From a bacterium (GTDB lineage: Bacteria; Patescibacteriota; Minisyncoccia; Phycocordibacterales; UBA1006): a stretch of 64,000 nt of DNA. The stretch spans positions 311,362 through 375,361 of the forward strand of contig JAUIMI010000001.1 of assembly GCA_030433255.1 (NCBI GenBank), written 5' to 3'. The notes under the pieces were generated by a model that worked only from the letters and a program-made list of their open reading frames with translations, was not told where the DNA came from and searched no databases. Below are positions 1 through 64,000 of the stretch, piece by piece. Numbering within the stretch: position 1 is the stretch's first letter; each line of letters begins with the position of its first letter. Made by a program: the position numbers and the translations under genes.

Positions 1-43
1 AAGTATTTCGTATGATAAATAAACTCATGATATAATCATATTT

Positions 44-1384
44 ATGAAAAGAATTTCATTAAAATTCTTTATACTTTTATTTATAACAATATTTTCAGGT
101 ATTGGTTTTTTATCATTTACTTATGCGCAAAGTGTTTCAGAGCTTGAACAACAAATAAAAGACCGTGAGCAGGAACGTGCTGAATTAGAAAAAGAAGCAG
201 AGCGTATACAACAAGAGCTCAGTACTACTCAAGGTGAAAAATCAGCACTAACAGCAGAACTTAATCGAATTAATGGTGAACGTAAAAGTCTAGAAAATAC
301 AATTAAAAAAACCGAAAATCAAATTGCAAGTTTAGATTTAAAAATTGATAAATCTCAAAAGGAAATTTCTCGTTATTCTTCAGAAATTCAAAGCCATGTG
401 GGGAAAATTGCTGGATTATTGCGAGGTATTGATAGGTACAACTCACTTTCTATATTAGAAGTATTAGCTTCTTCGGGTGATTTTTCTGATGTTTTTCTTG
501 CTCGTGATTCATATACTCGATTACAAAATCCTTTGGTTAGTCTTACTCATGAACTTGAACTTAAAAAAATAGATTTAAGAAAAGAAAATGAATTACTAGC
601 ATTGGAACAATCAGAATTAGAAGAGGAAAAAAATATTCTTGGGGATCAACGATCAATAATTAAAACAAAAGAAGAAGAGAAAAATAAGGTATTATCTGAA
701 ACAACAAAAAAGGAATCTTCATACCAACAATCTCTCTCTCAAACACTTGCAACAATTGATGCTCTCGATAAAGAAATTCGTGATTTTGAGTCAAAATTAG
801 AGTTTGCATTAAACCCAAATTCAATACCACAAAAGGGATCAGCAGTACTTGATTGGCCACTACAATCGGTTTTGATTACACAGCGTTTTGGAAAAACTGT
901 TTCCTCTGAACGTTTATATGTTTCAGGTTCACATAGTGGTATGGATTTTCGTGCAGCTGTTGGAACTCCGGTATATGCGGTAGCAGACGGTATTGTAAAA
1001 GGTGTTGGAGATACAGATACTATTTGCCCAAATGCGTCGTTTGGTAAGTGGGTATTTATTGAACATAATGTAGGATTATCGACCACATCAGGTCATTTAT
1101 CAAAATATATTGTAAAAGAAGGCCAGGCTGTAAAGAAAGGTGATGTTATTGCATACTCAGGAAATACTGGTCGTAGTACTGCTCCACACTTGCATTTAAC
1201 GGTTTATGCAACAAAAGGGGTCAATGGTGAAACAGGAGCTCGTGTTACTGATAGGCCAAGTGCAGCGTGTGCAGGTAAAACGTACCGTATGCCGTTGGCA
1301 CCTACGAGTGCATATTTAGATCCAATTGATTATTTACCAAAAACAGATACCTCTTATTTTAAACACCCATCATTGGTAATTTAA
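44..1384 (+). CDS. Coiled-coil M23 family metallopeptidase (EnvC/murein hydrolase-like)
   Basis: N-terminal signal/TM, long coiled coil, C-terminal M23 motifs HSGMD and STAPHLH. Confidence 0.9.
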   Translation: MKRISLKFFILLFITIFSGIGFLSFTYAQSVSELEQQIKDREQERAELEKEAERIQQELSTTQGEKSALTAELNRINGERKSLENTIKKTENQIASLDLKIDKSQKEISRYSSEIQSHVGKIAGLLRGIDRYNSLSILEVLASSGDFSDVFLARDSYTRLQNPLVSLTHELELKKIDLRKENELLALEQSELEEEKNILGDQRSIIKTKEEEKNKVLSETTKKESSYQQSLSQTLATIDALDKEIRDFESKLEFALNPNSIPQKGSAVLDWPLQSVLITQRFGKTVSSERLYVSGSHSGMDFRAAVGTPVYAVADGIVKGVGDTDTICPNASFGKWVFIEHNVGLSTTSGHLSKYIVKEGQAVKKGDVIAYSGNTGRSTAPHLHLTVYATKGVNGETGARVTDRPSAACAGKTYRMPLAPTSAYLDPIDYLPKTDTSYFKHPSLVI

Positions 1385-1425
1385 TTTATTTATTGTATAG
1401 TTTTTTTATGATATATACTCAGAAC

Positions 1426-1737
1426 ATGGCGGGGAATAGAGGTTCTATAAAATGGATTATTCTTATTATTCTTGGAATTATTATTGCATCTTATTTTTTT
1501 GATTTTAGTGTACAAGATGCAGTAGAAGATGAACAGACTCAAGAAAATTTCTCATATATTAAATCCCATTTTCTCAATTTCTATAATCTTTATTTACAAA
1601 ATTTTACAGAGCCAATAATTAATTTTTTTAATGAATATATTTGGTCAGTGTTCATTGAAAATATGGAGAATGTTCAAAACGGAGAAACAACCGTGTTTGA
1701 TGAAGCTGCAGCAAACGTAACTATTAATTATAATTAA
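1426..1737 (+). CDS. Hypothetical membrane-anchored protein
   Basis: ORF with N-terminal TM helix; start moved to ATG 1426, 6 nt after TATACT. Confidence 0.65.
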   Translation: MAGNRGSIKWIILIILGIIIASYFFDFSVQDAVEDEQTQENFSYIKSHFLNFYNLYLQNFTEPIINFFNEYIWSVFIENMENVQNGETTVFDEAAANVTINYN

Positions 1738-1799
1738 GGAACCTTATATGTTAGGTTTTTTAATTTACTTTTTAATTAAAGAACCTTAAGATACTAGTT

Positions 1800-2396
1800 A
1801 TGAACATACATTCGGCACAATTTATAAAAGGAGTAGTAGGTGAAGATGGAATTATGTACGACGGAACACCGCACGTTGCTTTTATCGGTAGATCTAATGT
1901 CGGAAAATCCAGTACACTTAATGCAATATTGGAACGAAAGAAATTAGTTAAAACTGGAAGAACTCCAGGGAAAACTCGAGAGATTAACTTCTTTAAGTTA
2001 ATTACAGATAAGCAACAGGTATCGTATTTTGTTGATTTACCAGGATATGGATATGCAAAGCTATCAAAAAAACAGCGTGAAGAGCTTGCAGATTTAATTA
2101 GATGGTATATTACTCATCCTGAGGCCGATACGGCTCTTATTTGCTTAATTATTGATTCAAAGGTAGGTTTATCGGCCATAGATAAGGAATTCATTCATTT
2201 AATGGATATCGCAGGTAAAGACTATATTATAGCCGCAAACAAAATCGATAAAATAAATCAAAAATCTCAAAATAAACTTAAAAAAGAATTATTAGCTGAA
2301 ATTAAACCAGGTACAAAGATTTTTTATTACTCGGCACATAAAGGCAAAAATATTAATCTACTGCGTGAATATTTATTTAGTGGTAGTAGAGAATAA
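1800..2396 (+). CDS. engB: Ribosome biogenesis GTPase YsxC/EngB
   Basis: GRSNVGKS, TPGKT, VDLPGYGYAK and NKID motifs. Confidence 0.95.
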   Translation: MNIHSAQFIKGVVGEDGIMYDGTPHVAFIGRSNVGKSSTLNAILERKKLVKTGRTPGKTREINFFKLITDKQQVSYFVDLPGYGYAKLSKKQREELADLIRWYITHPEADTALICLIIDSKVGLSAIDKEFIHLMDIAGKDYIIAANKIDKINQKSQNKLKKELLAEIKPGTKIFYYSAHKGKNINLLREYLFSGSRE

Positions 2397-2400
2397 CCAG

Positions 2401-2433
2401 AAATACCTTGAATTCTTTGAAACAAGGTATTTT
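2401..2433 (+). terminator. Intrinsic terminator after engB
   Basis: aaataccttg...caaggtattt inverted repeat followed by a T-tract. Confidence 0.65.
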
Positions 2434-2463
2434 TTATTGATATACCTGTTATTATATAATATA

Positions 2464-2491
2464 ACGTCGTAAAATATATGTTGTGCGACGT
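2464..2491. other. dif-like Xer recombination site (left island boundary)
   Basis: ACGTCGTAAAA-TATATG-TTGTGCGACGT: 11-6-11 imperfect palindrome at the point where gene orientation converges. Confidence 0.7.
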
Positions 2492-2675
2492 TAATACAAG
2501 ATGTTTTTATGCCCTTTTAAGGGCATTTGACGTACATGCTTATTGAAACGGTGGTAACCTAAACATAAAGCATTATACTTTATAAAGATATTTCCGCTTT
2601 TGAGATATATTCATAGTTAAAAGTACATTTTGAATTATATCGCAATCCAACAAAAAAACAACCCTAAGGTCACTT

Positions 2676-3113
2676 TTACGAAGCCTGAAGTAGAACATCC
2701 CTCAATTTTAAGGCTTCCAATAATGAAGAGTCCAAGGTTAATGTTGGTTTGTTTTGGTTCAAATTGGATACTTCAGACTGTTGCCCTCCTTTTCTAGACA
2801 TATACTTTCCTGCCAATTCCTGATGACGGTTCGCACATAAATGTGTATAAGTAAATGAAGATTCAGGTTTTACATGTCTCAGAATCACCGAGACGTCTCT
2901 CATATTACCTCCCTGTTCTAAAATGCTATTCGCCTTGCCATGCCTAAAGCTGTGCGGTGTATAATTCTTGTCGATATTGGCATCTTCACACAGTAATTTC
3001 ATCCAACGTTGTACACTTCGCTGCGTGAATGGTTTCTTCGTTTTTGGATTAATCAAAAGTTCATCATGGTCAGTATCGAACCCTAGCCGTATCCCTAAAT
3101 AAATATTGAGCAA
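2676..3113 (-). pseudogene. Truncated XerC/D-like tyrosine recombinase (C-terminal catalytic part only)
   Basis: HSFRH, ILRH and YTH catalytic motifs; N-terminal domain and first catalytic Arg region missing. Confidence 0.8.
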
Positions 3114-3347
3114 GAGAAGAGTAAATACAGCGATAGCTTCGAATTTGAAATAATTAAAGCCTATAACGAATTATAGGCTAAACAATCAGTAGTGTTGGGA
3201 TATAGAATTCAACACCTTGTTTTTTGAATTAAGGTACTCGTACCCGTTTGGAGTTAGCTGATTAAGCTTTATTGTCTAACGTATTAAATATACTTGGTAA
3301 GCTTCTTCATTAGATCGTTTCATAACAGAACATTTAAAAAAGGAAAG

Positions 3348-3545
3348 TTATTTTACAAAAAGAAAATGAATAAAATAATTTGTCAAAAATTTCACTTCTT
3401 GTTTGGTCGGTCTTATAATACCAACATTGAATCCTATTTGGTTCAAGCGTGCTTGTAGAATTTTTACCTCAGTTGCCACATCTTTGGTATAGAAATGGTA
3501 ACGACCATCTCTGGCACCTGCTTTGACGTTTTGAGGCACTAACAT
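3348..3545 (-). pseudogene. Remnant of a peptidoglycan-binding domain, paralogous to the C-terminus of 3680-6742
   Basis: KAGARDGRYH...TEVKILQARLNQIGF aligns by eye with KVGDRNGSFS...TEVKILQAHMNRLGF. Confidence 0.6.
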
Positions 3546-3679
3546 TGATCAGCGTAAGTATTACGTATTCGGACACTACCTTGAATTCTGCGAATACTAG
3601 TTTAAGTAATATAGGCTCTGTTTCAAAATGTTAACTTTCAATTTATATTAAAAAACACCATTTGGTGTTTTTTAAGTAA

Positions 3680-6600
3680 CTAATTCAATGATGTAACTCC
3701 ATCTAATGCCACTCCAGAAAGAGCATTTAAATGCCCTGCGGTTTCAGGTCCAATAATTCCATCAAGGATTAAGTTATTAGCTTGTTGGTATGAACGAATA
3801 CCTGCGTAGGTAAGCCCTCCGTAAATACCATCAAATGGTCCAATGGAATGGCCAAGTGAAGCAATACATTCTTGTGCTTGACGTATGTCATTTCCTGTCA
3901 TTCCTCGTTTGATTAATCGTCTGTAATTGATGAAACATTTGGCATCTTCTACAACAGGAGTTGATTCTACTTCTATTACTTCTTTCCCACAACTATTGTT
4001 AATCAATGATCTTGTAATTGGTCCAACATATCCGTCCTGAGTTGTACCTAGATATGCTTGCATACGTTTAATAGCTCCGTCAGTAATTGGTCCCAAGATC
4101 CCATCTACTTTCCCTGATGCAAACCCTAATCTATTCATATGTGCTTGAAGAATTTTAACTTCCGTTATGGTTTCATTTTCCCATGATGAGAAGCTTCCGT
4201 TGCGGTCTCCTACTTTCATGTTTTGATTTAGTATTTGAGATGATGGACATTGTTCCCCTTTTCCAAGCTCTTCAGAAACAGGAGTTCCAAAAATTTCTGC
4301 TAACTTTTCTTTTGATACACGCCTTGAACTTCCTTTTGAAGTTGAAGTCGTAGCATCATCATCCGTTAGCGTTACGATATGTGCTTGGTCAGCAACCGCA
4401 TCATACTCATCAGCACTTGCAGCAGCATTGATGCTAGCGGTGATACTTGCGGTGTCGGTTTGCACAAGGTCATCGTCAACACCTGTGACGGTAACCGTTT
4501 GAGGTGTATCCCAGTTTGCTGGTGTAAAGGTCAGTGAGCTTGGTGATACCGTTGCTTCGTTGGTGTCACTTGAACTCAGGTCGATGACAACATCTGAGGT
4601 TGGTTCAGCATCAAGCACAATGGTGTAGCTTGCTGTTCCTGCGTTTTCTGAAGCTGTTGATGTGTTTGATGATTGAGTGAAATCAGCCATATCATCATCA
4701 GTGATGATAATTGAAGCGGTTGCATCTGCTACCCCATCATAGGTATCATCAGAGGCAGCATCATTTACCGAAATCGTAAGTGTAGCTGAGTCATCACGGT
4801 CAAGATCATCGTTAACTGCTGTTACGGTGATGGTTTGGTTGACGTTCCAGTTACCTGTAGTAAAAGTCAGTGAACTTGGCGAGACGGTGGCTTCCCCAGT
4901 GTCACTTGAACTCAGGTCGATGACAACATCAGTAAGTGGCTGTGAACCCAACCGAACATTGAAACTCCCAGTTCCTGCATTTTCAAGAATGGTTAATCCA
5001 GTTGTGGTAATTCCACTTGGGTCGATGATAATAGAAGCGGCATCATCATCCGTTAGCGTTACGATATGTGCTTGGTCAGCAACCGCATCATACTCATCAG
5101 CACTTGCAGCAGCATTGATGCTAGCGGTGATACTTGCGGTGTCGGTTTGCACAAGGTCATCGTCAACACCTGTGACGGTAACCGTTTGAGGTGTATCCCA
5201 GTTTGCTGGTGTAAAGGTCAGTGAGCTTGGTGATACCGTTGCTTCGTTGGTGTCACTTGAACTCAGGTCGATGACAACATCTGAGGTTGGTTCAGCATCA
5301 AGCACAATGGTGTAGCTTGCTGTTCCTGCGTTTTCTGAAGCTGTTGATGTGTTTGATGATTGAGTGAAAGAAGTAACCACATTTACAATACGTGTTACTT
5401 CGATAGCATCATTTCCAGCCGCATCAGCTACATTATATGTGATAGTGTAACTACCAAGAGTGGATGTATCTACTGGATTTACAGTTACAATATTTACTGT
5501 GATATCTCCATCAAGATTATCTGTTGCAGCCGCTCCAGCATCTGAATATGGAGTATTTACAGGGACTGTTACAGGGTCACTCCCTGTAAGTGTTATAACA
5601 GGGGGTGTTGTATCTTGTAACCATAGTCTATTTTGAAAATCACCATTATCCCCATTGACTACGTAAACATCAATTTCCCCATCATTGTTTACGTCCCCAG
5701 TTGTAACCCCAAATGATTCCCCAGTATCTCCTGTAATGTTGTTTTGTGTAAAGTTTCCAGATCCATCATTTTCCCAAATAATATTCTGAAAACCAAAATA
5801 CATTGCAATAAGGATATCCAAATCACCATCACCATCAAAATCAACAATTTCTGAATCTTGAGCAGTACCTCCATAGTCATTAGCGATATTTTGAGAGGCA
5901 AATGTCCCATCATTATTATTTATCCAAAACCGATTTAGATTAACAGGTTGGTCATCATAGTATGAGGTTAGGTATAAATCAATATCATTATCACCATCTA
6001 TGTCACCGACAACTACTGAACGACCTGGGCAACCATTATTTTGATCCGTACATATATCACCAGTTATGTTACCACTTACAAAAGTTCCATCCCCATTTCC
6101 GAGCCATAATTTGTTCTGGTTATTATACGCTGCTCGTGAAGCGTAAATGTCTAGGTTTCCATCGTTATTAAAATCAGCCATTGCTACATCATCAGCAATA
6201 CCATCTCCTGAAATACTTCCATCAATGAAATTCCCAGTCCCATCATTTATCCAAAGAACATTGGTTCCGCCACTAAATGCTCCTACATAAATATCTAAAT
6301 CGCCATCATTATCAACATCGCCAATAACAACCGAACTAGACCGAGAAGTTGTTGAGTCAGCTGGAATATCGGCATTTGTAAATGTACCATCTCCATTTCC
6401 AAGCCATAGTTTATTTTTACTAAAACTATTGGTGACATAGATATCCAAATTCCCATCACCGTTAAGGTCTGCCATAGCTGCATCGGTAGTGTTTCCTTGG
6501 TCATCACCTAGAATATCAGAATTGGTAAAAGTTCCATCCCTATTTCCGATCCATAATTTATTTTGCTCTAATCGAGCACCTACATATATGTCTAAGTTTC

Positions 6601-6742
6601 CATCGTTGTTAACGTCACCCATTATGGCTGAACGTGAATTTCCTAAATCATTAGGAATATCTTGTGAAACGAATTCGGCATAAGCGCCTTGAGCACTAAA
6701 AGCAAGCGCAAGTAATAAAATAATCTTTGTATAATACTTCAT
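3680..6742 (-). CDS. Surface protein: FG-GAP/VCBS repeats, DUF5011 Ig-like domain, three Calx-beta-like repeats, two peptidoglycan-binding domains
   Basis: Signal peptide; about 7 GDxxxDGxLDIYV repeats; DTTPPVITLTG...YNVADAAGN; repeated TFTPANWDTPQTVTV; DGILGPIT and DGIYGGLT motifs. Confidence 0.85.
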   Translation of the reverse strand: MKYYTKIILLLALAFSAQGAYAEFVSQDIPNDLGNSRSAIMGDVNNDGNLDIYVGARLEQNKLWIGNRDGTFTNSDILGDDQGNTTDAAMADLNGDGNLDIYVTNSFSKNKLWLGNGDGTFTNADIPADSTTSRSSSVVIGDVDNDGDLDIYVGAFSGGTNVLWINDGTGNFIDGSISGDGIADDVAMADFNNDGNLDIYASRAAYNNQNKLWLGNGDGTFVSGNITGDICTDQNNGCPGRSVVVGDIDGDNDIDLYLTSYYDDQPVNLNRFWINNNDGTFASQNIANDYGGTAQDSEIVDFDGDGDLDILIAMYFGFQNIIWENDGSGNFTQNNITGDTGESFGVTTGDVNNDGEIDVYVVNGDNGDFQNRLWLQDTTPPVITLTGSDPVTVPVNTPYSDAGAAATDNLDGDITVNIVTVNPVDTSTLGSYTITYNVADAAGNDAIEVTRIVNVVTSFTQSSNTSTASENAGTASYTIVLDAEPTSDVVIDLSSSDTNEATVSPSSLTFTPANWDTPQTVTVTGVDDDLVQTDTASITASINAAASADEYDAVADQAHIVTLTDDDAASIIIDPSGITTTGLTILENAGTGSFNVRLGSQPLTDVVIDLSSSDTGEATVSPSSLTFTTGNWNVNQTITVTAVNDDLDRDDSATLTISVNDAASDDTYDGVADATASIIITDDDMADFTQSSNTSTASENAGTASYTIVLDAEPTSDVVIDLSSSDTNEATVSPSSLTFTPANWDTPQTVTVTGVDDDLVQTDTASITASINAAASADEYDAVADQAHIVTLTDDDATTSTSKGSSRRVSKEKLAEIFGTPVSEELGKGEQCPSSQILNQNMKVGDRNGSFSSWENETITEVKILQAHMNRLGFASGKVDGILGPITDGAIKRMQAYLGTTQDGYVGPITRSLINNSCGKEVIEVESTPVVEDAKCFINYRRLIKRGMTGNDIRQAQECIASLGHSIGPFDGIYGGLTYAGIRSYQQANNLILDGIIGPETAGHLNALSGVALDGVTSLN
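4353..4682. repeat. 330-bp intragenic direct repeat, copy 1
   Basis: Appears identical by eye to 5040-5369 (offset 687 nt, 229 codons). Confidence 0.9.
5040..5369. repeat. 330-bp intragenic direct repeat, copy 2
   Basis: Appears identical by eye to 4353-4682. Confidence 0.9.
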
Positions 6743-6857
6743 ATCAATTTAAATATTAACCTAAGTCATTATTATTTACAATATCCTTGAACGAAAATTT
6801 GACTTGCAAAAATTGCTTATTGAAGTATAGTTGTATTAAATTTTAAACAAGTAAATT

Positions 6858-7352
6858 ATGAAACAATTATTTCTTCTAGTATTGGTATTTTTCTCTATTA
6901 CAGTGCAAGCTCAAGTTGGGCTAGGTACCAACACCCCAGACCCTAATTCTATATTGGATTTAACAAGTAACAATAAGGGATTGCTTATCCCTCGAATGCT
7001 AACTAGTGATCGTTTAGCTATTACATCACCACCAAACGGGTTAATCGTATTTGATGTTGATACCAATGGCATATGCTATTTTTCCTCTACTTTGGATTGG
7101 GTTTGCATTGATGCAGAGTCTACTAATGGATGGGTGCAATCTGTTGATGGCACAACACCAGCAAGTGATGCAACTCAATCCATTGAGCGTTCTGGTGACC
7201 TAGAAATTTCAACCACAAGTTTTCAGATTAGTATCTCTGAGTCAGGTGGGATTACACTCAAAAACACCTCAAGTAATTCAAGTATAGAAATACAAAGCGA
7301 CGGTAAGATAAAGATGACCGGAGCAAGTGGAAGTTTTGTATACATTAATTAG
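6858..7352 (+). CDS. Secreted protein of Bacteroidota type (QVGxGTxxP / KGLLIPRM family)
   Basis: Signal peptide ending AQ, then QVGLGTNTP...LDLTSNNKGLLIPRM...GLIVFD. Confidence 0.75.
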   Translation: MKQLFLLVLVFFSITVQAQVGLGTNTPDPNSILDLTSNNKGLLIPRMLTSDRLAITSPPNGLIVFDVDTNGICYFSSTLDWVCIDAESTNGWVQSVDGTTPASDATQSIERSGDLEISTTSFQISISESGGITLKNTSSNSSIEIQSDGKIKMTGASGSFVYIN

Positions 7353-7492
7353 TTGAAAATTGAATTTAGAAAAGCCCTTACACTCGTATAGGCTTTTTTT
7401 TAAATTACTTAAAGGACATTTAATACAAGGATTACAATATCTAAAGGACATTTAAAAACAGGCTATTTTTAAGTAGCCTGTTTGTTATTTAG

Positions 7493-8863
7493 TTAACGTA
7501 TAATTAATTTTTTAGATATTATCTTGTTGCTTGTAAGTATACTCACATGATACATTCCAGATGATAGATTAGGTAATTGTAAGCTTGTATTATCCGCCAA
7601 TAAACTACTATCATAATAAGCCATGGTTTTACCCAATGGATTATAGATAGTCACCTCTTGTATTGTAATAGCTTCGGGTAAGATAAAATGTATCTCTGTT
7701 GTTGCAGGATTTGGATATAAACGAATACTGTCAGTGGAGTCCTCAATATCTGAAACTCCCAAAGTAGCTTCATTTATGACATACATCTCAGTGATTAATT
7801 CATTTTCATATTGACCAACACCAATGTTGCCAGAAGTTAAGAGAACATTTGAAACTATCCCTTGATAAGGCATCTTTACAATAACGGATGAACCATATGC
7901 TCTATCAGCCGGAATAAAATTAGGATCTAGCGTCAAATTTGAGCCAGTATCGATGTAAATTCCTGCACTGGGATTCGGTTGTGATTGAAAACCAGCTACA
8001 TAATAGTCAAAACTTCCATCACTATTAAAATCATGTTCAAGAATATTAGCCTGTATATGATTAGGAATTACACTCGAACTTAACTCCGTAACACCATCTG
8101 AATCCACAAAATAAATATCAGATGTGTTGTTGTTAGTTTTAAGAATATACCTTCCAAATTCATTAAACACCAAAATGGTATCTGAACCCAATAAGCCTCT
8201 TGTACCTCTCAAGACATTATACGTGCCATTGTTGTTGCTAACCATAACATAACAATTATTATTCACATCATTGTTTGGTGTTGAGTTAAGAGAACTGGTA
8301 TCATCTACTATTTTTGTAAAGAATCCATTGGAATTTTCATAAATAATAGAACGTAAACGAAAACTTGCATCACGACCACTTGTTCGTAAATCAAGATCGC
8401 CATCATTATCAACATCGAAAAAATCAGCTATAACATCGTAAAGTCCAATGAGGTTTTGGGATACATTGTACCCTCCATTCCCGTCATCCATACGAATTTC
8501 TGCAAAAGGATTTGAATTGGGCAAATTAAGATTTGGCGTACCGATAATAAGAATATCTGGACCATACAGCCCATCAAGATCAGCCTGAAGTATTTTTCCA
8601 TACCCCACATCTGGCAATGTTCCCGTCTGAGCAAACATGTCATTTGTGTCATCAAAGTCGTAAATGCGAGTCCCAAGAATAGAATTATCCTCTATTCCAT
8701 ATCCGATTAATCGATTATGTAAACCATCTCCGTTAGTGTCGATAGGTAGAAATTCTCCTTTGACAGGAACGAGATTGTGCTGAATAGTTCCATAATTTAG
8801 TTGAGCACACACATTGAAAATAGGTGCAATTGCCATCATCAAAAACAAAATAATTTTTTTCAT
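7493..8863 (-). CDS. FG-GAP/VCBS-repeat protein with T9SS type A C-terminal sorting domain
   Basis: Signal peptide; DVDNDGDLDL and DFNSDG repeats; C-terminal LYPNP...IYNPLGK...LSSGMY...KKLIIR. Confidence 0.85.
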   Translation of the reverse strand: MKKIILFLMMAIAPIFNVCAQLNYGTIQHNLVPVKGEFLPIDTNGDGLHNRLIGYGIEDNSILGTRIYDFDDTNDMFAQTGTLPDVGYGKILQADLDGLYGPDILIIGTPNLNLPNSNPFAEIRMDDGNGGYNVSQNLIGLYDVIADFFDVDNDGDLDLRTSGRDASFRLRSIIYENSNGFFTKIVDDTSSLNSTPNNDVNNNCYVMVSNNNGTYNVLRGTRGLLGSDTILVFNEFGRYILKTNNNTSDIYFVDSDGVTELSSSVIPNHIQANILEHDFNSDGSFDYYVAGFQSQPNPSAGIYIDTGSNLTLDPNFIPADRAYGSSVIVKMPYQGIVSNVLLTSGNIGVGQYENELITEMYVINEATLGVSDIEDSTDSIRLYPNPATTEIHFILPEAITIQEVTIYNPLGKTMAYYDSSLLADNTSLQLPNLSSGMYHVSILTSNKIISKKLIIR

Positions 8864-9037
8864 CTTTTTAAATTTTAAGGTTTATTTGATTTGATATTAC
8901 CATGAACTCTTTCTTTTTACTATAAACTGAAAAAGCCTAACACTATATGATTATATATTTACAGGATAACTGTATATTCCCTTGCTTTGTTCAAACACTT
9001 GTTTTAGTTTAGCTTTCATCCATAAAACAAAGAATAC

Positions 9038-10978
9038 ATGAAAAAGCGAGTTGGCGTGTGGATACGAGTTTCCACAAAATTACAGCAGAATTCAGATAGC
9101 CCTGAACATCATTTGCAAAAAGCAAAAATGTACGCAGAGCTAAAAGATTGGGATATTGTAGAAGAGTACCACTTAGAAGCTGTTAGCGGCAAAAGCGTGA
9201 TGGAACACCATGAAGCCCAGCGTATGATGCGAGATATTCAAAGTGGTCATATTGAAGGTTTGATCTTCTCGAAGATTGCCCGCTTTGCTCGTAACGTAAA
9301 AGAACTTTTGGAATTCTCAAAACACTTTCAAAAGTATAAGGGAGATATGATTTCCTTGAGTGAATCTATAGATACCAGTACACCTTCTGGTCGCTTTTTC
9401 TTCACCATGATTTCTGCTATGGGTCAGTGGGAACGTGAAAATATTGTTGAACGTATTAAATCATCTGTAGAAGTCAGAGCCAAAATGGGAAAAATAATGG
9501 GTGGTATTCCATTTGGGTATAAACGAGTAGGTAAAGATGATATGGCACTTGATGAACACGAAGCTCCAATTCGTAAAATGATGTTTGACTTGTTTTTGGA
9601 GCATGAACGGCATGCAACCGTAGCCAACATTCTTAACGAAAAAGGATATCGCACCAAACGAAAAAGTAAATTCACCGGTACTACGGTTAAACGACTATTA
9701 CAAGACCCAACTGCAAAAGGTATTAGACGTTCTCATTGCACTAAGATAGATGAAAATGGAAAAACCGTAATGAGGGATAAGTCGGAATGGTACATCCACG
9801 AAGCACCACGAATCGTATCAGACGAAGTATGGGACACCGTAAATGATATTATCCGTAAACAGGAAAAAGAAAAGGTACAACCATTAAATAAAAAGGTGCA
9901 TTTGTTTACAAGCTATTTATTTTGTGAATGCGGTGGCGGTATGTATGTGCCATCGTCAAACCCAAAATACACTTGTAAGAAGTGTAAACGCAAAATCCAT
10001 GTCGAAGATATTGAAGCGATCTTTAAAGAACAGCTCACCGAGTTCATCATTTCAGAAGAAGAAGTAAAACGTTACTTTAATGGCACACACACCATCATCA
10101 GAGAAAAGCAACAAGAGATTGAAAATGTGAAATCAGAAATACTAAAACTTGAAGATAAGATTGAAAAGCTATTTGAACTTCACGAAAAAGGGCAAATTGA
10201 GACTGATAGATTTAAAGATTTCTACGATAAACCAAACAACCAAGTGCAACAATTAAAACTCAGAATCCCACGAATTGAAGGCGAAATCTATGCCTTGAAA
10301 GACCAATTTAAATCAAGTGGATATATTATTGAAGAAGCTCGTTCGTTATATGAAAACTGGCATAAACTCACCAAAAGGCAAAAACGTAACATCATAGAAA
10401 TCATTACCGAAAAGATAGTGGTATCAGAGCAGGAAGTGAACATCACACTTAACTATATTCTTCCAAAGACACCATCTTTGAAAACGACTGCAAATGGTAC
10501 TCATGGACTATACTCAATGAGTACCATTTGCAGTTTTAAACTGAAACCAAAGTTACGCAAAATACCTAAAGCAAAACCCTTTACCCACTCACTTGGAGAG
10601 TACATCCGACACGAAAGGCTAAAAAAGCACATTTCACAAGAAGCATTAGCAAAACAGTTTGGTGTTAATGGAGTTGCTTTATCTATGTGGGAACTAAAAC
10701 GTAAGCCAGTACATCCAAAACGTTTTCAATCGGTGATTGATTTTCTTGATTACGTTCCTAAAAAGTCATCGAAGTTTGATAAGCTAGGAACACGCACTCA
10801 ATTATGGCGATTACAAAATGAGGTGAGCCTCCAAGAGTTTTCAGAATTGGTACATGTTCCCATAGAAGAAATTACACGAATAGAAACAGCTAGATATTGT
10901 AAAATTGACAGTAAGGTATCTGAAATCATCAACGCATTCATCAAACACTCTATTTCTTCCCACGAAGTGCTTTCATAA
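9038..10978 (+). CDS. Large serine recombinase with C-terminal XRE-type HTH extension
   Basis: IRVST catalytic Ser, RFARN, recombinase domain, zinc ribbon (CECG...CKKC), coiled coil, then LGEYIRHERLKKHISQEALAKQFGV...WE. Confidence 0.9.
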   Translation: MKKRVGVWIRVSTKLQQNSDSPEHHLQKAKMYAELKDWDIVEEYHLEAVSGKSVMEHHEAQRMMRDIQSGHIEGLIFSKIARFARNVKELLEFSKHFQKYKGDMISLSESIDTSTPSGRFFFTMISAMGQWERENIVERIKSSVEVRAKMGKIMGGIPFGYKRVGKDDMALDEHEAPIRKMMFDLFLEHERHATVANILNEKGYRTKRKSKFTGTTVKRLLQDPTAKGIRRSHCTKIDENGKTVMRDKSEWYIHEAPRIVSDEVWDTVNDIIRKQEKEKVQPLNKKVHLFTSYLFCECGGGMYVPSSNPKYTCKKCKRKIHVEDIEAIFKEQLTEFIISEEEVKRYFNGTHTIIREKQQEIENVKSEILKLEDKIEKLFELHEKGQIETDRFKDFYDKPNNQVQQLKLRIPRIEGEIYALKDQFKSSGYIIEEARSLYENWHKLTKRQKRNIIEIITEKIVVSEQEVNITLNYILPKTPSLKTTANGTHGLYSMSTICSFKLKPKLRKIPKAKPFTHSLGEYIRHERLKKHISQEALAKQFGVNGVALSMWELKRKPVHPKRFQSVIDFLDYVPKKSSKFDKLGTRTQLWRLQNEVSLQEFSELVHVPIEEITRIETARYCKIDSKVSEIINAFIKHSISSHEVLS

Positions 10979-13900
10979 TAATATTAGTTATCGAAGCCTG
11001 CTTATTGGTGTCATTGTCTGTTTTGTAATCCACGTTTACACGGTAGCCACGTACACGCTTTACTTTGGTTTTTGGTTGAATTAAGGCATCAAGATACAGC
11101 AGTAATTCTTCAGATTTGAAGAAGTGGATTTTTAAGTGTTGTTTTTTAGAAATATTCTTTAAGGCTTGTTCCTTGATATTCTTAAGATGCTTTTCGTCCT
11201 CTGAAATCATATATACCAAAGAGTAGTTATCATCCAAGCACTTTTGAATATTTTGTACTTCATAATCTACTCTATTAGTTACTGAAATTTCAATGGCAAT
11301 ACGAATATCATCTTTTAACAGCGATACATCAACTTTGCCACCATTTAATGTTGAATCTTCAAGTGTTGCCTTAAACCCTCGCTGGAGAGCCATAGAACGA
11401 ATGTAATTTTGAATTGAACGATGCTGACGGACAATCTCCTGTTCTTCGGCTTGTTGTAAGTATTTTTCTTTACGAGCTTCTAAATCATCAGTCTTTTCTA
11501 AATTTTCAGTTTTTGGAGATGGTTTTGTTTCAGTAATGGGCTTTTCAACTTCACTTTTCTTATCTTCAACAATTACGGGTTCAACAGATTTTTCAATTTT
11601 GGGTTCTGTTGTTTTAGTTTTGAGTTTAGTCTTTTGGGGTGTTTGCTTAGGAAGCAAGGAAGCTAACAACTCATCAAGTTCTGCTTTAGATTTGCTGTAG
11701 CTTTTTCTTGTATGAGCAACAATACTATCTCTATTTACTTCGGCATTAGTTTCAGCTATAGACAATGGAAAGGTTGAAATATTAAAATCATCACTTGAAG
11801 AACCTACGCGCATAATGGCTTGTCCGATACCGAGACTCTGTAAATCATCTTGCTCAAAATATGAAAAACCAGACTCCAATCGTTTCGCATCGCTATCGCC
11901 TAGACGAAAACAAATCCGTGTTTTTGGATTTGATAAAACAGAGTTCAACAATTTTGCATCTTCAATTTGAGCCAATTCTTGATGAGCAATGGTAATACCT
12001 AAACCATATTTTCTAGCACCACTTAATATACGTTCAATACTTGGTGTGATGAAATTTTGGAACTCATCTAGGTATAACATAAAAGGTTTACGGCTATCCT
12101 TACCTTTAGATTGCCTTGCCAATGCCGATTGATTAAATTTTGCCAAGAACAATGAGCCTAATAAATAGGAATTCTGTTCTCCAATAAGGCCTTGCGATAA
12201 TTTCAGTAAAACAATTTTGTTGGTATTAAGGCAATTTGCTACATCAACACCTTTGTTTTGAGCTAACATATAGCGCACCAATTTTGGACGTAAAAATGTA
12301 TCTATACGAGTAAGTAGTGGTGCAATACCTTTTCGTACCAAAGGATATTCATTATTCCAATAGTAATGTAACGAAGGGTCGTTGACCGTTTTTAAGTATT
12401 GAACTCTATAAGGTTCTTCAAGTAGAAAACGCTTTAATTCAATAAGCGTTCCACCTTGAGTGCTCTCTAACATGGTATTTACAGCGTTTTGCAATACCGC
12501 AGTCATATTATCTCCCCAAGCAGTGGCATGACGTTTAAATGCCGAAACTAAATCTGATGAGAGTACAATTTTTTCAGCATCGGTATGCGCTTCTAATAGA
12601 TTGAATCCAATAGGGAAGTCAGCATCGGAAGGGTCTATTAAAACTACATCATTAATCCTGTTTTCTGGAATACGCTCTAAAATATCATCAATGATGTCGC
12701 CATGTGGATCGAACATAGCACAACCCATTCCATTTTCAATATCGGCAAGCATCATATTTGCCAGTAGAGTACTTTTACCAACGCCTGTGGCTCCTATTAC
12801 GTGTGTATGGGACAAACGTGTTTCATAGCTTAATTGAACAGGAATATCTTCTTGATTATGGGTATTGACTCCAATTAGGATGCCTTGATTGTCCTTTTGG
12901 TGTATACGTTTGGTTTTACCAACTTGCCATTGTAGTTTTTTAGAAACCACCGTTTTATTGGGATAGTGCAAAAAGGTATTCAGTTCCTTGGAATTCAATA
13001 CAAAGCCCAATCGGTTACTGAGGCGATGATGTAGATTGTATTTATGGAAATCATAATCATACCCTTCATTGGATAAAGGGATGAGTTTGTTATGCTGAGA
13101 GGTTGAAACTGCCGAAATACTTCGTGCTAACTCTTGTGCCAGATACTGACTCCTGTAATTGTCCTTGCCTTGAGTAGCTATACGCATCACCACTGAAAAT
13201 AGTGGATGTGCTATTTTTTCTTTGGCACACTGTGGCATTTCAGGAGCATCCGAAAAAAAAGAACCGCCAGCACCATCATTTACCGAATACATTGTATCCT
13301 TTGCTAAAGGAGAACTAATACCTTTAAACAGAATTTGAAAAACAGCAACATCATCATCCTGCAAAGCTTCCATAGTTGCGATGACTGAAGTTAATGGGTC
13401 TATGTTAAAAGAATCAGACGTAACTATGCTTCGCATATATTCACTATTAAGCCCAAAGTCTGCAATAGCGATATCATTTTTGTTTGAAAATCCAAAATCA
13501 TCAACTTCAATAGTTTTAATTATAACCATTGGAAAGTATGCCGATAATTGCGATTTCAATCTGCCTCTATCCTGTTTACTACATACCATTTGAATTTGGA
13601 TAGTATCTGAATTACCAATAATTTCAAAGGACAGTAAATGTTCTGTAAAGGATAGTAGATTGAGAAGTTCGATATTCCTGCTTGGATTGATTTCAGTCCC
13701 ATACGGAAAGGAAATTGAGAGACCAACAAGTTGAGGCTTTTCTGAAACTTCAAGAAAACGAGGTTTAACCTCTATTAAATCTTCTTCTGGTTCTTCTTCT
13801 TTAGGAGGAGCAAGTAATTTGGTTACTTGTTTGAATAATGAAGGTGCTCTACCATCATCTTGTATTGAAGGTCGGTTTTGGCTTACATGCTGAAAGGGAA

Positions 13901-14009
13901 CATAGGGAACCTCAATATCAATAGGAGTATCGAAATTGTAATACCCACGAAATCGATACTCCCAATTATAGAAATTAAGGGTTGCTTGTTCACTTCTTGT
14001 TAAACCCAT
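10950..14009 (-). CDS. VirD4/TraD-HerA-like ATPase with C-terminal PD-(D/E)xK-like domain
   Basis: HTHVIGATGVGKS Walker A, DPHGD, LYLDEFQNF Walker B, ARKYGL...AHQ; C-terminal KVDV...IAIEIS. Confidence 0.8.
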   Translation of the reverse strand: MGLTRSEQATLNFYNWEYRFRGYYNFDTPIDIEVPYVPFQHVSQNRPSIQDDGRAPSLFKQVTKLLAPPKEEEPEEDLIEVKPRFLEVSEKPQLVGLSISFPYGTEINPSRNIELLNLLSFTEHLLSFEIIGNSDTIQIQMVCSKQDRGRLKSQLSAYFPMVIIKTIEVDDFGFSNKNDIAIADFGLNSEYMRSIVTSDSFNIDPLTSVIATMEALQDDDVAVFQILFKGISSPLAKDTMYSVNDGAGGSFFSDAPEMPQCAKEKIAHPLFSVVMRIATQGKDNYRSQYLAQELARSISAVSTSQHNKLIPLSNEGYDYDFHKYNLHHRLSNRLGFVLNSKELNTFLHYPNKTVVSKKLQWQVGKTKRIHQKDNQGILIGVNTHNQEDIPVQLSYETRLSHTHVIGATGVGKSTLLANMMLADIENGMGCAMFDPHGDIIDDILERIPENRINDVVLIDPSDADFPIGFNLLEAHTDAEKIVLSSDLVSAFKRHATAWGDNMTAVLQNAVNTMLESTQGGTLIELKRFLLEEPYRVQYLKTVNDPSLHYYWNNEYPLVRKGIAPLLTRIDTFLRPKLVRYMLAQNKGVDVANCLNTNKIVLLKLSQGLIGEQNSYLLGSLFLAKFNQSALARQSKGKDSRKPFMLYLDEFQNFITPSIERILSGARKYGLGITIAHQELAQIEDAKLLNSVLSNPKTRICFRLGDSDAKRLESGFSYFEQDDLQSLGIGQAIMRVGSSSDDFNISTFPLSIAETNAEVNRDSIVAHTRKSYSKSKAELDELLASLLPKQTPQKTKLKTKTTEPKIEKSVEPVIVEDKKSEVEKPITETKPSPKTENLEKTDDLEARKEKYLQQAEEQEIVRQHRSIQNYIRSMALQRGFKATLEDSTLNGGKVDVSLLKDDIRIAIEISVTNRVDYEVQNIQKCLDDNYSLVYMISEDEKHLKNIKEQALKNISKKQHLKIHFFKSEELLLYLDALIQPKTKVKRVRGYRVNVDYKTDNDTNKQASITNIIMKALRGKK

Positions 14010-14014
14010 GTCAT

Positions 14015-14599
14015 CTATCTGATAAATACATCATTTAACATAGGCTTACGCTCTGCCTCACTGATAGAGCGGATTCCTTTATCGTTGGTAATGTCATCAA
14101 TGACTTTTAACACCGAAGATTGAGCGTAGCTCATAAACATACTGGCAGTATCTATCCTGTAATAGGTTACTGGATACAATTTTCTTGCAAGCCAACCACC
14201 TATAAATGGAATTTTAGCAACCAATATCTTGCCAATGGAATCTTTATACAATAACCACCAAGACACGAAAAAGCCATGACCAAACTTGGCTCCACAAATA
14301 TCATATTGGTAATCTTTCCATATAGCTCGTAAATAGATGCGAGAATGAGACATCGCTCCTCCTTCTTTAATGAATTTTTCTTTGATATTGATTTTTGTAA
14401 TGCCGTGAGATTCCAGTTCGGTTTTTAATAAGGCATAAAACTCTTTAGGTGAGTATTCAAAGTTATCAATAAGGGTACTCCACCGTGAGTGATAGTTTTT
14501 TCTGGTTTTACTGAAAATAAATCTTAAAACTAGAAAAGCAACAATTCCAGCTAGGACATACATCCCATATTTTGTTAGATAAAAAGTGAATTCATTCAT
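14015..14599 (-). CDS. Hypothetical membrane protein upstream of the ATPase
   Basis: N-terminal TM plus a second hydrophobic segment; 5 nt from the ATPase gene. Confidence 0.7.
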   Translation of the reverse strand: MNEFTFYLTKYGMYVLAGIVAFLVLRFIFSKTRKNYHSRWSTLIDNFEYSPKEFYALLKTELESHGITKINIKEKFIKEGGAMSHSRIYLRAIWKDYQYDICGAKFGHGFFVSWWLLYKDSIGKILVAKIPFIGGWLARKLYPVTYYRIDTASMFMSYAQSSVLKVIDDITNDKGIRSISEAERKPMLNDVFIR

Positions 14600-14625
14600 A
14601 GGGTTTCAAGTTTTAGTTGTTAGAC

Positions 14626-15534
14626 TTATATTAATTGTGTCTTTATTGATAAGGTTTTTTCCTCTTCATTATAGAAGCAGTCTACAGTAACTTTAGGTAA
14701 TTGGGACAAAGAGCTAACATGAGTTCCTCCACAAGGGATAGTAACAAATCTATCATTTATTTTTACTTTAAAATTTCGTTTAGCCCCTAATTGAATATTA
14801 TCTCCGAACATACTTACTTTAGAAGATTTATTGATATCTATAAGTTTGTTTAAACTACTCGACAACTCAATAGAAAACTTTTTAAAATCTAAGCTTTTGA
14901 ATTTAACTAAGTCAAACCCTTTCTTTGATAAACTTTTACCAATACGATATACATCAGTAGCATAATAAGTGTAGATTTTTGATTTCTGTATTGCTAAGGC
15001 ATCAAAATTTGGATTATTAAGATCATCTTTAAAATCCACCTCTTTTTTCCAAAATGAAGCTAGTTCTTCATTAAGAATTATTGACATCAAATGAACGGTA
15101 GTGTGTGTTTTAGAGAGATTTTCTCTAAATTTTTCGTCTACATATAACTCGCAATCTAAATCAATTAATGAGTTTTCATTTAATGAGTTTAAATCGTCAA
15201 TAATAAAATGCCCTATCATGGCAATATATATACCTTCTTGAAGCCCTTTATAAAAAGCACTTTTACTTTTGGGAAATACATTCTTTCTAGTATTTATGTC
15301 TATAATTATAATACGAGAGTCTTCAACCTTATATGTTTTTCCTTGAATGACTATTTTTCCTTTATCTCCTGGTTGATCTCCACCTAGATAATCTTCAGGG
15401 TGAAATGGACTCATGTCTGTACAAACATATAGACCCTCAGGAAAAGAAAAGACACCTTTTATTTTAGCTTTAGAATAGGTTGAATTTTCATAATATAATG
15501 CTTGGCTAGTTGTTGTTCTATTTGAGATTTTCAT
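14626..15534 (-). CDS. AlaX-like metal-dependent hydrolase (AlaRS editing-domain family)
   Basis: SPFHP...GDQPGDKG, HTTVH (HxxxH) and PCGGTH (CxxxH) zinc motifs. Confidence 0.8.
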   Translation of the reverse strand: MKISNRTTTSQALYYENSTYSKAKIKGVFSFPEGLYVCTDMSPFHPEDYLGGDQPGDKGKIVIQGKTYKVEDSRIIIIDINTRKNVFPKSKSAFYKGLQEGIYIAMIGHFIIDDLNSLNENSLIDLDCELYVDEKFRENLSKTHTTVHLMSIILNEELASFWKKEVDFKDDLNNPNFDALAIQKSKIYTYYATDVYRIGKSLSKKGFDLVKFKSLDFKKFSIELSSSLNKLIDINKSSKVSMFGDNIQLGAKRNFKVKINDRFVTIPCGGTHVSSLSQLPKVTVDCFYNEEEKTLSIKTQLI

Positions 15535-16553
15535 AAGTTAATTATATAAGGATTAGTACTTTTTACAAACTGCATCTTCACTTTTGACCTAAGAGTCACT
15601 ATTCTTTGAAGCCAACGATCGTGTCCATCAAATTTTGCGGGGAACAATGATCTACCATGGACTGCTTTATCATTATCTATAATTAATAAATCGCCTGGTT
15701 TAAGAGCTATCTTTATAGCGCTTTCATGTATAAGTAATTTTAATTCTTTAAATGCTGTTTCTGCTTTTTTTGTTAAGAACTTGGTAGTATATAATGGATC
15801 ATACCTCAAGGTAAGTGTCTTTTTAAATTCTAATATTGACACCTTAACTTCTTTTTGAACACCATGGGCTTCGTCTGAAGAAATAATAAAATTGGGCATT
15901 AGTAATTGTTCAATTGTTTGTGGTTTTAACTTATAAAAGTCTATTTTAGAAATTAACGTATAAGCTTCTGGTGTTCCTCTTAAACATAATAATAGTATAT
16001 GATTGCACCTAAGGTTGTGAAATGCATCTTCTGTATGCCAATCTAAATAGACTCTCCCCGTTCCTAATTGTTTATTTTGGTCTTTTATTTTGGGAAAAAG
16101 ATTTTGTATTACAAGTCCTTTTCTTTGCGAAAAATAGCCATAAGGATATCCTATTAAATTAGCTATAGCAATAAGAATGATTTCACTGTAAGATGTCATT
16201 TTTAAATCTAAATTTCCAGTTGGCCCAAGATGTTGGTCTAGCAATAAATTTTCAATTAAAAAAGCACCTATAGTATTAGATTTATTTGCAAACTCAACAA
16301 TAGAATCTTCTAATTCATTAGGAAGCACATCTGAAACATCATCACTCGCCCTAGAAATATTGAAGTAATTTTTTTGATTAAACTTTTTTTCCGCTTTGAT
16401 GGAAACTTTATTTTTTATGAACTTATTTTCATCAGATGACAGTCTATAAAAAGATTCAAATTTTGTTAGCTGAATTTTTTCATGAATTTTTCTTAAGTCT
16501 TTCACTATATCTCTTTTTTTAGTAAAATTAGATTTATAACTATTTGTAACCAA
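15531..16553 (-). CDS. Clavaminate synthase-like (TauD/TfdA; AsnO/VioC-like) Fe(II)/2-oxoglutarate dioxygenase
   Basis: WHTEDAFH, LLLCLR, GDLLIIDN..AVHGR and DRWLQR motifs; start codon uncertain. Confidence 0.85.
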   Translation of the reverse strand: MVTNSYKSNFTKKRDIVKDLRKIHEKIQLTKFESFYRLSSDENKFIKNKVSIKAEKKFNQKNYFNISRASDDVSDVLPNELEDSIVEFANKSNTIGAFLIENLLLDQHLGPTGNLDLKMTSYSEIILIAIANLIGYPYGYFSQRKGLVIQNLFPKIKDQNKQLGTGRVYLDWHTEDAFHNLRCNHILLLCLRGTPEAYTLISKIDFYKLKPQTIEQLLMPNFIISSDEAHGVQKEVKVSILEFKKTLTLRYDPLYTTKFLTKKAETAFKELKLLIHESAIKIALKPGDLLIIDNDKAVHGRSLFPAKFDGHDRWLQRIVTLRSKVKMQFVKSTNPYIINL

Positions 16554-16630
16554 TACGGATTTTCCCTTAATTTTTAATGCTGATTATCTGAAAGACAATA
16601 ATTTCAAGTAGATTTACTTCATTATTCGAA

Positions 16631-17320
16631 ATGATGAACATCAGATTATTAATATTCGTAATCTTTCTTGCTCTTGGAATTGGATGCCATGCGGGCTCTT
16701 ATGCCTTCAATAATGAAAAACTTTTAGAACTATTATCGCAGGCTGAAAAACTGGAACAGAACAAGGAGTATTCAACCGCATTGAATGTATATAATGAGGC
16801 TCTGAAAATTGCATCCAAAGAAGAGCGTATTGAAGACGCCAGTTACATTTACAATAAAATAGGATTAGTCTATTACAGACAAAAGCAATACGAAACAGCA
16901 AAATCCAATTTTAAGACCAGCATCCTAAAATCCAATATTTCTAATAGTGCTGCAGATTCTTATTTCAATCTCTCGCTGATTTACAGAAAACAAAACTCAA
17001 AGGATAGCCTTCTATGGTCATTGAATAGGTCTTTGGAAATTTATGGTGGTTTGGAAGATAGCAACAGTAAATTTTCAACCTATTCCAAAGCTGGAATTCT
17101 CTATAAACAGCTGGGTATGTATGACAAAGCCATTGAATATTTGCTTTTGGCTTATGACGGATTAGATAATAAAGAAAATGAGTCCCAAAAAACTTCGGTT
17201 TGCTACACCATTGGTGAGACGCAACGCCTTTTGGGAAATTTAGACATTGCTAAAACTTATCTAAAAGAAAGCCTTCAGATTAGAAATAGACTTAATGATT
17301 CTCTTAAAACGTCTTCATAG
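16631..17320 (+). pseudogene. TPR-repeat protein, probably the truncated N-terminus of a TPR sensor kinase
   Basis: Signal peptide plus several TPR repeats; stops abruptly, overlapping the convergent truncated hlyD. Confidence 0.65.
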
Positions 17321-17622
17321 TTAGCAGTGTTTTCGGCTATGGCTAATGCTTGACCACTATGAACTATATCATTATCCTTTACGAGAAGATTGCTAATTTC
17401 ACCACTCATTCTTGCATATTCCTTTTGAGGTGGAATTGTAGTAGTTATTATTACCTGTGACTGAATAATATCAGGATACTTAATATACCATGTTGCTAAA
17501 AACAATAAAAATATAACTACAAAAATTACCGTTATCCCCCATTTTAAAAAAACATTTGGTTGCTTTTCTAAAATTTCTCTAATTTGCTCACTGTGATTAT
17601 CGATTTCGTCAATTTTCATCAT
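17275..17622 (-). pseudogene. Truncated HlyD-family secretion adaptor
   Basis: SEQIREIL...KWG-TM-YIKYPD...VKDND.V..GQ.LA..ENTANYEDV, then sequence breaks off. Confidence 0.8.
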
Positions 17623-17876
17623 TAACTTCCTAATTCTAATTGATCTTTAACTAACTTATAATAGACTCCTTTATTATTTACTAACTTTTGATGATCACCT
17701 TCCTCAATTATTTCTCCTTTTTCTAAACAGCTCCCTAAATAATCTTTAATCTTAGCCCATGTACCATCACACCCATGACAATCAGACCAGTCACCTCCTT
17801 GAACTTTTTCAAGTACATCACTAGTGTTTACGTTTTCTGCTTTTGCTTTAAAAGCTTCAAGACTTAATCTCTTCAT
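17622..17876 (-). pseudogene. Double-glycine leader peptide precursor fused in frame to the last ~34 aa of an ABC exporter
   Basis: MKRLSLEAFK...LEKVQGG leader; tail LEKGEIIEEGDHQKLVNNKGVYYKLVKDQLELGS is an ABC NBD C-terminus. Confidence 0.75.
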
Positions 17877-17900
17877 AATAAAAAGTTTTATATAGTTTAC

Positions 17901-17933
17901 TTGCCTACTCTTTTAGCTTTTCGGCTCCCGCTA
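17901..17933 (-). promoter_or_regulatory. Candidate structured leader upstream of the peptide precursor
   Basis: Minus strand reads TAGCGGGAGCCGAAAAGCTAAAAGAGTAGGCAA, a GC-rich stretch with a GCC/GGC stem in AT-rich DNA. Confidence 0.35.
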
Positions 17934-18044
17934 TTATTATTTTCTAAATAAACGAAAAATATTGGTCATTATTGACCAAATAATTAAAAATTTATATTGT
18001 TAACTGTTTTTTGAGTTTCTCATAGAGTTTTTTCAGGTAATAAC

Positions 18045-18350
18045 ATGTTATGTTTTATCTTGCAATTGCTATTAATCATGTTTCCTATGAACTCATTACC
18101 CTTTGAGATTCTCTTTGAAGTTCTCGGCAATCGTATTCGTGATCTTCGACAATCAAAAAAGCTTTCACAAATTGAAGTAGCAGCAAGATGTGGACTGGAC
18201 GTTTCTAACTATAATAAAATTGAATTTAACAAAAGGCCACCATCACTACGTACGCTATTTAAAATTGCCATTGCTCTAGATGAACCTATCTCTAATTTCT
18301 TTAATGATGAAGTGTTTCTCTCATTTATCGAAGAACATGTGAAAGCTTAA
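18045..18350 (+). CDS. XRE-family HTH transcriptional regulator
   Basis: LGNRIRDLRQSKKLSQIEVA...IE...PSLRTLFKIA; true start may be a later ATG. Confidence 0.85.
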   Translation: MLCFILQLLLIMFPMNSLPFEILFEVLGNRIRDLRQSKKLSQIEVAARCGLDVSNYNKIEFNKRPPSLRTLFKIAIALDEPISNFFNDEVFLSFIEEHVKA

Positions 18351-18572
18351 TAAAAATGTTGTTTTTAATAAATCAGTCTATCAAGTCTAAAGTTGTAATC
18401 TCATTAAATAGCTTTTAAATATGCTTGCTTTTTGGTTCTAGCAGTATTGTGTAGCAATGGCATTAAGTAAGTATTAGGCTAATGTCCACAGATATACTTT
18501 AAATTCTATTTTTTTAATTACGAAACCAAAAAAAAGCGTTAGCTTTTTAAAACAGCCAAACCAAAGAGATAG

Positions 18573-18884
18573 CTATAACCAGCTATCTCTTTGTAATTGC
18601 TTTCGTTCTTGTTCCTGTTTTATTTGTTCTATTCGGATATGGTCTGGAATGCGTTCATTTGCGTTGTACTTTGGTAAAGAAATTTCTTTTGTAGAACGCA
18701 TTTTTTGCGTTTCGAATTGTGAATGAGATATCCAGTCCCGTCGCTTAACCTTTCCAAACTCATCTCGCCATCCCAAAAGATTCCTCACAATCTTAAGATA
18801 CACACGCACCGCAGATCCACTCATACTTCCAATATGCTTATCAAAAAAAGCATTAGGCACTGGAGTCGTATTATTCAGTCGCAT
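18573..18884 (-). pseudogene. Phage/plasmid replication initiator (lambda-O-like N-terminus), probably internally deleted
   Basis: NTTPVPN...RVYLKIVRNLLGW...DWISHSQF, with the remainder of the winged helix absent. Confidence 0.55.
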
Positions 18885-19083
18885 GAGCTTCAAAATCAAT
18901 TACTGGTAAATTATCATTATGATTTGGAAAGATCATAAAATTAGTATCTGGTTGATGATACAACTGTAAAAACCAACCGCCGTTGTTGGTTACTTTTACA
19001 ACACCTACTTTATGATAAATATGTTTGTCGTTATCAACCTTATTAACAGTTTTACGAGTAACAACGTTATAAAATTTAGTCAT
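18871..19083 (-). CDS. Small hypothetical mobile-element protein
   Basis: MTKFYNVVTRK...KVGVVK...WFLQLY; overlaps the rep start; start moved to ATG 19083. Confidence 0.55.
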   Translation of the reverse strand: MTKFYNVVTRKTVNKVDNDKHIYHKVGVVKVTNNGGWFLQLYHQPDTNFMIFPNHNDNLPVIDFEAHATE

Positions 19084-19186
19084 ACTAAAATTCAATTTTA
19101 TGTACGTTTTAACCTTAGGGAAAACCCAATACAAATCAAAATCGAAAATATTTTGTTTCAATAGAAAGTCGCAAAACCCTTGACTT

Positions 19187-19214
19187 TTGTCGGACAAGTA
19201 GTGTTGTGCGACGT
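19187..19214. other. dif-like Xer recombination site (right island boundary)
   Basis: TTGTCGGACAA-GTAGTG-TTGTGCGACGT; right arm identical to that of the left site. Confidence 0.65.
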
Positions 19215-19435
19215 TATATTAAAATGACATATTTTATAAAAACCACCCTATTTACATACTTTTCCTAAAATAAAAACCACCTAGTTTCTAAGGTGATGGT
19301 TTTTATCCCTCACAAGAAATACAAACATTCATTTCTTGTTCTTTTTGTTTACCTGCTACCTCTTCACTGGTAAATGGATCAATATAGGTATCTTTCATAA
19401 TTTTAATTATATTAAACGTGTATACAATAATTATA

Positions 19436-19879
19436 CTATTTTTTCTCTATTACTAAAAATAGCTGGCTCTTTGTGTTGTATGCTTCGAGGGTTAAGGTAT
19501 ACTTGCCTGCCTCTTTGAATGCGTACTTCTCTTTATATAAGGTGTTGGGTGTATTTAAGTGTAACTGCTCGTGTACAGCTCTTATAATTTCTTTTAAACC
19601 TAGCGCATGATATAGAGAACCTTTTTCATTTAATTTCTCTCTTATGGTTATGGTTTTACCATTAATCAGGGATAGTGTTGTTTCTATTTTTTCCTGTTCC
19701 TTTTCTGCCTTATTAAGAGCAGCTGTTTTTGCTTGTTTGATTTTATTTAATGCTGTATTGGTAGCAACCTTTGCCAAACCTTTCGGGATAAGAGAGTTTT
19801 GAGCGTATCCATCTGAAACTTCAACAACCTCTCCTTTTTTACCAATACCTTTTATATGCTGTGTTAAAATAATTTTCAT
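19436..19879 (-). CDS. rplI: 50S ribosomal protein L9
   Basis: MKIIL...GKKGEVVEVSDGYAQN.LIPKG.A. Confidence 0.95.
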   Translation of the reverse strand: MKIILTQHIKGIGKKGEVVEVSDGYAQNSLIPKGLAKVATNTALNKIKQAKTAALNKAEKEQEKIETTLSLINGKTITIREKLNEKGSLYHALGLKEIIRAVHEQLHLNTPNTLYKEKYAFKEAGKYTLTLEAYNTKSQLFLVIEKK

Positions 19880-19881
19880 AC

Positions 19882-21063
19882 TTACTTTTCTTTAAACATA
19901 GTAATTGCTTCTTGTAATTGAATATCTGTATCAAATGATTGATTTGATTCAATATATACATCAGGTTCAATGCCTATTTCTGATATGTGTTCTTTGTTTG
20001 GTGTTAACCAACGTGCCACTGTTACCTTTAGTGATGTTTTATTTGGTAAATTAATTAATTCTTGTACTGAACCCTTCCCGTAACTCGTCTCCCCTACTAT
20101 TGTTGCAACATTATTGTCTCTGAGTGCCCCAGCGACGATTTCTGATGCTGAAGCAGAGCCTTGGTTAATAAGGACTACAGTTTCATACTCGTGATCGTTT
20201 AATAAGTCATATCCAAAACTTCGATAGATAGTTTCTTCTTCTAAGTCTATACCAAATTGTTCACGTAAAACAACTGTTCCTTGCGGCAAGAAATAGCTTG
20301 CTAGTGTAACAGATGATGACAAGAATCCTCCTGGGTTATTTCTTAAATCAATAAGAAGTTTTGAGTAACCACCTTCTTTGAATTCAGTGAGTGCGTCTTT
20401 AAAACGATTATCTACTGTTTCATTAAAATTATATGAATGGATAATAAACACACCATCAATTACTTCCGTATCAAGTACTGGGATAGTGACAACATCTCTT
20501 GTTATATCTATATCCTGCGCTTCCGCTTCATCAAAACGAACAATCGTAAGAGTGACTTCTGTATTAATTTCACCTCTGATATAGCTAATAGCTTCATCAA
20601 GAGTTTTACCTGTTATATCTAGTCCATCAACGTGGGTAATAATATCGCCAGATTCTAATCCTGATAATTCTGCTGGAGAATCTTTGAGTGGGCTAATTAC
20701 GGTTAAATAGCCGTTACGTATTCCTATTTCAGCTCCGATACCTCCAAATTCACCTGAAATGGTTTCATCAAAGAATTGACTTGTAACAGGTGGAAGAAAT
20801 GCTGAGTAATCATCATGGTAAGAGTTTACGAGTCCTTCAATAGCTCCATAAATTTTTTCTTGATCTGTTGGTTCTTCAAAAGGATATTTTTTTTCTATTG
20901 TTGACCAAACCTCCCAAAATAAATCAAAATTCTCTTGGGAAGGTCGCTCATGTTTTATGGATTGAATATGGTTATATGAAAAATATCCAATTATAAAAAA
21001 AACAACTGCTAATAGAACATTATGAAAGGAAAATTTATTTTTTTGTGAATTATTATTATCCAT
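19882..21063 (-). CDS. ctpA: S41 carboxyl-terminal processing protease
   Basis: PDZ GIGA, DLRNNPGG, SASASEI, GKGSVQ. Confidence 0.92.
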   Translation of the reverse strand: MDNNNSQKNKFSFHNVLLAVVFFIIGYFSYNHIQSIKHERPSQENFDLFWEVWSTIEKKYPFEEPTDQEKIYGAIEGLVNSYHDDYSAFLPPVTSQFFDETISGEFGGIGAEIGIRNGYLTVISPLKDSPAELSGLESGDIITHVDGLDITGKTLDEAISYIRGEINTEVTLTIVRFDEAEAQDIDITRDVVTIPVLDTEVIDGVFIIHSYNFNETVDNRFKDALTEFKEGGYSKLLIDLRNNPGGFLSSSVTLASYFLPQGTVVLREQFGIDLEEETIYRSFGYDLLNDHEYETVVLINQGSASASEIVAGALRDNNVATIVGETSYGKGSVQELINLPNKTSLKVTVARWLTPNKEHISEIGIEPDVYIESNQSFDTDIQLQEAITMFKEK

Positions 21064-21068
21064 AATTA

Positions 21069-22247
21069 TTATTTGTACGCCTCTTTAGTATACCTGTTTT
21101 TTGGATCCCATGACATATATGAGTCTAAACTAATATCGTAAGTAGCATTTATTTGAGCTTTAACTTCATTAATTCCATATGTAGGAGTACCAAGATTAAA
21201 ATCTTGAATCCATGTACGTAGTTTATCTGGATCTTCATCTATTGAATGAGCTTTATCTATAGCTCCCTGCATTGCTGCACGTACAACTTCGTATGGATGT
21301 GCATTTGGGTTAGTATATCCAAAGAATCCAGAGCTGTAATGTGATGGATATACCATAGGTGCAATAGCATCAAAGTGCGGATAGATATCTTCAAAAACCT
21401 GACCAATACCAATGTCATCTTGAGCTGTTGTAACGAGCCCAAAAATATCTGCTGAAATAGGTATTCCTTTTGAGCGTAAACGATTGTCTATGTATTCATA
21501 GAAAGATTTCATTGTTGTTGCCCTGCTCTCCCCTTCAGCAATTTCATAATTAATATTATGAATAGATCCATCAGATGGGTATCTGATATAGTCAAAATTA
21601 ATTTCATCAAATCCTATTGCGTATGAATATTCTGCAATATCAGCTATGTAATCCCACGCAGCCTCCTTGTTTGGGTTTATAAATGCAAGACCTTTTCTAT
21701 CAGTCCATACCTCGTTATTATCAATTCTTTTAAAAGACCAGTCAGGATTTTTCTTTGATAAAAGAGGATCTTGAAATGTTGTTAGTCTTCCTATGACGTA
21801 AATATTATTATCATGAAGTCTTTCTATAAGGCTATTGATGTCACGAATACGTGTCGAATCAGTAGAATACTTTTGGACCAAAGGGATATCAGTTGGGAAT
21901 GAAATTACTCCAGTTGAGTCCTTAATATCGATTACTACGGCATTAATATCTGACTCTGTTACAAAGTCAATTAACTTATTAATAAGTGATGGTGTTCCAG
22001 CAACCCAGCTTGAGATATAAATTGCTCGTACAGAGTCTGGTGTTGCTATGTGGCCTGCATTAGTACGTGTTCTGTATTCTTCTACTTTTTTAATAAAAGA
22101 ATAATTTCTATGTGTTGTTTCGAGAAAGGTGTTTTCATACGTATTAACTATATTGTATTGTTCTGCATTATACTCAACAAAAACAACTAGCGAAATGATA
22201 GTTGTCATAACAAAGAGTGGTGTTGTAAAATATGACCTTTTAGTCAT
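21069..22247 (-). CDS. Putative glycoside hydrolase (DUF4015)
   Basis: NAVVIDIKD, FQDP, GFDEINFDYIRYP, PMVYPSHY, WIQDF. Confidence 0.85.
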   Translation of the reverse strand: MTKRSYFTTPLFVMTTIISLVVFVEYNAEQYNIVNTYENTFLETTHRNYSFIKKVEEYRTRTNAGHIATPDSVRAIYISSWVAGTPSLINKLIDFVTESDINAVVIDIKDSTGVISFPTDIPLVQKYSTDSTRIRDINSLIERLHDNNIYVIGRLTTFQDPLLSKKNPDWSFKRIDNNEVWTDRKGLAFINPNKEAAWDYIADIAEYSYAIGFDEINFDYIRYPSDGSIHNINYEIAEGESRATTMKSFYEYIDNRLRSKGIPISADIFGLVTTAQDDIGIGQVFEDIYPHFDAIAPMVYPSHYSSGFFGYTNPNAHPYEVVRAAMQGAIDKAHSIDEDPDKLRTWIQDFNLGTPTYGINEVKAQINATYDISLDSYMSWDPKNRYTKEAYK

Positions 22248-22533
22248 GATTATTTATGACCACATCAGAAATACGTGATTGTTTTGAGGATTCTTCTGTT
22301 TTATTTTGCTCTTTGAATCGTTCTTGTAGTTCTTTTACATAGTCTTGAAGAGATGTTTCCTCATCGACATCTTGAATGATCCCTGATTTGTGACGGAGAA
22401 AAAGTGTAGCGCTTCCAATAATGAATGCTAAAACGATTACATATAAATTCTCCCACAATTCAGGAAACCCTAAAAAGGGAAATATAAGTAGGAGTAAACT
22501 GGAAATAAGTATAATACGGGTATATTTTTTCAT
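22240..22533 (-). CDS. Hypothetical two-TM protein
   Basis: Two hydrophobic segments with PFLGFP; first gene of an operon. Confidence 0.7.
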   Translation of the reverse strand: MKKYTRIILISSLLLLIFPFLGFPELWENLYVIVLAFIIGSATLFLRHKSGIIQDVDEETSLQDYVKELQERFKEQNKTEESSKQSRISDVVINNHD

Positions 22534-22585
22534 ACAAAGATTATATCAAAAAAGACAAAATGATTCATCTTGTCTTATATCTAAA

Positions 22586-23275
22586 TTATTTATCAATAAT
22601 AATTACACATTCACCACGAACATGTTCAGGATTTTCTTTAAAAAAAAGATATACCTCTTGTGCAGTACCTCGTACTGTTTCCTCAAATAGCTTTGTTAAT
22701 TCTCTTCCTACGGCAATATTTCTATTATCACCAAAACGATTATTCAGTTCTAATAGAGTTTTTAACAAACGATGTGGCGATTCATAAAATACACTCATTC
22801 TTGAAGATTGTTCAATTTCATTAAATATTTTATTCCGCCCTTTTTTATGAGGGAGGAAGCCATAAAAGGTAAATTGATTTCCGATAAACCCAGTTGTGGT
22901 AATTGCTGTGATGAGTGCAGATGCTCCAGGTATTGAAGTAATCTTTGTGCTAGGACATTCTTCCCATAAACGATGTATTAAACGAACACCAGGATCAGAG
23001 ATGGTTGGTGTCCCTGCATCAGAAACAAGTCCAAAAGTCATTCCGTTGTTAATACGTTCAATAATAGAGTTTTCTTTATTCTCGCTTGCTTGTGCGTGAT
23101 AGCTTTCCGTGGGTGTTGTAATCGAATAATGTTGCAAAAGTTTTCGGGTAACACGAGTATCTTCACATAAAATAGTATCTACTTCAGTAAGAATTTTCAG
23201 TGCTCTGTGAGTAATATCCTCTAGATTCCCTATTGGCGTTGCTATGATATAAAATTCGTTTTTGTGTTCTTTCAT
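22586..23275 (-). CDS. rsmI: 16S rRNA (cytidine1402-2'-O)-methyltransferase
   Basis: ATPIGNLEDIT, CEDTR, SDAGTP.ISDPG, YESPHR, RELTK. Confidence 0.95.
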   Translation of the reverse strand: MKEHKNEFYIIATPIGNLEDITHRALKILTEVDTILCEDTRVTRKLLQHYSITTPTESYHAQASENKENSIIERINNGMTFGLVSDAGTPTISDPGVRLIHRLWEECPSTKITSIPGASALITAITTTGFIGNQFTFYGFLPHKKGRNKIFNEIEQSSRMSVFYESPHRLLKTLLELNNRFGDNRNIAVGRELTKLFEETVRGTAQEVYLFFKENPEHVRGECVIIIDK

Positions 23276-23280
23276 ATAAT

Positions 23281-23631
23281 CTATAATTCTCTTCCCTCAA
23301 CGTCTATCGTTGATGATGTATTGATACGATTTTTAACGGTATCAGTTATTTGCTTACTTAATTTTTCTGTTATTTTTTTTAAAAAACGAAAAAGAATAAT
23401 ATCAAAAACTAAAATTACAAGCAGTATAAACCCGAATATTTTAAAAAATAAGTACCCATAGTGAAAACCCACAAATAATGATCCACCCGAGAGAACACCT
23501 AAAGCAATGAAACTTATAACAAAAAAACCTTCAATAAAACCAAATGAGGTATCAGCAAGAAGTTCATCAGGAGCATTATACCCTTGTCGTGCTTTTAATG
23601 CGTAGTCAATATATTTAAAAAACCCAAACAT
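23281..23631 (-). CDS. Hypothetical membrane protein
   Basis: Two TM helices; -10 box 6 nt upstream of the ATG. Confidence 0.65.
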   Translation of the reverse strand: MFGFFKYIDYALKARQGYNAPDELLADTSFGFIEGFFVISFIALGVLSGGSLFVGFHYGYLFFKIFGFILLVILVFDIILFRFLKKITEKLSKQITDTVKNRINTSSTIDVEGREL

Positions 23632-23689
23632 ACAAAAAGTATAACAAAGACTCTGTTTTTTTCATATTTTCATGTTATCATCTCTGTAT

Positions 23690-23771
23690 GCCCAGATGGT
23701 GGAATTGGTATACACACATGGTTGAGGGCCATGGCTCATTGAGCATGCGGGTTCGAGCCCCGCTTTGGGCA
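23690..23771 (+). tRNA. tRNA-Leu(GAG), CCA not encoded
   Basis: GCCCAGA/TTTGGGC acceptor stem, anticodon arm CATGG-TTGAGGG-CCATG, long variable arm, GGTTCGAG T-loop. Confidence 0.95.
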
Positions 23772-23810
23772 CAAAACAAAAAAGACATATTCGATATGTC
23801 TTTTTTTTGC

Positions 23811-24251
23811 TTAAGCTTCTTGTGGTAGATGTTCACAAACAATACCATCTTTATCTCCATCTAATCTATTAACATCAGTTCCACACTGTTCGTATACTCG
23901 TTGTGCCTCTGGTTGAGTTGCAAAATCATCACAATTATAATCATAATAATCTGCATTCTGAGCATCACAAATCATTCCAATATTAATTAAATTTCCATCT
24001 TCATCACGTTCGAGAAGTGCTTCTTTTAATGATCCAGTTTTCCATAGTGTTTGAAGATCAAAATCCTTGTCGGCTACTTCTAGTCCAGTAGCTAAACCAG
24101 CGACACCTCCAACAACTGCTGCGCCAGTCTGAAGTGTTTTATTTTCAGTCTTATCTCCATGCCACCACATTACAGCAGCAATAGCGATAATAATTAATAA
24201 TACAATTAATCGAGTGTTTTTATTTCCTCGAGATTTTTGAAATTTACTCAT
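23811..24251 (-). CDS. Membrane protein with Excalibur calcium-binding domain
   Basis: C-terminal NCDDF...[12 protein letters not shown]. Confidence 0.75.
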
Positions 24252-24337
24252 ACTTACCTATTATACAAATAATTTAATATTTTTGTCATTTGTTAAAGTA
24301 AAAATATTTGGTAAAATTAATAAAAAAAATAAACACT

Positions 24338-24718
24338 ATGACGTTAAAAATTGAATCTTCTGATCTTGATATTGGTACCTGTTATTGTGTGTTGCATAAG
24401 CTACTAAAACCTATTATTAAACCAAAAAATAAAGACATTTTTTTAAAAATTAATAGGGTTATTGATATTTCTGAGAGAAATCCAGAAACATTGAGAAAGT
24501 TTATATCTTATATTCTTGGTGGTTTTAATTACCAAACACAACCAAGAAAACCATTTGTTAATCATTTACTCAAACAAATAGAGGGGAATAAGGCGTTTAT
24601 TGCTGGAGGAACACACGAAGAGGGAATGTTTTTATTTTTGTATATTGAAAATAAAGATTACATAACCTGCAAAATATCAACTCCAGACCTTTTTTTAAAA
24701 AAATATCTAATTAATTAA
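24338..24718 (+). CDS. Hypothetical protein (AT-rich ORFan)
   Basis: Counter-oriented ORF with its own promoter-like sequence and A-rich leader; ATG at 24338. Confidence 0.55.
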   Translation: MTLKIESSDLDIGTCYCVLHKLLKPIIKPKNKDIFLKINRVIDISERNPETLRKFISYILGGFNYQTQPRKPFVNHLLKQIEGNKAFIAGGTHEEGMFLFLYIENKDYITCKISTPDLFLKKYLIN

Positions 24719-24742
24719 CAAAAAGCACTCTTTCTGAGTGCT

Positions 24743-25321
24743 TTATTTTTTAAAGAAATTTGCTGCCATTCCAAGAATATCATCAACAACACTTCCGTCA
24801 TTATCTTTATCAAGAAGGGATGTGGCAATGTTTGATAGCATTCCTGAATCCTTAAGTGTTTGTTTTTCACTCTGGAGGAGGTCAAAAATACCACCTGCAT
24901 CTAGGTTAGATGAGCTTTTTTTAGAGCCAATTTGACCAAGAATAAGAGGAGCTGCCATTTCTAATAATTTAGAGGTGGAACCTGAATCAGTATTGTTATT
25001 CTTAGCTAAAACAGTTGTTAAATCTTCAGCACTTGAACCAAAGATGTGCCCGAGTATTTTACCACCCTTTGTATCTACTTCGGGGTTAACTAAATCATCA
25101 ATATTATCTAGAATTGAACCATCATGGCTATCAAGAGCTGTATTTAATGATGATAATCCTTCTTTCGATTTTGTATTATCTGCAATTTTAGTAAGAATAA
25201 TTGGACCAGCCTGAGAGAGGATTGATTGTGCAGTAGAGCTATCAACTCCTGCTGACTGTGCTATTTTTTCTATCCCTTGATCCCCAACTTTTGATAGTAT
25301 TCCTGTTAGTAATGATTCCAT
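24743..25321 (-). CDS. DUF937 domain protein
   Basis: L..AL.SHDGSILD, GGKILGHIFG, LDKDNDGSVVDD. Confidence 0.85.
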   Translation of the reverse strand: MESLLTGILSKVGDQGIEKIAQSAGVDSSTAQSILSQAGPIILTKIADNTKSKEGLSSLNTALDSHDGSILDNIDDLVNPEVDTKGGKILGHIFGSSAEDLTTVLAKNNNTDSGSTSKLLEMAAPLILGQIGSKKSSSNLDAGGIFDLLQSEKQTLKDSGMLSNIATSLLDKDNDGSVVDDILGMAANFFKK

Positions 25322-25323
25322 AT

Positions 25324-26697
25324 TTATATTTGTTCGTTAATTTCTTTAATAATTTTTTGCGCTAATGAATCAGCCTTATCTTGAGAGGTTGCTTCTGTGT
25401 ATATTCTCATGATAGGTTCTGTGTTTGATTTACGCAAGTGGACCCATGATTCTTCAAAATCAATTTTAACCCCATCAATGTTTGAAATTTTTTCGGATTG
25501 ATAAGTGCTCAAAAAATGATCTAAAATATCATCAACGTTGATATTTGGACCTAATACAACTTTTTCTTTTGCCATAAAATAATCAACATAACGTGAACGT
25601 AATTCACTTGTTGATGTTTTTTCTTCACTCATGAATGTTAAAAACAAGGCTATTCCAACCAGTGCATCGCGCCCATAGTGAAGCGGAGGGTAAATAACAC
25701 CACCACTTCCCTCACCTCCAAATACTGCACTTACCTCTTTCATTTTTTCTACAACATTTTTTTCACCTACAGCTGAAGCAAAATATGGTTGATTATGTTT
25801 TTTTGCGATATCCGATAATGCTCGTGATGATGAAAGATTCGATACTGTTGGTCCTGGTGTTTTTGATAAAATATAATCAGCAATAGCAACGATAGTGTAC
25901 TCTTCTCCAAACATCTTCCCTTTTTCATCAACAAGAACAAGGCGATCAACATCAGGGTCGACAGCAATCCCTAAGTCTGATTCCGTTTGAAGTACCAGAG
26001 ACCTTAAATCACTTAGATTTTCTTTGAGTGGTTCTGGTGTATGTTTAAATTCTCCATTACATTCACAGTTAAGTCCGACTACTTCAACGCCAAGTTTTTC
26101 AAGAAGCATTGGAACAGCAATACCTCCTACTGAGTTAATAGCATCAACTGAAATTTTCAATTTTTGCGATTGAATTAATTCAACATTTACAAGATCAAGT
26201 GCACATATTTTTTCGATGTGTTCTTTAGTATGGTTGTAATACTTTGTTTCAGTACCCAGAGCATCAACACCAGCAAAGCTTATTTCTTTTGATTGTGAAA
26301 TAGTTAATATTGCCTCACCTTCTTCTGCTGATAAAAATTCACCATGTTCATTTAACATTTTTAAGCCATTATACTCTTTTGGATTATGACTTGCTGTGAT
26401 AATAATTGCTCCATCTGCCTTATGTTGAATAACCTGCATCTCGACGGTTGGTGTTGTTGCATAATCTAAATTAATAACGTTAACACCAAGCCCAATAAGT
26501 GTTTGAACCGTAATATCTAGTATCATTTTTCCTGATACCCTTCCGTCACGCCCAACTACAACAGTAGGGGTTGATTCTTTGTTTAATACCCATGTCCCGT
26601 AAGCTGACACAAAAGAAGTAATGTCGATAGGGGTTAGGTTTTCTTTTGGAATCCCGCCAATTGTTCCACGGATTCCTGAAATAGATGTAATTAACAT
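25324..26697 (-). CDS. glmM: Phosphoglucosamine mutase / phosphomannomutase
   Basis: SISGIRG, TASHNP, DPDVDR, GGEGSGG, RKSNTEP. Confidence 0.85.
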   Translation of the reverse strand: MLITSISGIRGTIGGIPKENLTPIDITSFVSAYGTWVLNKESTPTVVVGRDGRVSGKMILDITVQTLIGLGVNVINLDYATTPTVEMQVIQHKADGAIIITASHNPKEYNGLKMLNEHGEFLSAEEGEAILTISQSKEISFAGVDALGTETKYYNHTKEHIEKICALDLVNVELIQSQKLKISVDAINSVGGIAVPMLLEKLGVEVVGLNCECNGEFKHTPEPLKENLSDLRSLVLQTESDLGIAVDPDVDRLVLVDEKGKMFGEEYTIVAIADYILSKTPGPTVSNLSSSRALSDIAKKHNQPYFASAVGEKNVVEKMKEVSAVFGGEGSGGVIYPPLHYGRDALVGIALFLTFMSEEKTSTSELRSRYVDYFMAKEKVVLGPNINVDDILDHFLSTYQSEKISNIDGVKIDFEESWVHLRKSNTEPIMRIYTEATSQDKADSLAQKIIKEINEQI

Positions 26698-26699
26698 AT

Positions 26700-26960
26700 T
26701 TATGTTCGCTTAAACCATCCGGTAATATTAATATTAAAATACTGAAGTACGGAAATAAATAATCCAGTCATAAGTGCTTCATCAATATTCCCTAAAAATG
26801 GGAGTGTGTCAGGCAAAATCTCAATGAAACCAAAGGTAAAATTAAGCAGGTAAACTATTGATACTATTCCTAATACAAGCATTCCGTAATCTTTTGGTTG
26901 AGTAAAGAAGTTTTTCTTTTTTTTATTAATTTTGATATCTGGTTGTTGTTGAGTATTCAT
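26700..26960 (-). CDS. DUF1232 (YkvA) family membrane protein
   Basis: YLL...ILPD.LPFLG.IDE. Confidence 0.75.
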   Translation of the reverse strand: MNTQQQPDIKINKKKKNFFTQPKDYGMLVLGIVSIVYLLNFTFGFIEILPDTLPFLGNIDEALMTGLFISVLQYFNINITGWFKRT

Positions 26961-26977
26961 GATACTAAGTATACCAA

Positions 26978-27667
26978 TTATTTTCGTTCTGAAATACGTT
27001 TTGGAAGTGGTGGTAACTTAAATGATGCTTTTGGGTAAATTGCAGTAAGCTCATCGTGTACCTCTTTTGCGTGTGCTGGTGCGTAATAGCGTCCATAGAG
27101 TACGAGATAGTGGTTCATATTTCCCCATTCTGATTGAGGTACCAACTCCATTAAATCACGTTCAATTGAAACAGGTGTGTATGGTGCATCTACTAAATCA
27201 AATTTTCGTGCGATACGTATTGCATGGGTATCAATGGCAATACCTTCATGTATTCCATAGAGATTAGAAAGAACAACACAGGCAGTTTTATGACCTGCGC
27301 CAGGAATCATTTCTAATTCTCGTAATGTTCTTGGCAACTCTCCATCCCATTTTTCTAATACCATATTTGCAGCAGCAATGATATTTTTAGCCTTGTTTCT
27401 GTAAAAACCTGTAGAATAAATATCTTGTTCAAATTCTTTAATCTGCGCATCGGCATAGGATTGAATAGTTGGATATTTTTTAAATAATTTTCTTGTGACA
27501 ATATTTACTCGTTTGTCAGTGCATTGTGCAGATAAAATTACTGCAACAAGAAATTCAAAATCAGTTGTGTACTGTAAGTCGGAAACAGGATCAGGAAATT
27601 TTCTTCGAAAAATTTCAAGCATCTTATTCATTCGTTCTTTTCGTATTTTTTTCTTGTAAGGAGTCAT
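26978..27667 (-). CDS. nth: Endonuclease III lacking the Fe-S cysteine motif
   Basis: LSAQCTDKRVN, HhH PGAGHKTA, AIDTH; no C-terminal Cys cluster. Confidence 0.9.
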   Translation of the reverse strand: MTPYKKKIRKERMNKMLEIFRRKFPDPVSDLQYTTDFEFLVAVILSAQCTDKRVNIVTRKLFKKYPTIQSYADAQIKEFEQDIYSTGFYRNKAKNIIAAANMVLEKWDGELPRTLRELEMIPGAGHKTACVVLSNLYGIHEGIAIDTHAIRIARKFDLVDAPYTPVSIERDLMELVPQSEWGNMNHYLVLYGRYYAPAHAKEVHDELTAIYPKASFKLPPLPKRISERK

Positions 27668-27735
27668 ACTACTAGTCTAGAATTGATTCAAAAAAGCGCA
27701 AGAAAAGAGTGCCTAAAAACACTCTTTTTGATTCA

Positions 27736-28263
27736 TTAATTTTGAATTGTAATTTCATCACCATCAAACAACAACGAATTTCCTATAGATTGAGTAAATA
27801 ATTCACTTCTTTCTTTTGAAATAATTTGAGAATTATATAAAAAATTTAAAAAATTTATTGCTTCATATTTATATTTAAACACATGACTCAGGGTAATATG
27901 CTCCCCTTCTTCTTCAAGAGTAAACGCATACTCTCGCGTTTTCTTTGAAAAAGCAAAGAAAATATTATTTTCATCCCTATCTTTATTAGATACGTTAATT
28001 TGTAAATCAGGTAATAAGCTGTAGATAGTAAAATATACGCTAAATATACCAGGTAATTTTGATATTAATTTAGGACTTGATAAAAAATATTGAACATGAA
28101 TCTGAACTTCTTCTAATGATATTAGATTATCATTATAAAATTCTGCAATTTGTTGAATAAACTTCTCAGCCAAGGTAAATGGTCCACAAGAAGCGCCCTC
28201 TCCAATTTTCATACATACCTGTAAATTGTCTTTAGAGTAAACAACAGTAAGTCTTTTGCTCAT
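27736..28263 (-). CDS. Hypothetical protein (AT-rich ORFan)
   Basis: 175-aa ORF between two hairpins with an A-rich leader. Confidence 0.55.
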   Translation of the reverse strand: MSKRLTVVYSKDNLQVCMKIGEGASCGPFTLAEKFIQQIAEFYNDNLISLEEVQIHVQYFLSSPKLISKLPGIFSVYFTIYSLLPDLQINVSNKDRDENNIFFAFSKKTREYAFTLEEEGEHITLSHVFKYKYEAINFLNFLYNSQIISKERSELFTQSIGNSLLFDGDEITIQN

Positions 28264-28356
28264 AATGTTTTTATTTTTTGTATTTATTTAATTAAAACAT
28301 AATTTTATTAAATAACAAAATTAAATAAAATAACTTCCATATTGGAAGTTATTTTA

Positions 28357-29034
28357 TTAAACTTTGTAATCATAGTTAGTTATTTTTCCATCTTCAAGAT
28401 AAATAATTCTATCACAGTATTTTGTATACTCTGGTTCGTGTGTCACCATTACAATAGTCTGACCTTTTTTATGTAATTCATGAAGTAATTCTATGACTTG
28501 TTTTGATGATGTTGAATCCAAGTTAGCAGTTGGTTCATCAGCAAATAAAATTTCTGGTTGTTGTACAATTGCACGAGCCACTGAAACTCGTTGTTGTTGG
28601 CCACCAGAAAGTTGGTTTGGCCTATTAGAATATTTCCCTTTCATGTCGATTGAATCAATTATGGTACGAGCTTTTTCTTTAGCTTTCTCATATGGTACAC
28701 CTTGCATAATTAATGGAATTGCAACATTTTCTTCTGCTGTTAATTCCGGAACAAGCGCGTAATCTTGAAAAATATATCCTAACTTACGTAAACGAAAATC
28801 TGTCCGTTCTGTTTCTGATAATTTTAAAATATCAATTTCATTAACGGCTATTGCACCAGTTGTTGGTTTATCTAATAAACTTATCTGATACAGTAACGTT
28901 GATTTCCCGGCTCCAGATTTACCCATAATAGCGATAAATTCTCCTGTATTAATTTCTAAATCAATACCCTTGAGTACTGGTGTTACTATTTCACCATTTA
29001 TATATGTTTTTGTGAGATTTTTTACAGTAATCAT
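28357..29034 (-). CDS. ABC transporter ATP-binding protein (MacB/LolD-like)
   Basis: [25 protein letters not shown]. Confidence 0.92.
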
Positions 29035-29039
29035 AATGT

Positions 29040-30371
29040 TTATCGTTGAAGAATACTATCTAAGGTATTTTGCCTAACAATTATTCGTGCGGGTAGGAAT
29101 CCAGCAATCATAGTAACAAGTATTAATATAAAGGCTCGAATAAGAGTTGGCCCAACCTTAGCAACAAGTATTCCATCCGAAAATGGAAAATCTATTGGAT
29201 TTTGAATGAAAAACGGAACTAAAAATCCATAAAGAATAATTAATCCAAAACCAATCCCTAGTAATGCATAAAAAATTGATTGCATTACATAAGCAAATTC
29301 AATGGCACCTTCTGAAATCCCGATACCCTTAAGAATTCCAATGAATTTACGACGGGTAAGTGCATTAATATAAATAACAATAAAAATAGTAATTGATGAA
29401 ACGACTATACCGATAGCACCAATCATATTACCCAGCAAACCAAATGTCTCCTGAACATCAGAAAGAAATTTAGGAATAGCTTCAGTTGCTGTTTGGACTT
29501 TTGCATAAGTATCAAAACCATAAAAAAGTGCTAATTCCTTAAATTGTTCATCGGTAATAGTATCTGTGTGTTTAATTGCTATCTGTTGAGCTTGAAGACT
29601 TGTTTTTCGTGCTATACGTCTATAATCTTGCTCATTCATAAAAATTGCAGTTGATAATTCTCCAACCTTTGAATCAAGAATCCCCTTAACAATAAATTCA
29701 GAGGTTTGACCTGGTCTACTATCACCTTCTAAGAAGGCTTGATCTCGCTCAAGACCTTGAAGAGCATTACCTTGCAATGTTATACGAACAGGTTCCCCAA
29801 CTTCTACATTTTTCAATGGCTCAAATAAATCAGAGAATGCAGAATATTTTTCGAGAAGTGTCGCTCCGACGAGAACGTATCCTGATTCATTACTTTTTAA
29901 CATCTCACCCTCAACAATAAAATTTGAAATATTTGTAGTCTCTTCTTCTTGTTCTGGATGAATAGCATATGCAGAAATACTTAAATTCTCTGCATCTTTA
30001 GTAAAATCATCTCTTTTTATGTAACCAGCTTCAACGGTTGAACCTATTTGATAACGAACGGAGTAACTTTGAACCTCTGGTAGTGTATCTAGAACACGAA
30101 TAATATCCTGCGTATTGATAATACTTTCCTTATCACTTAGCGTTGTTAAATAGAGGTCACCAGTTAAGTGCTCTCTATTTTGTTCAAAGCTACCTTCTGT
30201 TAAACCAATCAGAATCCCAGGAATAACAACAAGAGAAAGAAATGTTAGGGTCATTATAGATATAATAAGAAGGTTAATCCAAATACTTCCATGTTTAATC
30301 TGACGTATCCCTAAAAAAGAACCTACTTTTGAAAAACGAAGATATTTTTTAATCAATGAAAGTGCTGCCAT
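29040..30371 (-). CDS. ABC transporter permease (MacB/FtsX-like)
   Basis: One TM, large extracytoplasmic domain, three TMs; RRKFIGILKGIG; FLPAR. Confidence 0.85.
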   Translation of the reverse strand: MAALSLIKKYLRFSKVGSFLGIRQIKHGSIWINLLIISIMTLTFLSLVVIPGILIGLTEGSFEQNREHLTGDLYLTTLSDKESIINTQDIIRVLDTLPEVQSYSVRYQIGSTVEAGYIKRDDFTKDAENLSISAYAIHPEQEEETTNISNFIVEGEMLKSNESGYVLVGATLLEKYSAFSDLFEPLKNVEVGEPVRITLQGNALQGLERDQAFLEGDSRPGQTSEFIVKGILDSKVGELSTAIFMNEQDYRRIARKTSLQAQQIAIKHTDTITDEQFKELALFYGFDTYAKVQTATEAIPKFLSDVQETFGLLGNMIGAIGIVVSSITIFIVIYINALTRRKFIGILKGIGISEGAIEFAYVMQSIFYALLGIGFGLIILYGFLVPFFIQNPIDFPFSDGILVAKVGPTLIRAFILILVTMIAGFLPARIIVRQNTLDSILQR

Positions 30372-30372
30372 A

Positions 30373-31824
30373 TTAATTATTCTCTAATACAACAATATCA
30401 CCGGTTGTTAAACCATCTACAATTTCGACAAGCCCTTCATTCCCTTGTAATCCAATAGTTACCTTTCGTTTCTCAAATTTATATGGCGTATCGCTTGTCT
30501 TAATAAGAACTGAAGAACTATCTGATTCATTTGTAATATAGTGTACTGGAATAGCAAGAACATCATTTCGTTCTTCAGATATAATTTCTGCTTTAGCGTT
30601 CATTCCTACTCGTATTCGTGGGTCGTCCCCAGAAATTGTTATCTCAGTTTCATATACAGGGATACCATCGACTTCAGTATCTATAAAATCAATAAAAGAA
30701 ACTTCACCATCAAATATGATATCTTCATATGCATCAAGTGTTATTGAAACAGTATCACCAACTTGAATTTTATTAATATAAATTTCTGGAGTTTTTAGGT
30801 TTAATTCTTTGGTCTCGTCTTTAAACATAACAATCTGTGGTGTAAATGCACTAACAATTTCTCCTTGGATAAGTTCATTTTTTGCAATAATTCCATCAAA
30901 AGGAGCACGAATCTTCCCGTCTCCAAGTTGTGCAGCAACAGCATTTACTTGCGCACGAGCCTGAGCTTGCCGTGCCTCATCGCGTGTTACGAGGGTTTGA
31001 TTATCGGTTCCTGTTATTCGATCTACATTATTTTTTGCATCATTAATAAGACGTTCCCTAGTTGCAACAGCTGATTGATAGGCATTTTTACGTGTTGTGT
31101 ATGTTGTTGAACGTGTATTAGGTACTGGTACAATCCATTCTGTATTCGAGTATGAGGTATCAGGATCAATTTGAATATATAACCCTAGTTCACCTAATTT
31201 ACCTGCTTGAAACTCTTCAGCTGTATATGTTCCCGATTCTAAGCCAGACAGTTTAAATGAATATCCAGATGGTGCAGATGATTTATACATTTCAATAATA
31301 TATTCACCTTCTACTTCACCAAGGTATGAACCACTGATAGTTGGTGCGATTTTATTTGTTGGATTTTCATCTAAATCGTAGGCTTGCAAATCACCTGAAA
31401 GATATTGAGTGTATAGACCACTGACAATAGTGTTTTGTTCTTGGGTCAAAGTCTCAAGGCTTGTTTGTGCTGAAATTATATCAGAAGAAGTATCAACACG
31501 CGTAAGTGAATAATTAGCTTGAGCTTGTGAAAGATCTGCGGTTAATCTATTTTGTTCAATTTCAGCAATAATTTGACCTTCTTTTACATAATCGCCAACA
31601 TTATAATTAACATTTTTAACTCGGCCGGATGAAGCAAACCCGAGATCAACACGTTTTGTAGCATCAATAGTTCCAGCTAAAAGCAAGGTATCAGATACCG
31701 TAGTTTTTTTAACATAGTATTCTGTATAGTTATTATTATTTTTTTTTGCAAAAACAATTAATCCAAGAACAACGAGTAAAATAATTACCAAGATAATATA
31801 TCGTTTTTTTATTTTTTTTATCAT
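30373..31824 (-). CDS. MacA-like membrane fusion/adaptor protein
   Basis: SGRV...VGD.VKEGQ, IRAPFDG, GMNAKAEI, GL..GD.V. Confidence 0.85.
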   Translation of the reverse strand: MIKKIKKRYIILVIILLVVLGLIVFAKKNNNNYTEYYVKKTTVSDTLLLAGTIDATKRVDLGFASSGRVKNVNYNVGDYVKEGQIIAEIEQNRLTADLSQAQANYSLTRVDTSSDIISAQTSLETLTQEQNTIVSGLYTQYLSGDLQAYDLDENPTNKIAPTISGSYLGEVEGEYIIEMYKSSAPSGYSFKLSGLESGTYTAEEFQAGKLGELGLYIQIDPDTSYSNTEWIVPVPNTRSTTYTTRKNAYQSAVATRERLINDAKNNVDRITGTDNQTLVTRDEARQAQARAQVNAVAAQLGDGKIRAPFDGIIAKNELIQGEIVSAFTPQIVMFKDETKELNLKTPEIYINKIQVGDTVSITLDAYEDIIFDGEVSFIDFIDTEVDGIPVYETEITISGDDPRIRVGMNAKAEIISEERNDVLAIPVHYITNESDSSSVLIKTSDTPYKFEKRKVTIGLQGNEGLVEIVDGLTTGDIVVLENN

Positions 31825-31829
31825 ATTTT

Positions 31830-32117
31830 TTAATTTAAATAGGTATTAAGACCAAGCCACGCAACTACAGTATTTAACCACTCTGCGTCTGATGTTTTTA
31901 TTAAATAACTAAACAATGCAATAAATACAGCGAAAATGATAGTTGCCCCAATAGTTCTTCCTAGTCCTGAGATAATACCATTCCAAAAAATTCGTATTTG
32001 TGAATTTTGTTTGTGAACCTCTTTGTTTAACTCCTCTACTTCATGACTTAACTCTTCAGCAAGTTCAACAGTATGTTCCATATTGAGTTTTTTAGAAATT
32101 TCTACATCCTTATCCAT
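31830..32117 (-). CDS. Small membrane protein (DUF5665-like)
   Basis: FWNGIISGLGRTIGATIIFA; ATG 7 nt after TATAAT. Confidence 0.65.
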   Translation of the reverse strand: MDKDVEISKKLNMEHTVELAEELSHEVEELNKEVHKQNSQIRIFWNGIISGLGRTIGATIIFAVFIALFSYLIKTSDAEWLNTVVAWLGLNTYLN

Positions 32118-32430
32118 GTACACTATTATATCAAAATTATTATTTTGTGGATAAATTATTAGACAATAGAGATTATTTAATTAATATAATACATAGATTA
32201 CTTCATAAAACGATGTCAGGTATGAAGTATCCTTCAATTTAATATTTTGTTAAGGCACCTTTTTCTGTAAGATTAAGTATTATTCAAATTATTTTTTAAG
32301 TGTTAGTAAGTTTAATTCGAAAACTTAGTTGGATACCAAAAAAGACCTTAACCTTATAAACCTCTTACTCTTTGTTCTAAAGAATAAGAGGTTTTTTCTT
32401 TATTATAAAAAAACACCATAAGGTGTTTTT

Positions 32431-33105
32431 TTAATTGAGAAGGTATCGTAATGTTGAAACAACTCGGATTTTTTTATACTCTGGTGAACCTGGGTCTTTG
32501 TCGGTAATACTAAACACGCCTTGGTTTGCTCGAGCAATATCACCAACACGAACCCCTGAATCATTTGCAAATTGCTCTGCTGAATCTCGAGCATTTGCAA
32601 TTGCCTCTGCTAACATTTCTGGTTTTATTGAATTTAAATCAGAGAATTCAAAATTGATATATGAACCGCTCATAACAATCCCTTTTTGAACTAGACTGAG
32701 GGTGTTTTGAGATGTTGTTCGTACTAAATCAACCTTATCGGTGTAAATAGACATAGAAACCCGAGCATTATATCGATACTGTGCTCCTTGGTAGGTGTCC
32801 TGGTAGGTATCAACTGGTGCTACAGAAATTTCTGAATCTTCAAATCCTGCCTCTTTCAGAAATTGCTCTACGTTATTAATATTTTTTTCAATTTGATTAA
32901 ATAAATCACTACTATCATTTGATTTAACTTCAAAATTAATTGGCCAAATAGCACGATCTGCCTTAACAATTCGTTCCGAGAGACCTTTTACCTCTACATA
33001 TTTTCCTTGATTTGAGAAACGTTTTGCCGAAATTGAGAATATCAAACTGGCAATGATAATTGCCCCTGCAATTATTCCTATAATTATTTTAGTATTTTTG
33101 TTCAT
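32431..33105 (-). CDS. SIMPL (DUF541) domain protein
   Basis: V.VKGLSER.VKAD, KPEMLAEA..NAR..AEQFA, ANQG.FSI, KK.RVV. Confidence 0.88.
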   Translation of the reverse strand: MNKNTKIIIGIIAGAIIIASLIFSISAKRFSNQGKYVEVKGLSERIVKADRAIWPINFEVKSNDSSDLFNQIEKNINNVEQFLKEAGFEDSEISVAPVDTYQDTYQGAQYRYNARVSMSIYTDKVDLVRTTSQNTLSLVQKGIVMSGSYINFEFSDLNSIKPEMLAEAIANARDSAEQFANDSGVRVGDIARANQGVFSITDKDPGSPEYKKIRVVSTLRYLLN

Positions 33106-33157
33106 ATATCGTGATTATATCACTAGAAAAAACAAAAACCAGAAATAAATCTGATTT

Positions 33158-33583
33158 TTATCTTCGTTGATTTTTTTCGGTAAGCTTTACTCGATTTAAC
33201 TCCTTAGCAATATCGCGCTCTAGTTTATTATAATCAACGTTATCAACATCTGATGAATTGTTTTTAATATCCTCTGCACGTTTTAGAGCTTCTTTTGCAC
33301 GCTCGATATCAATTTCACTTGCGTTCTCACTTCTGTCAGAGAGAATAACAACCTTGTTATCGTGACGTACCTCTAGAATTCCTCCATCAATTGCATAGTA
33401 TACTTCATGACCATCATTTTTTACCATTACTTGACCTATTTCTAGTGTCGTAATTAATGGAATATGGTCAGGAAGAATAGTTAATTCACCAACTGATGTA
33501 GTGACCGTTAATTGATCAATATCGTTAGTGTAAACCGTTCTCAGTGGAGTTGTAATCGTAAGGTGTAGTTTTTTATCTGACAT
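33158..33583 (-). CDS. atpC: ATP synthase epsilon subunit
   Basis: GELTILPDH.P, GG.LEV, IDIERA; operon position. Confidence 0.93.
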   Translation of the reverse strand: MSDKKLHLTITTPLRTVYTNDIDQLTVTTSVGELTILPDHIPLITTLEIGQVMVKNDGHEVYYAIDGGILEVRHDNKVVILSDRSENASEIDIERAKEALKRAEDIKNNSSDVDNVDYNKLERDIAKELNRVKLTEKNQRR

Positions 33584-33595
33584 ACTCCTCGTTGA

Positions 33596-35008
<1,413 letters not shown>

Positions 35009-35023
35009 TTAATGTTTCCGAGA

Positions 35024-35905
35024 TTATGACACTGCCGCAGATCCTCCAACAATTTCTGAGATTTCTTGGGTAATTGCAGCTTGTCGTGCTCGGTTATAGT
35101 TCAGTTTGAGTTCATCTAGCATTTCAACAGCATTATCTGAGGCATTTCTCATTGCCATAACACGAGAGCTATGCTCTGAGGCTAGTGACTCAAGTAGTAA
35201 TTGATAGATAACAGTCATAAGAACTGCAGGTACTGCCTTATTGAGTACTTCTTGTTCATTTGGTTCAAAACTATATAAAGCAAACTTTCGTTTTGCGTTT
35301 GTAGTATTTTCAATATGAGCTAATTTTTCTGCAGTATCAACATTAAGTGGAATAAATGGTGTTATCTGGGCTTCAAAAGCAAGCGATGATACAAATTTTG
35401 TATACGCAATAACAACCTCTCGATAATTATCATTATCATATTGTTGTGTTATGGAGTGAAGGAATGAACGTACTTCACTAGCAGTGTAATAATCAGAAAA
35501 TTCAGTAAAGCTTGCAACAATATTGATATTATTTCGTTTCGCTATTTTTTCTGATTGTTTACCTACCACAATTGCATCAATTGTTACTTCGCTATTTGTA
35601 TCGATAAAACGAGTAACTTGTTTTGATACGTTCATATTGTATCCACCACAGAGTCCTTTGTTTGAAGCAATAATTACCATTAATACCTTATTTCCATCTC
35701 GGGATTCGAGGTATGGATGTGATAACTTTTTATGAACATGTAAATTTTCAAGTAGTTCGAATGAACGTTCAGCAAACACATCAGATGCTAATCGTTTTTG
35801 AACTGATTTTTTCATTTTTGATACTGAAATCATTTCCATTGCTTTGGTAATTTTTCCAATGTTTTGAACTGATTTCATTTTTTGTTTAATCGTTTTTGTT
35901 TGCAT
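35024..35905 (-). CDS. atpG: ATP synthase gamma subunit
   Basis: ITKAM, KGLCG, NRARQAAITQEI. Confidence 0.96.
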   Translation of the reverse strand: MQTKTIKQKMKSVQNIGKITKAMEMISVSKMKKSVQKRLASDVFAERSFELLENLHVHKKLSHPYLESRDGNKVLMVIIASNKGLCGGYNMNVSKQVTRFIDTNSEVTIDAIVVGKQSEKIAKRNNINIVASFTEFSDYYTASEVRSFLHSITQQYDNDNYREVVIAYTKFVSSLAFEAQITPFIPLNVDTAEKLAHIENTTNAKRKFALYSFEPNEQEVLNKAVPAVLMTVIYQLLLESLASEHSSRVMAMRNASDNAVEMLDELKLNYNRARQAAITQEISEIVGGSAAVS

Positions 35906-35930
35906 AGCCTTGTATTATGGCGTAAGCCGA

Positions 35931-37427
35931 TTAAGCATTAAATGTATCGTTAAATTCCTTGATTGCTTGCTGTAATTCTGATTGAACGTCATCCGTCCAA
36001 CCTGAAGCAATTCCATCAAGTAGTGATGATTTTGATGCGTCTAAAAATGAATAAAATCCTTCTTCCCACTTTTGAACTTCTTCTTTTTTAACAGAATCCA
36101 ATAACCCATTATTAAGTGCATAAATTGATGCTACTTGCTTTGACATAATGATTGGACTGTATTGTTTTTGCTTCAGTAGTTCTACAGATTTTGCTCCATG
36201 ATCAAGAGTTTTCTTGGTTTGTGGATCAAGATCAGAACCAAATTGAGCAAATGACTCTAATTCTCGATATTGAGCAAGTCCTAGCTTCATTGGACCAGCT
36301 GTTTTTTTCATTGCTTTAGCTTGGGCAGAACCTCCAACACGAGATACTGATAATCCTACATTAATCGCAGGTCGAATACCTTTGTTAAATAGTCCAGCTT
36401 CCAAGAAAATTTGACCGTCAGTAATAGAAATCACATTGGTTGGAATATAAGCTGAAACATCTCCTCCTTGTGTCTCAATAACTGGTAATGCAGTAATTGA
36501 ACCACCTCCATTTTCGTTATTTAAACGACATGCTCGTTCTAGTAAACGTGAGTGAAGATAGAAAACATCTCCCGGGTATGCTTCACGCCCTGGTGGACGT
36601 CGTAATAATAGTGAAATTTCACGATATGCTGCAGCGTGTTTGGTTAAATCATCATAAATAACCAATACATCTTCTCCTTTGTCTAAAAAGTATTCTGCAA
36701 TAGCAACTCCTGCGTATGGTGCAATATACTGTAACGATGACGGATCAGAAGCTCCAGCTAACACTACCGTGGTGTAGTCCATTGCTCCAGCCTCTTCAAG
36801 CTTTTGAACAACACGCATTACTTTTGATTTCTTTTGACCAATAGCAACATATACACATTTCATATTTTGCCCTTTTTGATTGATAATTGTATCAATTGCA
36901 AGTGCAGTTTTACCAGTTTGACGATCTCCAATGATTAATTCACGTTGACCTCTCCCAACTGGAACCAATGCGTCAATTACCTTGATACCTGTTTGCATAG
37001 GAACTGAAACTGGTTCACGTGTCATAACTCCTGGCGCAACACGTTCAATCAATTGCTCCGTATCAGTAGCAATGTCACCTTTTCCATCGATAGCTTTTGC
37101 TAGTGGGTTAACCACACGACCAATAATTGCATCTCCTACTGGAATTGAAAGGATTTTTCCTGTTCGTTTTGCTGTATCACCTTCTTTCACTGAAAGATAA
37201 TCACCAAGAACAATAATACCAACCGTATCTTCTTCCAGGTTCAGAGCAACACCTATTGTTCCATTCTGAAACTCAATCATTTCCGAAGCCTTACATTGTG
37301 AAAGCCCTGATACACGCGCAATACCATCTCCGATAGCTTGTACGATACCGTATTCCGTAACATCAACATCAGGTTGAAAATTTGAGATTTCTTTTTCTAG
37401 TTTTTTTACAAGTGTTTCTGTATTCAT
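35931..37427 (-). CDS. atpA: ATP synthase alpha subunit
   Basis: [29 protein letters not shown]. Confidence 0.98.
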
Positions 37428-37433
37428 AATAAA

Positions 37434-37811
37434 TTATTTTGTTAACACATTTTTAAATTGAGTTAATTGATTGTCTAAACTACCATCATAAAGAAATCCT
37501 TTATAAGTTGCAGAAAAACCTCCAATAACTGATTCATCAATGTGTTGCTCTATGTGTGCAGATTCTGCACCTGTTAGAGTTTGAATATGCTGTATATCAG
37601 CTTCTGATAGTTCAAATTTACTACGAATTCGTAATACGTTTGATTCAGCTGATTGTTTAGTTATTCGCTCTACATGAGCAATAACTTGTGGTAAGAGACC
37701 TCGTAAATTGTTTTTTTCAAGGTACTCTATAAATTTTTTGATGCGCTCATCTGCATCTGGCTTGGTAGCAAGCTCAAGCACAGTACGTGCAAGGGTTCGT
37801 GAATCTACCAT
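37434..37811 (-). CDS. atpH: ATP synthase delta subunit (short)
   Basis: DESVIGG...YDGS; located between atpF and atpA. Confidence 0.85.
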   Translation of the reverse strand: MVDSRTLARTVLELATKPDADERIKKFIEYLEKNNLRGLLPQVIAHVERITKQSAESNVLRIRSKFELSEADIQHIQTLTGAESAHIEQHIDESVIGGFSATYKGFLYDGSLDNQLTQFKNVLTK

Positions 37812-37814
37812 AGA

Positions 37815-38318
37815 TTATTTTTGATTAAGTAAATCAAGTGCTCGTTTTGATAATTCAGCGTTCTTTGATTCAGTAACATCTTCACCAAGAATCTTTTGAA
37901 CACCAAGAGCAACTAAACCAGCTGTTTTCTCAAACAACTCTTTTTCCATAGCTGTTTTATTTTTATCAATTTGTGCTTGAGCCTTATCTAAAATAGCTTG
38001 TGCTTCATTGGTAGCTGTATCTTGTGCATGGGCTACCTGATCATCAGCTGTTTCTTTGGCTTTCGCTACAATTTGATTTGCTTCGTTTCGTGCTGATTTA
38101 ATTAATTCTTCTGCTTTTTGTTTTGCAACAAGAAGCTCTGTTTCTGATTGTTGTGCTTGATCGATTCCAGCTTGGATTTTTTCTGTTCGAGCTGCAATAG
38201 TTTTACGTACTGGCCCAAATACCCACTTTTTGAGAATCCAAAAAATAATCAGAAAATTAATAAAATTTACAAGCGCAATTTGCCAATCAAAACCAATATT
38301 ATTTAATACTTCCATCAT
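37815..38318 (-). CDS. atpF: ATP synthase b subunit
   Basis: INFLI...P...R..KI, coiled coil. Confidence 0.92.
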   Translation of the reverse strand: MMEVLNNIGFDWQIALVNFINFLIIFWILKKWVFGPVRKTIAARTEKIQAGIDQAQQSETELLVAKQKAEELIKSARNEANQIVAKAKETADDQVAHAQDTATNEAQAILDKAQAQIDKNKTAMEKELFEKTAGLVALGVQKILGEDVTESKNAELSKRALDLLNQK

Positions 38319-38350
38319 AGTGGTTTAGTTTGTTATGCGTGTAATTATCC

Positions 38351-38566
38351 CTAGATAAGGAAGAATGCTACTAATGCGTAAATAGCTGCTGACTCAACAA
38401 GAGCTACTCCAACAATCATTTTAGTAAAGATATCTCCAGCTGCTTCTGGGTTTCGACCCATTGCTTCTAATGCTTTTCCTACTAAGTACCCTTCCCCAAT
38501 CGCTGAACCAAACATTGATAATGTTGCCATTCCTTTTGCGATGTATTTTGCTGCTTCTGCTTCCAT
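38351..38566 (-). CDS. atpE: ATP synthase c subunit
   Basis: Helical hairpin, RNPE loop, conserved Glu in VESAAIY. Confidence 0.95.
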   Translation of the reverse strand: MEAEAAKYIAKGMATLSMFGSAIGEGYLVGKALEAMGRNPEAAGDIFTKMIVGVALVESAAIYALVAFFLI

Positions 38567-38647
38567 AATATGTTTTAAAAAATAAATTAAATAAATTAAA
38601 TAAATGTTATTTGTTATTCAAATTAATATACGATTTTGAATAACAAA

Positions 38648-39448
38648 TTAATTGTTTTTTTTGCTTAACTCTTCTATTGGTTTTAAAGAAAGAGTGTAGT
38701 ATACCGCTACCAGCGATGCAAACACCATTCCTTGAAGAATTCCTGTAAAGCCACTCATAATTGTCCATACTGCAGGTAATACATATGCAAATGAACCAAT
38801 GATGATAATAGCGAGTACCTGACCTGCATAGACATTACCAAATAAACGAAATGATAATGAAACAATCTTTGCTAATTCTCCAATGATATCCAAAAGTCCA
38901 ACAAAAAATTTAATAAAACCAACAAACCCTTCCATTAATCCTTGCTTAAACCCTTTAATAATTTCTTTAAAATTAAAGAAATTACCTAGGTACCCAAGGA
39001 AACCATACTCTTGCAAAGAAATATAGTTCAATGCAATAACTGATGCCAATGAAACACCAAGAGCTGTATTAAAATCAGATGTTGGTGTTCTAAAGATAGC
39101 AATACCATTATATGTAATATCAGTAAGACCAGGTATAATAGCAATTACATTTGCAACTGCAAAATATACAAGTATGGTCGCTATAACAGGAAAAATCCTT
39201 TCTGCGTGATAGCGGTTACCGGTAATTTGTTCAACAAGACCAACGATTGATTCATATATCATTTCAATAATTGATTGAAATGATCCAGGAATAAGGGTAA
39301 ATTTACGTACAACAAATATTCCAAGTGCTAAAAATAATAAAGCAATAAAAATAATCATTAAGGTTGAATTTGCAATTCCGAAATTACCAATAGAAAATAC
39401 AATGTCAGGTTGGATTGGAGTTAATGCTCTTTCAAATCCTAAACTCAT
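38648..39448 (-). CDS. atpB: ATP synthase a subunit
   Basis: PTSD.N, SLSFRLFGN, LQ..VF. Confidence 0.95.
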   Translation of the reverse strand: MSLGFERALTPIQPDIVFSIGNFGIANSTLMIIFIALLFLALGIFVVRKFTLIPGSFQSIIEMIYESIVGLVEQITGNRYHAERIFPVIATILVYFAVANVIAIIPGLTDITYNGIAIFRTPTSDFNTALGVSLASVIALNYISLQEYGFLGYLGNFFNFKEIIKGFKQGLMEGFVGFIKFFVGLLDIIGELAKIVSLSFRLFGNVYAGQVLAIIIIGSFAYVLPAVWTIMSGFTGILQGMVFASLVAVYYTLSLKPIEELSKKNN

Positions 39449-39454
39449 AAATAA

Positions 39455-39769
39455 CTATTTGTTTTCAAGGAGGCTATTGCTCTCCTCTGATTTACTTTCT
39501 TGTTCACGTAGCTCTTTAATCTTGTTATCAAGCTCACGTACCTCTTTTGAAATTTTTCTATAAAGAATAATAACGCCAGTCCAAGAAATAATAAAAGCCA
39601 GAGGAAATAAATAAAAATACGATATGTCTAGATACCAGTGTATTACTATAGCTAACACTATTGGTACGAGAAATATAGCTGCTATTTGTATACCTAAATG
39701 TAAAATTTTACCAGCATACGCATCACGTTTTTTTATAAGTTTCTCTAGCTCCATAATAAAATATGACAT
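39455..39769 (-). CDS. AtpZ/AtpI-like membrane protein
   Basis: Two TMs; first gene of the atp operon; start probably slightly downstream. Confidence 0.55.
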   Translation of the reverse strand: MSYFIMELEKLIKKRDAYAGKILHLGIQIAAIFLVPIVLAIVIHWYLDISYFYLFPLAFIISWTGVIILYRKISKEVRELDNKIKELREQESKSEESNSLLENK

Positions 39770-39840
39770 CGCGTCTAAACAATGTCGCGCTCAGTATAGC
39801 ATGAGAGTTGATATGGGCAAGAAAAAACCCATATATTAAA

Positions 39841-40218
39841 TTAATATGGGTTCTCATTTGGTTTTAATGAAATTGGTTCAAAAATTAATGATACATTTTG
39901 TTCATAATGAACTTGTTGTTTGTTTTTAAAAGATATAAAACTATCTTTTAAATCTAAAAATTTAACTTTTTTAACCTCAACCAGATAAATCTTATTATAA
40001 ATTACATAACCAAAAATTTTTCTCTGAATTTTGCGTTTTTTATAAATAGATTTAAACCTTCTTAATACCTCTGTCTTGGTAATTTCACGCATTGGTGAAC
40101 CTTCTCTTACAAGACATTCATCATCCACATCAACATACACATATGCAGTGGATTCATCTAGTAACTCATCTTGTTCTTTTCCAAAAACAAAATAAAAGAA
40201 TTTCAAAAATCTGTTCAT
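39841..40218 (-). CDS. Hypothetical protein (AT-rich ORFan)
   Basis: 125-aa ORF next to tRNA-Ile. Confidence 0.5.
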   Translation of the reverse strand: MNRFLKFFYFVFGKEQDELLDESTAYVYVDVDDECLVREGSPMREITKTEVLRRFKSIYKKRKIQRKIFGYVIYNKIYLVEVKKVKFLDLKDSFISFKNKQQVHYEQNVSLIFEPISLKPNENPY

Positions 40219-40302
40219 ATTATTTAATTTTAGGGAGTAAAAATTATTTATCTAAATTATAACAAACAAAAAACAACATAACAAAATTATGTTGTTTTTT
40301 TG

Positions 40303-40376
40303 TGCGCATGCTAGGACTTGAACCTAGGACCTCGTCATTATCAGTGACGCGCTCTAACCACCTGAGCTACACGCGC
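40303..40376 (-). tRNA. tRNA-Ile(GAT), CCA not encoded
   Basis: Reverse complement GCGCGTGTAGCTCAGGTGGTTAGAGCGCGTCACTGATAATGACGAGGTCCTAGGTTCAAGTCCTAGCATGCGCA. Confidence 0.95.
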
Positions 40377-40454
40377 AAATTCAATTAACTGAAACCTCAG
40401 TCGATTGAAATAGTATATCAAAAATATGATTTTTGCAAATACAAAATATTATGA

Positions 40455-41069
40455 CTATTTGGTAATATTCTCAAATAATTCTGGAAACGTTTCATCAAGA
40501 AAATGAAAACGATTACTAAATACATGTAATTGTGATTTTGGTAAATGTTCGTGATATTTTTTAGACTCCGAAAAAGGAACAATGGTGTCGTCTGTGGAAT
40601 GGTAAATATGAATATTTTCAATATTATTCTCAAAAAAATTTTTTGGAAATTCTTGTATTTTAAAATCAGCTAATTGCTCTATGTCATCTTCATAATCATA
40701 GACTGCCGCAACTAGATGTAATTGTTTAATATTAATAGGTAATTTGTTTTCAGATAAATATTTTCCTAAAAAGGTACCACCCAAAGAGTGGCCAATCAAA
40801 ATTACATTTTCATTAAGAAATGGGATTAATTTTTCAAACCATATTTTCCATTCTATATATTTAGCATTATTTTTACTTGGCATTATTGGTGCATAGACTT
40901 CATATAAATTAGTATCTAAATACCGATAGTAATTTTTACTCCAGCGACTTTGATCTTGGGGATGCTCAAAAGAAATATCAAGTTCATTTTTTAAAATAGA
41001 CAAATATCTTTCATACGAATTAAAGGCCATTCCACCATGTATATGTACTATCTGTTGTTTTTGACTCAT
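40455..41069 (-). CDS. RBBP9/YdeN family alpha/beta hydrolase
   Basis: IHGG, GHSLGG, HSTDD.IVP, HF. Confidence 0.88.
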   Translation of the reverse strand: MSQKQQIVHIHGGMAFNSYERYLSILKNELDISFEHPQDQSRWSKNYYRYLDTNLYEVYAPIMPSKNNAKYIEWKIWFEKLIPFLNENVILIGHSLGGTFLGKYLSENKLPINIKQLHLVAAVYDYEDDIEQLADFKIQEFPKNFFENNIENIHIYHSTDDTIVPFSESKKYHEHLPKSQLHVFSNRFHFLDETFPELFENITK

Positions 41070-41098
41070 TGAATTAAGTATAACAAAAAAAACAAAGA

Positions 41099-42100
41099 TT
41101 ACTCTTCGTTTTCTAATTCATCTTGTTTTTCTAAGATAACGTCTATAACCTTTGCTAACGAACCTGTCATAATACCATTGATATTTGACCATGATTCTTT
41201 AATCCGATGGTCGGTAATGCGATCTTGTGGAAAATTATACGTTCGAATTTTTTCAGACCTATCTCCTGTTCCAATTTGTTTACGTCTCATTCCATCTTGT
41301 TTTGCTCGGTCTTCTTCATCTTTGATGGCTTGTAATTTAGATTTTAAAATTGAAAGCGCAGCTTCTTTGTTTTTTAACTGTGTTCTATGTGCTGTTGATC
41401 GAACATCTAAACCAGATGGTTTATGGATAACCCGTACTGCTGTTTCTACCTTATTAACGTTTTGTCCACCAGCTCCACCTGAACGCGAAGTTTCAAATTC
41501 CAAATCTCCTGGGTTAAGTTCAATAGTGGTTCTTTTAAACAATGGCATAACCGCAACAGAAACAGTTGAGGTGTGAATGCGGCCTTGTTTTTCAGTTGCC
41601 GGAATACGTTGTACTCGATGCACTCCTGTTTCCCATTGTAGGTATTTATAGACATCTTCACCTTTAATTTCAAATGAGGCTTCTTTGTATCCACCTAATT
41701 CATTCAAGGATGTATCAATGAGTGACCATGACCACGGCATTGTTTCTGCATACCGTTCATACATTTCTGCTATTTCTTTTGCAAACAATGATGCCTCATC
41801 GCCACCAGCTCCAGCACGAATTTCCAAAATAATTTCACGTGGAGATTCTTTATCTGCTTCTTCTTCTTTTGCGATGATGTCATTGGCCTGAGTAATAAAT
41901 CCATTAATTTGTTTAACAAGCGTATTAATTTCTTCCTTAACAAGGTCTTCCATTCCTGGTTCTTTTGCCATGTTTTTTGTTTCGTCTAATTTCCAACCAA
42001 GTTCTATAATTTGAGTTGCAAAATAATTTGTACTTGGACTAGATTTAATTTTTTCAATATCGTGTTCAATAATTTCCATAGATACCATACAGCATAGCAA
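41099..42100 (-). CDS. prfA: Peptide chain release factor 1 (short N-terminus)
   Basis: RAGAGGDEA, RIPATE (PxT), GGQ, RSEKIRTYN; start probably ~42079. Confidence 0.93.
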   Translation of the reverse strand: MLCCMVSMEIIEHDIEKIKSSPSTNYFATQIIELGWKLDETKNMAKEPGMEDLVKEEINTLVKQINGFITQANDIIAKEEEADKESPREIILEIRAGAGGDEASLFAKEIAEMYERYAETMPWSWSLIDTSLNELGGYKEASFEIKGEDVYKYLQWETGVHRVQRIPATEKQGRIHTSTVSVAVMPLFKRTTIELNPGDLEFETSRSGGAGGQNVNKVETAVRVIHKPSGLDVRSTAHRTQLKNKEAALSILKSKLQAIKDEEDRAKQDGMRRKQIGTGDRSEKIRTYNFPQDRITDHRIKESWSNINGIMTGSLAKVIDVILEKQDELENEE

Positions 42101-42151
42101 AAATAGGCAAATAAAAAACCCAATACCTGGTAGGTATTGGGTTTTTTCTAA

Positions 42152-42655
42152 TTAGATTTTCTTAGAAACAAGTTCTTTATTATTTTTTGATTTTTCTTTT
42201 TTAATTTCCTTAGCTAAAAGTAAAAAGTTTCTGATTTTTTTCTCATACAAGTTTAACTGCTCAAGATACTCGATTTTATACTTAATTTCTCCTGTTCCAA
42301 AATCAGGTAACAACATACCAGATTGAATGAATCCATAATATTCCTTAACAAAAACACCTTTATCTTCTATTGATATTTCTCTTAAATTATAATAATCATA
42401 ACGATCCAAGGAATTTTCAAAAAATAGTAGAGTTGTTTCTGATTTTTTTTGAACACCTATAATAAATAGATTGTTATTATAATCACGCGCACTCACAAAC
42501 ATCATTTTCTCATCGCCAAGAAAATCAAAAACAGTATCAAAACTGTTTTCAAAACCTGCTTTTAAATATTGTTCCGATACTTTTGTTTGTGAAAAAGCAA
42601 ATATCGGAAAGTATAAGATCAAAAGAAATAATTTAAGAATGATTATTTTTTTCAT
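42152..42655 (-). CDS. Hypothetical secreted protein
   Basis: MKK-type signal peptide ending AFSQ. Confidence 0.6.
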   Translation of the reverse strand: MKKIIILKLFLLILYFPIFAFSQTKVSEQYLKAGFENSFDTVFDFLGDEKMMFVSARDYNNNLFIIGVQKKSETTLLFFENSLDRYDYYNLREISIEDKGVFVKEYYGFIQSGMLLPDFGTGEIKYKIEYLEQLNLYEKKIRNFLLLAKEIKKEKSKNNKELVSKKI

Positions 42656-42708
42656 AACATCTCATTGTTAAGACTTTATTTGATTAAATCATATAAATAA
42701 AAAACCAC

Positions 42709-43038
42709 CTAGTCTTTTTTCTGGTAGTTTTCTAGAAGAACTTCAAAATTAGGAATTTCAATCTCAGCATCATAATTATCTTGAACATGTTTTGCAGCGT
42801 GCACAACACGACGTTTACATTGTTCAACATCAAATGACAATTGATTGTGAAGTTCGAAATCATATTTATCACTCTTAAAATTTTTATGCTCAACCTGTTC
42901 TAAATATTGATCATATAAGTCATACATTCTGTGCACTTCTTCAACAACAATTTCACGATAATTTTCAACAGCTTGTTCTTTTTCTCTATTACTGTATTGA
43001 TGATCTGTTTTTTTAGATTTTTTAATATCTACACTCAT
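42709..43038 (-). CDS. Hypothetical protein
   Basis: 109-aa ORF with an upstream -10 box. Confidence 0.6.
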   Translation of the reverse strand: MSVDIKKSKKTDHQYSNREKEQAVENYREIVVEEVHRMYDLYDQYLEQVEHKNFKSDKYDFELHNQLSFDVEQCKRRVVHAAKHVQDNYDAEIEIPNFEVLLENYQKKD

Positions 43039-43110
43039 TACGTACGTTATTATATCATTTTATAAAAAATAAAAAAATCAAACCATACAAATATATGGTT
43101 TGATTTTTTA

Positions 43111-43365
43111 TTATTTTTTTGATGCTTCCATTCGTTTTCGGAATTTCTCTGCTCGTCCTGCAGTATCAAGACGTTTTTCTGTTCCTGTATAAAAAGGATG
43201 AGAAGCAGAAGAAATTTCAACTTTTACTAATGGGTACTCATTTCCATCTTCCCATTTTACCATCTCTTCAGATGGCATTGTTGATGAGATAAGAAATTGT
43301 TCTCCACTTGCATTATCATGGAATACTACCTTTCGGTAATCTTGTGGGTGAATATCATTCTTCAT
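43111..43365 (-). CDS. rpmE2: 50S ribosomal protein L31 type B
   Basis: [24 protein letters not shown]. Confidence 0.93.
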
Positions 43366-43412
43366 AATGCCCAAATACTATCATATTGTTTGAATTATAC
43401 AAGTAATTAATA

Positions 43413-44774
43413 TTATTTGATTAAATCAATATTAGATTGGATTTTAATGGCACGATTCATTACCCCATTTCCGTAAAATGCATTTTGAACACTTGGATCA
43501 GAACAACTTCTTCCTGAATAATATTTACATGCAGCGTCTTTCTCAGCACTGTATGTCTGTGCTCCTGCACCTAAATCAGCCACATAAAGTGCTGTTGCAT
43601 GGATTGCGTGACGTGCATTCCATGGATCTGCAGTTGTTGCACCAACAGAACGAGCAATTCTACTTTCATAGCTTGTCCATGTTGCTGGAATAAATTGCGA
43701 AGGTCCCATGGCTCCACCCCAACCTGAATAACTACCATTGATTTTAATAGGACATGACAGTGGTGTCCCAATAAGTGGTCTACCTAATTTTTTCATAAGT
43801 GCCTTATAAATAGTTTGGTCATCTCGCCACGAACCACTATTAGGACCAGGCATTATGTCGCTCCAAATTGGTTCACTCGTATTTCGGTTACAGGTTCCTA
43901 CATTTTTTCCAAGGTTTGATTCTTGCTCTAGAATTGCCAAAATAAATGCTGGACGTACACCTGTTTTATCACCTGCTTCTTTTGCATATTGATACGCAGT
44001 ACCAAATTCAATTCCACCACCAGCAAGATCTCTCAATTCAAATAATTTACTTGCAATCTCAGCAGCCTCTGCTTCTCGAAGTTTTTGTAGTTCAGCTAAG
44101 GATGCTTCTTTTTGCTCACTAACAGCAAGTGCTTGGTCACGTTGTTTTTTTTGATCTTCAATTTTTTTCTGTTCTACCTGCAAACTATACTTTGCTGCTG
44201 CTTCATCTTCTCGTTTTTGTTCAAGTGCAGATTTTTGTCCGTAAATATCAACCTTAAGTTGATCAATAATCTGAAATGAGTCTGAAAGCGAGCTTTGCAC
44301 GTATGAAAAAGCTGGAGCGTCTTCATAAAAATCAGAAACCTGTTCTGAACTTAAAATAAGCTCAAAGAGTGTTGCGTCATCTAATTCATAACGTTTCCTT
44401 AGAATCTTTTCAAGTGATTCTTTTTCTCGCCGTAATTTAGCATTTAAATCGTCTAGACTTTTTTCTTTGTCGACAATATCGTCCTTGATATTGTTAATAA
44501 GGCTATTTTTTTTATTAATTTCTGAAGAAGTTTTTTGTATTTCCCCTGTTAATTTATTGATTTCTGTTCCAAGTTCTTGCTGGATTTCAACTTCTACCTG
44601 TTTACCTGCTTGAATAATAACGATTTCCTTACTAATTTCTTGAATACGTTTTCGACAATCTTCTTCATTTTCTTCTTGATTACATTTACTTGTATCAAAC
44701 TGTGCATCTACCGGTAAGGTAGATAACAAAGCAAAAAAAAGCAGTACGCTCAGTATTTGATAATATTTGTTCAT
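43413..44774 (-). CDS. Coiled-coil lytic murein transglycosylase
   Basis: Signal peptide, coiled coil, ILEQES, GAMGPSQFIPATW, DPWN. Confidence 0.85.
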   Translation of the reverse strand: MNKYYQILSVLLFFALLSTLPVDAQFDTSKCNQEENEEDCRKRIQEISKEIVIIQAGKQVEVEIQQELGTEINKLTGEIQKTSSEINKKNSLINNIKDDIVDKEKSLDDLNAKLRREKESLEKILRKRYELDDATLFELILSSEQVSDFYEDAPAFSYVQSSLSDSFQIIDQLKVDIYGQKSALEQKREDEAAAKYSLQVEQKKIEDQKKQRDQALAVSEQKEASLAELQKLREAEAAEIASKLFELRDLAGGGIEFGTAYQYAKEAGDKTGVRPAFILAILEQESNLGKNVGTCNRNTSEPIWSDIMPGPNSGSWRDDQTIYKALMKKLGRPLIGTPLSCPIKINGSYSGWGGAMGPSQFIPATWTSYESRIARSVGATTADPWNARHAIHATALYVADLGAGAQTYSAEKDAACKYYSGRSCSDPSVQNAFYGNGVMNRAIKIQSNIDLIK

Positions 44775-44819
44775 AGCAATATTATATCAAAAATAAAAAA
44801 CATACCTACTTGGTATGTT

Positions 44820-45098
44820 TTATGCTTGTACTAAAAAATCAATATGTAATATTTTTCCTGAAACAACATGAACTTGCATGTCTTTCATGATAACTGTTTT
44901 TGTAGTACCTTCGATATTTAACGTAAATGGTTCTGTATCGCGAACGTCTCGCCAAACTGAACGAACTTCATTTTCCATAACTGATACTGGAATATTTTCA
45001 ATCCCTTTTCCGTATACAATTGCTGGAACTGCACCTTCTGATCGAATTGCATCTAATGATACGCTTACATCTCGTTTTTTTGCTTCCAAAGTTTTCAT
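44820..45098 (-). CDS. rplY: 50S ribosomal protein L25 (single domain)
   Basis: R..G.VPAIVYG, Q.H......HIDF. Confidence 0.88.
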   Translation of the reverse strand: MKTLEAKKRDVSVSLDAIRSEGAVPAIVYGKGIENIPVSVMENEVRSVWRDVRDTEPFTLNIEGTTKTVIMKDMQVHVVSGKILHIDFLVQA

Positions 45099-45156
45099 AT
45101 GCTGAGCATTATAGATAGATTGTCATAAATTGCAAGAATAAATCATTCTAAAGATT

Positions 45157-47076
45157 TTATCTTATTTCTGCACCAATTTTTTCTAATTCAGAAATAACAT
45201 TATTCATATCATTATCAACCTCATCATCCGTAAGTGTTTTTTCGTTTGATTGAAATACAAGTGAAAATGCAAATGAAGTCTTTCCTTCCTTTTCAAAGGT
45301 GTCAAATAAGAATACTTTTTGCAAGAAATTTGTCTTTGTACTTAATATAAGAGATTGTAACCCTTCTTCTGAATATCCTTCGGGAGACCAAAATGAAACA
45401 TCACGCGTAATAAAAGGATAGATTGATATACTGTGGAACACATCTGATTCGGTGTAACTTTTATTATTAAATAGTTCATCATATTCATCAGGAGTAGTTA
45501 ATTTCTCTGCAACCTCTGAAAGATTAATATTTAAGGTATTTCCATGAAATTCAGTAATTACATCAAAAGCAAATAGTTCTTTAATTTCCTTCAGTAATAT
45601 CTCTAACTGAACATGTTCTAATCCGTATTTTTTATTGGCTGATTTTCCATTATTTTGAATACCAATACTACATATAGCTTGCTCTTCCTCCTTTGTATAC
45701 ACTCGTCCAATTTCAAAAATTTTAATTTGGTTGGTACCAAAATAATCGACATTACGTATATTTTTTTCTAGAGACTCGTTTATCTGTTTATGTAGTGTTT
45801 TACGTAACGATTTTTTATCGCTTGCTATTGGATTAAACATTTCGATATCACCTTTTTTAACAAAAGAATAGGTCATAACATCAGAAAAACCTTTCTGAAT
45901 TAAAAAATTACGTAATTGCTGTTCAACAAAAATATTTTTATTAATTTTTGGGGTAAATATATAATTATCTAGTGATTTCGCTTTAATATTATGATATCCA
46001 TAAATACGACCAATTTCTTCGATAATATCTTCAGTAATAGTTATATCCAAACGATTATACGGAACATGTACTGTATATACTCCATCATGGTAATGATTTT
46101 GATAATTTAAACGCTCTAAAATAGCATCAACATCTGATTGATTAATTGAAACACCAAGTAGTGATTGAATTTGAGTTAGACTAACCATTACAGTCGTTTG
46201 TGGCTCTTGCTTAGGATAGATATCATTTAGTTCACCTAATACTAACTCATCAGTATGCGCACAATCAGAAACAAGACGAGACACTGATTCCATAGCAATA
46301 GGAGCTAATTCTGAACTTATCCCATTCTCAAAACGCTTTGATGCATCAGTTAATATTTTCACACGTCGTGCTGTTGTTCTGGTCGTTGTTGGATTAAAGT
46401 TAGCCACCTCAAGAACAATGTTTTTTGTATTTTCGTCCACTTCTGCTTTTGTTCCACCTTTTACCCCAGCAAGTGCCAAAATACCTTCATCATCAGCAAC
46501 AACCAAATCAGTCTCTAACAACTCAATAGTTTCCCCCGACAAGGTATCCATAGTTTCTCCTGCGTGAGCATTTCGAATAGTAATGTCTCCAGTAACTTTA
46601 TCAGCATCAAAAGCATGCATTGGGTTTCCAGTATCGAACATTACATAATTAGTTGCATCAACAATATTATTAATAGAACGTTGACCTATTGATGCTATGC
46701 GTTCCTGTAACCACCTTGGTGAATCATGGACTGATATATTATTGATAGTCCGTGCAATATATCTATAACACTGTTCAGTGTTTGTAATGGTTACCGAAAT
46801 ACTATCATGAGCGTGCGAAACAGAATTATGATAATGATAACGCTCTTTTTTTAGTTCATACCCGGTAAGAGCCTTGTACTCATGTGCTATCCCGGAATAC
46901 GACAAACAATCATGTGCACGATTTGGAAGTACATCAATGTCAATAACTGCATCATTATCAGTATATTCAATTCCCTCTATCTCAAAAGAATGCAGCATTA
47001 AGGTATCTGCAATAGATTGTGCGTCAGGTAATTCAGTTTCAAAATAGCTTTGCAGCCAGTTTCGTGAAATAAGCAT
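45157..47076 (-). CDS. pheT: Phenylalanine-tRNA ligase beta subunit (lacks the B2 OB domain)
   Basis: PNRAHDCLS, NNIVDATNYVM, EEIGRIYGY, FDX-ACB C-terminus. Confidence 0.93.
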   Translation of the reverse strand: MLISRNWLQSYFETELPDAQSIADTLMLHSFEIEGIEYTDNDAVIDIDVLPNRAHDCLSYSGIAHEYKALTGYELKKERYHYHNSVSHAHDSISVTITNTEQCYRYIARTINNISVHDSPRWLQERIASIGQRSINNIVDATNYVMFDTGNPMHAFDADKVTGDITIRNAHAGETMDTLSGETIELLETDLVVADDEGILALAGVKGGTKAEVDENTKNIVLEVANFNPTTTRTTARRVKILTDASKRFENGISSELAPIAMESVSRLVSDCAHTDELVLGELNDIYPKQEPQTTVMVSLTQIQSLLGVSINQSDVDAILERLNYQNHYHDGVYTVHVPYNRLDITITEDIIEEIGRIYGYHNIKAKSLDNYIFTPKINKNIFVEQQLRNFLIQKGFSDVMTYSFVKKGDIEMFNPIASDKKSLRKTLHKQINESLEKNIRNVDYFGTNQIKIFEIGRVYTKEEEQAICSIGIQNNGKSANKKYGLEHVQLEILLKEIKELFAFDVITEFHGNTLNINLSEVAEKLTTPDEYDELFNNKSYTESDVFHSISIYPFITRDVSFWSPEGYSEEGLQSLILSTKTNFLQKVFLFDTFEKEGKTSFAFSLVFQSNEKTLTDDEVDNDMNNVISELEKIGAEIR

Positions 47077-47077
47077 A

Positions 47078-47806
47078 TTATTTATTATCGTTTACATCTG
47101 AGTAAATAGCATCATGAAGTTTTAAATCTCCTTGGTACATAAGTCGAATATCTTCTACATTATATTTCATCATGGTTAATCTATCGATGCCAACACCAAA
47201 AGCGAAACCAGAATATTTTTCAGGATCGATACCAACATTACGTAATACATTCGGGTGTACCATTCCTGCCCCTAAGACCTCCATCCAGGTATCACCAAAT
47301 TTCAAATCAATCTCAATACCTGGCTCAACAAAAGGAAAATATCCTGGCCTGAAACGAAATTCAATAGGTCGACCATAGTAATTATGCAAAAACGTCTCTA
47401 GTGTGCCTTTCAGGTGAGCCAACGAGATTCCTTCCCCCACAACGAGACCTTCAACTTGATAAAATTGCACTTCATGTGTTTTATCAGTCGCTTCTTGTCT
47501 AAAAACTTTCCCAGGAGCAATAATTTTTAAAGGAAGTTCTCGTCCTGACTTAATAAATTCTTCCATAAAACGAATTTGTACAGAAGATGTATGCGTACGC
47601 AAAACTTTTTTTTCTTTACCTCGAACAAAAAATGTATCCTGCATATCACGTGCTGGGTGATTTTTTGGAACGTTGAGTGCGTCAAAATTATGCCACTCAT
47701 CTTCAATATGTGGACCGTCCGCAATCTCAAACCCCATATCAACAAAAATATTGCTAATAGTTCTAATTGTTTGTGAAAGTGGATGTAATTTTCCTGTATT
47801 TTTCAT
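47078..47806 (-). CDS. pheS: Phenylalanine-tRNA ligase alpha subunit (lacks the N-terminal coiled coil)
   Basis: G.LHP, HPARDMQDTF, LRTHTS, FPFVEP, GFAFG. Confidence 0.95.
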   Translation of the reverse strand: MKNTGKLHPLSQTIRTISNIFVDMGFEIADGPHIEDEWHNFDALNVPKNHPARDMQDTFFVRGKEKKVLRTHTSSVQIRFMEEFIKSGRELPLKIIAPGKVFRQEATDKTHEVQFYQVEGLVVGEGISLAHLKGTLETFLHNYYGRPIEFRFRPGYFPFVEPGIEIDLKFGDTWMEVLGAGMVHPNVLRNVGIDPEKYSGFAFGVGIDRLTMMKYNVEDIRLMYQGDLKLHDAIYSDVNDNK

Positions 47807-47902
47807 ACTATCGAGTGTACCTGAAATAGAACTATTTATAAATATATTGACATAAATATTTATACGTGATATAAAATTAAAAACACATTAAAATTAACCA
47901 TT

Positions 47903-48178
47903 ATGAAAAAATCTGATTTTATAACAATAGGACATTGTTTTTTTATGCTTATTCTTCTTTTGTGGTTTGTAACAGGTGCGAGTGCTGTAGTTAGCACAGA
48001 TCCAAACAATTGGAGTGCTGAAATATATTTAGGCACATGCCTTCTTACAATTTATATTTATAAAAAAATATTTAATAAAAAAATAAAAAAAATATTTAAT
48101 GCCATAGAGCGAGCAGGAGACAAATTCGATGAAGACATAGAAACAATTACTAATTTTTTTGAGACAAAAAACAAATAA
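47903..48178 (+). CDS. Hypothetical two-TM protein (ORFan)
   Basis: TTGACA-17-TATAAA promoter, A-rich leader and downstream hairpin. Confidence 0.55.
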   Translation: MKKSDFITIGHCFFMLILLLWFVTGASAVVSTDPNNWSAEIYLGTCLLTIYIYKKIFNKKIKKIFNAIERAGDKFDEDIETITNFFETKNK

Positions 48179-48225
48179 GAAGATTAAATTCACAATAAAA
48201 ACCCTTAGAGATTCTTAAGGGTTTT

Positions 48226-49662
48226 TTATTTCAATAATTCAGTAAATAGTTCGGTAAGAATTTTAGGATTTCCTGCCCCTTTTGTTTCCTTCATTCCCAT
48301 TCCTACAAAGAATTTCATTAAGGTCTCCTTTCCTGCTTTATAATCTGCAACTTGATTAGGATTTGATTCAATAATCGATTGTACAACAGCTTTTAATACC
48401 TCAGGATCATTATCTTGAATAAGCCCTTTTTCGTTTGCAATAGTTTCTGGATCTCCACCGTCTTTAATTAAGATGGCCAAAATATCTTTACCACCACGGG
48501 AATTCAAATCCCCACCGTCAACCATAGTGATAAGTTTTGCGAACATTTTAGAATCTAATGTTTTCCATATATTCTTATTGAAATCCTTGAAATCATCTGA
48601 TTTTAAAATCCCAATAATATCAGACGTAATGTAGTTTGAAGCAGTCTTAATTAATTCTTTATCTTCATTAAAGTGAGATACAACTGACTCAAAGAACTGT
48701 GCCATCTCTTCATTTTGAATATACGATTCGATATCTTCTGCCTTAATTCTATATTCATTTTCATATCGAATACGTTTTGCTGGTGCTAATTCAGGTAATT
48801 CTGATTTCATTTTTTCTAAATCAAAAATTTCATGAAGATACAATTTTGGTAAATCTGGCTCTGGAAAATAACGATAATCTTTGGCGTTTTCTTTTGATCG
48901 TTGAGAGAAGGTAATTTGTTTTTGGTCATCCCACCCACGTGTTTCTTGAACTAACTCTTCTCCGTTTTCTAGTGCTTCAATCTGACGTCTAATTTCAAAT
49001 TCCGTTGCTTTACCAGCAGAGGCAATTGAACCAATATTCTTAACTTCAACTTTTGTTCCCAGTGTATCTGTTTTTGAAACAGATAAATTTACCTCAATAC
49101 GCATCTCCCCTTTTTCAATATTTGCATCTCCAGCATCAAGGTATCGTAATAGTAACTGTAATTCACGAGCAAAATTCATTACGTCATCACTGGTATGTAG
49201 TACTGGTTCAGTAACTAATTCCATTAGTGGCGCTCCTGCACGATTAAAATCAACCAATGAATAATCATCAAAGTGTTTTGAGGTTGCGGTATCTTCTTCT
49301 AGATGAATACGAGTTAACTCAAACCCAGCCAAGGAACCTCCAGAAACAATAGGATATTTATACTGTGATATTTGATACCCTTTTGGTATATCTGGATAAA
49401 AATAATTTTTTCTATCAAATTCAGTAAAGTTTGCAATAGTTCCATCAACAGCCAACCCAATACGGACCATATGTTCAACAGCCTTTTTATTAATAGTTGG
49501 TAGTGTTCCTGGGTGAGCTAGGTCAACAGGAGATATATTTTGATTTGGCCCTGCATGATGTGGATCATTTAATGACATTGAAAACATTTTTGTTTTTGTT
49601 TTTAAATGAGCGTGGATTTCTAATCCAATAGTTGCAGTATAACCTTTCATTTCTATATTCAT
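48226..49662 (-). CDS. gatB: Asp/Glu-tRNA amidotransferase subunit B
   Basis: IGLEIH, RKNYFYPD, HLEED, DYRYFPEPDL. Confidence 0.97.
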   Translation of the reverse strand: MNIEMKGYTATIGLEIHAHLKTKTKMFSMSLNDPHHAGPNQNISPVDLAHPGTLPTINKKAVEHMVRIGLAVDGTIANFTEFDRKNYFYPDIPKGYQISQYKYPIVSGGSLAGFELTRIHLEEDTATSKHFDDYSLVDFNRAGAPLMELVTEPVLHTSDDVMNFARELQLLLRYLDAGDANIEKGEMRIEVNLSVSKTDTLGTKVEVKNIGSIASAGKATEFEIRRQIEALENGEELVQETRGWDDQKQITFSQRSKENAKDYRYFPEPDLPKLYLHEIFDLEKMKSELPELAPAKRIRYENEYRIKAEDIESYIQNEEMAQFFESVVSHFNEDKELIKTASNYITSDIIGILKSDDFKDFNKNIWKTLDSKMFAKLITMVDGGDLNSRGGKDILAILIKDGGDPETIANEKGLIQDNDPEVLKAVVQSIIESNPNQVADYKAGKETLMKFFVGMGMKETKGAGNPKILTELFTELLK

Positions 49663-49754
49663 GTTTTCTATTCTAAAGGATGAGTAAGAAAATACAATGT
49701 TATTTGATTTTAATAAAAAAAGTGGTATTTTGAGTAAAAAATAAATAAATAATT

Positions 49755-50129
49755 ATGATATTGTATGCACCACAAGATTGGAAGAAAAAAAATACTCACT
49801 TTCCTATTTTGATTACCTATGAAACAGGGATACTTATAGAGAGAGAAGTGGCTAAGCAACTGCTTGAAATGTATCCTGACATTAATGACCTTTCGCAATT
49901 ACACAAAGAAAAAATTTCTGCTGATCGTTATCAAATAAATCTCAGATTTGATAAGTTAGATGTAATAGCTGGTTTTTCAACTAATATCTTCATTGTTAAA
50001 AATAGTATAACCAAAGAAAAATTATATGAATTTCTTAATTGGGATATATGTCAGAAAGAAAAAAATAAACGAATACGAAAAAAACTTTCTGGAAACATAT
50101 TCTTAAAACTGTTACGTACTTCCGCCTAA
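49755..50129 (+). CDS. Hypothetical protein (ORFan)
   Basis: Counter-oriented ORF with A-rich leader and downstream hairpin. Confidence 0.5.
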   Translation: MILYAPQDWKKKNTHFPILITYETGILIEREVAKQLLEMYPDINDLSQLHKEKISADRYQINLRFDKLDVIAGFSTNIFIVKNSITKEKLYEFLNWDICQKEKNKRIRKKLSGNIFLKLLRTSA

Positions 50130-50159
50130 AGAAAAACCCAACGAGAGTTGGGTTTTAAA

Positions 50160-51137
50160 TTATTTATTATCTAGGTATTGAGTCAGTATTGATTTAAATT
50201 CTTTTATTGAATCATCATCATATGCGGTCATAGTGTAAATATGATTGTGTCCAGTAGTCTTTTTAAAATCATCTATTATTTTTTCAAGATCATTTTTTTC
50301 AACAAGATCATTTTTGGATAACAAGATAATTTCATCTTTCTGGGTAAGAGATAGATCGTAATCTTCAAGTTCTTTTCGAATTGTCGTGTAATCATCCAGT
50401 GGGTTTTCAGAATCAAGTCCTACAACATGTACCAAAGCTTTTGTTCGCTTAATATGTCGTAAAAATTTATAACCAAGCCCTTTTCCTTCTGAAGCTCCTT
50501 TAATAATACCAGGAATATCAGCAAGAATATAACCATGCATATCACCAAGATGTGGATCAAGTGTTGTAAAATGGTACGCTGCAACTTTTGATTTTGCATT
50601 AGTGAGGGCGTTTAATAACGTTGATTTTCCGGCACTTGGCAAACCAACAAAACCAATATCAGCAAACAATCGGAGTTCTACGTTAAAATTACCTTCTTGT
50701 CCTGGTGTTCCGGGTGTCCATTCATAAGGTGTTGTGTTTGTTGAAGATTTAAAGTGAGTATTTCCTAAACCTCCACGTCCACCCTCTAAGATGAGAACCT
50801 TCTCTCCAATTTCAGCAACTTCAAATTCTTGTCCTGTTTCAGTATTAGTGAGAACCGTTCCTCGTGGAAATTTCAAAGTTAAATCATCACCATTTCGACC
50901 TTCTTTTTCATTATTACCTCCAGGTACACCATCTTCTGCTGCAAAATGTTTTTTATGAAGATAGTAGTCAAGGTAACCTAAATCAGGAACGGCTTCTATG
51001 TAAACATTTCCACCAGCACCACCATTTCCTCCTCCTGGACCTCCTTTTGGACGAAATTTTTCTTGTTTCCAGCGAACAACACCATCACCTCCATCGCCAG
51101 CTTTAATATCTAATTGTACTTCATCTATAAAAGCCAT
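50160..51137 (-). CDS. obgE: GTPase Obg (no C-terminal domain)
   Basis: Gly-rich Obg fold, GLPSAGKS, YHFTT, DIPG. Confidence 0.95.
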   Translation of the reverse strand: MAFIDEVQLDIKAGDGGDGVVRWKQEKFRPKGGPGGGNGGAGGNVYIEAVPDLGYLDYYLHKKHFAAEDGVPGGNNEKEGRNGDDLTLKFPRGTVLTNTETGQEFEVAEIGEKVLILEGGRGGLGNTHFKSSTNTTPYEWTPGTPGQEGNFNVELRLFADIGFVGLPSAGKSTLLNALTNAKSKVAAYHFTTLDPHLGDMHGYILADIPGIIKGASEGKGLGYKFLRHIKRTKALVHVVGLDSENPLDDYTTIRKELEDYDLSLTQKDEIILLSKNDLVEKNDLEKIIDDFKKTTGHNHIYTMTAYDDDSIKEFKSILTQYLDNK

Positions 51138-51228
51138 ATCTACACATATAGTATTGTTTTAAGAGTATTTTGCAAGATATCTAAAATAATGTATAACTAT
51201 CCTAAATATTACGTTTAATTAATTACAT

Positions 51229-51327
51229 ATGTTTTCTTATTTTAATTACCGAAACCAAACTCCAGAATTTTCTTATGCGGAAATTGAAGCCATAGATATG
51301 GCATTTAAAAATTTAACAAACTCTTAA
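51229..51327 (+). CDS. Candidate 32-aa small protein (not in the ORF track)
   Basis: MFSYFNYRNQTPEFSYAEIEAIDMAFKNLTNS between TTGCAA-16-TATAAC and a hairpin. Confidence 0.4.
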   Translation: MFSYFNYRNQTPEFSYAEIEAIDMAFKNLTNS

Positions 51328-51358
51328 AAACAAAAAACTCTCATCATAATGAGAGTTT

Positions 51359-52282
51359 TTATTTTTCAGCAAGTGCAAGTTCTGCAAGTTTCCAAGCACC
51401 TTCCTTCGATTCTGCAACTGCCATCCATACAGCATTGTGACAAAAAAGTGCATCTGAAACACCAGTAATTTCAGCAAGTTCTTCTCCTCTTTTTCCAGCC
51501 CATGCATCCGGAAGCGACTTCCTGTTTTCAAATGAACAAGCTTCTTTTCTCATGGCAAGAGCTTTCCAATTTTTATTACTCCTACATACAATAAACATAA
51601 CTTCTTTATGTTTATGGAGAACCTGAATAAGCGCGCTCACTGTTACATGGTATGGGATTTCTAGAATTACTTTATTTTCTGCAGTGTCATAGATTTCTTG
51701 GATGGTATCAATCATCTCAAGACGATGAAAAGATCTATCTATCTCGCGAGATAATAATTGTTTGAAAAAGTTAACTAAATACAGAAAATTTGATAACTGC
51801 ATTGAATCTTCACCGGCTTCTTTCCATGTGTTTTGATAAGCACCAATGATTCCATACATACCATAATCACACAAACCAGTATCTGATGGTTCTGTGATGC
51901 TAATACCGTTATCAATAGCATCAATTGGTTGAACAATACGTCTATCGATATCTTCAATTATGGTTTCATTATTACACAATAATGGACCATATTTTTCCCA
52001 AATAAGTCCAAATGATGCATATGGAATTCCATTAGTACGTTTTCCTGCACCACCTGGTTGATGATGATCATAACGCTCTAAATCAGAGTCGTACACACCA
52101 CCCACATCAATAACATAATCTGCTGATGAAATAATTTCTTCATCTCGCGTTCGGATAATTGTATACGGTTGTTTTTTTCTGTCTAAATACAAACTTAATG
52201 TAGCACATGCAAAAATATCATCAGCATGAAATGAACCATTATGGGTTACAATAGTTTTTTTATTTTTTAAAAATCGAAACAT
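51359..52282 (-). CDS. MYG1 family exonuclease/hydrolase
   Basis: THNGSFHADD, RTRD, DVGG, DHHQ, DAIDNG, FCH. Confidence 0.9.
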   Translation of the reverse strand: MFRFLKNKKTIVTHNGSFHADDIFACATLSLYLDRKKQPYTIIRTRDEEIISSADYVIDVGGVYDSDLERYDHHQPGGAGKRTNGIPYASFGLIWEKYGPLLCNNETIIEDIDRRIVQPIDAIDNGISITEPSDTGLCDYGMYGIIGAYQNTWKEAGEDSMQLSNFLYLVNFFKQLLSREIDRSFHRLEMIDTIQEIYDTAENKVILEIPYHVTVSALIQVLHKHKEVMFIVCRSNKNWKALAMRKEACSFENRKSLPDAWAGKRGEELAEITGVSDALFCHNAVWMAVAESKEGAWKLAELALAEK

Positions 52283-52325
52283 ACTTATAGTATATAGGAA
52301 AAAACACTAAATAAAAAAACAAGTA

Positions 52326-52667
52326 TTAACTTGTTAATTTATCAAGAAGCCAATTTGCCACCGTTAGAGCTAATGCTCCCCAGAATGCAGCTATAAATGT
52401 AGATACGGTAAATCCTGTAATAAGAGATGCTACAAACCAAAACAAGAGTACATTAACCAATAAACCAAACAATCCAAAAGATAAAATGTTTAATGGTAAG
52501 GTGATAATTTTTAAAATTGGTTTAACAGCAAAATTAATTACAGCAAAGAGTACTGCTGCAATAATTGCTGCTTGTGGTTCACTAATACTAATACCCGTAA
52601 TAATAGATGGGAGTACGTAATACACCACTAATCCAAGCCCAATAACTTGTAAAATAAATTTTTTCAT
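52326..52667 (-). CDS. YvlD/phage-holin-like four-TM membrane protein
   Basis: N..VKPIL..ITLP..ILS.GLF..VN. Confidence 0.85.
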   Translation of the reverse strand: MKKFILQVIGLGLVVYYVLPSIITGISISEPQAAIIAAVLFAVINFAVKPILKIITLPLNILSFGLFGLLVNVLLFWFVASLITGFTVSTFIAAFWGALALTVANWLLDKLTS

Positions 52668-52727
52668 ACTTTTTAATTGTAAGACTATTAAAATTCTATT
52701 GCAAGTTTAAAATAAAAAACTTGCAAA

Positions 52728-53177
52728 TTATGCAAGTAATTCATCAACAATAGTTTTTACATCGTTTCCATCAGCCTTTCCTTTTAATTCACCCATTAAC
52801 ATACCCATTACTTGCCCCTTATTTACATCTGCTCCAAGCTCTGCAATCTTTGTAGATACCATAGATCGGATTTCATCTAAGGACATCATTTCTGGTAGAA
52901 ATGATTCAATAATAGCAAGCTCTGTCTTCTCGTCTTCTGCTAACTCAGGACGTCCAGCATCTTCGTATTGTTTAATTGAATCTTTTCGTTTTTTTGATTC
53001 TTTTGTTAAAACATCCATTGCCATAGTATCATCTACTGGTGTATCAGGAGATTTCCCAGCCGCAACAACAGCATTTGTCATAGCTGACATGAGTCCACGA
53101 TAGGTCGTAACTGCCGCCATGTTTCGTTCTTTCATAGCTGCTTTCATATTTTCTTTCATTTGTTCTTGTAGTGTCAT
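52728..53177 (-). CDS. GatB/YqeY domain protein
   Basis: MK.AMK, K.RKDS..Y..AGR.ELA..E..E...I..FLP, G.ADG. Confidence 0.88.
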   Translation of the reverse strand: MTLQEQMKENMKAAMKERNMAAVTTYRGLMSAMTNAVVAAGKSPDTPVDDTMAMDVLTKESKKRKDSIKQYEDAGRPELAEDEKTELAIIESFLPEMMSLDEIRSMVSTKIAELGADVNKGQVMGMLMGELKGKADGNDVKTIVDELLA

Positions 53178-53236
53178 ATGTTTCAAGTATAGATGAAATA
53201 GTTTTAGATTCAAGCTTATTTCGCTATAATGAAATC

Positions 53237-53857
53237 ATGATGCATTCAAAACTACATATCAATCAATTTTATAGACAAACAAAGCGTGGTCATGTTTTAC
53301 GTGCACTCGCTCTTGATGATGTTTCGTTCTGGGGGGCAGATCGATTAATTAGTGTAATTTTTGCCCTCTTTATTGTTTCCAATATTACTGGAGGATCAGC
53401 AACACATGTTGGAATTGCCTTAATGATACGACAACTCGTAATTGCTTTTTTGAGTGTACCTGTTGGGCGGTTGCTAGATAAACATAAGGGATACATAGAT
53501 GAGGTTTATTTTTTAGCACTTTCTGGAATCCTCGCTGGAGTTGCCTATATATTCCTTGGATTCTCTACTCAGCTGTGGCAAGTATATATATTAATGGCAT
53601 GTATTGGTGTTGCTCATACCTTCAACCTAGATACATGGCGAGTACTATTTTATGGACTTATTAAAAAAGGAGAGCAAGGAGAAACAACAGGGATCTACCA
53701 AACAATTATGTCAGTCACAGGTGCTCTTATTTTAGTTATTGGAGGTATCGTAGCTGATAAATACGGATATTCAACAATTATGTGGATTGGTGCAGTGATG
53801 ACAATTATTGCAGGTATCATCCCATTATCTATTAAACATCTAGTCCCGAAAAAGTAA
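53237..53857 (+). CDS. Half-size (six-TM) MFS-like protein
   Basis: About 6 TMs with GRLLDK and GIVADKYG motif-A-like loops; ATG 6 nt after TATAAT. Confidence 0.7.
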   Translation: MMHSKLHINQFYRQTKRGHVLRALALDDVSFWGADRLISVIFALFIVSNITGGSATHVGIALMIRQLVIAFLSVPVGRLLDKHKGYIDEVYFLALSGILAGVAYIFLGFSTQLWQVYILMACIGVAHTFNLDTWRVLFYGLIKKGEQGETTGIYQTIMSVTGALILVIGGIVADKYGYSTIMWIGAVMTIIAGIIPLSIKHLVPKK

Positions 53858-53858
53858 C

Positions 53859-54581
53859 ATGAAACATACTCTTATTTTTATAGATACCGAAACCACAGGA
53901 ACAGGCTCTAACGATAGGCTGATTCAGGTAGGATATCGTACAACTGATGGAAATGATGTGAATGAATTTTATAGCACTAATAAGAAGATTGAAATTGGAG
54001 CTATGGCAACACATCATATCACCGAGAAAATGATTGCTAATAAGCCAAAATTTAAAGATAGTCCGATCTATTTCGAATTAAAAGAACGATTCAAAAAAAA
54101 CCATGTATTTGTTGCTCATAATGCAAAATTTGATGTTGCAATGATTGAACGTGAAGGATTACATGTTGGCCCTGTTATTGATACCTTAAAAATTGCACGT
54201 ATTCTTGATCCAAATGAAAAGATTGAATCATACGCACTACAATATCTACGTTATTTATTAGGAATTGAAGTTGAAGCGGTTGCGCATGACGCATGGGGAG
54301 ATATTCTTGTTTTGGAACAATTATTCTATCGACTATTAAAAAAAATAATGGACGAAAAAAATATTTCACAAGATGAAGCTATTGATTGGATGATAGATGA
54401 ATCAAAAAAACCAACATTATTCCGAAGTATTCGTTTTGGTAAACATGCAGGTAAAAAGTTTACAGATATAGCAAATGAAGATCCTGGGTACCTACGTTGG
54501 TTATTAGGACAAAAGGAACAAGAAGAAGAAATTGATGAGGATTGGGTATACACTTTGAAACATTATTTGCATCTCAATTAA
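53859..54581 (+). CDS. DEDDh 3'-5' exonuclease (ExoX-like) with C-terminal FGKH domain
   Basis: DTETTG, AHNAKFD, AHDAWGD, FGKH.G...DPGYL.W. Confidence 0.88.
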   Translation: MKHTLIFIDTETTGTGSNDRLIQVGYRTTDGNDVNEFYSTNKKIEIGAMATHHITEKMIANKPKFKDSPIYFELKERFKKNHVFVAHNAKFDVAMIEREGLHVGPVIDTLKIARILDPNEKIESYALQYLRYLLGIEVEAVAHDAWGDILVLEQLFYRLLKKIMDEKNISQDEAIDWMIDESKKPTLFRSIRFGKHAGKKFTDIANEDPGYLRWLLGQKEQEEEIDEDWVYTLKHYLHLN

Positions 54582-54807
54582 AATTTAATATACCTGTCAT
54601 TGTGAGACACGAAGCAATCTTTATAAATAAACCTTATGTAGGTTTGGAAAAGGACGGTCACGAAGCGACTGTCCTTTTCCATTTAAACTTCATTTAAAAA
54701 CTTGACAATGTAATAATAATTTGCTATTATATATTCAAATCTGTTTTTAAGGTTAGTTTTGTTTAGAATTTTTTATAAATAAAACTAACCTTAAAAACAA
54801 TCAAAAA

Positions 54808-55146
54808 ATGAAAAATTTAATAAAATTAGTACTTGCTTGTATTTTTATCTCTTTTATTTCTTGTAAAGAAAAACCTGGACATAATCCGAATTCTGGAATA
54901 GAACCACAAACAATTTATATTTATGGTTTAGGTGAAGACGGTGAAATCACTATATTTAAACATGGTTGGAATGATAGTATTTGTAAAAAAAACGCGGATT
55001 TACTTTTTAATGAAATTTTAAAAAATTATCAAGAAAAAGAATTTAATCATAATCCACCAAGTGATTCAATAATTAAGGTTGATATTGATGGTGATAGTGA
55101 TTTAGATATTATTGAAATAGGAATATCTCATAACCTACAGGATTAA
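54808..55146 (+). CDS. Hypothetical lipoprotein
   Basis: Lipobox FISC followed by KEK; TTGACA-17-TATTAT promoter. Confidence 0.6.
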   Translation: MKNLIKLVLACIFISFISCKEKPGHNPNSGIEPQTIYIYGLGEDGEITIFKHGWNDSICKKNADLLFNEILKNYQEKEFNHNPPSDSIIKVDIDGDSDLDIIEIGISHNLQD

Positions 55147-55226
55147 TAGTAAAAAACTAAATAGATTGCCTTGAATATTTATTCAAGGTTTTTCTTTTAC
55201 AAAAATCTCCATGTTATAATAACTTC

Positions 55227-56309
55227 ATGACAACTATGTTACTTATTTTAGGGATTGCTATTGTTGGTTTGTTGATTTTTCTTATTATCGAAACACGAAA
55301 AAATCGCAAACCAACAGAAGATTCAAACGCAATGCAAATGTTATTACAGCAGATGAATGATTTACGTTCAAATATGGATGAAAAAATTTCTGGATCAAAC
55401 CGTGATATGTCACGTGCGGTACAAAATCAATTTTCAGAGTCACAAAAACTCATTCAAAATATCAACAAACAAATGTCTGAAAATTTATTACATGTAGCGC
55501 GCGAAATAACCGAGACCAAGGAAACAAACAAACAAGTTTTTGAATTAGCAGGTCAATTGTCTGATTTGGAAAAAGTTCTTAAAAATCAAAAAACACGCGG
55601 TAATCTAGGCGAAATGGGATTAGAACTGATTCTTTCAAACATTCTAGCACCAACAAATTACCAGATGCAATATCTCTTTGCTGATGGGAAACAAGTCGAT
55701 GCAATTATTAAAACTGAGCAAGATAAGTTTATTCCTGTTGATGCTAAATTCTCGCTAGATAATTATCGTAGACTCGTTGACGAAACTGATGATGAAAAAC
55801 GTACTGAATTAGAAAAAGCATTCAAAACAGACTTGAAAAAACGTATTGATGAAACGGCTCAATACATTCGCCCTGATGAAGGAACACTTCCCTTTGCATT
55901 TATGTTTATTCCTGCGGAAGGAATCTATTATGATTTGTTAGTAAACGAAGTTGGGGCAGTCAAGGCAAATACGCGAAACCTTATTGATTACGCCTACCAC
56001 GATAAAAAAGTTATTATTGTTTCACCAACAACTTTTTCTGCATATTTACAGTCAGTACTCTATGGATTCAAGGCATTCCAGATTGAAAAATCTGCAGTAG
56101 AAATTCAAAAGAATGTCCAAAAATTAGGACGGCATTTATCTGCATACAACGAAGTATTCAACAAAATAGGAAACACCCTCGGAACAACGGTTAATCATTA
56201 CAACCGAGCAACCAAAGAATTAGGAAAAATTGATAAAGATATAACTAAAATAACAGGAGAATCTCCAGAACTAGAAACAAACCTATTAGACAAACCAAGT
56301 AAAGAATAG
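55227..56309 (+). CDS. rmuC: DNA recombination protein RmuC
   Basis: RG.LGE..LE, PVDAKF, FMFIPAE, SPTT. Confidence 0.92.
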   Translation: MTTMLLILGIAIVGLLIFLIIETRKNRKPTEDSNAMQMLLQQMNDLRSNMDEKISGSNRDMSRAVQNQFSESQKLIQNINKQMSENLLHVAREITETKETNKQVFELAGQLSDLEKVLKNQKTRGNLGEMGLELILSNILAPTNYQMQYLFADGKQVDAIIKTEQDKFIPVDAKFSLDNYRRLVDETDDEKRTELEKAFKTDLKKRIDETAQYIRPDEGTLPFAFMFIPAEGIYYDLLVNEVGAVKANTRNLIDYAYHDKKVIIVSPTTFSAYLQSVLYGFKAFQIEKSAVEIQKNVQKLGRHLSAYNEVFNKIGNTLGTTVNHYNRATKELGKIDKDITKITGESPELETNLLDKPSKE

Positions 56310-56401
56310 AAAACACCTCATTAAAGGTGTTTTTGACTTATTAAATAAAAAATGTTACTATAATCATTAAGTAACATATAACAATTTAAAAACTAACCTT
56401 T

Positions 56402-56698
56402 ATGATGACAACAACAGTATCCCTTGTCGCTCTTTTTATTATTTTATCTCTTCCTGTGTCTATTTTAATTAGAAAAAAAATTCAGCTGAAAAATGAAAAA
56501 TATCTGGAAAAACTTCCAGACTTACGAGATATTCGACACACCATTGATGGTGAATGGGATTTAATTAAGGAAAAAAAGATTAATGGTTGGCATGTTTATA
56601 CAATAGAAATAGACTTGCAAAAACCTGGCTCATTAATCGTTTCTGAAACAAAAACATTTAAAACAAAACAAAGGCTCATACCAGAAGTTTTGTACTAA
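56402..56698 (+). CDS. Hypothetical membrane-anchored protein (ORFan)
   Basis: TTGACT-17-TACTAT promoter, A-rich leader, N-terminal TM. Confidence 0.55.
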   Translation: MMTTTVSLVALFIILSLPVSILIRKKIQLKNEKYLEKLPDLRDIRHTIDGEWDLIKEKKINGWHVYTIEIDLQKPGSLIVSETKTFKTKQRLIPEVLY

Positions 56699-56732
56699 CA
56701 TTAAAAACCACTCCATAAAGGAGTGGCATTTT

Positions 56733-58244
56733 TTATATATTAAGTAATTGTTCAAGGTAATCACGTTTATTTGATAATCGTGGAACCTTATGTTGTCCAC
56801 CTAATTTACCTCTTTGCTCCATCCATTTTATAAATGTTCCTTTTGGTACAAAATTCAGTTTTAATTCCTGTAGCGCAATATCTCCTTGTCGTTTTGCTGC
56901 GTAATCAGAATTTATTGTTTGTAACTCCTTATCAAGAGCAGCTGTAAAACTTACTATATCAATGGGCTCTTTACCAAATTCAACAACCCATTCATGTCCT
57001 CCCTTCCCTTTATCGTTCATGAATATTGGTCCAGCTGTATAGTGATCAATAATACAATCAAATGTATTTGAAACTTTAGCTATGGCTTCGTCCGTATTTC
57101 CCACCATAAGCTCTTCTCCAAAAACATTAATGAAATGTTTTGTTCTTCCGGAAATTTTAATACGATAGGGATCAACACTCGTGAATTGAATAGTATCTCC
57201 AATATCATACCGCCACAATCCTGCATTTGTTGTGATTATCATCGCATAATCAATACCTACAGTAACATCTTTTAGAGTTATGGCTTGTGCGTTATTTTTT
57301 CCGTATTCATCCATTGGAATAAATTCATAGAAAATCCCATGATCAGTTAATAACACCATTTCTCCTTTTTTATGCATATCGTCTTGAATAGCAAAAAAAC
57401 CTTCTGATGCATTGTATACTTCTAAATATTTCATATCAGAAAAAGGTAATAATTTTTTAAAGATAGCCTGATACGGACCAAAAGCGACAGCTCCATGGAT
57501 AAATAATTCTATATTCGGCCAGATATCTCGTAGAGTAGTATAAGGATGTTGTTTTTGCATTTCATCAAAAAGACTTACAAACCACGTTGGAACACCAGAT
57601 AAATGTGTTATGTTTTTCCCAATAGTATCTTGTATCATTGCTGGTATTTTATGTTTCCATTCTGACATAAGAGCAACATCTATTGATGGTTCACGATATT
57701 TTTCAGCCCACGAAGGTAATTCAGATGTAATAATAGCTGAAATATCTCCAATTTTTGAACCGTATTCATTTTTTATAAAACTCCCAGAAAGAGAAAAAAC
57801 AGCACCATTATTTTTAAATAAATCACTTTCAGGATAATTATCAAAAAAAATAGTATAAATATCTCTTCCTGCCTTATAATTCCCTTTGTATAAAGAATCA
57901 TGAGATACAGGAATGTATTTACTAGTATCACCTGTAGTTCCTGATGATTTTGAAAAAGAAGAGATAACTCCTGGCCATAAAACATCAGGCTTTCCTTCTA
58001 TCATTTCTTGAATGTATTTCTTAATATCATTGTATTCAAATATTGGAACCATATTTTGATAATCTTCAAAAGAATTAATAGCAGAAAAATTATACATGCT
58101 ACCAAATTTTGTATGTTGAGCCTTATTAAGTAAGTCAAAAAAAATAAATTCTTGCGAGGCACAAGCATTTTTTTTCCAAGAATCAACCTTATATTTTCTA
58201 ATTTGAAAATATTTTTTCATTGATGTTTCAATGATAGTATTCAT
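56733..58244 (-). CDS. GH3 auxin-responsive family (acyl-adenylating amido synthetase-like) protein
   Basis: KSSGTT..SKYIP, GVP.W, YNASEGFF, GLWRY.IGD, GRTK.FIN.FGEE, GGQ.KVPRL. Confidence 0.9.
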   Translation of the reverse strand: MNTIIETSMKKYFQIRKYKVDSWKKNACASQEFIFFDLLNKAQHTKFGSMYNFSAINSFEDYQNMVPIFEYNDIKKYIQEMIEGKPDVLWPGVISSFSKSSGTTGDTSKYIPVSHDSLYKGNYKAGRDIYTIFFDNYPESDLFKNNGAVFSLSGSFIKNEYGSKIGDISAIITSELPSWAEKYREPSIDVALMSEWKHKIPAMIQDTIGKNITHLSGVPTWFVSLFDEMQKQHPYTTLRDIWPNIELFIHGAVAFGPYQAIFKKLLPFSDMKYLEVYNASEGFFAIQDDMHKKGEMVLLTDHGIFYEFIPMDEYGKNNAQAITLKDVTVGIDYAMIITTNAGLWRYDIGDTIQFTSVDPYRIKISGRTKHFINVFGEELMVGNTDEAIAKVSNTFDCIIDHYTAGPIFMNDKGKGGHEWVVEFGKEPIDIVSFTAALDKELQTINSDYAAKRQGDIALQELKLNFVPKGTFIKWMEQRGKLGGQHKVPRLSNKRDYLEQLLNI

Positions 58245-58339
58245 AGTTCTATCCTATCATGTAGTTATTCATACTCAAGATACTTGATTTATTTTAAAAA
58301 TATGTGAAAATAAATACAAATCAATAAATCTTAAAGATT

Positions 58340-58873
58340 ATGAAAAAATTAATATTACTATTATTTTCTTTCTTGTTTCTTGTCTCTTGTGGTAGAAATA
58401 CCTATGAAGTAATCAATAGAACAAGTGCTGTTTTAGACGCTACGACATATGCCTTAAATGGTAACAGATACTATACTGGATACTACAGAACAAGCGGATA
58501 TTATAGACCTACGATACAGAGGAGATATCCATACAATCAATATTACAATAGAGTGCCTCAACATGTTAGGTATACGTCACTACATGATGGGAATGTCTAT
58601 TGCAGGTCGTACTGTCCAGGTATCACTGCTCATTTTTTTGAACCAGTACAGATACACCAAGAACAAAACTTTTTTGTAGAGTATGTTTATAATAATCGAT
58701 CTTATTTCTACCCAACATATTGGGATGGTCATACGTATAAAACAAATTTTTCAAGAATAGCTAGAATAGAAAATAGAAGCCAAGTGAGTGTTCAAGCAAC
58801 CCACTACCACAAACCATTCTTCTATAGAAGAAGTAGACAGATACAGAACTCCTGTAATCACTACTGTAGATAA
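58340..58873 (+). CDS. Hypothetical Tyr/Arg-rich lipoprotein
   Basis: Lipobox LVSC; Y/R-rich body. Confidence 0.6.
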   Translation: MKKLILLLFSFLFLVSCGRNTYEVINRTSAVLDATTYALNGNRYYTGYYRTSGYYRPTIQRRYPYNQYYNRVPQHVRYTSLHDGNVYCRSYCPGITAHFFEPVQIHQEQNFFVEYVYNNRSYFYPTYWDGHTYKTNFSRIARIENRSQVSVQATHYHKPFFYRRSRQIQNSCNHYCR

Positions 58874-58905
58874 TAATAAAAACGACTTAATAAACTTAAG
58901 TCGTT

Positions 58906-60699
58906 TTATTTTTTCATCATTTTTAAAAATACATCATGAGAAATATTAACTTTCCCCATAGCTGCCATTTTCTTTTTTCCCTTCTTTTGTTTTTCTCGTA
59001 ATTTCATTTTTCGTGTGATATCTCCACCATATAATTTTGCTGTTACATCTTTTTTCATAGCCGAGAGTTTACGCGAAGCAACAATTTTCCCGAGAACTTT
59101 TGCTTGAATTTTTACCACAAACATTTGACGTGGCAGTGCCTTATAGAGTTTTTCTACTGTTTCATCTGCTTCTTGATCAGCCCGTCTTGTTGAAACAATA
59201 CGAGAGAATGCAGCTACTGGTTCTTCGGCAACAAGCACATCTAACCGTGTAACATCAGCGCTGCGCATTTCATTTATTTCGTAGGAAATAGATGCATAAC
59301 CAGATGATACTGATTTAAGTGCATCAAAAAAATTCCGCATAAGTTCTCGGAGTGGCATATGGACAATAATTTGCGTTCGACCATCTCCAAAAGTGATAGT
59401 CTCTCCTGTTTCTCCTTCATGTTCATAGAGTAACTGCATAATATTACCTAAATATTCTGAAGGAGAAATAATTTTCATTTCAACCCATGGTTCTTCTATC
59501 ATTGCCACGTCACCATGATCTGGAAATAGTGCAGCAGAATAAACAGTAACCATATCTCCATTTTTCTTCATCACTTCATAAGTAACTGATGGAGACGTAA
59601 CGATGAGATCTAAGTTAAATTCCCTACGCAACCTTTCTGAAATAATTTCTAAATGGAGCATACCAAGACACCCAACACGAAAACCACGACCTAGTGTCCC
59701 AGACACCTCTTCTTCAAAAGATAAAGATGAATCAGATAATTGCAATCTACCAAGTGCTGTTTTTAATAGTTCAAAATCATCAGTCGATTCTGGGTATACT
59801 GAAGCCCACACGACAGGTGTTGGTTCCATGTACCCAGACAGTGTTTCCAGTTGATTTTTAAAGAGTGTTACCGTATCACCAACCTGTGCCACTTTTGCCT
59901 CTTTGATTCCGGTAACAACATACCCAATTTCTCCAGCAGAAATACAATCGGTTGACTGTGCGTCAGGTTTAAATACCCCAACATCGAGTGCAAAGAATTT
60001 CTTTTTTGAGGTTCCAAAAATCATCTGATCGCCTTTTTTTATTTGACCATCCATGAGACGTACATAGATAATGACACCCTTGTGGTTTGAATATTCAAAA
60101 TCAAACACGAGACCACGAGAACTTGTTGTGTCTGCAATAATCTCTGTTGGCGGTTCAACTTGCTCTATAATCCTTTCGATAAGTTCTGGAACACCTTCAC
60201 CTGTTTTACCTGAAACGAGCAGTATGTCATCAGGATCAATATCAAGTAAGTTCATTACTTCTTCTTTAATTTCTTCAACGCGAGCAAGTGGAGAATCAAC
60301 CTTTGAAAGAGCTGGAATAATTTTTAATCCAGCTTTTTTTGCCATTTCTAAGGTTGTAAATGTTTGTGCTTGCACTCCTTGAGTTGCATCAACAAGAAGA
60401 ATTGAGCCTTCTACCGCTTTGAGTGCACGAGAAACTTCATATGAAAAATCAATATGACCAGGAGTATCAATAAGGTTAAGAATATAGTTTTGATTATTAT
60501 ACCCATATTCCATACGGACTGGTTGCATTTTAATGGTGATACCGCGCTCTTGTTCTAATTCCATCGTATCAAGCATTTGATCACGCATTTTACGTTCTGG
60601 AATTGTATGAGTCACTTCCAACATGCGATCAGCAAGTGTTGATTTACCATGATCAATATGAGCAATAATAGAAAAATTTCTAATGTGAGATAAATTCAT
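58906..60699 (-). CDS. lepA: Elongation factor 4
   Basis: IRNFSIIAHIDHGKSTLADR, DTPGH, KDVTAKLYGGD. Confidence 0.97.
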   Translation of the reverse strand: MNLSHIRNFSIIAHIDHGKSTLADRMLEVTHTIPERKMRDQMLDTMELEQERGITIKMQPVRMEYGYNNQNYILNLIDTPGHIDFSYEVSRALKAVEGSILLVDATQGVQAQTFTTLEMAKKAGLKIIPALSKVDSPLARVEEIKEEVMNLLDIDPDDILLVSGKTGEGVPELIERIIEQVEPPTEIIADTTSSRGLVFDFEYSNHKGVIIYVRLMDGQIKKGDQMIFGTSKKKFFALDVGVFKPDAQSTDCISAGEIGYVVTGIKEAKVAQVGDTVTLFKNQLETLSGYMEPTPVVWASVYPESTDDFELLKTALGRLQLSDSSLSFEEEVSGTLGRGFRVGCLGMLHLEIISERLRREFNLDLIVTSPSVTYEVMKKNGDMVTVYSAALFPDHGDVAMIEEPWVEMKIISPSEYLGNIMQLLYEHEGETGETITFGDGRTQIIVHMPLRELMRNFFDALKSVSSGYASISYEINEMRSADVTRLDVLVAEEPVAAFSRIVSTRRADQEADETVEKLYKALPRQMFVVKIQAKVLGKIVASRKLSAMKKDVTAKLYGGDITRKMKLREKQKKGKKKMAAMGKVNISHDVFLKMMKK

Positions 60700-60780
60700 G
60701 ATTTGTATTCTAACAGAAAGGTAAAAAGTATAAAGAAAATATATAAAATATAAAACGTCGAATATTCGACGTTTTATTTC

Positions 60781-60921
60781 TTATCCTAAAATAGGACAAT
60801 TCTTAAATTTTTCATCAACCTCTAAACTAATAAGATTACCAATTGCTTGTAAAACTTGTTTTTGTTCAAATCCAGAAGTATTCTCTAAAATTTCTGAAAT
60901 TTCTTTTTGAGTGTAGTTCAT
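60781..60921 (-). CDS. Candidate 46-aa small protein (not in the ORF track)
   Basis: MNYTQKEISEILENTSGFEQKQVLQAIGNLISLEVDEKFKNCPILG, with TTGCAT-16-TAAAAT upstream and a palindrome downstream. Confidence 0.45.
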   Translation of the reverse strand: MNYTQKEISEILENTSGFEQKQVLQAIGNLISLEVDEKFKNCPILG

Positions 60922-61028
60922 ACTTTATAAAATTTTATTTGTAAAATATTTTAATACAAAGTAAACAAAATGCAATTTTCTAAATAGATAACTTTACAAT
61001 TTTATTAAAATCAGTATATTAAAATAAT

Positions 61029-61604
61029 ATGAAATGGTTTACTGAAACAATTATTACACTTACACCACTATCACTTGCAATACTTCTGGTAGCAGCAATG
61101 TGTTTAGGTTGGGTGATTTATGGACTACGAGGTTATAAATATTGGTGGCGACGATTCCATCGATACAAAACAGTTCCATCACGTAAGCAATTAAAACGAA
61201 ATTATGGATATGTAGAGTATGTTCCTGAAGTAATAAATCATGTAGTACCTGTTGCACCACAACCAGTAAAACGTGCACCACAGATTATTACAAAACAACC
61301 AGTTACGTATAATACTGAACAAGTACCAATGGAGAAACCATCAACATATTCAACAAAAGATGATTTACAAGTCATTGAAGGAATTGGTCCTAAAATTGAA
61401 GATATTCTTAATATGAATGGAATCTATACATGGCAAGAATTATCACAAACACCAGTTGATAATATAAAGGTTATGCTAGAGCGTTCAGGGAAACAATTTC
61501 AAATGCACGAACCAAAAACGTGGCCAGAGCAAGCACATATGGCATATACCGGACAATGGGATGAACTAAAGGCTTATCAAGACTTTCTTCATAAGGGAAA
61601 ATAA
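61029..61604 (+). CDS. Membrane-anchored helix-hairpin-helix (DUF4332-like) protein
   Basis: DDLQVIEGIGPKI...TWPEQA...GQWDELK. Confidence 0.75.
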   Translation: MKWFTETIITLTPLSLAILLVAAMCLGWVIYGLRGYKYWWRRFHRYKTVPSRKQLKRNYGYVEYVPEVINHVVPVAPQPVKRAPQIITKQPVTYNTEQVPMEKPSTYSTKDDLQVIEGIGPKIEDILNMNGIYTWQELSQTPVDNIKVMLERSGKQFQMHEPKTWPEQAHMAYTGQWDELKAYQDFLHKGK

Positions 61605-61625
61605 AAACAGCATTATTGCTGTTTT

Positions 61626-63338
61626 TTACATATCTTCATATGAACTAATTGATGTCTTCCATATTTTTTTACGAAGTGCACGAATTAACAGTCGTATTTC
61701 TTCATTCCTTATAAAATAAAGAACAAAAAAACCAATAATAAGGGCAACACAACCCGATACAAATCCATGACCAAATACTCCAAACACTGTCTCTTGGCTA
61801 AAGAGTGGATCGGTTAACTGTAACATACTATAGGCAATGACACCCATTAATATGGATGTAGAAAAAGATTGCCAAAAAGATTTTTTAATTCCATATCCAC
61901 CAACATATTTGAAGTCTTTTTTGAAAACAAATAGTAGAAGTCCTAAGTTAATAAACATACCAACAGAATACGCCAGAGAGAGCATAATCACATTTGAACC
62001 AGAAACACCCTTAATTCTCAAAAGACTTTCAAAGAAATCTTGTATTCCAGGAATATCAGCATACAAATATATAAACAAATACGCACAACCTATAGTTACA
62101 GCTGATGAACCTAATGTAATCCAAAGAGGTTTCCACGTCCTTCCTGAAGCATAATATGCACGGATAAGTAGTAGAATAATACTTTGAGCTATTACGGAAA
62201 TAATAAATAGAGCAAGTGAAGCAGCTGTCAAACGAGTATCTGACCAATCAAAGTTTCCTGTACCGAGAATAACACGAACAATTTGTGCTCTTAATACAAC
62301 AAAAAGTGAAATAACTGGTAGTGACCAAAATACAATCTGACGAATAGGGACCATAACATGTGCCATAAACTCTTCAAAATTTTCTTTATTAAAATACTCA
62401 ACAAGTACGGGAAAAGCAGCAACTGAATATGATACCCCTATGATAGCTAAGGGTACAGATTGTAAGTTGTAAGAGAGATTAAATACAGAGATAGTTCCCG
62501 AAGCTAAGGTAGAGGCAATTGATACAAAAACAAGGAATACAATTTTAGACATTGAAAGTGTTATTGTTCGTGGTAATGAATGACCAACAACAACCCCAAC
62601 ATGAGACCAATCAATATTTCTTGTCAAAGAAGGTCGTAACCCTTGGCCTATTACAACAGGTAGTTGAATACCCATGTGCATCAATGCCCCTAGAATAACA
62701 CCATACCCTAACCCTTCAATTCCAAATATAGGATATAAAACCACGATACCTAAAATAATTCCAATATTATAAAAAACAGGTGCAATTGCATATACAAAAA
62801 ATTTCTTAAATGACTGAGTGATAGTTGCAAAAAGATTCGAAACTCCAAGAATAATTGGAGACAACAACATAATACGAGAAAGTATAATAGTCTGATCTAA
62901 TTCTTCTGAAGAAAAACCAGAAAAAAGCTGTACAACGATATGAGGCATCAATATCCATGCAAGTAACGCAAGTATACTAATACTCAAAAAAAAGACAGTA
63001 AATATTTCGTTCAAAAAACGCTTTCCTTCTTTGTGGGATTTTCCTAGTTGCGTTTTTAAAAAAGGCATAAGTATTGATACTGATACCAAAGCCGCTCCAA
63101 AGGTAAATAAAAGATCGGGAATACGAAACGCAGCATAATAAATATCAAGCGTTGTTCCAGCACCAATATGTCCAGCTAAAAATCTATCACGAAAAATACC
63201 CAAAACCTGTGAAAGTAAGGTAAAAAAACCAAGCACCAAAGCGGCTTCAGAAATTTTAGAAAATTCCCGATTAAAGAGTTTCATAATACGTTCCATATAA
63301 ACTGTACCTAGTGTACACGAAGCTTGTTCGTAAATCAA
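61626..63338 (-). CDS. murJ: Lipid II flippase MurJ
   Basis: LG.FRD, YYAAFRIPD, multiple TMs; true start probably ~63284-63296. Confidence 0.92.
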   Translation of the reverse strand: MIYEQASCTLGTVYMERIMKLFNREFSKISEAALVLGFFTLLSQVLGIFRDRFLAGHIGAGTTLDIYYAAFRIPDLLFTFGAALVSVSILMPFLKTQLGKSHKEGKRFLNEIFTVFFLSISILALLAWILMPHIVVQLFSGFSSEELDQTIILSRIMLLSPIILGVSNLFATITQSFKKFFVYAIAPVFYNIGIILGIVVLYPIFGIEGLGYGVILGALMHMGIQLPVVIGQGLRPSLTRNIDWSHVGVVVGHSLPRTITLSMSKIVFLVFVSIASTLASGTISVFNLSYNLQSVPLAIIGVSYSVAAFPVLVEYFNKENFEEFMAHVMVPIRQIVFWSLPVISLFVVLRAQIVRVILGTGNFDWSDTRLTAASLALFIISVIAQSIILLLIRAYYASGRTWKPLWITLGSSAVTIGCAYLFIYLYADIPGIQDFFESLLRIKGVSGSNVIMLSLAYSVGMFINLGLLLFVFKKDFKYVGGYGIKKSFWQSFSTSILMGVIAYSMLQLTDPLFSQETVFGVFGHGFVSGCVALIIGFFVLYFIRNEEIRLLIRALRKKIWKTSISSYEDM

Positions 63339-63368
63339 AAAAACCAGAAATTTCTGGTTTTTAGCATA

Positions 63369-63995
63369 CTATTGGTAGTATGTTTGTGTTATTGGATGTG
63401 GTTTATCAATACCGAATTCACCAACACCAAGAATAAATACTGCTGAGAGTATACCAAAGAGTGTTACGTGTGATGTAACATCTTCCCCAAAATAGAAAAA
63501 TGACATTGAGAGAATAAAGAGCGCTACAACTGAAGCTAAACGTGTTTTCCAACCGAGAATAAGTACGATACCGACAATCAATTCAATAATACCAGCTGAG
63601 AAAGCCCACATCATAGAAGAAACAGGAATCACATTAACGAGCCCAGTATTTTCAGCAACGAGAGCAGCAAGTTCAGGAGTGAGTATTTTTTCTACTATTG
63701 CTAAGTATGCCATCCCAATTCCAATTCCAACACGCAAAATAGTTGGTAAATACTTTCGCAACTTTTTGATATGAATGTGAAGAATATTAGGAATACCCAC
63801 AATATCATCAACTCCTGGTCTTCTACTGTCTAGTACAAAAATTGATAAGATGAGTGCCAAAATATCAAATGAACCAATGAGGTAAATATCTTGAGTAAGT
63901 GCAAAAATAAACAACAAGAGTGCAACCAGTGCAGAAAGACTTGTTAAGAATCCAGCCATTAAAAAGAAACCAATAACAAGCTGAAGAAGATTCAT
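63369..63995 (-). CDS. DoxX-family membrane protein (probably extends beyond the window)
   Basis: LR.G.G....Y....K, G..EL..G..L.LG..TR. Confidence 0.65.
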   Translation of the reverse strand: MNLLQLVIGFFLMAGFLTSLSALVALLLFIFALTQDIYLIGSFDILALILSIFVLDSRRPGVDDIVGIPNILHIHIKKLRKYLPTILRVGIGIGMAYLAIVEKILTPELAALVAENTGLVNVIPVSSMMWAFSAGIIELIVGIVLILGWKTRLASVVALFILSMSFFYFGEDVTSHVTLFGILSAVFILGVGEFGIDKPHPITQTYYQ

Positions 63996-64000
63996 CCATT

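Follow-up and report, generated by a model that had tools for sequence, protein, structure and literature searches.

A decayed 16.7-kb element with its closest relatives in Flavobacteriaceae chromosomes, at a probable dif site of a patescibacterial genome

Between the engB-like gene and rplI, in a 64,000-nucleotide stretch of a patescibacterial (CPR) contig (hereafter the window), lies an island of foreign appearance bracketed by two similar palindromes. Where did this DNA come from, what is the site that it occupies and which enzyme put it there? We consider the island to be a decayed 16.7-kb element, closest to elements of Flavobacteriaceae chromosomes, that was inserted at a single-copy terminus palindrome (likely dif), probably by its own tyrosine integrase, and give this reading a probability of roughly 0.6.

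Ends of the island

The preliminary description pointed to two 28-mers, and these are indeed present at 2464–2491 and 19187–19214, both with 11-6-11 geometry and with identical right arms. The 812-kb genome has exactly two copies of the 15-bp direct repeat that they share, and allowing ≤2 mismatches adds none; the idea that the site is one of many unrelated copies across the genome can thus be discarded. The features of the window are as follows.

1800–2396, + strand: engB-like GTPase gene (Pfam MMR_HSR1), host left flank
2464–2491, + strand: attL, comprising host left arm, host spacer TATATG and right arm, an intact host-type dif-like site
2479–2493, + strand: left copy of the 15-bp direct repeat, the crossover region (arm, preceded by the last 2 spacer bases and followed by 2 bases)
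2676–3113, − strand: tyrosine integrase 3′ remnant (PF00589), 99.3% identical to P0001, residues 189–333 of the intact form
3680–6742, − strand: FG-GAP/Ig-like surface protein with PG-binding tail (Pfam)
6858–8863: Bacteroidota-type cargo, a 164-aa ORF (+) and a 456-aa protein with T9SS sorting tail (−) (PF18962, TIGR04183)
9038–10978, + strand: large serine recombinase fused to an HTH ORF, 646 aa (~491 aa in most relatives)
10950–14599, − strand: 1019-aa TrwB/TraG-like ATPase and 194-aa ORF, a module travelling with the serine recombinase, 73% to locus L200
14626–18350: partly truncated cargo (AlaX-like, Fe/2-oxoglutarate dioxygenase, TPR fragment, HlyD-like fragment, short peptide and ABC-transporter end fusion, HTH)
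18573–18884, − strand: repO-like remnant (tblastn), 103 aa against ~170 aa in relatives, with an internal deletion
18885–19165: conserved non-coding stretch between repO and the site
19166–19176, + strand: extra arm copy, able to pair with the attR right arm as a single-strand hairpin
19187–19214, + strand: attR, comprising element left arm (4/11 changes), element spacer GTAGTG (4/6 changes) and host right arm
19202–19216, + strand: right copy of the direct repeat, paired with 2479–2493
19436–19879, − strand: rplI (Pfam), host right flank

The third arm copy, at 19166–19176, had been missed in the preliminary description.

The edges of the island are exact. In run X5, which comes from another study and has flanks ~96–99% identical to those of the window, one 4,851-bp contig (depth 10, 15 ambiguous letters) joins position 2478 to 19202 and skips 16,723 bp: a near-identical strain has an empty site and is 16,723 bp shorter. 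The empty site retains the attL spacer TATATG and agrees with the right flank of attR. The 24-bp core of attL is identical to the lone site in six relatives (G005, G008, G011, G014, G015, G016), and attR, read on the minus strand, matches the unbroken sites of four loci (L178, L179, L193, L210). The read check proposed earlier delivered the empty site but no circle; neither was seen in the two island-bearing runs, whose contigs drop rare variants. Runs X6–X17 contain small shares and were left out, except X6.

Could the island be an assembly chimera of a CPR contig and Flavobacteriaceae DNA? The genome is a metagenome bin, 18579–18710 matches abundant DNA in the same run (330–660x) and no piece among those listed spans the whole stretch. 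We nonetheless regard a chimera as scarcely credible. In run X1 both junctions are spanned at equal depth (7.5–8.5), one contig crossing the left site by ~250 bp with no difference and another extending 111 bp across the right site; the repeat is short (15 bp), and hybrid sites are the expected products of recombining an unbroken site.

The terminus site of the host lineage

The suggestion that the island lies at the replication terminus holds for the whole contig. The maximum of the cumulative GC skew of contig C3 is at window position 5610; with the island taken out, it falls 39 bp from the left site. The + strand carries 194 of the 246 long ORFs left of the site and 8 of the 46 to its right, and GGGNAGGG, which we take to be the polar terminus motif, is found 19:1 on the leading strand.

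The left site also looks like a dif in other respects. It is 28 bp long, with two dyad-symmetric 11-bp arms around a 6-bp centre; it is single copy, intergenic and conserved amid changing flanks; and its position at the terminus is accompanied by converging polar motifs and by FtsK, matched in a 770-aa frame of the host genome. Among 60 relatives, 44 have a single copy of the motif (control, 0), lying between genes with its arms conserved and its flanking sequence variable. Across the order, 282 of 401 genomes have a single site at ≤2 mismatches; five genomes have two palindromic hits, of which only one (G224) has both close together (3.5 kb). The predicted lone site between engB and rplI was recovered: engB is directly upstream in 15 of the 16 same-genus genomes having the motif, and rplI is the next gene in five (G005, G008, G011, G014, G016). 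The host encodes one full-length Xer, with catalytic motifs present, that passes the XerA-like cut-off of NF040815 (225.6 against 220); its gene, at 138 kb of contig C4, is not adjacent to the site on C3. Judged by these sequence features, the left site likely behaves as the dif of the lineage and is the putative target of its one Xer, as first proposed. In the literature on dif, Xer or chromosome dimer resolution in Patescibacteria (titles and abstracts of openly accessible papers), we found no description of the site or the element, and the accessible parts of four papers hold nothing against this reading (PMC3164646, PMC8371274, PMC3025954, PMC11490935).

Four independent lines (conservation, skew, the empty site, and mimics in phages and elements) fix this terminus site of a large CPR order, which is also an entry point for foreign DNA. 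That it is an integration hotspot is borne out by the island and by other elements that occupy the same site. Dif-inserted elements with related integrases are found in three other CPR families: in G068 (40 kb, with a terminase), G295 (40 kb) and G123 (19 kb) the related int is directed at a dif that is intact, the site at the other end being degenerate, and in every element with both ends seen the int 3′ end lies 150–500 bp from the site. G010 shows the opposite orientation, its repO end being fused to the host left arm next to engB, and parts of the element are present in at least three genomes of genus g1 (G000, G005, G010). In G006, where the putative host flank is 45 bp only, one site (C9) is on a terminase-bearing contig, and another (C12) has flanking sequence too short for a decision. 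Searches for a far site in G167, G338 and G488 found none. Arm-like matches within int of G167, G488 and L068 were dropped because they look like coding of conserved F-A-T residues.

An element family shared with Bacteroidota

New here is the identity of the island ends: a tyrosine-integrase remnant and a repO-like remnant. The integrase remnant, with its 3′ end towards the left site, lacks the N-terminal half including the first catalytic Arg (motif check), whilst the intact form has all catalytic motifs. Its named relatives are from Flavobacteriaceae. With 27% identity to the host Xer and a separate clade in a quick tree (all our integrase trees are quick trees without bootstrap), it belongs to a separate family and is not a copy of that Xer. 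At the other end, the repO remnant is 97% identical over 58 aa to L200 (a full-length copy, P0087, matches PF04492), and ~18710–19135 shows 87–89% nucleotide identity to L196–L200 and 83% to G010.

Loci of the close integrase clade are overwhelmingly from Bacteroidota (46 of 48). An integrase-side arm lies ~190 bp past the int stop in 44 of these 46, with repO next in 40, and in 40 of 46 int and repO flank an unbroken CPR-dif-like site. When the island ends are joined, they align over the crossover with eight of the 46 loci (host-flank controls, 0): together the two ends make up a single site, which Bacteroidota carry unbroken between int and repO. The site is not a native Bacteroidota motif, being found in 6 of 301 genomes, at background level and below the reversed control, and in five of five carriers the lone copy is in the element. 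Cultured Algibacter, Zhouia, Flavivirga, Winogradskyella, Dokdonia and Polaribacter carry an element whose target site is without counterpart in the chromosomes of their own phylum and agrees with CPR dif.

In its tetranucleotides, the cargo at 14626–18350 resembles Flavobacteriaceae (0.944) more than the host (0.899), and the 194-aa ORF is 92–97% identical to proteins of Mesoflavibacter, Yeosuana, Winogradskyella and Xanthomarina. The serine recombinase is 92% identical to a copy of 646 aa assigned to a Ca. Paceibacterota MAG and 92% to a further copy. The surface protein, which occupies the place expected for the int 5′ half and core genes, is likely of CPR origin, its best match among the loci compared being CPR L164 (51% over 101 aa; Bacteroidota loci, 28%). 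A promoter scan gave no signal above chance.

How might such an element have arrived? We propose that a circular form would leave the Bacteroidota chromosome via a tRNA integrase or serine recombinase, enter the CPR cell and recombine with dif at one matching spacer border (2 bases) by a strand exchange, the junction then being finished by replication. The int side would then retain an intact dif, and the repO side a hybrid site. Afterwards, the int 5′ half and part of repO would have been deleted and the CPR-type surface gene gained; given these deletions, this copy is likely unable to excise itself.

The unbroken target in Flavobacteriaceae relatives suggests likely repeated passage between the phyla, and the match of Bacteroidota-borne sites to CPR dif variants is likely kept by repeated passage through CPR chromosomes. 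The spacers point the same way. TATATG is the spacer in 10 of 18 genus-g1 loci and none of 26 others, and recurs in eight element sites; in 18 of 43 element sites the spacer as a whole is a CPR one, and with 34 variants to compare, a 1-base spacer match is nearly free. Integrases only 39–50% identical keep the exact CPR spacer GATATA, and one subclade has the genus-g1 spacer. The arm type (left-like or right-like) switches six times on the integrase tree, at least four of the switches being forced. Tentatively, at somewhat under even odds, we would go further and envisage a two-host family that uses one recombinase for Bacteroidota chromosomes and another for the Paceibacteria dif, and that passes from epibiont to host cell and back. 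Stays in CPR chromosomes may be rare, since no CPR genome besides that of the window was found in the close clade and core gene c5 was matched in none of 301 class-wide genomes, the rows listed not including the c5 carrier G005. To our knowledge, the hosts of most Paceibacteria are unknown. If the two-host reading is true, the spacer of an element site would serve as an address label, naming marine Flavobacteriaceae as hosts of genus g1 and allowing sequence-based pairing of uncultured CPR bacteria with their hosts. The element makes a link between Bacteroidota and Patescibacteria testable in culturable strains, and an integrase with its site for CPR dif might be turned into a genetic tool. 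Bacteroidota are frequent gene donors to Patescibacteria, according to the accessible part of one study (PMC12455944).

The int-site pair might instead be the element's own multimer-resolution module, inherited from an old CPR dif-targeting element, with the insertion a one-off cross-reaction and no regular traffic. Such a module would account for the unbroken site of nearly all Bacteroidota copies, in which other recombinases do the integrating, and for a close clade far commoner in Bacteroidota than in CPR. A resolution site would, however, drift with its enzyme, yet distantly related integrases keep GATATA and one subclade the genus-g1 spacer; the arms, moreover, are kept unequally, parts of the element recur in genus g1 and the serine-recombinase/ATPase module is also in the G295 dif island. 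We consider this explanation improbable.

The acting enzyme and comparison with known systems

The preliminary description likened the island to an IMEX. A dif mimic and integration at dif are indeed found, and that much of the comparison stands; an IMEX has no integrase of its own for this site, however, whereas here a tyrosine recombinase gene adjoins the site across the element family. The island is accordingly termed a dif-targeting element with its own integrase rather than a demonstrated IMEX.

Conservation of the arms does not name the enzyme, because any dif recombinase needs them. In a true IMEX, the host Xer would integrate a double-stranded site (VGJ- or TLC/GGI-like) or a folded single-stranded one (CTX-like), the element recombinase being a helper or resolvase. 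The integrase-side arm scores 17.7 bits against 17.6 for the CPR arms (the rep-side arm, 0.7) in element sites picked by a score weighted to the integrase-side arm, and it equals the host consensus. The site classes mirror those of Vibrio IMEX as far as described in the parts available: a one-sided spacer match, or an arm plus the whole spacer with the other arm degenerate (PMC4246890, PMC5357621). Extra arms stand at fixed offsets in 26 of 45 sites (0.02 expected) and in 18 of 22 with a degenerate rep-side arm. The full four-arm form is present in 12 of 45; the window has three arms, and its hairpin of the 19166–19176 arm with attR folds at −9.9 kcal/mol (z −3.45). The hairpin is not universal, that of L178 folding no better than shuffles (z −0.06). 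Five of seven near-complete viral records with the motif gave no tyrosine recombinase or resolvase match, so a host-Xer route may exist; viral contigs gave no match to repO, and a search with the integrase alignment gave seven distant viral loci, none with a scored site. Against the host Xer as integrating enzyme, every element for which the two ends were seen has an int gene, and the intact form of int has all catalytic motifs. A true IMEX therefore seems unlikely, if worth keeping in mind, and the element's own integrase is likely the enzyme that acted.

Compared with the Vibrio IMEX (CTX, VGJ, TLC) and the gonococcal genetic island, as covered in the parts of the papers available, the island likewise entered a 28-bp 11-6-11 terminus site via a dif mimic (PMC4246890, PMC9226527, PMC5357621), leaving an intact dif on one side and an altered one on the other, with homology limited to one spacer border or one degenerate arm. 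The differing spacers had been thought to limit re-excision, but VGJ phage excises despite one-sided spacer homology (PMC4246890). The present system differs in that the host has one Xer rather than XerC/XerD, and that the element encodes its own tyrosine recombinase beside the site and has relatives that carry an unbroken site in another phylum. LME-1 and XerL/dif of Legionella also combine a near-symmetric dif, one recombinase and an insertion that leaves an intact and a modified site (PMC9765430, accessible part). The arm sequence is unrelated, however, the att of LME-1 reproduces 22 bp exactly, against spacers with differences at 4/6 bases in the island, and a cross-phylum reservoir is not described for LME-1 in that part. 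XerS/difSL, XerH/difH and archaeal XerA/dif share with the host one Xer per genome (PMC5357621, in part); in contrast to the linked module of the XerS/difSL type, the host xer is not beside the site, and FtsK and the polar GGGNAGGG are present.

Finally, Bacteroidota chromosomes harbour mobilisable islands that integrate at tRNA genes. In the two relatives mapped (Algibacter and Kordia), the int-repO module lies inside 41- and 49-kb islands bounded by tRNA repeats and carrying another integrase. Bacteroidota relatives share with the tRNA islands relaxase PF03432 (the relaxase cluster lying within 10 kb in 11 of 46 loci), VirD4 PF02534, RadC and a D12 methylase; no relaxase was matched in the window copy (Pfam). 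What distinguishes the present family from these islands is a second recombinase, with a target site for the CPR chromosome.

The terminus site and its insertion

The preliminary description had placed the island between two dif-like sites of 28 bp, each of 11-6-11 geometry (arm, spacer, arm), with identical right arms and a shared 15-bp direct repeat, and all of this was borne out on re-examination:

2464-2491: left site (attL), an intact host-type dif-like site, engB to its left
19187-19214: right site (attR), rplI to its right

Many unrelated copies are not found: the shared 15-mer occurs twice in the 812-kb genome and no more at up to two mismatches. A degenerate pattern built from both sites is present as a single copy in 44/60 relatives, including 16/17 genomes of the same genus, with no match among the 60 for the reversed pattern, and across the order 282 of 401 genomes match the site motif at two mismatches or fewer. 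A search of relatives for one such site between engB and rplI had been suggested; of the 16 same-genus genomes bearing the motif, 15 have engB directly before it, with rplI the next gene in five and one or two ORFs intervening in three. The proposed terminus location is upheld by cumulative GC skew, which on C3 (the contig bearing the window) peaks at window position 5610, or 39 bp from the left site once the island is removed in silico. Long ORFs on C3 lie on the plus strand in 194/246 cases to the left of the left site versus 8/46 to its right, and the motif GGGNAGGG, which we take to be KOPS, favours the leading strand by 19:1. The left site thus behaves as the dif of this lineage. The host encodes FtsK and one full-length tyrosine recombinase (306 aa, not on C3) that clears the threshold set by NF040815, a XerA-like model, and a Xer-type match is found in 52/55 genomes of the family; we infer that the host Xer acts on the left site.

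In two relatives (G015, L158; G013, L317) a ribAB-type gene sits between the terminus site and rplI, another acquisition at the same spot. In G224:C5:75248-78783 (L153) two dif-like sites lie in direct repeat 3.5 kb apart with one small ORF between them.

Four sequencing runs were compared with window 1100-21000. The empty site that the preliminary description called for is present in one contig of run X5, from another study, which joins 2478 to 19202, skipping 16,723 bp, and retains the left spacer. In run X1, which may be the source of the window's assembly, each site is spanned by its own separate contig, at a depth of 7.5-8.5 that is level across island and backbone; neither an empty site nor a circle was seen among the contigs of X1 and X3, a look that rare forms could escape. 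The island is a genuine insertion. From the X5 join and its left spacer, the left site is made up of the host's arm and spacer followed by an arm of the element, and the right site of the element's arm and spacer followed by an arm of the host; the two spacers agree only in their last two bases.

Contents of the island

The left end of the island encodes the C-terminal 145 residues of a tyrosine integrase (Int), 99% identical to the intact 333-aa P0001 and lacking the first catalytic arginine, and the right end carries a shortened, inward-reading repO-like gene. Between them lie genes for a CPR-type surface protein, a T9SS-tail protein, a serine recombinase, a coupling-protein-like ATPase and a 194-aa ORF product with 92-97% identity to proteins named from Flavobacteriaceae, together with partly truncated cargo. 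Several further features were observed:

4353-4652 and 5040-5339: exact 300-bp repeat in the FG-GAP surface protein gene
9038-10978: serine recombinase fused in frame to an HTH ORF (646 aa; relatives mostly 491-501 aa); a second 646-aa form, 92% identical, is named from a Ca. Paceibacterota MAG
17275-17876: short peptide, presumably with a double-glycine-like leader, running into an ABC transporter end, then an HlyD-like gene, truncated; what is left of a peptide export cluster
18579-18710: matches X1 contigs at 330-660x, indicating high abundance there of a related element carrying repO
18885-19165: non-coding, upstream of repO, conserved in elements of both phyla; may contain an origin, a promoter or a small ORF

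Bacteroidota relatives with an unbroken site

Scanning species genomes with an Int alignment gave 48 loci, 46 of them in Bacteroidota, several being cultured strains. Downstream of the int stop codon, mostly by ~190 bp, 44/46 Bacteroidota loci have a CPR-type arm, and repO comes next in 40/46, giving the order int, unbroken site, repO. Judged by gene order and alignment, this arrangement is that of the window's island circularised: the joined island ends align across the crossover with 8/46 loci (67-74% identity), and host-flank controls span it in 0/46. RadC, a D12 methylase and an ATPase are common around the site, and a relaxase lies within 10 kb in 11/46 loci. The site is single-copy in five of five carrier genomes, and its motif has six matches in 301 Bacteroidota genomes, which is background level. 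In Algibacter and Kordia the module lies inside islands of 41 and 49 kb, bounded by tRNA repeats of 49 and 59 bp, along with a second integrase gene. For Zhouia and Polaribacter a bounding repeat of the tRNA type was sought and not found, and serine-recombinase module genes are nearby. The element therefore enters Bacteroidota by another route, the CPR-like site being kept unused. One Polaribacter element (L217:11073-11805) contains a pair of dif-like sites that are separated by 709 bp and enclose a small ORF, an arrangement resembling a mini-cassette insertion at the element's own unbroken site (attP).

Across 43 element sites the arm nearer int carries 17.7 bits, against 17.6 for CPR arms, and the arm nearer repO 0.7. 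Identity to some CPR dif extends one to three bases into the spacer in 25/43 sites and across the whole spacer in 18/43, and never enters from the repO side. It is the whole-spacer matches that carry weight, since sites had been chosen by a score weighted towards the int side and a match of one base costs almost nothing. The TATATG spacer, found in 10/18 loci of the host genus (g1) versus 0/26 other CPR loci examined, recurs in eight element sites. A fast Int tree has six switches of arm type, at least four forced by well-supported branches. On these comparisons, the element sites track CPR dif. Extra arm copies stand at fixed offsets in 26/45 sites (0.02 expected); that at 19166-19176 in the window forms a predicted hairpin (z -3.45), and the similar L178 site folds no better than shuffles.

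Integration in CPR genomes and known systems

Another CPR family has a 40-kb prophage at dif with a terminase, an intact Int and both ends visible (G068:C1:267420-307727, L301-L303). G295:C25:71076-114433 (L308, L309, L376) is a 40-kb dif island with Int and the same serine-recombinase module as the window; another right arm lies 3.6 kb beyond and may reflect tandem insertions; G123 has a 19-kb element at dif in the opposite orientation. In all three a related int is directed at an intact dif, and the site at the other end has degenerated, with three (G068), two (G295) and six (G123) spacer bases common at the crossover side. The most likely mechanism is that the element, as a circle, used its own Int to recombine with dif. 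Where the spacers match at their border, Int would swap a single pair of strands, and replication would complete the junction, as outlined for the Vibrio phage VGJ (PMC4246890). Loss of the 5' half of int is likely to have fixed the window copy in place, and the spacer mismatch may also hinder excision by host Xer.

The main rival has the host Xer carry out integration, alone or together with Int, and viruses offer candidates for Xer use. The site motif occurs in at least 120 viral stretches, and most of 80 viral contigs (L033-L112) contain the Paceibacteria dif motif once, close to consensus, with spacers that vary. A recombinase search covering 42 of 50 viral records drawn from these 80 loci found a tyrosine recombinase in two, both among the seven near-complete ones; the other five (41-50 kb) gave no tyrosine recombinase, serine recombinase or resolvase match and are candidate tailed phages using host Xer. 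For the window's element, integration through Int is still preferred. CPR-borne Ints interleave with Bacteroidota-borne ones in a quick tree, apart from host Xers and Bacteroidota XerC/XerD-like proteins. None of the other CPR genomes searched yielded a member of the close Int clade, and core gene c5 had no listed match in 301 genomes from across the class, which counts against frequent traffic. Within the genus, the repO end in G010 is fused to the left arm of the host site next to engB, and G005:C17:5705-14700 (L313) carries core genes elsewhere in the genome (51-74% identity to Flavobacteriaceae copies). The tyrosine recombinase at this G005 locus is a different one, and a type I restriction subunit there shares 95% identity with one encoded on C2, another contig of the window's genome.

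No paper on this terminus site or this element was found in the literature searched, and the interest of the finding lies mainly in the cross-phylum site. The suggested kinship with IMEX elements, which integrate at dif via host Xer, holds for the way the element works but not for its class, since IMEX have no integrase and this element has its own. The nearest single-Xer case is the Legionella element LME-1 (PMC9765430).

Follow-up and report, generated by a model that had tools for sequence, protein, structure and literature searches.

Several kinds of mobile element resemble the one described here. Elements of the IMEX group, such as CTXphi, VGJphi, TLCphi, the gonococcal genetic island and EludIMEX-1, insert at a dif-type site, according to the available text of PMC5357621, and the elements moved by large serine recombinases integrate between attL and attR around a short core and regenerate attP on leaving. 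Gene transfer from Bacteroidota to Patescibacteria has been inferred from metagenome-assembled genomes, with Bacteroidota put forward as frequent donors and possible partners (PMC12455944), and the abundance of Chitinophagales correlates with that of Patescibacteria (PMC9530719); as far as the available text of these two sources goes, they deal in single genes or correlations, whereas here we describe a defined element with base-precise junctions in both phyla. Such links are of interest because host finding is singled out, in the available part of PMC11665869, as the chief obstacle to work on Patescibacteria other than Saccharibacteria.

The window, a 64,000-nucleotide stretch of the genome of an ultra-small bacterium of the candidate phyla radiation (CPR; 812 kb in six contigs, completeness 99.43%), carries at 2464-19214 an island flanked by an intact 28-bp dif-like site on the left and a hybrid copy on the right (Table 1). 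Flavobacterial-type element DNA fills 8976-19186 (about 10 kb) and 2492-3140, and nine island ORFs have close matches, at 52-97% of amino acids, in the 33 flavobacterial loci compared (contig G005:C16 was excluded from the CPR set in this comparison). A first-pass annotation had proposed that about 12 kb, at 6858-19200, was captured by a CPR-type backbone from a flavobacterial partner. Its backbone assignment is confirmed, and the motifs that it named (QVGLGT, KGLLIPRM, the T9SS tail, the TPR sensor, ENTANYEDV of HlyD and QLELGS of the ABC tail) all lie where it placed them. The transfer, too, is real, but the limits were wrong and the extent is larger. Additionally, the genes for the T9SS-tail and QVGLGT proteins, which it took as captured DNA and as proof, match none of the 33 flavobacterial loci. 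The core of the element, namely the serine recombinase, attP, the TraD-like ATPase and the tyrosine recombinase fragment, was absent from that annotation.

Table 1. Features of the island, in window coordinates
Feature	Position	Strand	Evidence or remark
Intact chromosomal dif-like site, left junction	2464..2491	+	11-6-11: ACGTCGTAAAA TATATG TTGTGCGACGT
Element-derived spacer, site to tyrosine recombinase stop	2492..2675	-	Alignment with the corresponding spacer in 7 element copies extends to the arm
Tyrosine recombinase, C-terminal third	2676..3140	-	PF00589; 57-66% to intact element recombinases; six-frame reading
Remnant like CPR-type peptidoglycan-binding tail	3385..3548	-	By eye, six-frame translation
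FG-GAP/Ig/peptidoglycan-binding surface protein, 1020 aa, CPR-type	3680..6742	-	Pfam
Secreted QVGLGT/KGLLIPRM protein, 164 aa	6858..7352	+	Relatives in 5 of 54 other CPR-family genomes
Secreted protein with T9SS type A tail, 456 aa	7493..8863	-	PF18962 42.1 bits (cut-off 27); TIGR04183 48.5 bits (cut-off 23)
Large serine recombinase fused in frame to HTH domain	9038..10978	+	Pfam
Rejoined attP of serine recombinase	10487..10534	+	24-bp inverted arms, TATA core (10509-10512)
TraD/VirD4-like ATPase, 1019 aa, element core	10950..14009	-	73% to G041
Membrane protein, 194 aa, element core	14015..14599	-	82% to G393
Cargo: AlaX-like protein and Fe/alpha-ketoglutarate dioxygenase	14626..16553	-	NCBIfam matches below cut-off
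Truncated TPR sensor, N-terminal third	16631..17320	+	52% over 201 aa to 676-aa protein in G329
Truncated HlyD-type adaptor	17275..17622	-	57% to N-terminus of 428-aa protein in G115
Peptide precursor start fused in frame to ABC-exporter tail	17622..17876	-	About 3.7 kb lost
XRE-family HTH regulator	18045..18350	+	PF01381
Conserved element gene, no family; replication-type role guessed	18573..18884	-	97% to G041 over first 58 aa
Conserved 70-aa element gene (MTKFY...), site-proximal end marker	18871..19083	-	96% to G041
Hybrid right junction	19187..19214	+	Element inner arm TTGTCGGACAA, element spacer GTAGTG, chromosomal arm TTGTGCGACGT

The left site is a single conserved 11-6-11 sequence at the GC-skew switch, the kind of place at which IMEX insert; the cumulative skew forms a plateau at about 2.6-5.6 kb. 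A genome-wide search with its 16-nt core at up to two mismatches gave two matches, at 2479 and 19202, and this pair, together with the position on the skew, bears out the earlier proposal of dif-like ends. The site is identical to the empty site of G015 and G016, differs by one to five mismatches in 13 further CPR loci, and stands without the element in seven genomes of the same genus; its position, symmetry and conservation suggest that it functions as the dif of the CPR chromosome. The chromosomal spacer was kept on the left and that of the element on the right, and because the two have in common only their last two bases, the crossover is placed at the spacer edge next to the shared arm. 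Set beside IMEX, as these are described in the available text of PMC5357621, the locus shares a 28-bp dif-type target, a dif-like site on the element of which one arm is conserved and the other divergent, one-sided spacer homology, and one intact and one degenerate site after insertion. It differs in that the CPR target genome has one full-length tyrosine recombinase and another arm sequence, in that the element encodes tyrosine and serine recombinases where IMEX are defined by having no recombinase of their own for the site, and in that it usually resides in another phylum with a canonical-type dif, integrating there by its serine recombinase. Tenacibaculum ovolyticum, for example, has a match to the canonical-type dif that is unlike the site of the element, and in G041 and G393 the canonical pattern gave matches at the control level.

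The serine recombinase, with its PF00239 and PF07508 domains over cut-off, is 92% identical to that of G041, a T9SS-bearing Bacteroidia genome, and 85% to that of the T. ovolyticum isolate; its nearest NCBIfam models, CcrB/CcrC of SCCmec and XisF, all score far below cut-off. In G041 the element (about 48 kb) is integrated via an att site that lies within this very gene. The N-terminal part of the window gene is 92.5% identical to the G041 recombinase, its C-terminal part is 82% identical to a separate G041 gene about 47 kb away, and the join between them is present only after excision. The window attP is the exact join of the element halves of attL and attR in G041; in other words, the window carries the excised-circle form with attP rejoined. 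The domain pair, the attL and attR around a short core and the regenerated attP are as in other large-serine-recombinase elements, from which this one departs by an attP inside the recombinase gene, so that excision fuses an HTH domain to it, by a second, dif-like integration route, and by the window's lack of identified relaxase or mating-pair genes: among the window ORFs, the TraD/VirD4-like ATPase, which itself scores below the NCBIfam cut-offs, is the sole gene of this sort that was found. The earlier idea of a cross-phylum element from Flavobacteria-type bacteria is upheld by the nine ORF matches, by att sites rebuilt to the base and by read unitigs that bridge the junctions, and the element likely crosses between the two phyla.

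In its other copies the element has an 11-6-11 site that separates the tyrosine recombinase from the MTKFY gene and lies 68-109 bp upstream of the latter in 22 of 22 loci; the window is a circular permutation opened at that site. Of 14 distinct sites, 13 have an outer arm equal to an arm of CPR dif, and none has such an inner arm; the lowest observed site score was reached by 2 of 840 shuffles. The pattern occurs in the element modules of G041, G393 and G852, with no control matches and one extra match in G393 (contig C6), which we took as chance since housekeeping genes surround it. The window's tyrosine recombinase has lost its N-terminal part, the first catalytic arginine included. The CPR Xer is encoded on contig C4 (G000) at about 138.2-139.1 kb, and the intact element recombinase of G041 on contig C39 at about 329.1-330.1 kb. 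The element recombinases form a Bacteroidota-labelled clade, 21-29% like CPR Xer, that is well supported in a tree of 73 recombinases (57 rows unlabelled; a quick search only, with one mis-cut row dropped). A plasmid search with the element recombinase returned 115 records, all below 60% and, among the matches listed, below 28%.

We favor, with reasonable though not high confidence, the view that the island is a decayed, excised-circle, Flavobacteria-type element, opened at its own dif-like site and joined into that of the CPR terminus, likely by the CPR Xer and after likely uptake from an attached host. The circle, with attP restored, may have been taken up by natural competence from the attached flavobacterial host cell; ComEC is present in the CPR genome. 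Xer could have joined it to the chromosome by exchanging one pair of strands, resolved afterwards in the manner of CTX/VGJ-type IMEX, leaving an intact dif and a mismatched second copy that would hinder excision, and CPR-type DNA appears to have replaced the element middle at 3140-8970.

But which recombinase catalyzed the joining? The same integration might have been performed by the element's own tyrosine recombinase, the site serving mainly to resolve the circle in Flavobacteria and the CPR insertion being a dead-end cross-reaction, a reading that we consider unlikely yet well worth weighing. In 12 of the 17 loci that lack a CPR dif junction, the recombinase gene does end about 0.3 kb away from the site, a layout like that of recombinase-plus-site modules. 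In G041 its catalytic motifs are intact, and every visible CPR copy is partial or decayed. The arms tell against this reading, however: among 11 distinct sites away from CPR dif junctions, 10 have an outer arm that matches, letter for letter, the left CPR arm or the right one reversed, while the inner arms vary freely, and in two flavobacterial copies the spacer is the complete TATATG of CPR. Viral contigs, at least 120 of them, have sites of the same type too; of 80 inspected, 78 gave no hit with either recombinase query in about 3 kb around, in keeping with use of the chromosomal Xer; a search of viral contigs with the MTKFY alignment gave no relative. Integration by the CPR's own Xer is, from sequence comparison, the likely course.

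The middle of the island appears to be CPR-type DNA. The 1020-aa surface protein has a tail 54-57% identical to same-genus CPR proteins and no match in the 33 flavobacterial loci, and the 164-aa secreted protein belongs to no Pfam or NCBIfam family. The 456-aa protein has the marks of T9SS type A cargo and of the Bacteroidetes Q-rule as set out in the available text of PMC10653852, with a Gln (by eye) directly after the signal peptide and, at the C-terminus, a PF18962/TIGR04183 domain that scores over cut-off; the difference is that here the genes are resident, fast-diverging CPR genes in genomes without SprA, GldM and PorV (0 of 4 CPR genomes tested; all present in G041). Plant-type glutaminyl cyclase was not found in four CPR genomes, and a promoter scan of 6700-9100 gave 14 sites against 13.1 expected. 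This protein, with six database relatives, likely belongs to a CPR-resident propeller-plus-tail family: its best match among the proteins compared (31%) is a resident paralogue beside tpiA on contig C4, the slot in which the T9SS-tail genes of the CPR family often sit. Because such tails are resident family-wide, a T9SS-tail gene is not proof of transfer.

Does the element name a host? The transfer could be real and yet uninformative, a competent CPR cell having taken up free circles from abundant neighbors. ComEC, the enrichment of competence genes in Patescibacteria (available text of PMC11665869) and element-related contigs, 90-95% alike, that reach a depth of about 300 in the same run (X1) would all suit such uptake, but we find it rather improbable given that 44 of the CPR family's 55 genomes keep T9SS-tail proteins, versus 18 of 198 outside it, and given three independent insertions in one genus with none in 394 genomes of the order outside the family. 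Besides the window, G010 and G006 of the same genus carry the element end at a dif-like hybrid junction, with one junction visible in each: that of G010 lies beside engB in the opposite orientation, and that of G006 is at a contig end, the same junction being joined to CPR genes in L100 and L101 (the end of C4 did not show G006's other junction). The MTKFY gene occurs in 3 of 55 CPR-family genomes, and a search of 401 genomes of the order gave no case beyond the genus. A fourth candidate insertion, G005:C16, was rejected, as the contig has no CPR genes and the dif of G005 is empty. The element is uncommon, with 2 clear cases of 401 and 2 of 351 in the donor family; Kordia, Dokdonia, Algibacter and relatives carry the recombinase, and in atlas searches the nearest clusters were mainly Bacteroidota, with no CPR among the clusters listed.

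Under the favored reading of uptake from an attached cell, Flavobacteria are likely hosts of these CPR, a proposal strengthened by the family-wide T9SS-tail trait; the tail slot would be a second, independent host signature, and the shared element would point to candidate hosts that can be cultured, namely Kordia, Dokdonia, Algibacter and relatives. We would also gain a concrete route by which DNA moves across phyla from partner to partner, as well as a defined recombinase and site with which to study CPR chromosome dimer resolution. More tentatively, and with less than even expectation, we suggest a two-way shuttle, with a serine recombinase for flavobacterial chromosomes and a mimic of CPR dif for epibionts, the mimic arm being kept exact by passage through CPR, CPR spacer or genes sometimes being returned, and T9SS-tagged proteins being aimed at the host's secretion machinery. 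The complete TATATG spacer of the two flavobacterial copies, and a CPR-type pilin that adjoins an intact element module in locus L104, may be such returns. If this is true, T9SS tails and the element together would identify the hosts of an entire Paceibacteria family as Flavobacteriaceae.

Could the element instead be native to CPR and have spread to Flavobacteria, the window copy descending within CPR? The element's short VirD4-like gene has a resident CPR counterpart at 36-40% identity, and of 23 next-shell recombinase relatives looked up the sole taxon-named protein is from a Patescibacteria genome; this origin is nonetheless very improbable, although the module itself may be of ancient CPR descent. 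What the window holds results from excision at a site that serves in the chromosome of a Bacteroidia genome, a search of the 55 CPR-family genomes turned up no full-length element recombinase above 28%, and the window's cargo fragments match intact flavobacterial clusters. In G115, for example, the order is precursor, 398-aa protein, 749-aa ABC protein and 428-aa HlyD; the best relative of the window dioxygenase is at 47%.

Read unitigs, possibly from the source data (runs X1/X2 are possibly the source reads and resemble one data set filed twice), cover 1001-2742, 5420-9060, 12557-18598 and 19076-21000 and bridge the junctions at a depth of 7.5-8.35, pieces with backbone standing at 8.2-8.25. 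One island unitig, 2727-3601, is at a depth of 4.9, and no listed piece spans the whole island. Runs X5 and X6 yielded almost none of the sequence words, which counts neither for nor against. A chimeric assembly or bin contamination is extremely unlikely: the assembly is metagenomic, the sample contains related element contigs and the similar element of G005 may be a binning error, but variant-free unitigs cross the junctions at backbone depth, other assemblies have analogous junctions, and the two junctions coincide exactly with the 28-bp site and show arms and spacers in a reciprocal pattern, so that the dif-like ends do argue against a chimera, as the first-pass annotation had held. A codon-usage classifier was dropped for its modest held-out separation; the backbone genes engB and rplI also came out as donor-like. 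Core and cargo genes of the window copy are broken by at least five deletions or replacements; the conserved gene next to MTKFY, for example, has an in-frame 201-bp deletion at about 18710, and runs X1-X4 show its undeleted form, as a loose end, at 18710.

The island in the window is a flavobacterial integrative element that inserted site-specifically into the terminus site of a CPR chromosome, and the event is both real and recurrent; what we infer is its catalyst, the route of uptake, traffic in both directions and the relationship to a host. The 812-kb genome is rated 99.43% complete, and the window lies on its contig C3, with GC skew passing from positive to negative at about 2.6–5.6 kb. 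Fifteen loci of related CPR genomes, including one of a different family, have a near-identical target site (0–5 mismatches), and seven same-genus genomes (G005, G008, G011, G012, G014, G015 and G016) carry the site without the element between the engB and rplI/S41 genes. From its position, symmetry and conservation, the target site is presumably dif; the pattern used as canonical is the one we take dif to have. The single full-length tyrosine recombinase of the genome, on contig C4, scores just above the cut-off of the XerA-type model. The dif-like ends reported for this block in the first-pass annotation are present, and the sequence motifs named there all lie where they had been placed.

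Locations of the main features (window coordinates unless a contig or locus is named)
Feature	Location	Sequence
Dif-like target site	2464–2491	ACGTCGTAAAA TATATG TTGTGCGACGT
Second, hybrid copy of the dif-like site	19187–19214	
Serine recombinase	9038–10978	
Joined element halves (attP) within the serine recombinase gene	10487–10534	
Exact 330-bp internal duplication	4353–4682 and 5040–5369	
Near-identical pilin starts	L101:6632–7815 and L079:1868–6298	
Resident T9SS-tail protein slot beside tpiA-pgk	G000:C4:164620–166095 (L041:6621–8096) and L080–L087	

A Bacteroidia genome (G041, whose family we take to be Flavobacteriaceae), which also encodes SprA, GldM and PorV, holds the element at ~322.7–370.8 kb of a single contig, in the order HTH, TraD-like ATPase, membrane protein, conserved 170-aa gene (presumably replication-type), the 70-aa MTKFY gene that marks the site-proximal end, 11-6-11 (arm-spacer-arm) site, tyrosine recombinase, cargo and serine recombinase. 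The integration point in G041 lies inside the recombinase gene, with the N-part and the HTH C-part at opposite ends of the element, and the window contains the exact join of both halves around a TATA core; judged by sequence, the joined halves are the attP of an excised circle. The window corresponds to a G041-type circle opened at the 11-6-11 site, its recombinase end at the left junction and its MTKFY end at the right, and the 184-bp stretch from the left site to the stop codon of the recombinase aligns with the corresponding spacer of 7 element copies, with homology stopping within the site. On excision, the serine recombinase gains an XRE-type HTH domain, a possible state-dependent switch; a similarly long recombinase form is seen in locus L095. 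A second attP-form copy, with a 92% recombinase and RHS-type cargo, was binned in a same-genus genome with an empty dif (G005:C16, L024); it may have been binned wrongly or be a free circle.

In the genome collection, 9 loci hold relatives of the serine recombinase; their titles are Bacteroidia (2), Kordia (3), Psychroserpens (2) and Tenacibaculum, besides a single Paceibacterota contig. Against flavobacterial loci, which were collected by searching and do not amount to an unbiased best-hit survey, the best identities are 92% for the serine recombinase, 73% for the ATPase, 82% for the membrane protein, 96% for the MTKFY protein, 66% for the tyrosine recombinase fragment, 52% for the TPR sensor and 57% for HlyD. 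For the intact tyrosine recombinase, the database contains 353 relatives, and every taxon-named one among the 120 listed is from Bacteroidota (Kordia, Dokdonia, Algibacter and Lacinutrix, for example).

The MTKFY gene has a site 68–109 bp upstream in each of the 22 loci that carry it (5 from genomes and 17/17 from a metagenome scan). The outer arm exactly matches one of the nine variants of the CPR arm in 13 of 14 distinct sites (10/11 without the three CPR dif junctions), and the inner arm in 0/14. When windows were picked with the same arm set in real and shuffled sequence, 2/840 shuffles reached 18, the lowest observed score, and 0/840 went higher. Going by these matches, the element's site is a mimic of CPR dif. 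Two further modules of this kind lie in a Kordia genome, one of them with the full CPR spacer, as also found in G041. At the window junctions, the spacer is chromosomal on the left and the element's on the right, the only common bases being TG beside the shared arm; this resembles the one-sided spacer homology that PMC5357621 describes for CTX- and VGJ-type IMEX. Insertion behaves alike, but the element differs from an IMEX in carrying a recombinase of its own. Sites of this type are also present in at least 120 viral contigs (L154–L233 among them), possibly a large set of CPR IMEX phages; 78 of the 80 contigs fetched had no match to either recombinase query near the site.

The MTKFY gene is present in 3/55 family genomes, all within the window's genus (18 genomes), and in 0/394 genomes of the order outside the family. 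Of the other two carriers, G010 shows a hybrid junction next to engB, oppositely oriented, and G006 has one at a contig end, and loci L100/L101 join the G006 junction to CPR genes syntenic with the window's genome. Because the inner arms and spacers of the three junctions differ, their sequences suggest separate insertion events. The element is uncommon in the donor family too (2 clear cases/401 and 2/351 genomes). The near-identical pilin starts lie in arrays flanking the dif region of G006-type genomes, which suggests that pilin variation, too, is concentrated at the terminus there. What we take to be a CPR-type pilin gene (L104:93–632; 45% to a pilin of the window's genome) borders, on its outer side, an intact element module whose site is unrecombined, on a marine scaffold of 424 kb, either a CPR chromosome with the element elsewhere or a flavobacterial copy carrying CPR cargo.

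The island has decayed. The N-terminal two thirds of the tyrosine recombinase are gone, and an in-frame deletion has removed 201 bp from the 170-aa gene. The TPR sensor, 676 aa long in flavobacterial genome G329, and HlyD, 428 aa long in G115, cut each other short, and a peptide precursor runs directly into the tail of an ABC exporter, from which ~3.7 kb separate it in G115. In place of the element's middle, 3140–8970 carries the genes for a CPR-type wall-binding surface protein, the QVGLGT protein and the T9SS-tail protein; the 330-bp duplication doubles an Ig-like unit of the surface-protein gene and breaks unitigs. The coverage check proposed in the first-pass annotation came out in favor of the assembly: variant-free unitigs of read run X1 (1001–2742, 2727–3601, 5420–9060, 12557–18598 and 19076–21000) run across the two junctions, the cargo deletions and the boundaries at 6.8 and 8.9 kb, with a depth of 7.5–8.35 (one piece 4.9) vs 8.2–8.25 on backbone-carrying pieces, and none of the unitigs listed, with 231 further pieces outside the listing, spans the whole island. 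In X3, island pieces have 3.1–5.5 vs 4.2; X1/X2 may be source data, and there seem to be two data sets behind the four runs. The same runs also hold related contigs at 90–95% identity, among them an undeleted form of the 18.7-kb gene.

Literature searches, with subscription journals outside their reach, returned no paper joining Patescibacteria, dif site and Xer, none on shared elements of Patescibacteria and Flavobacteriaceae combining four of five terms, and no title on this element among those listed for T9SS in Patescibacteria/CPR, their hosts and Xer; PMC12455944 has tables of transfers and islands that may affect how new the finding is. PMC12102498 reports 5,713 VirD4-like genes in 2,918 Patescibacteria genomes, with few relaxases.

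The T9SS tail had been taken as a signature of capture of 6858–19200 from a flavobacterial partner. Capture stands for the element, with its 52–96% identities to flavobacterial loci; the window's T9SS-tail protein is no evidence for it, because it is closest to a family resident in CPR beside tpiA. The tail domain (PF18962) occurs in 44/55 family genomes, 41 above cut-off, and in 21/201 of an order sample (18/198 outside the family). In the window's genome and all 8 same-genus loci examined, which were chosen for having a tail match, a tail-bearing protein of 475–766 aa adjoins tpiA or lies within 3 genes of it in the backbone. Independently of the capture, these T9SS-tail proteins are evidence that the link with T9SS-bearing cells is a long one. 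The very divergent secreted protein of the slot, mostly FG-GAP propellers with a T9SS tail in nine same-genus genomes without T9SS, is a candidate host-directed adhesin or decoy. Its signal peptides stop, by eye, before Gln, matching the Bacteroidetes Q-rule as worded in PMC10653852, but in several ordinary CPR secreted proteins (window 44–1384 and L041) Gln likewise appears to follow the signal peptide; a search of 4 genomes found no glutaminyl cyclase of the plant type. In database protein P0123, the first half is that of a relative (72%) of the window's T9SS-tail protein and is followed by the C-terminus of DnaK; a rearrangement or a chimeric gene call is the likely cause.
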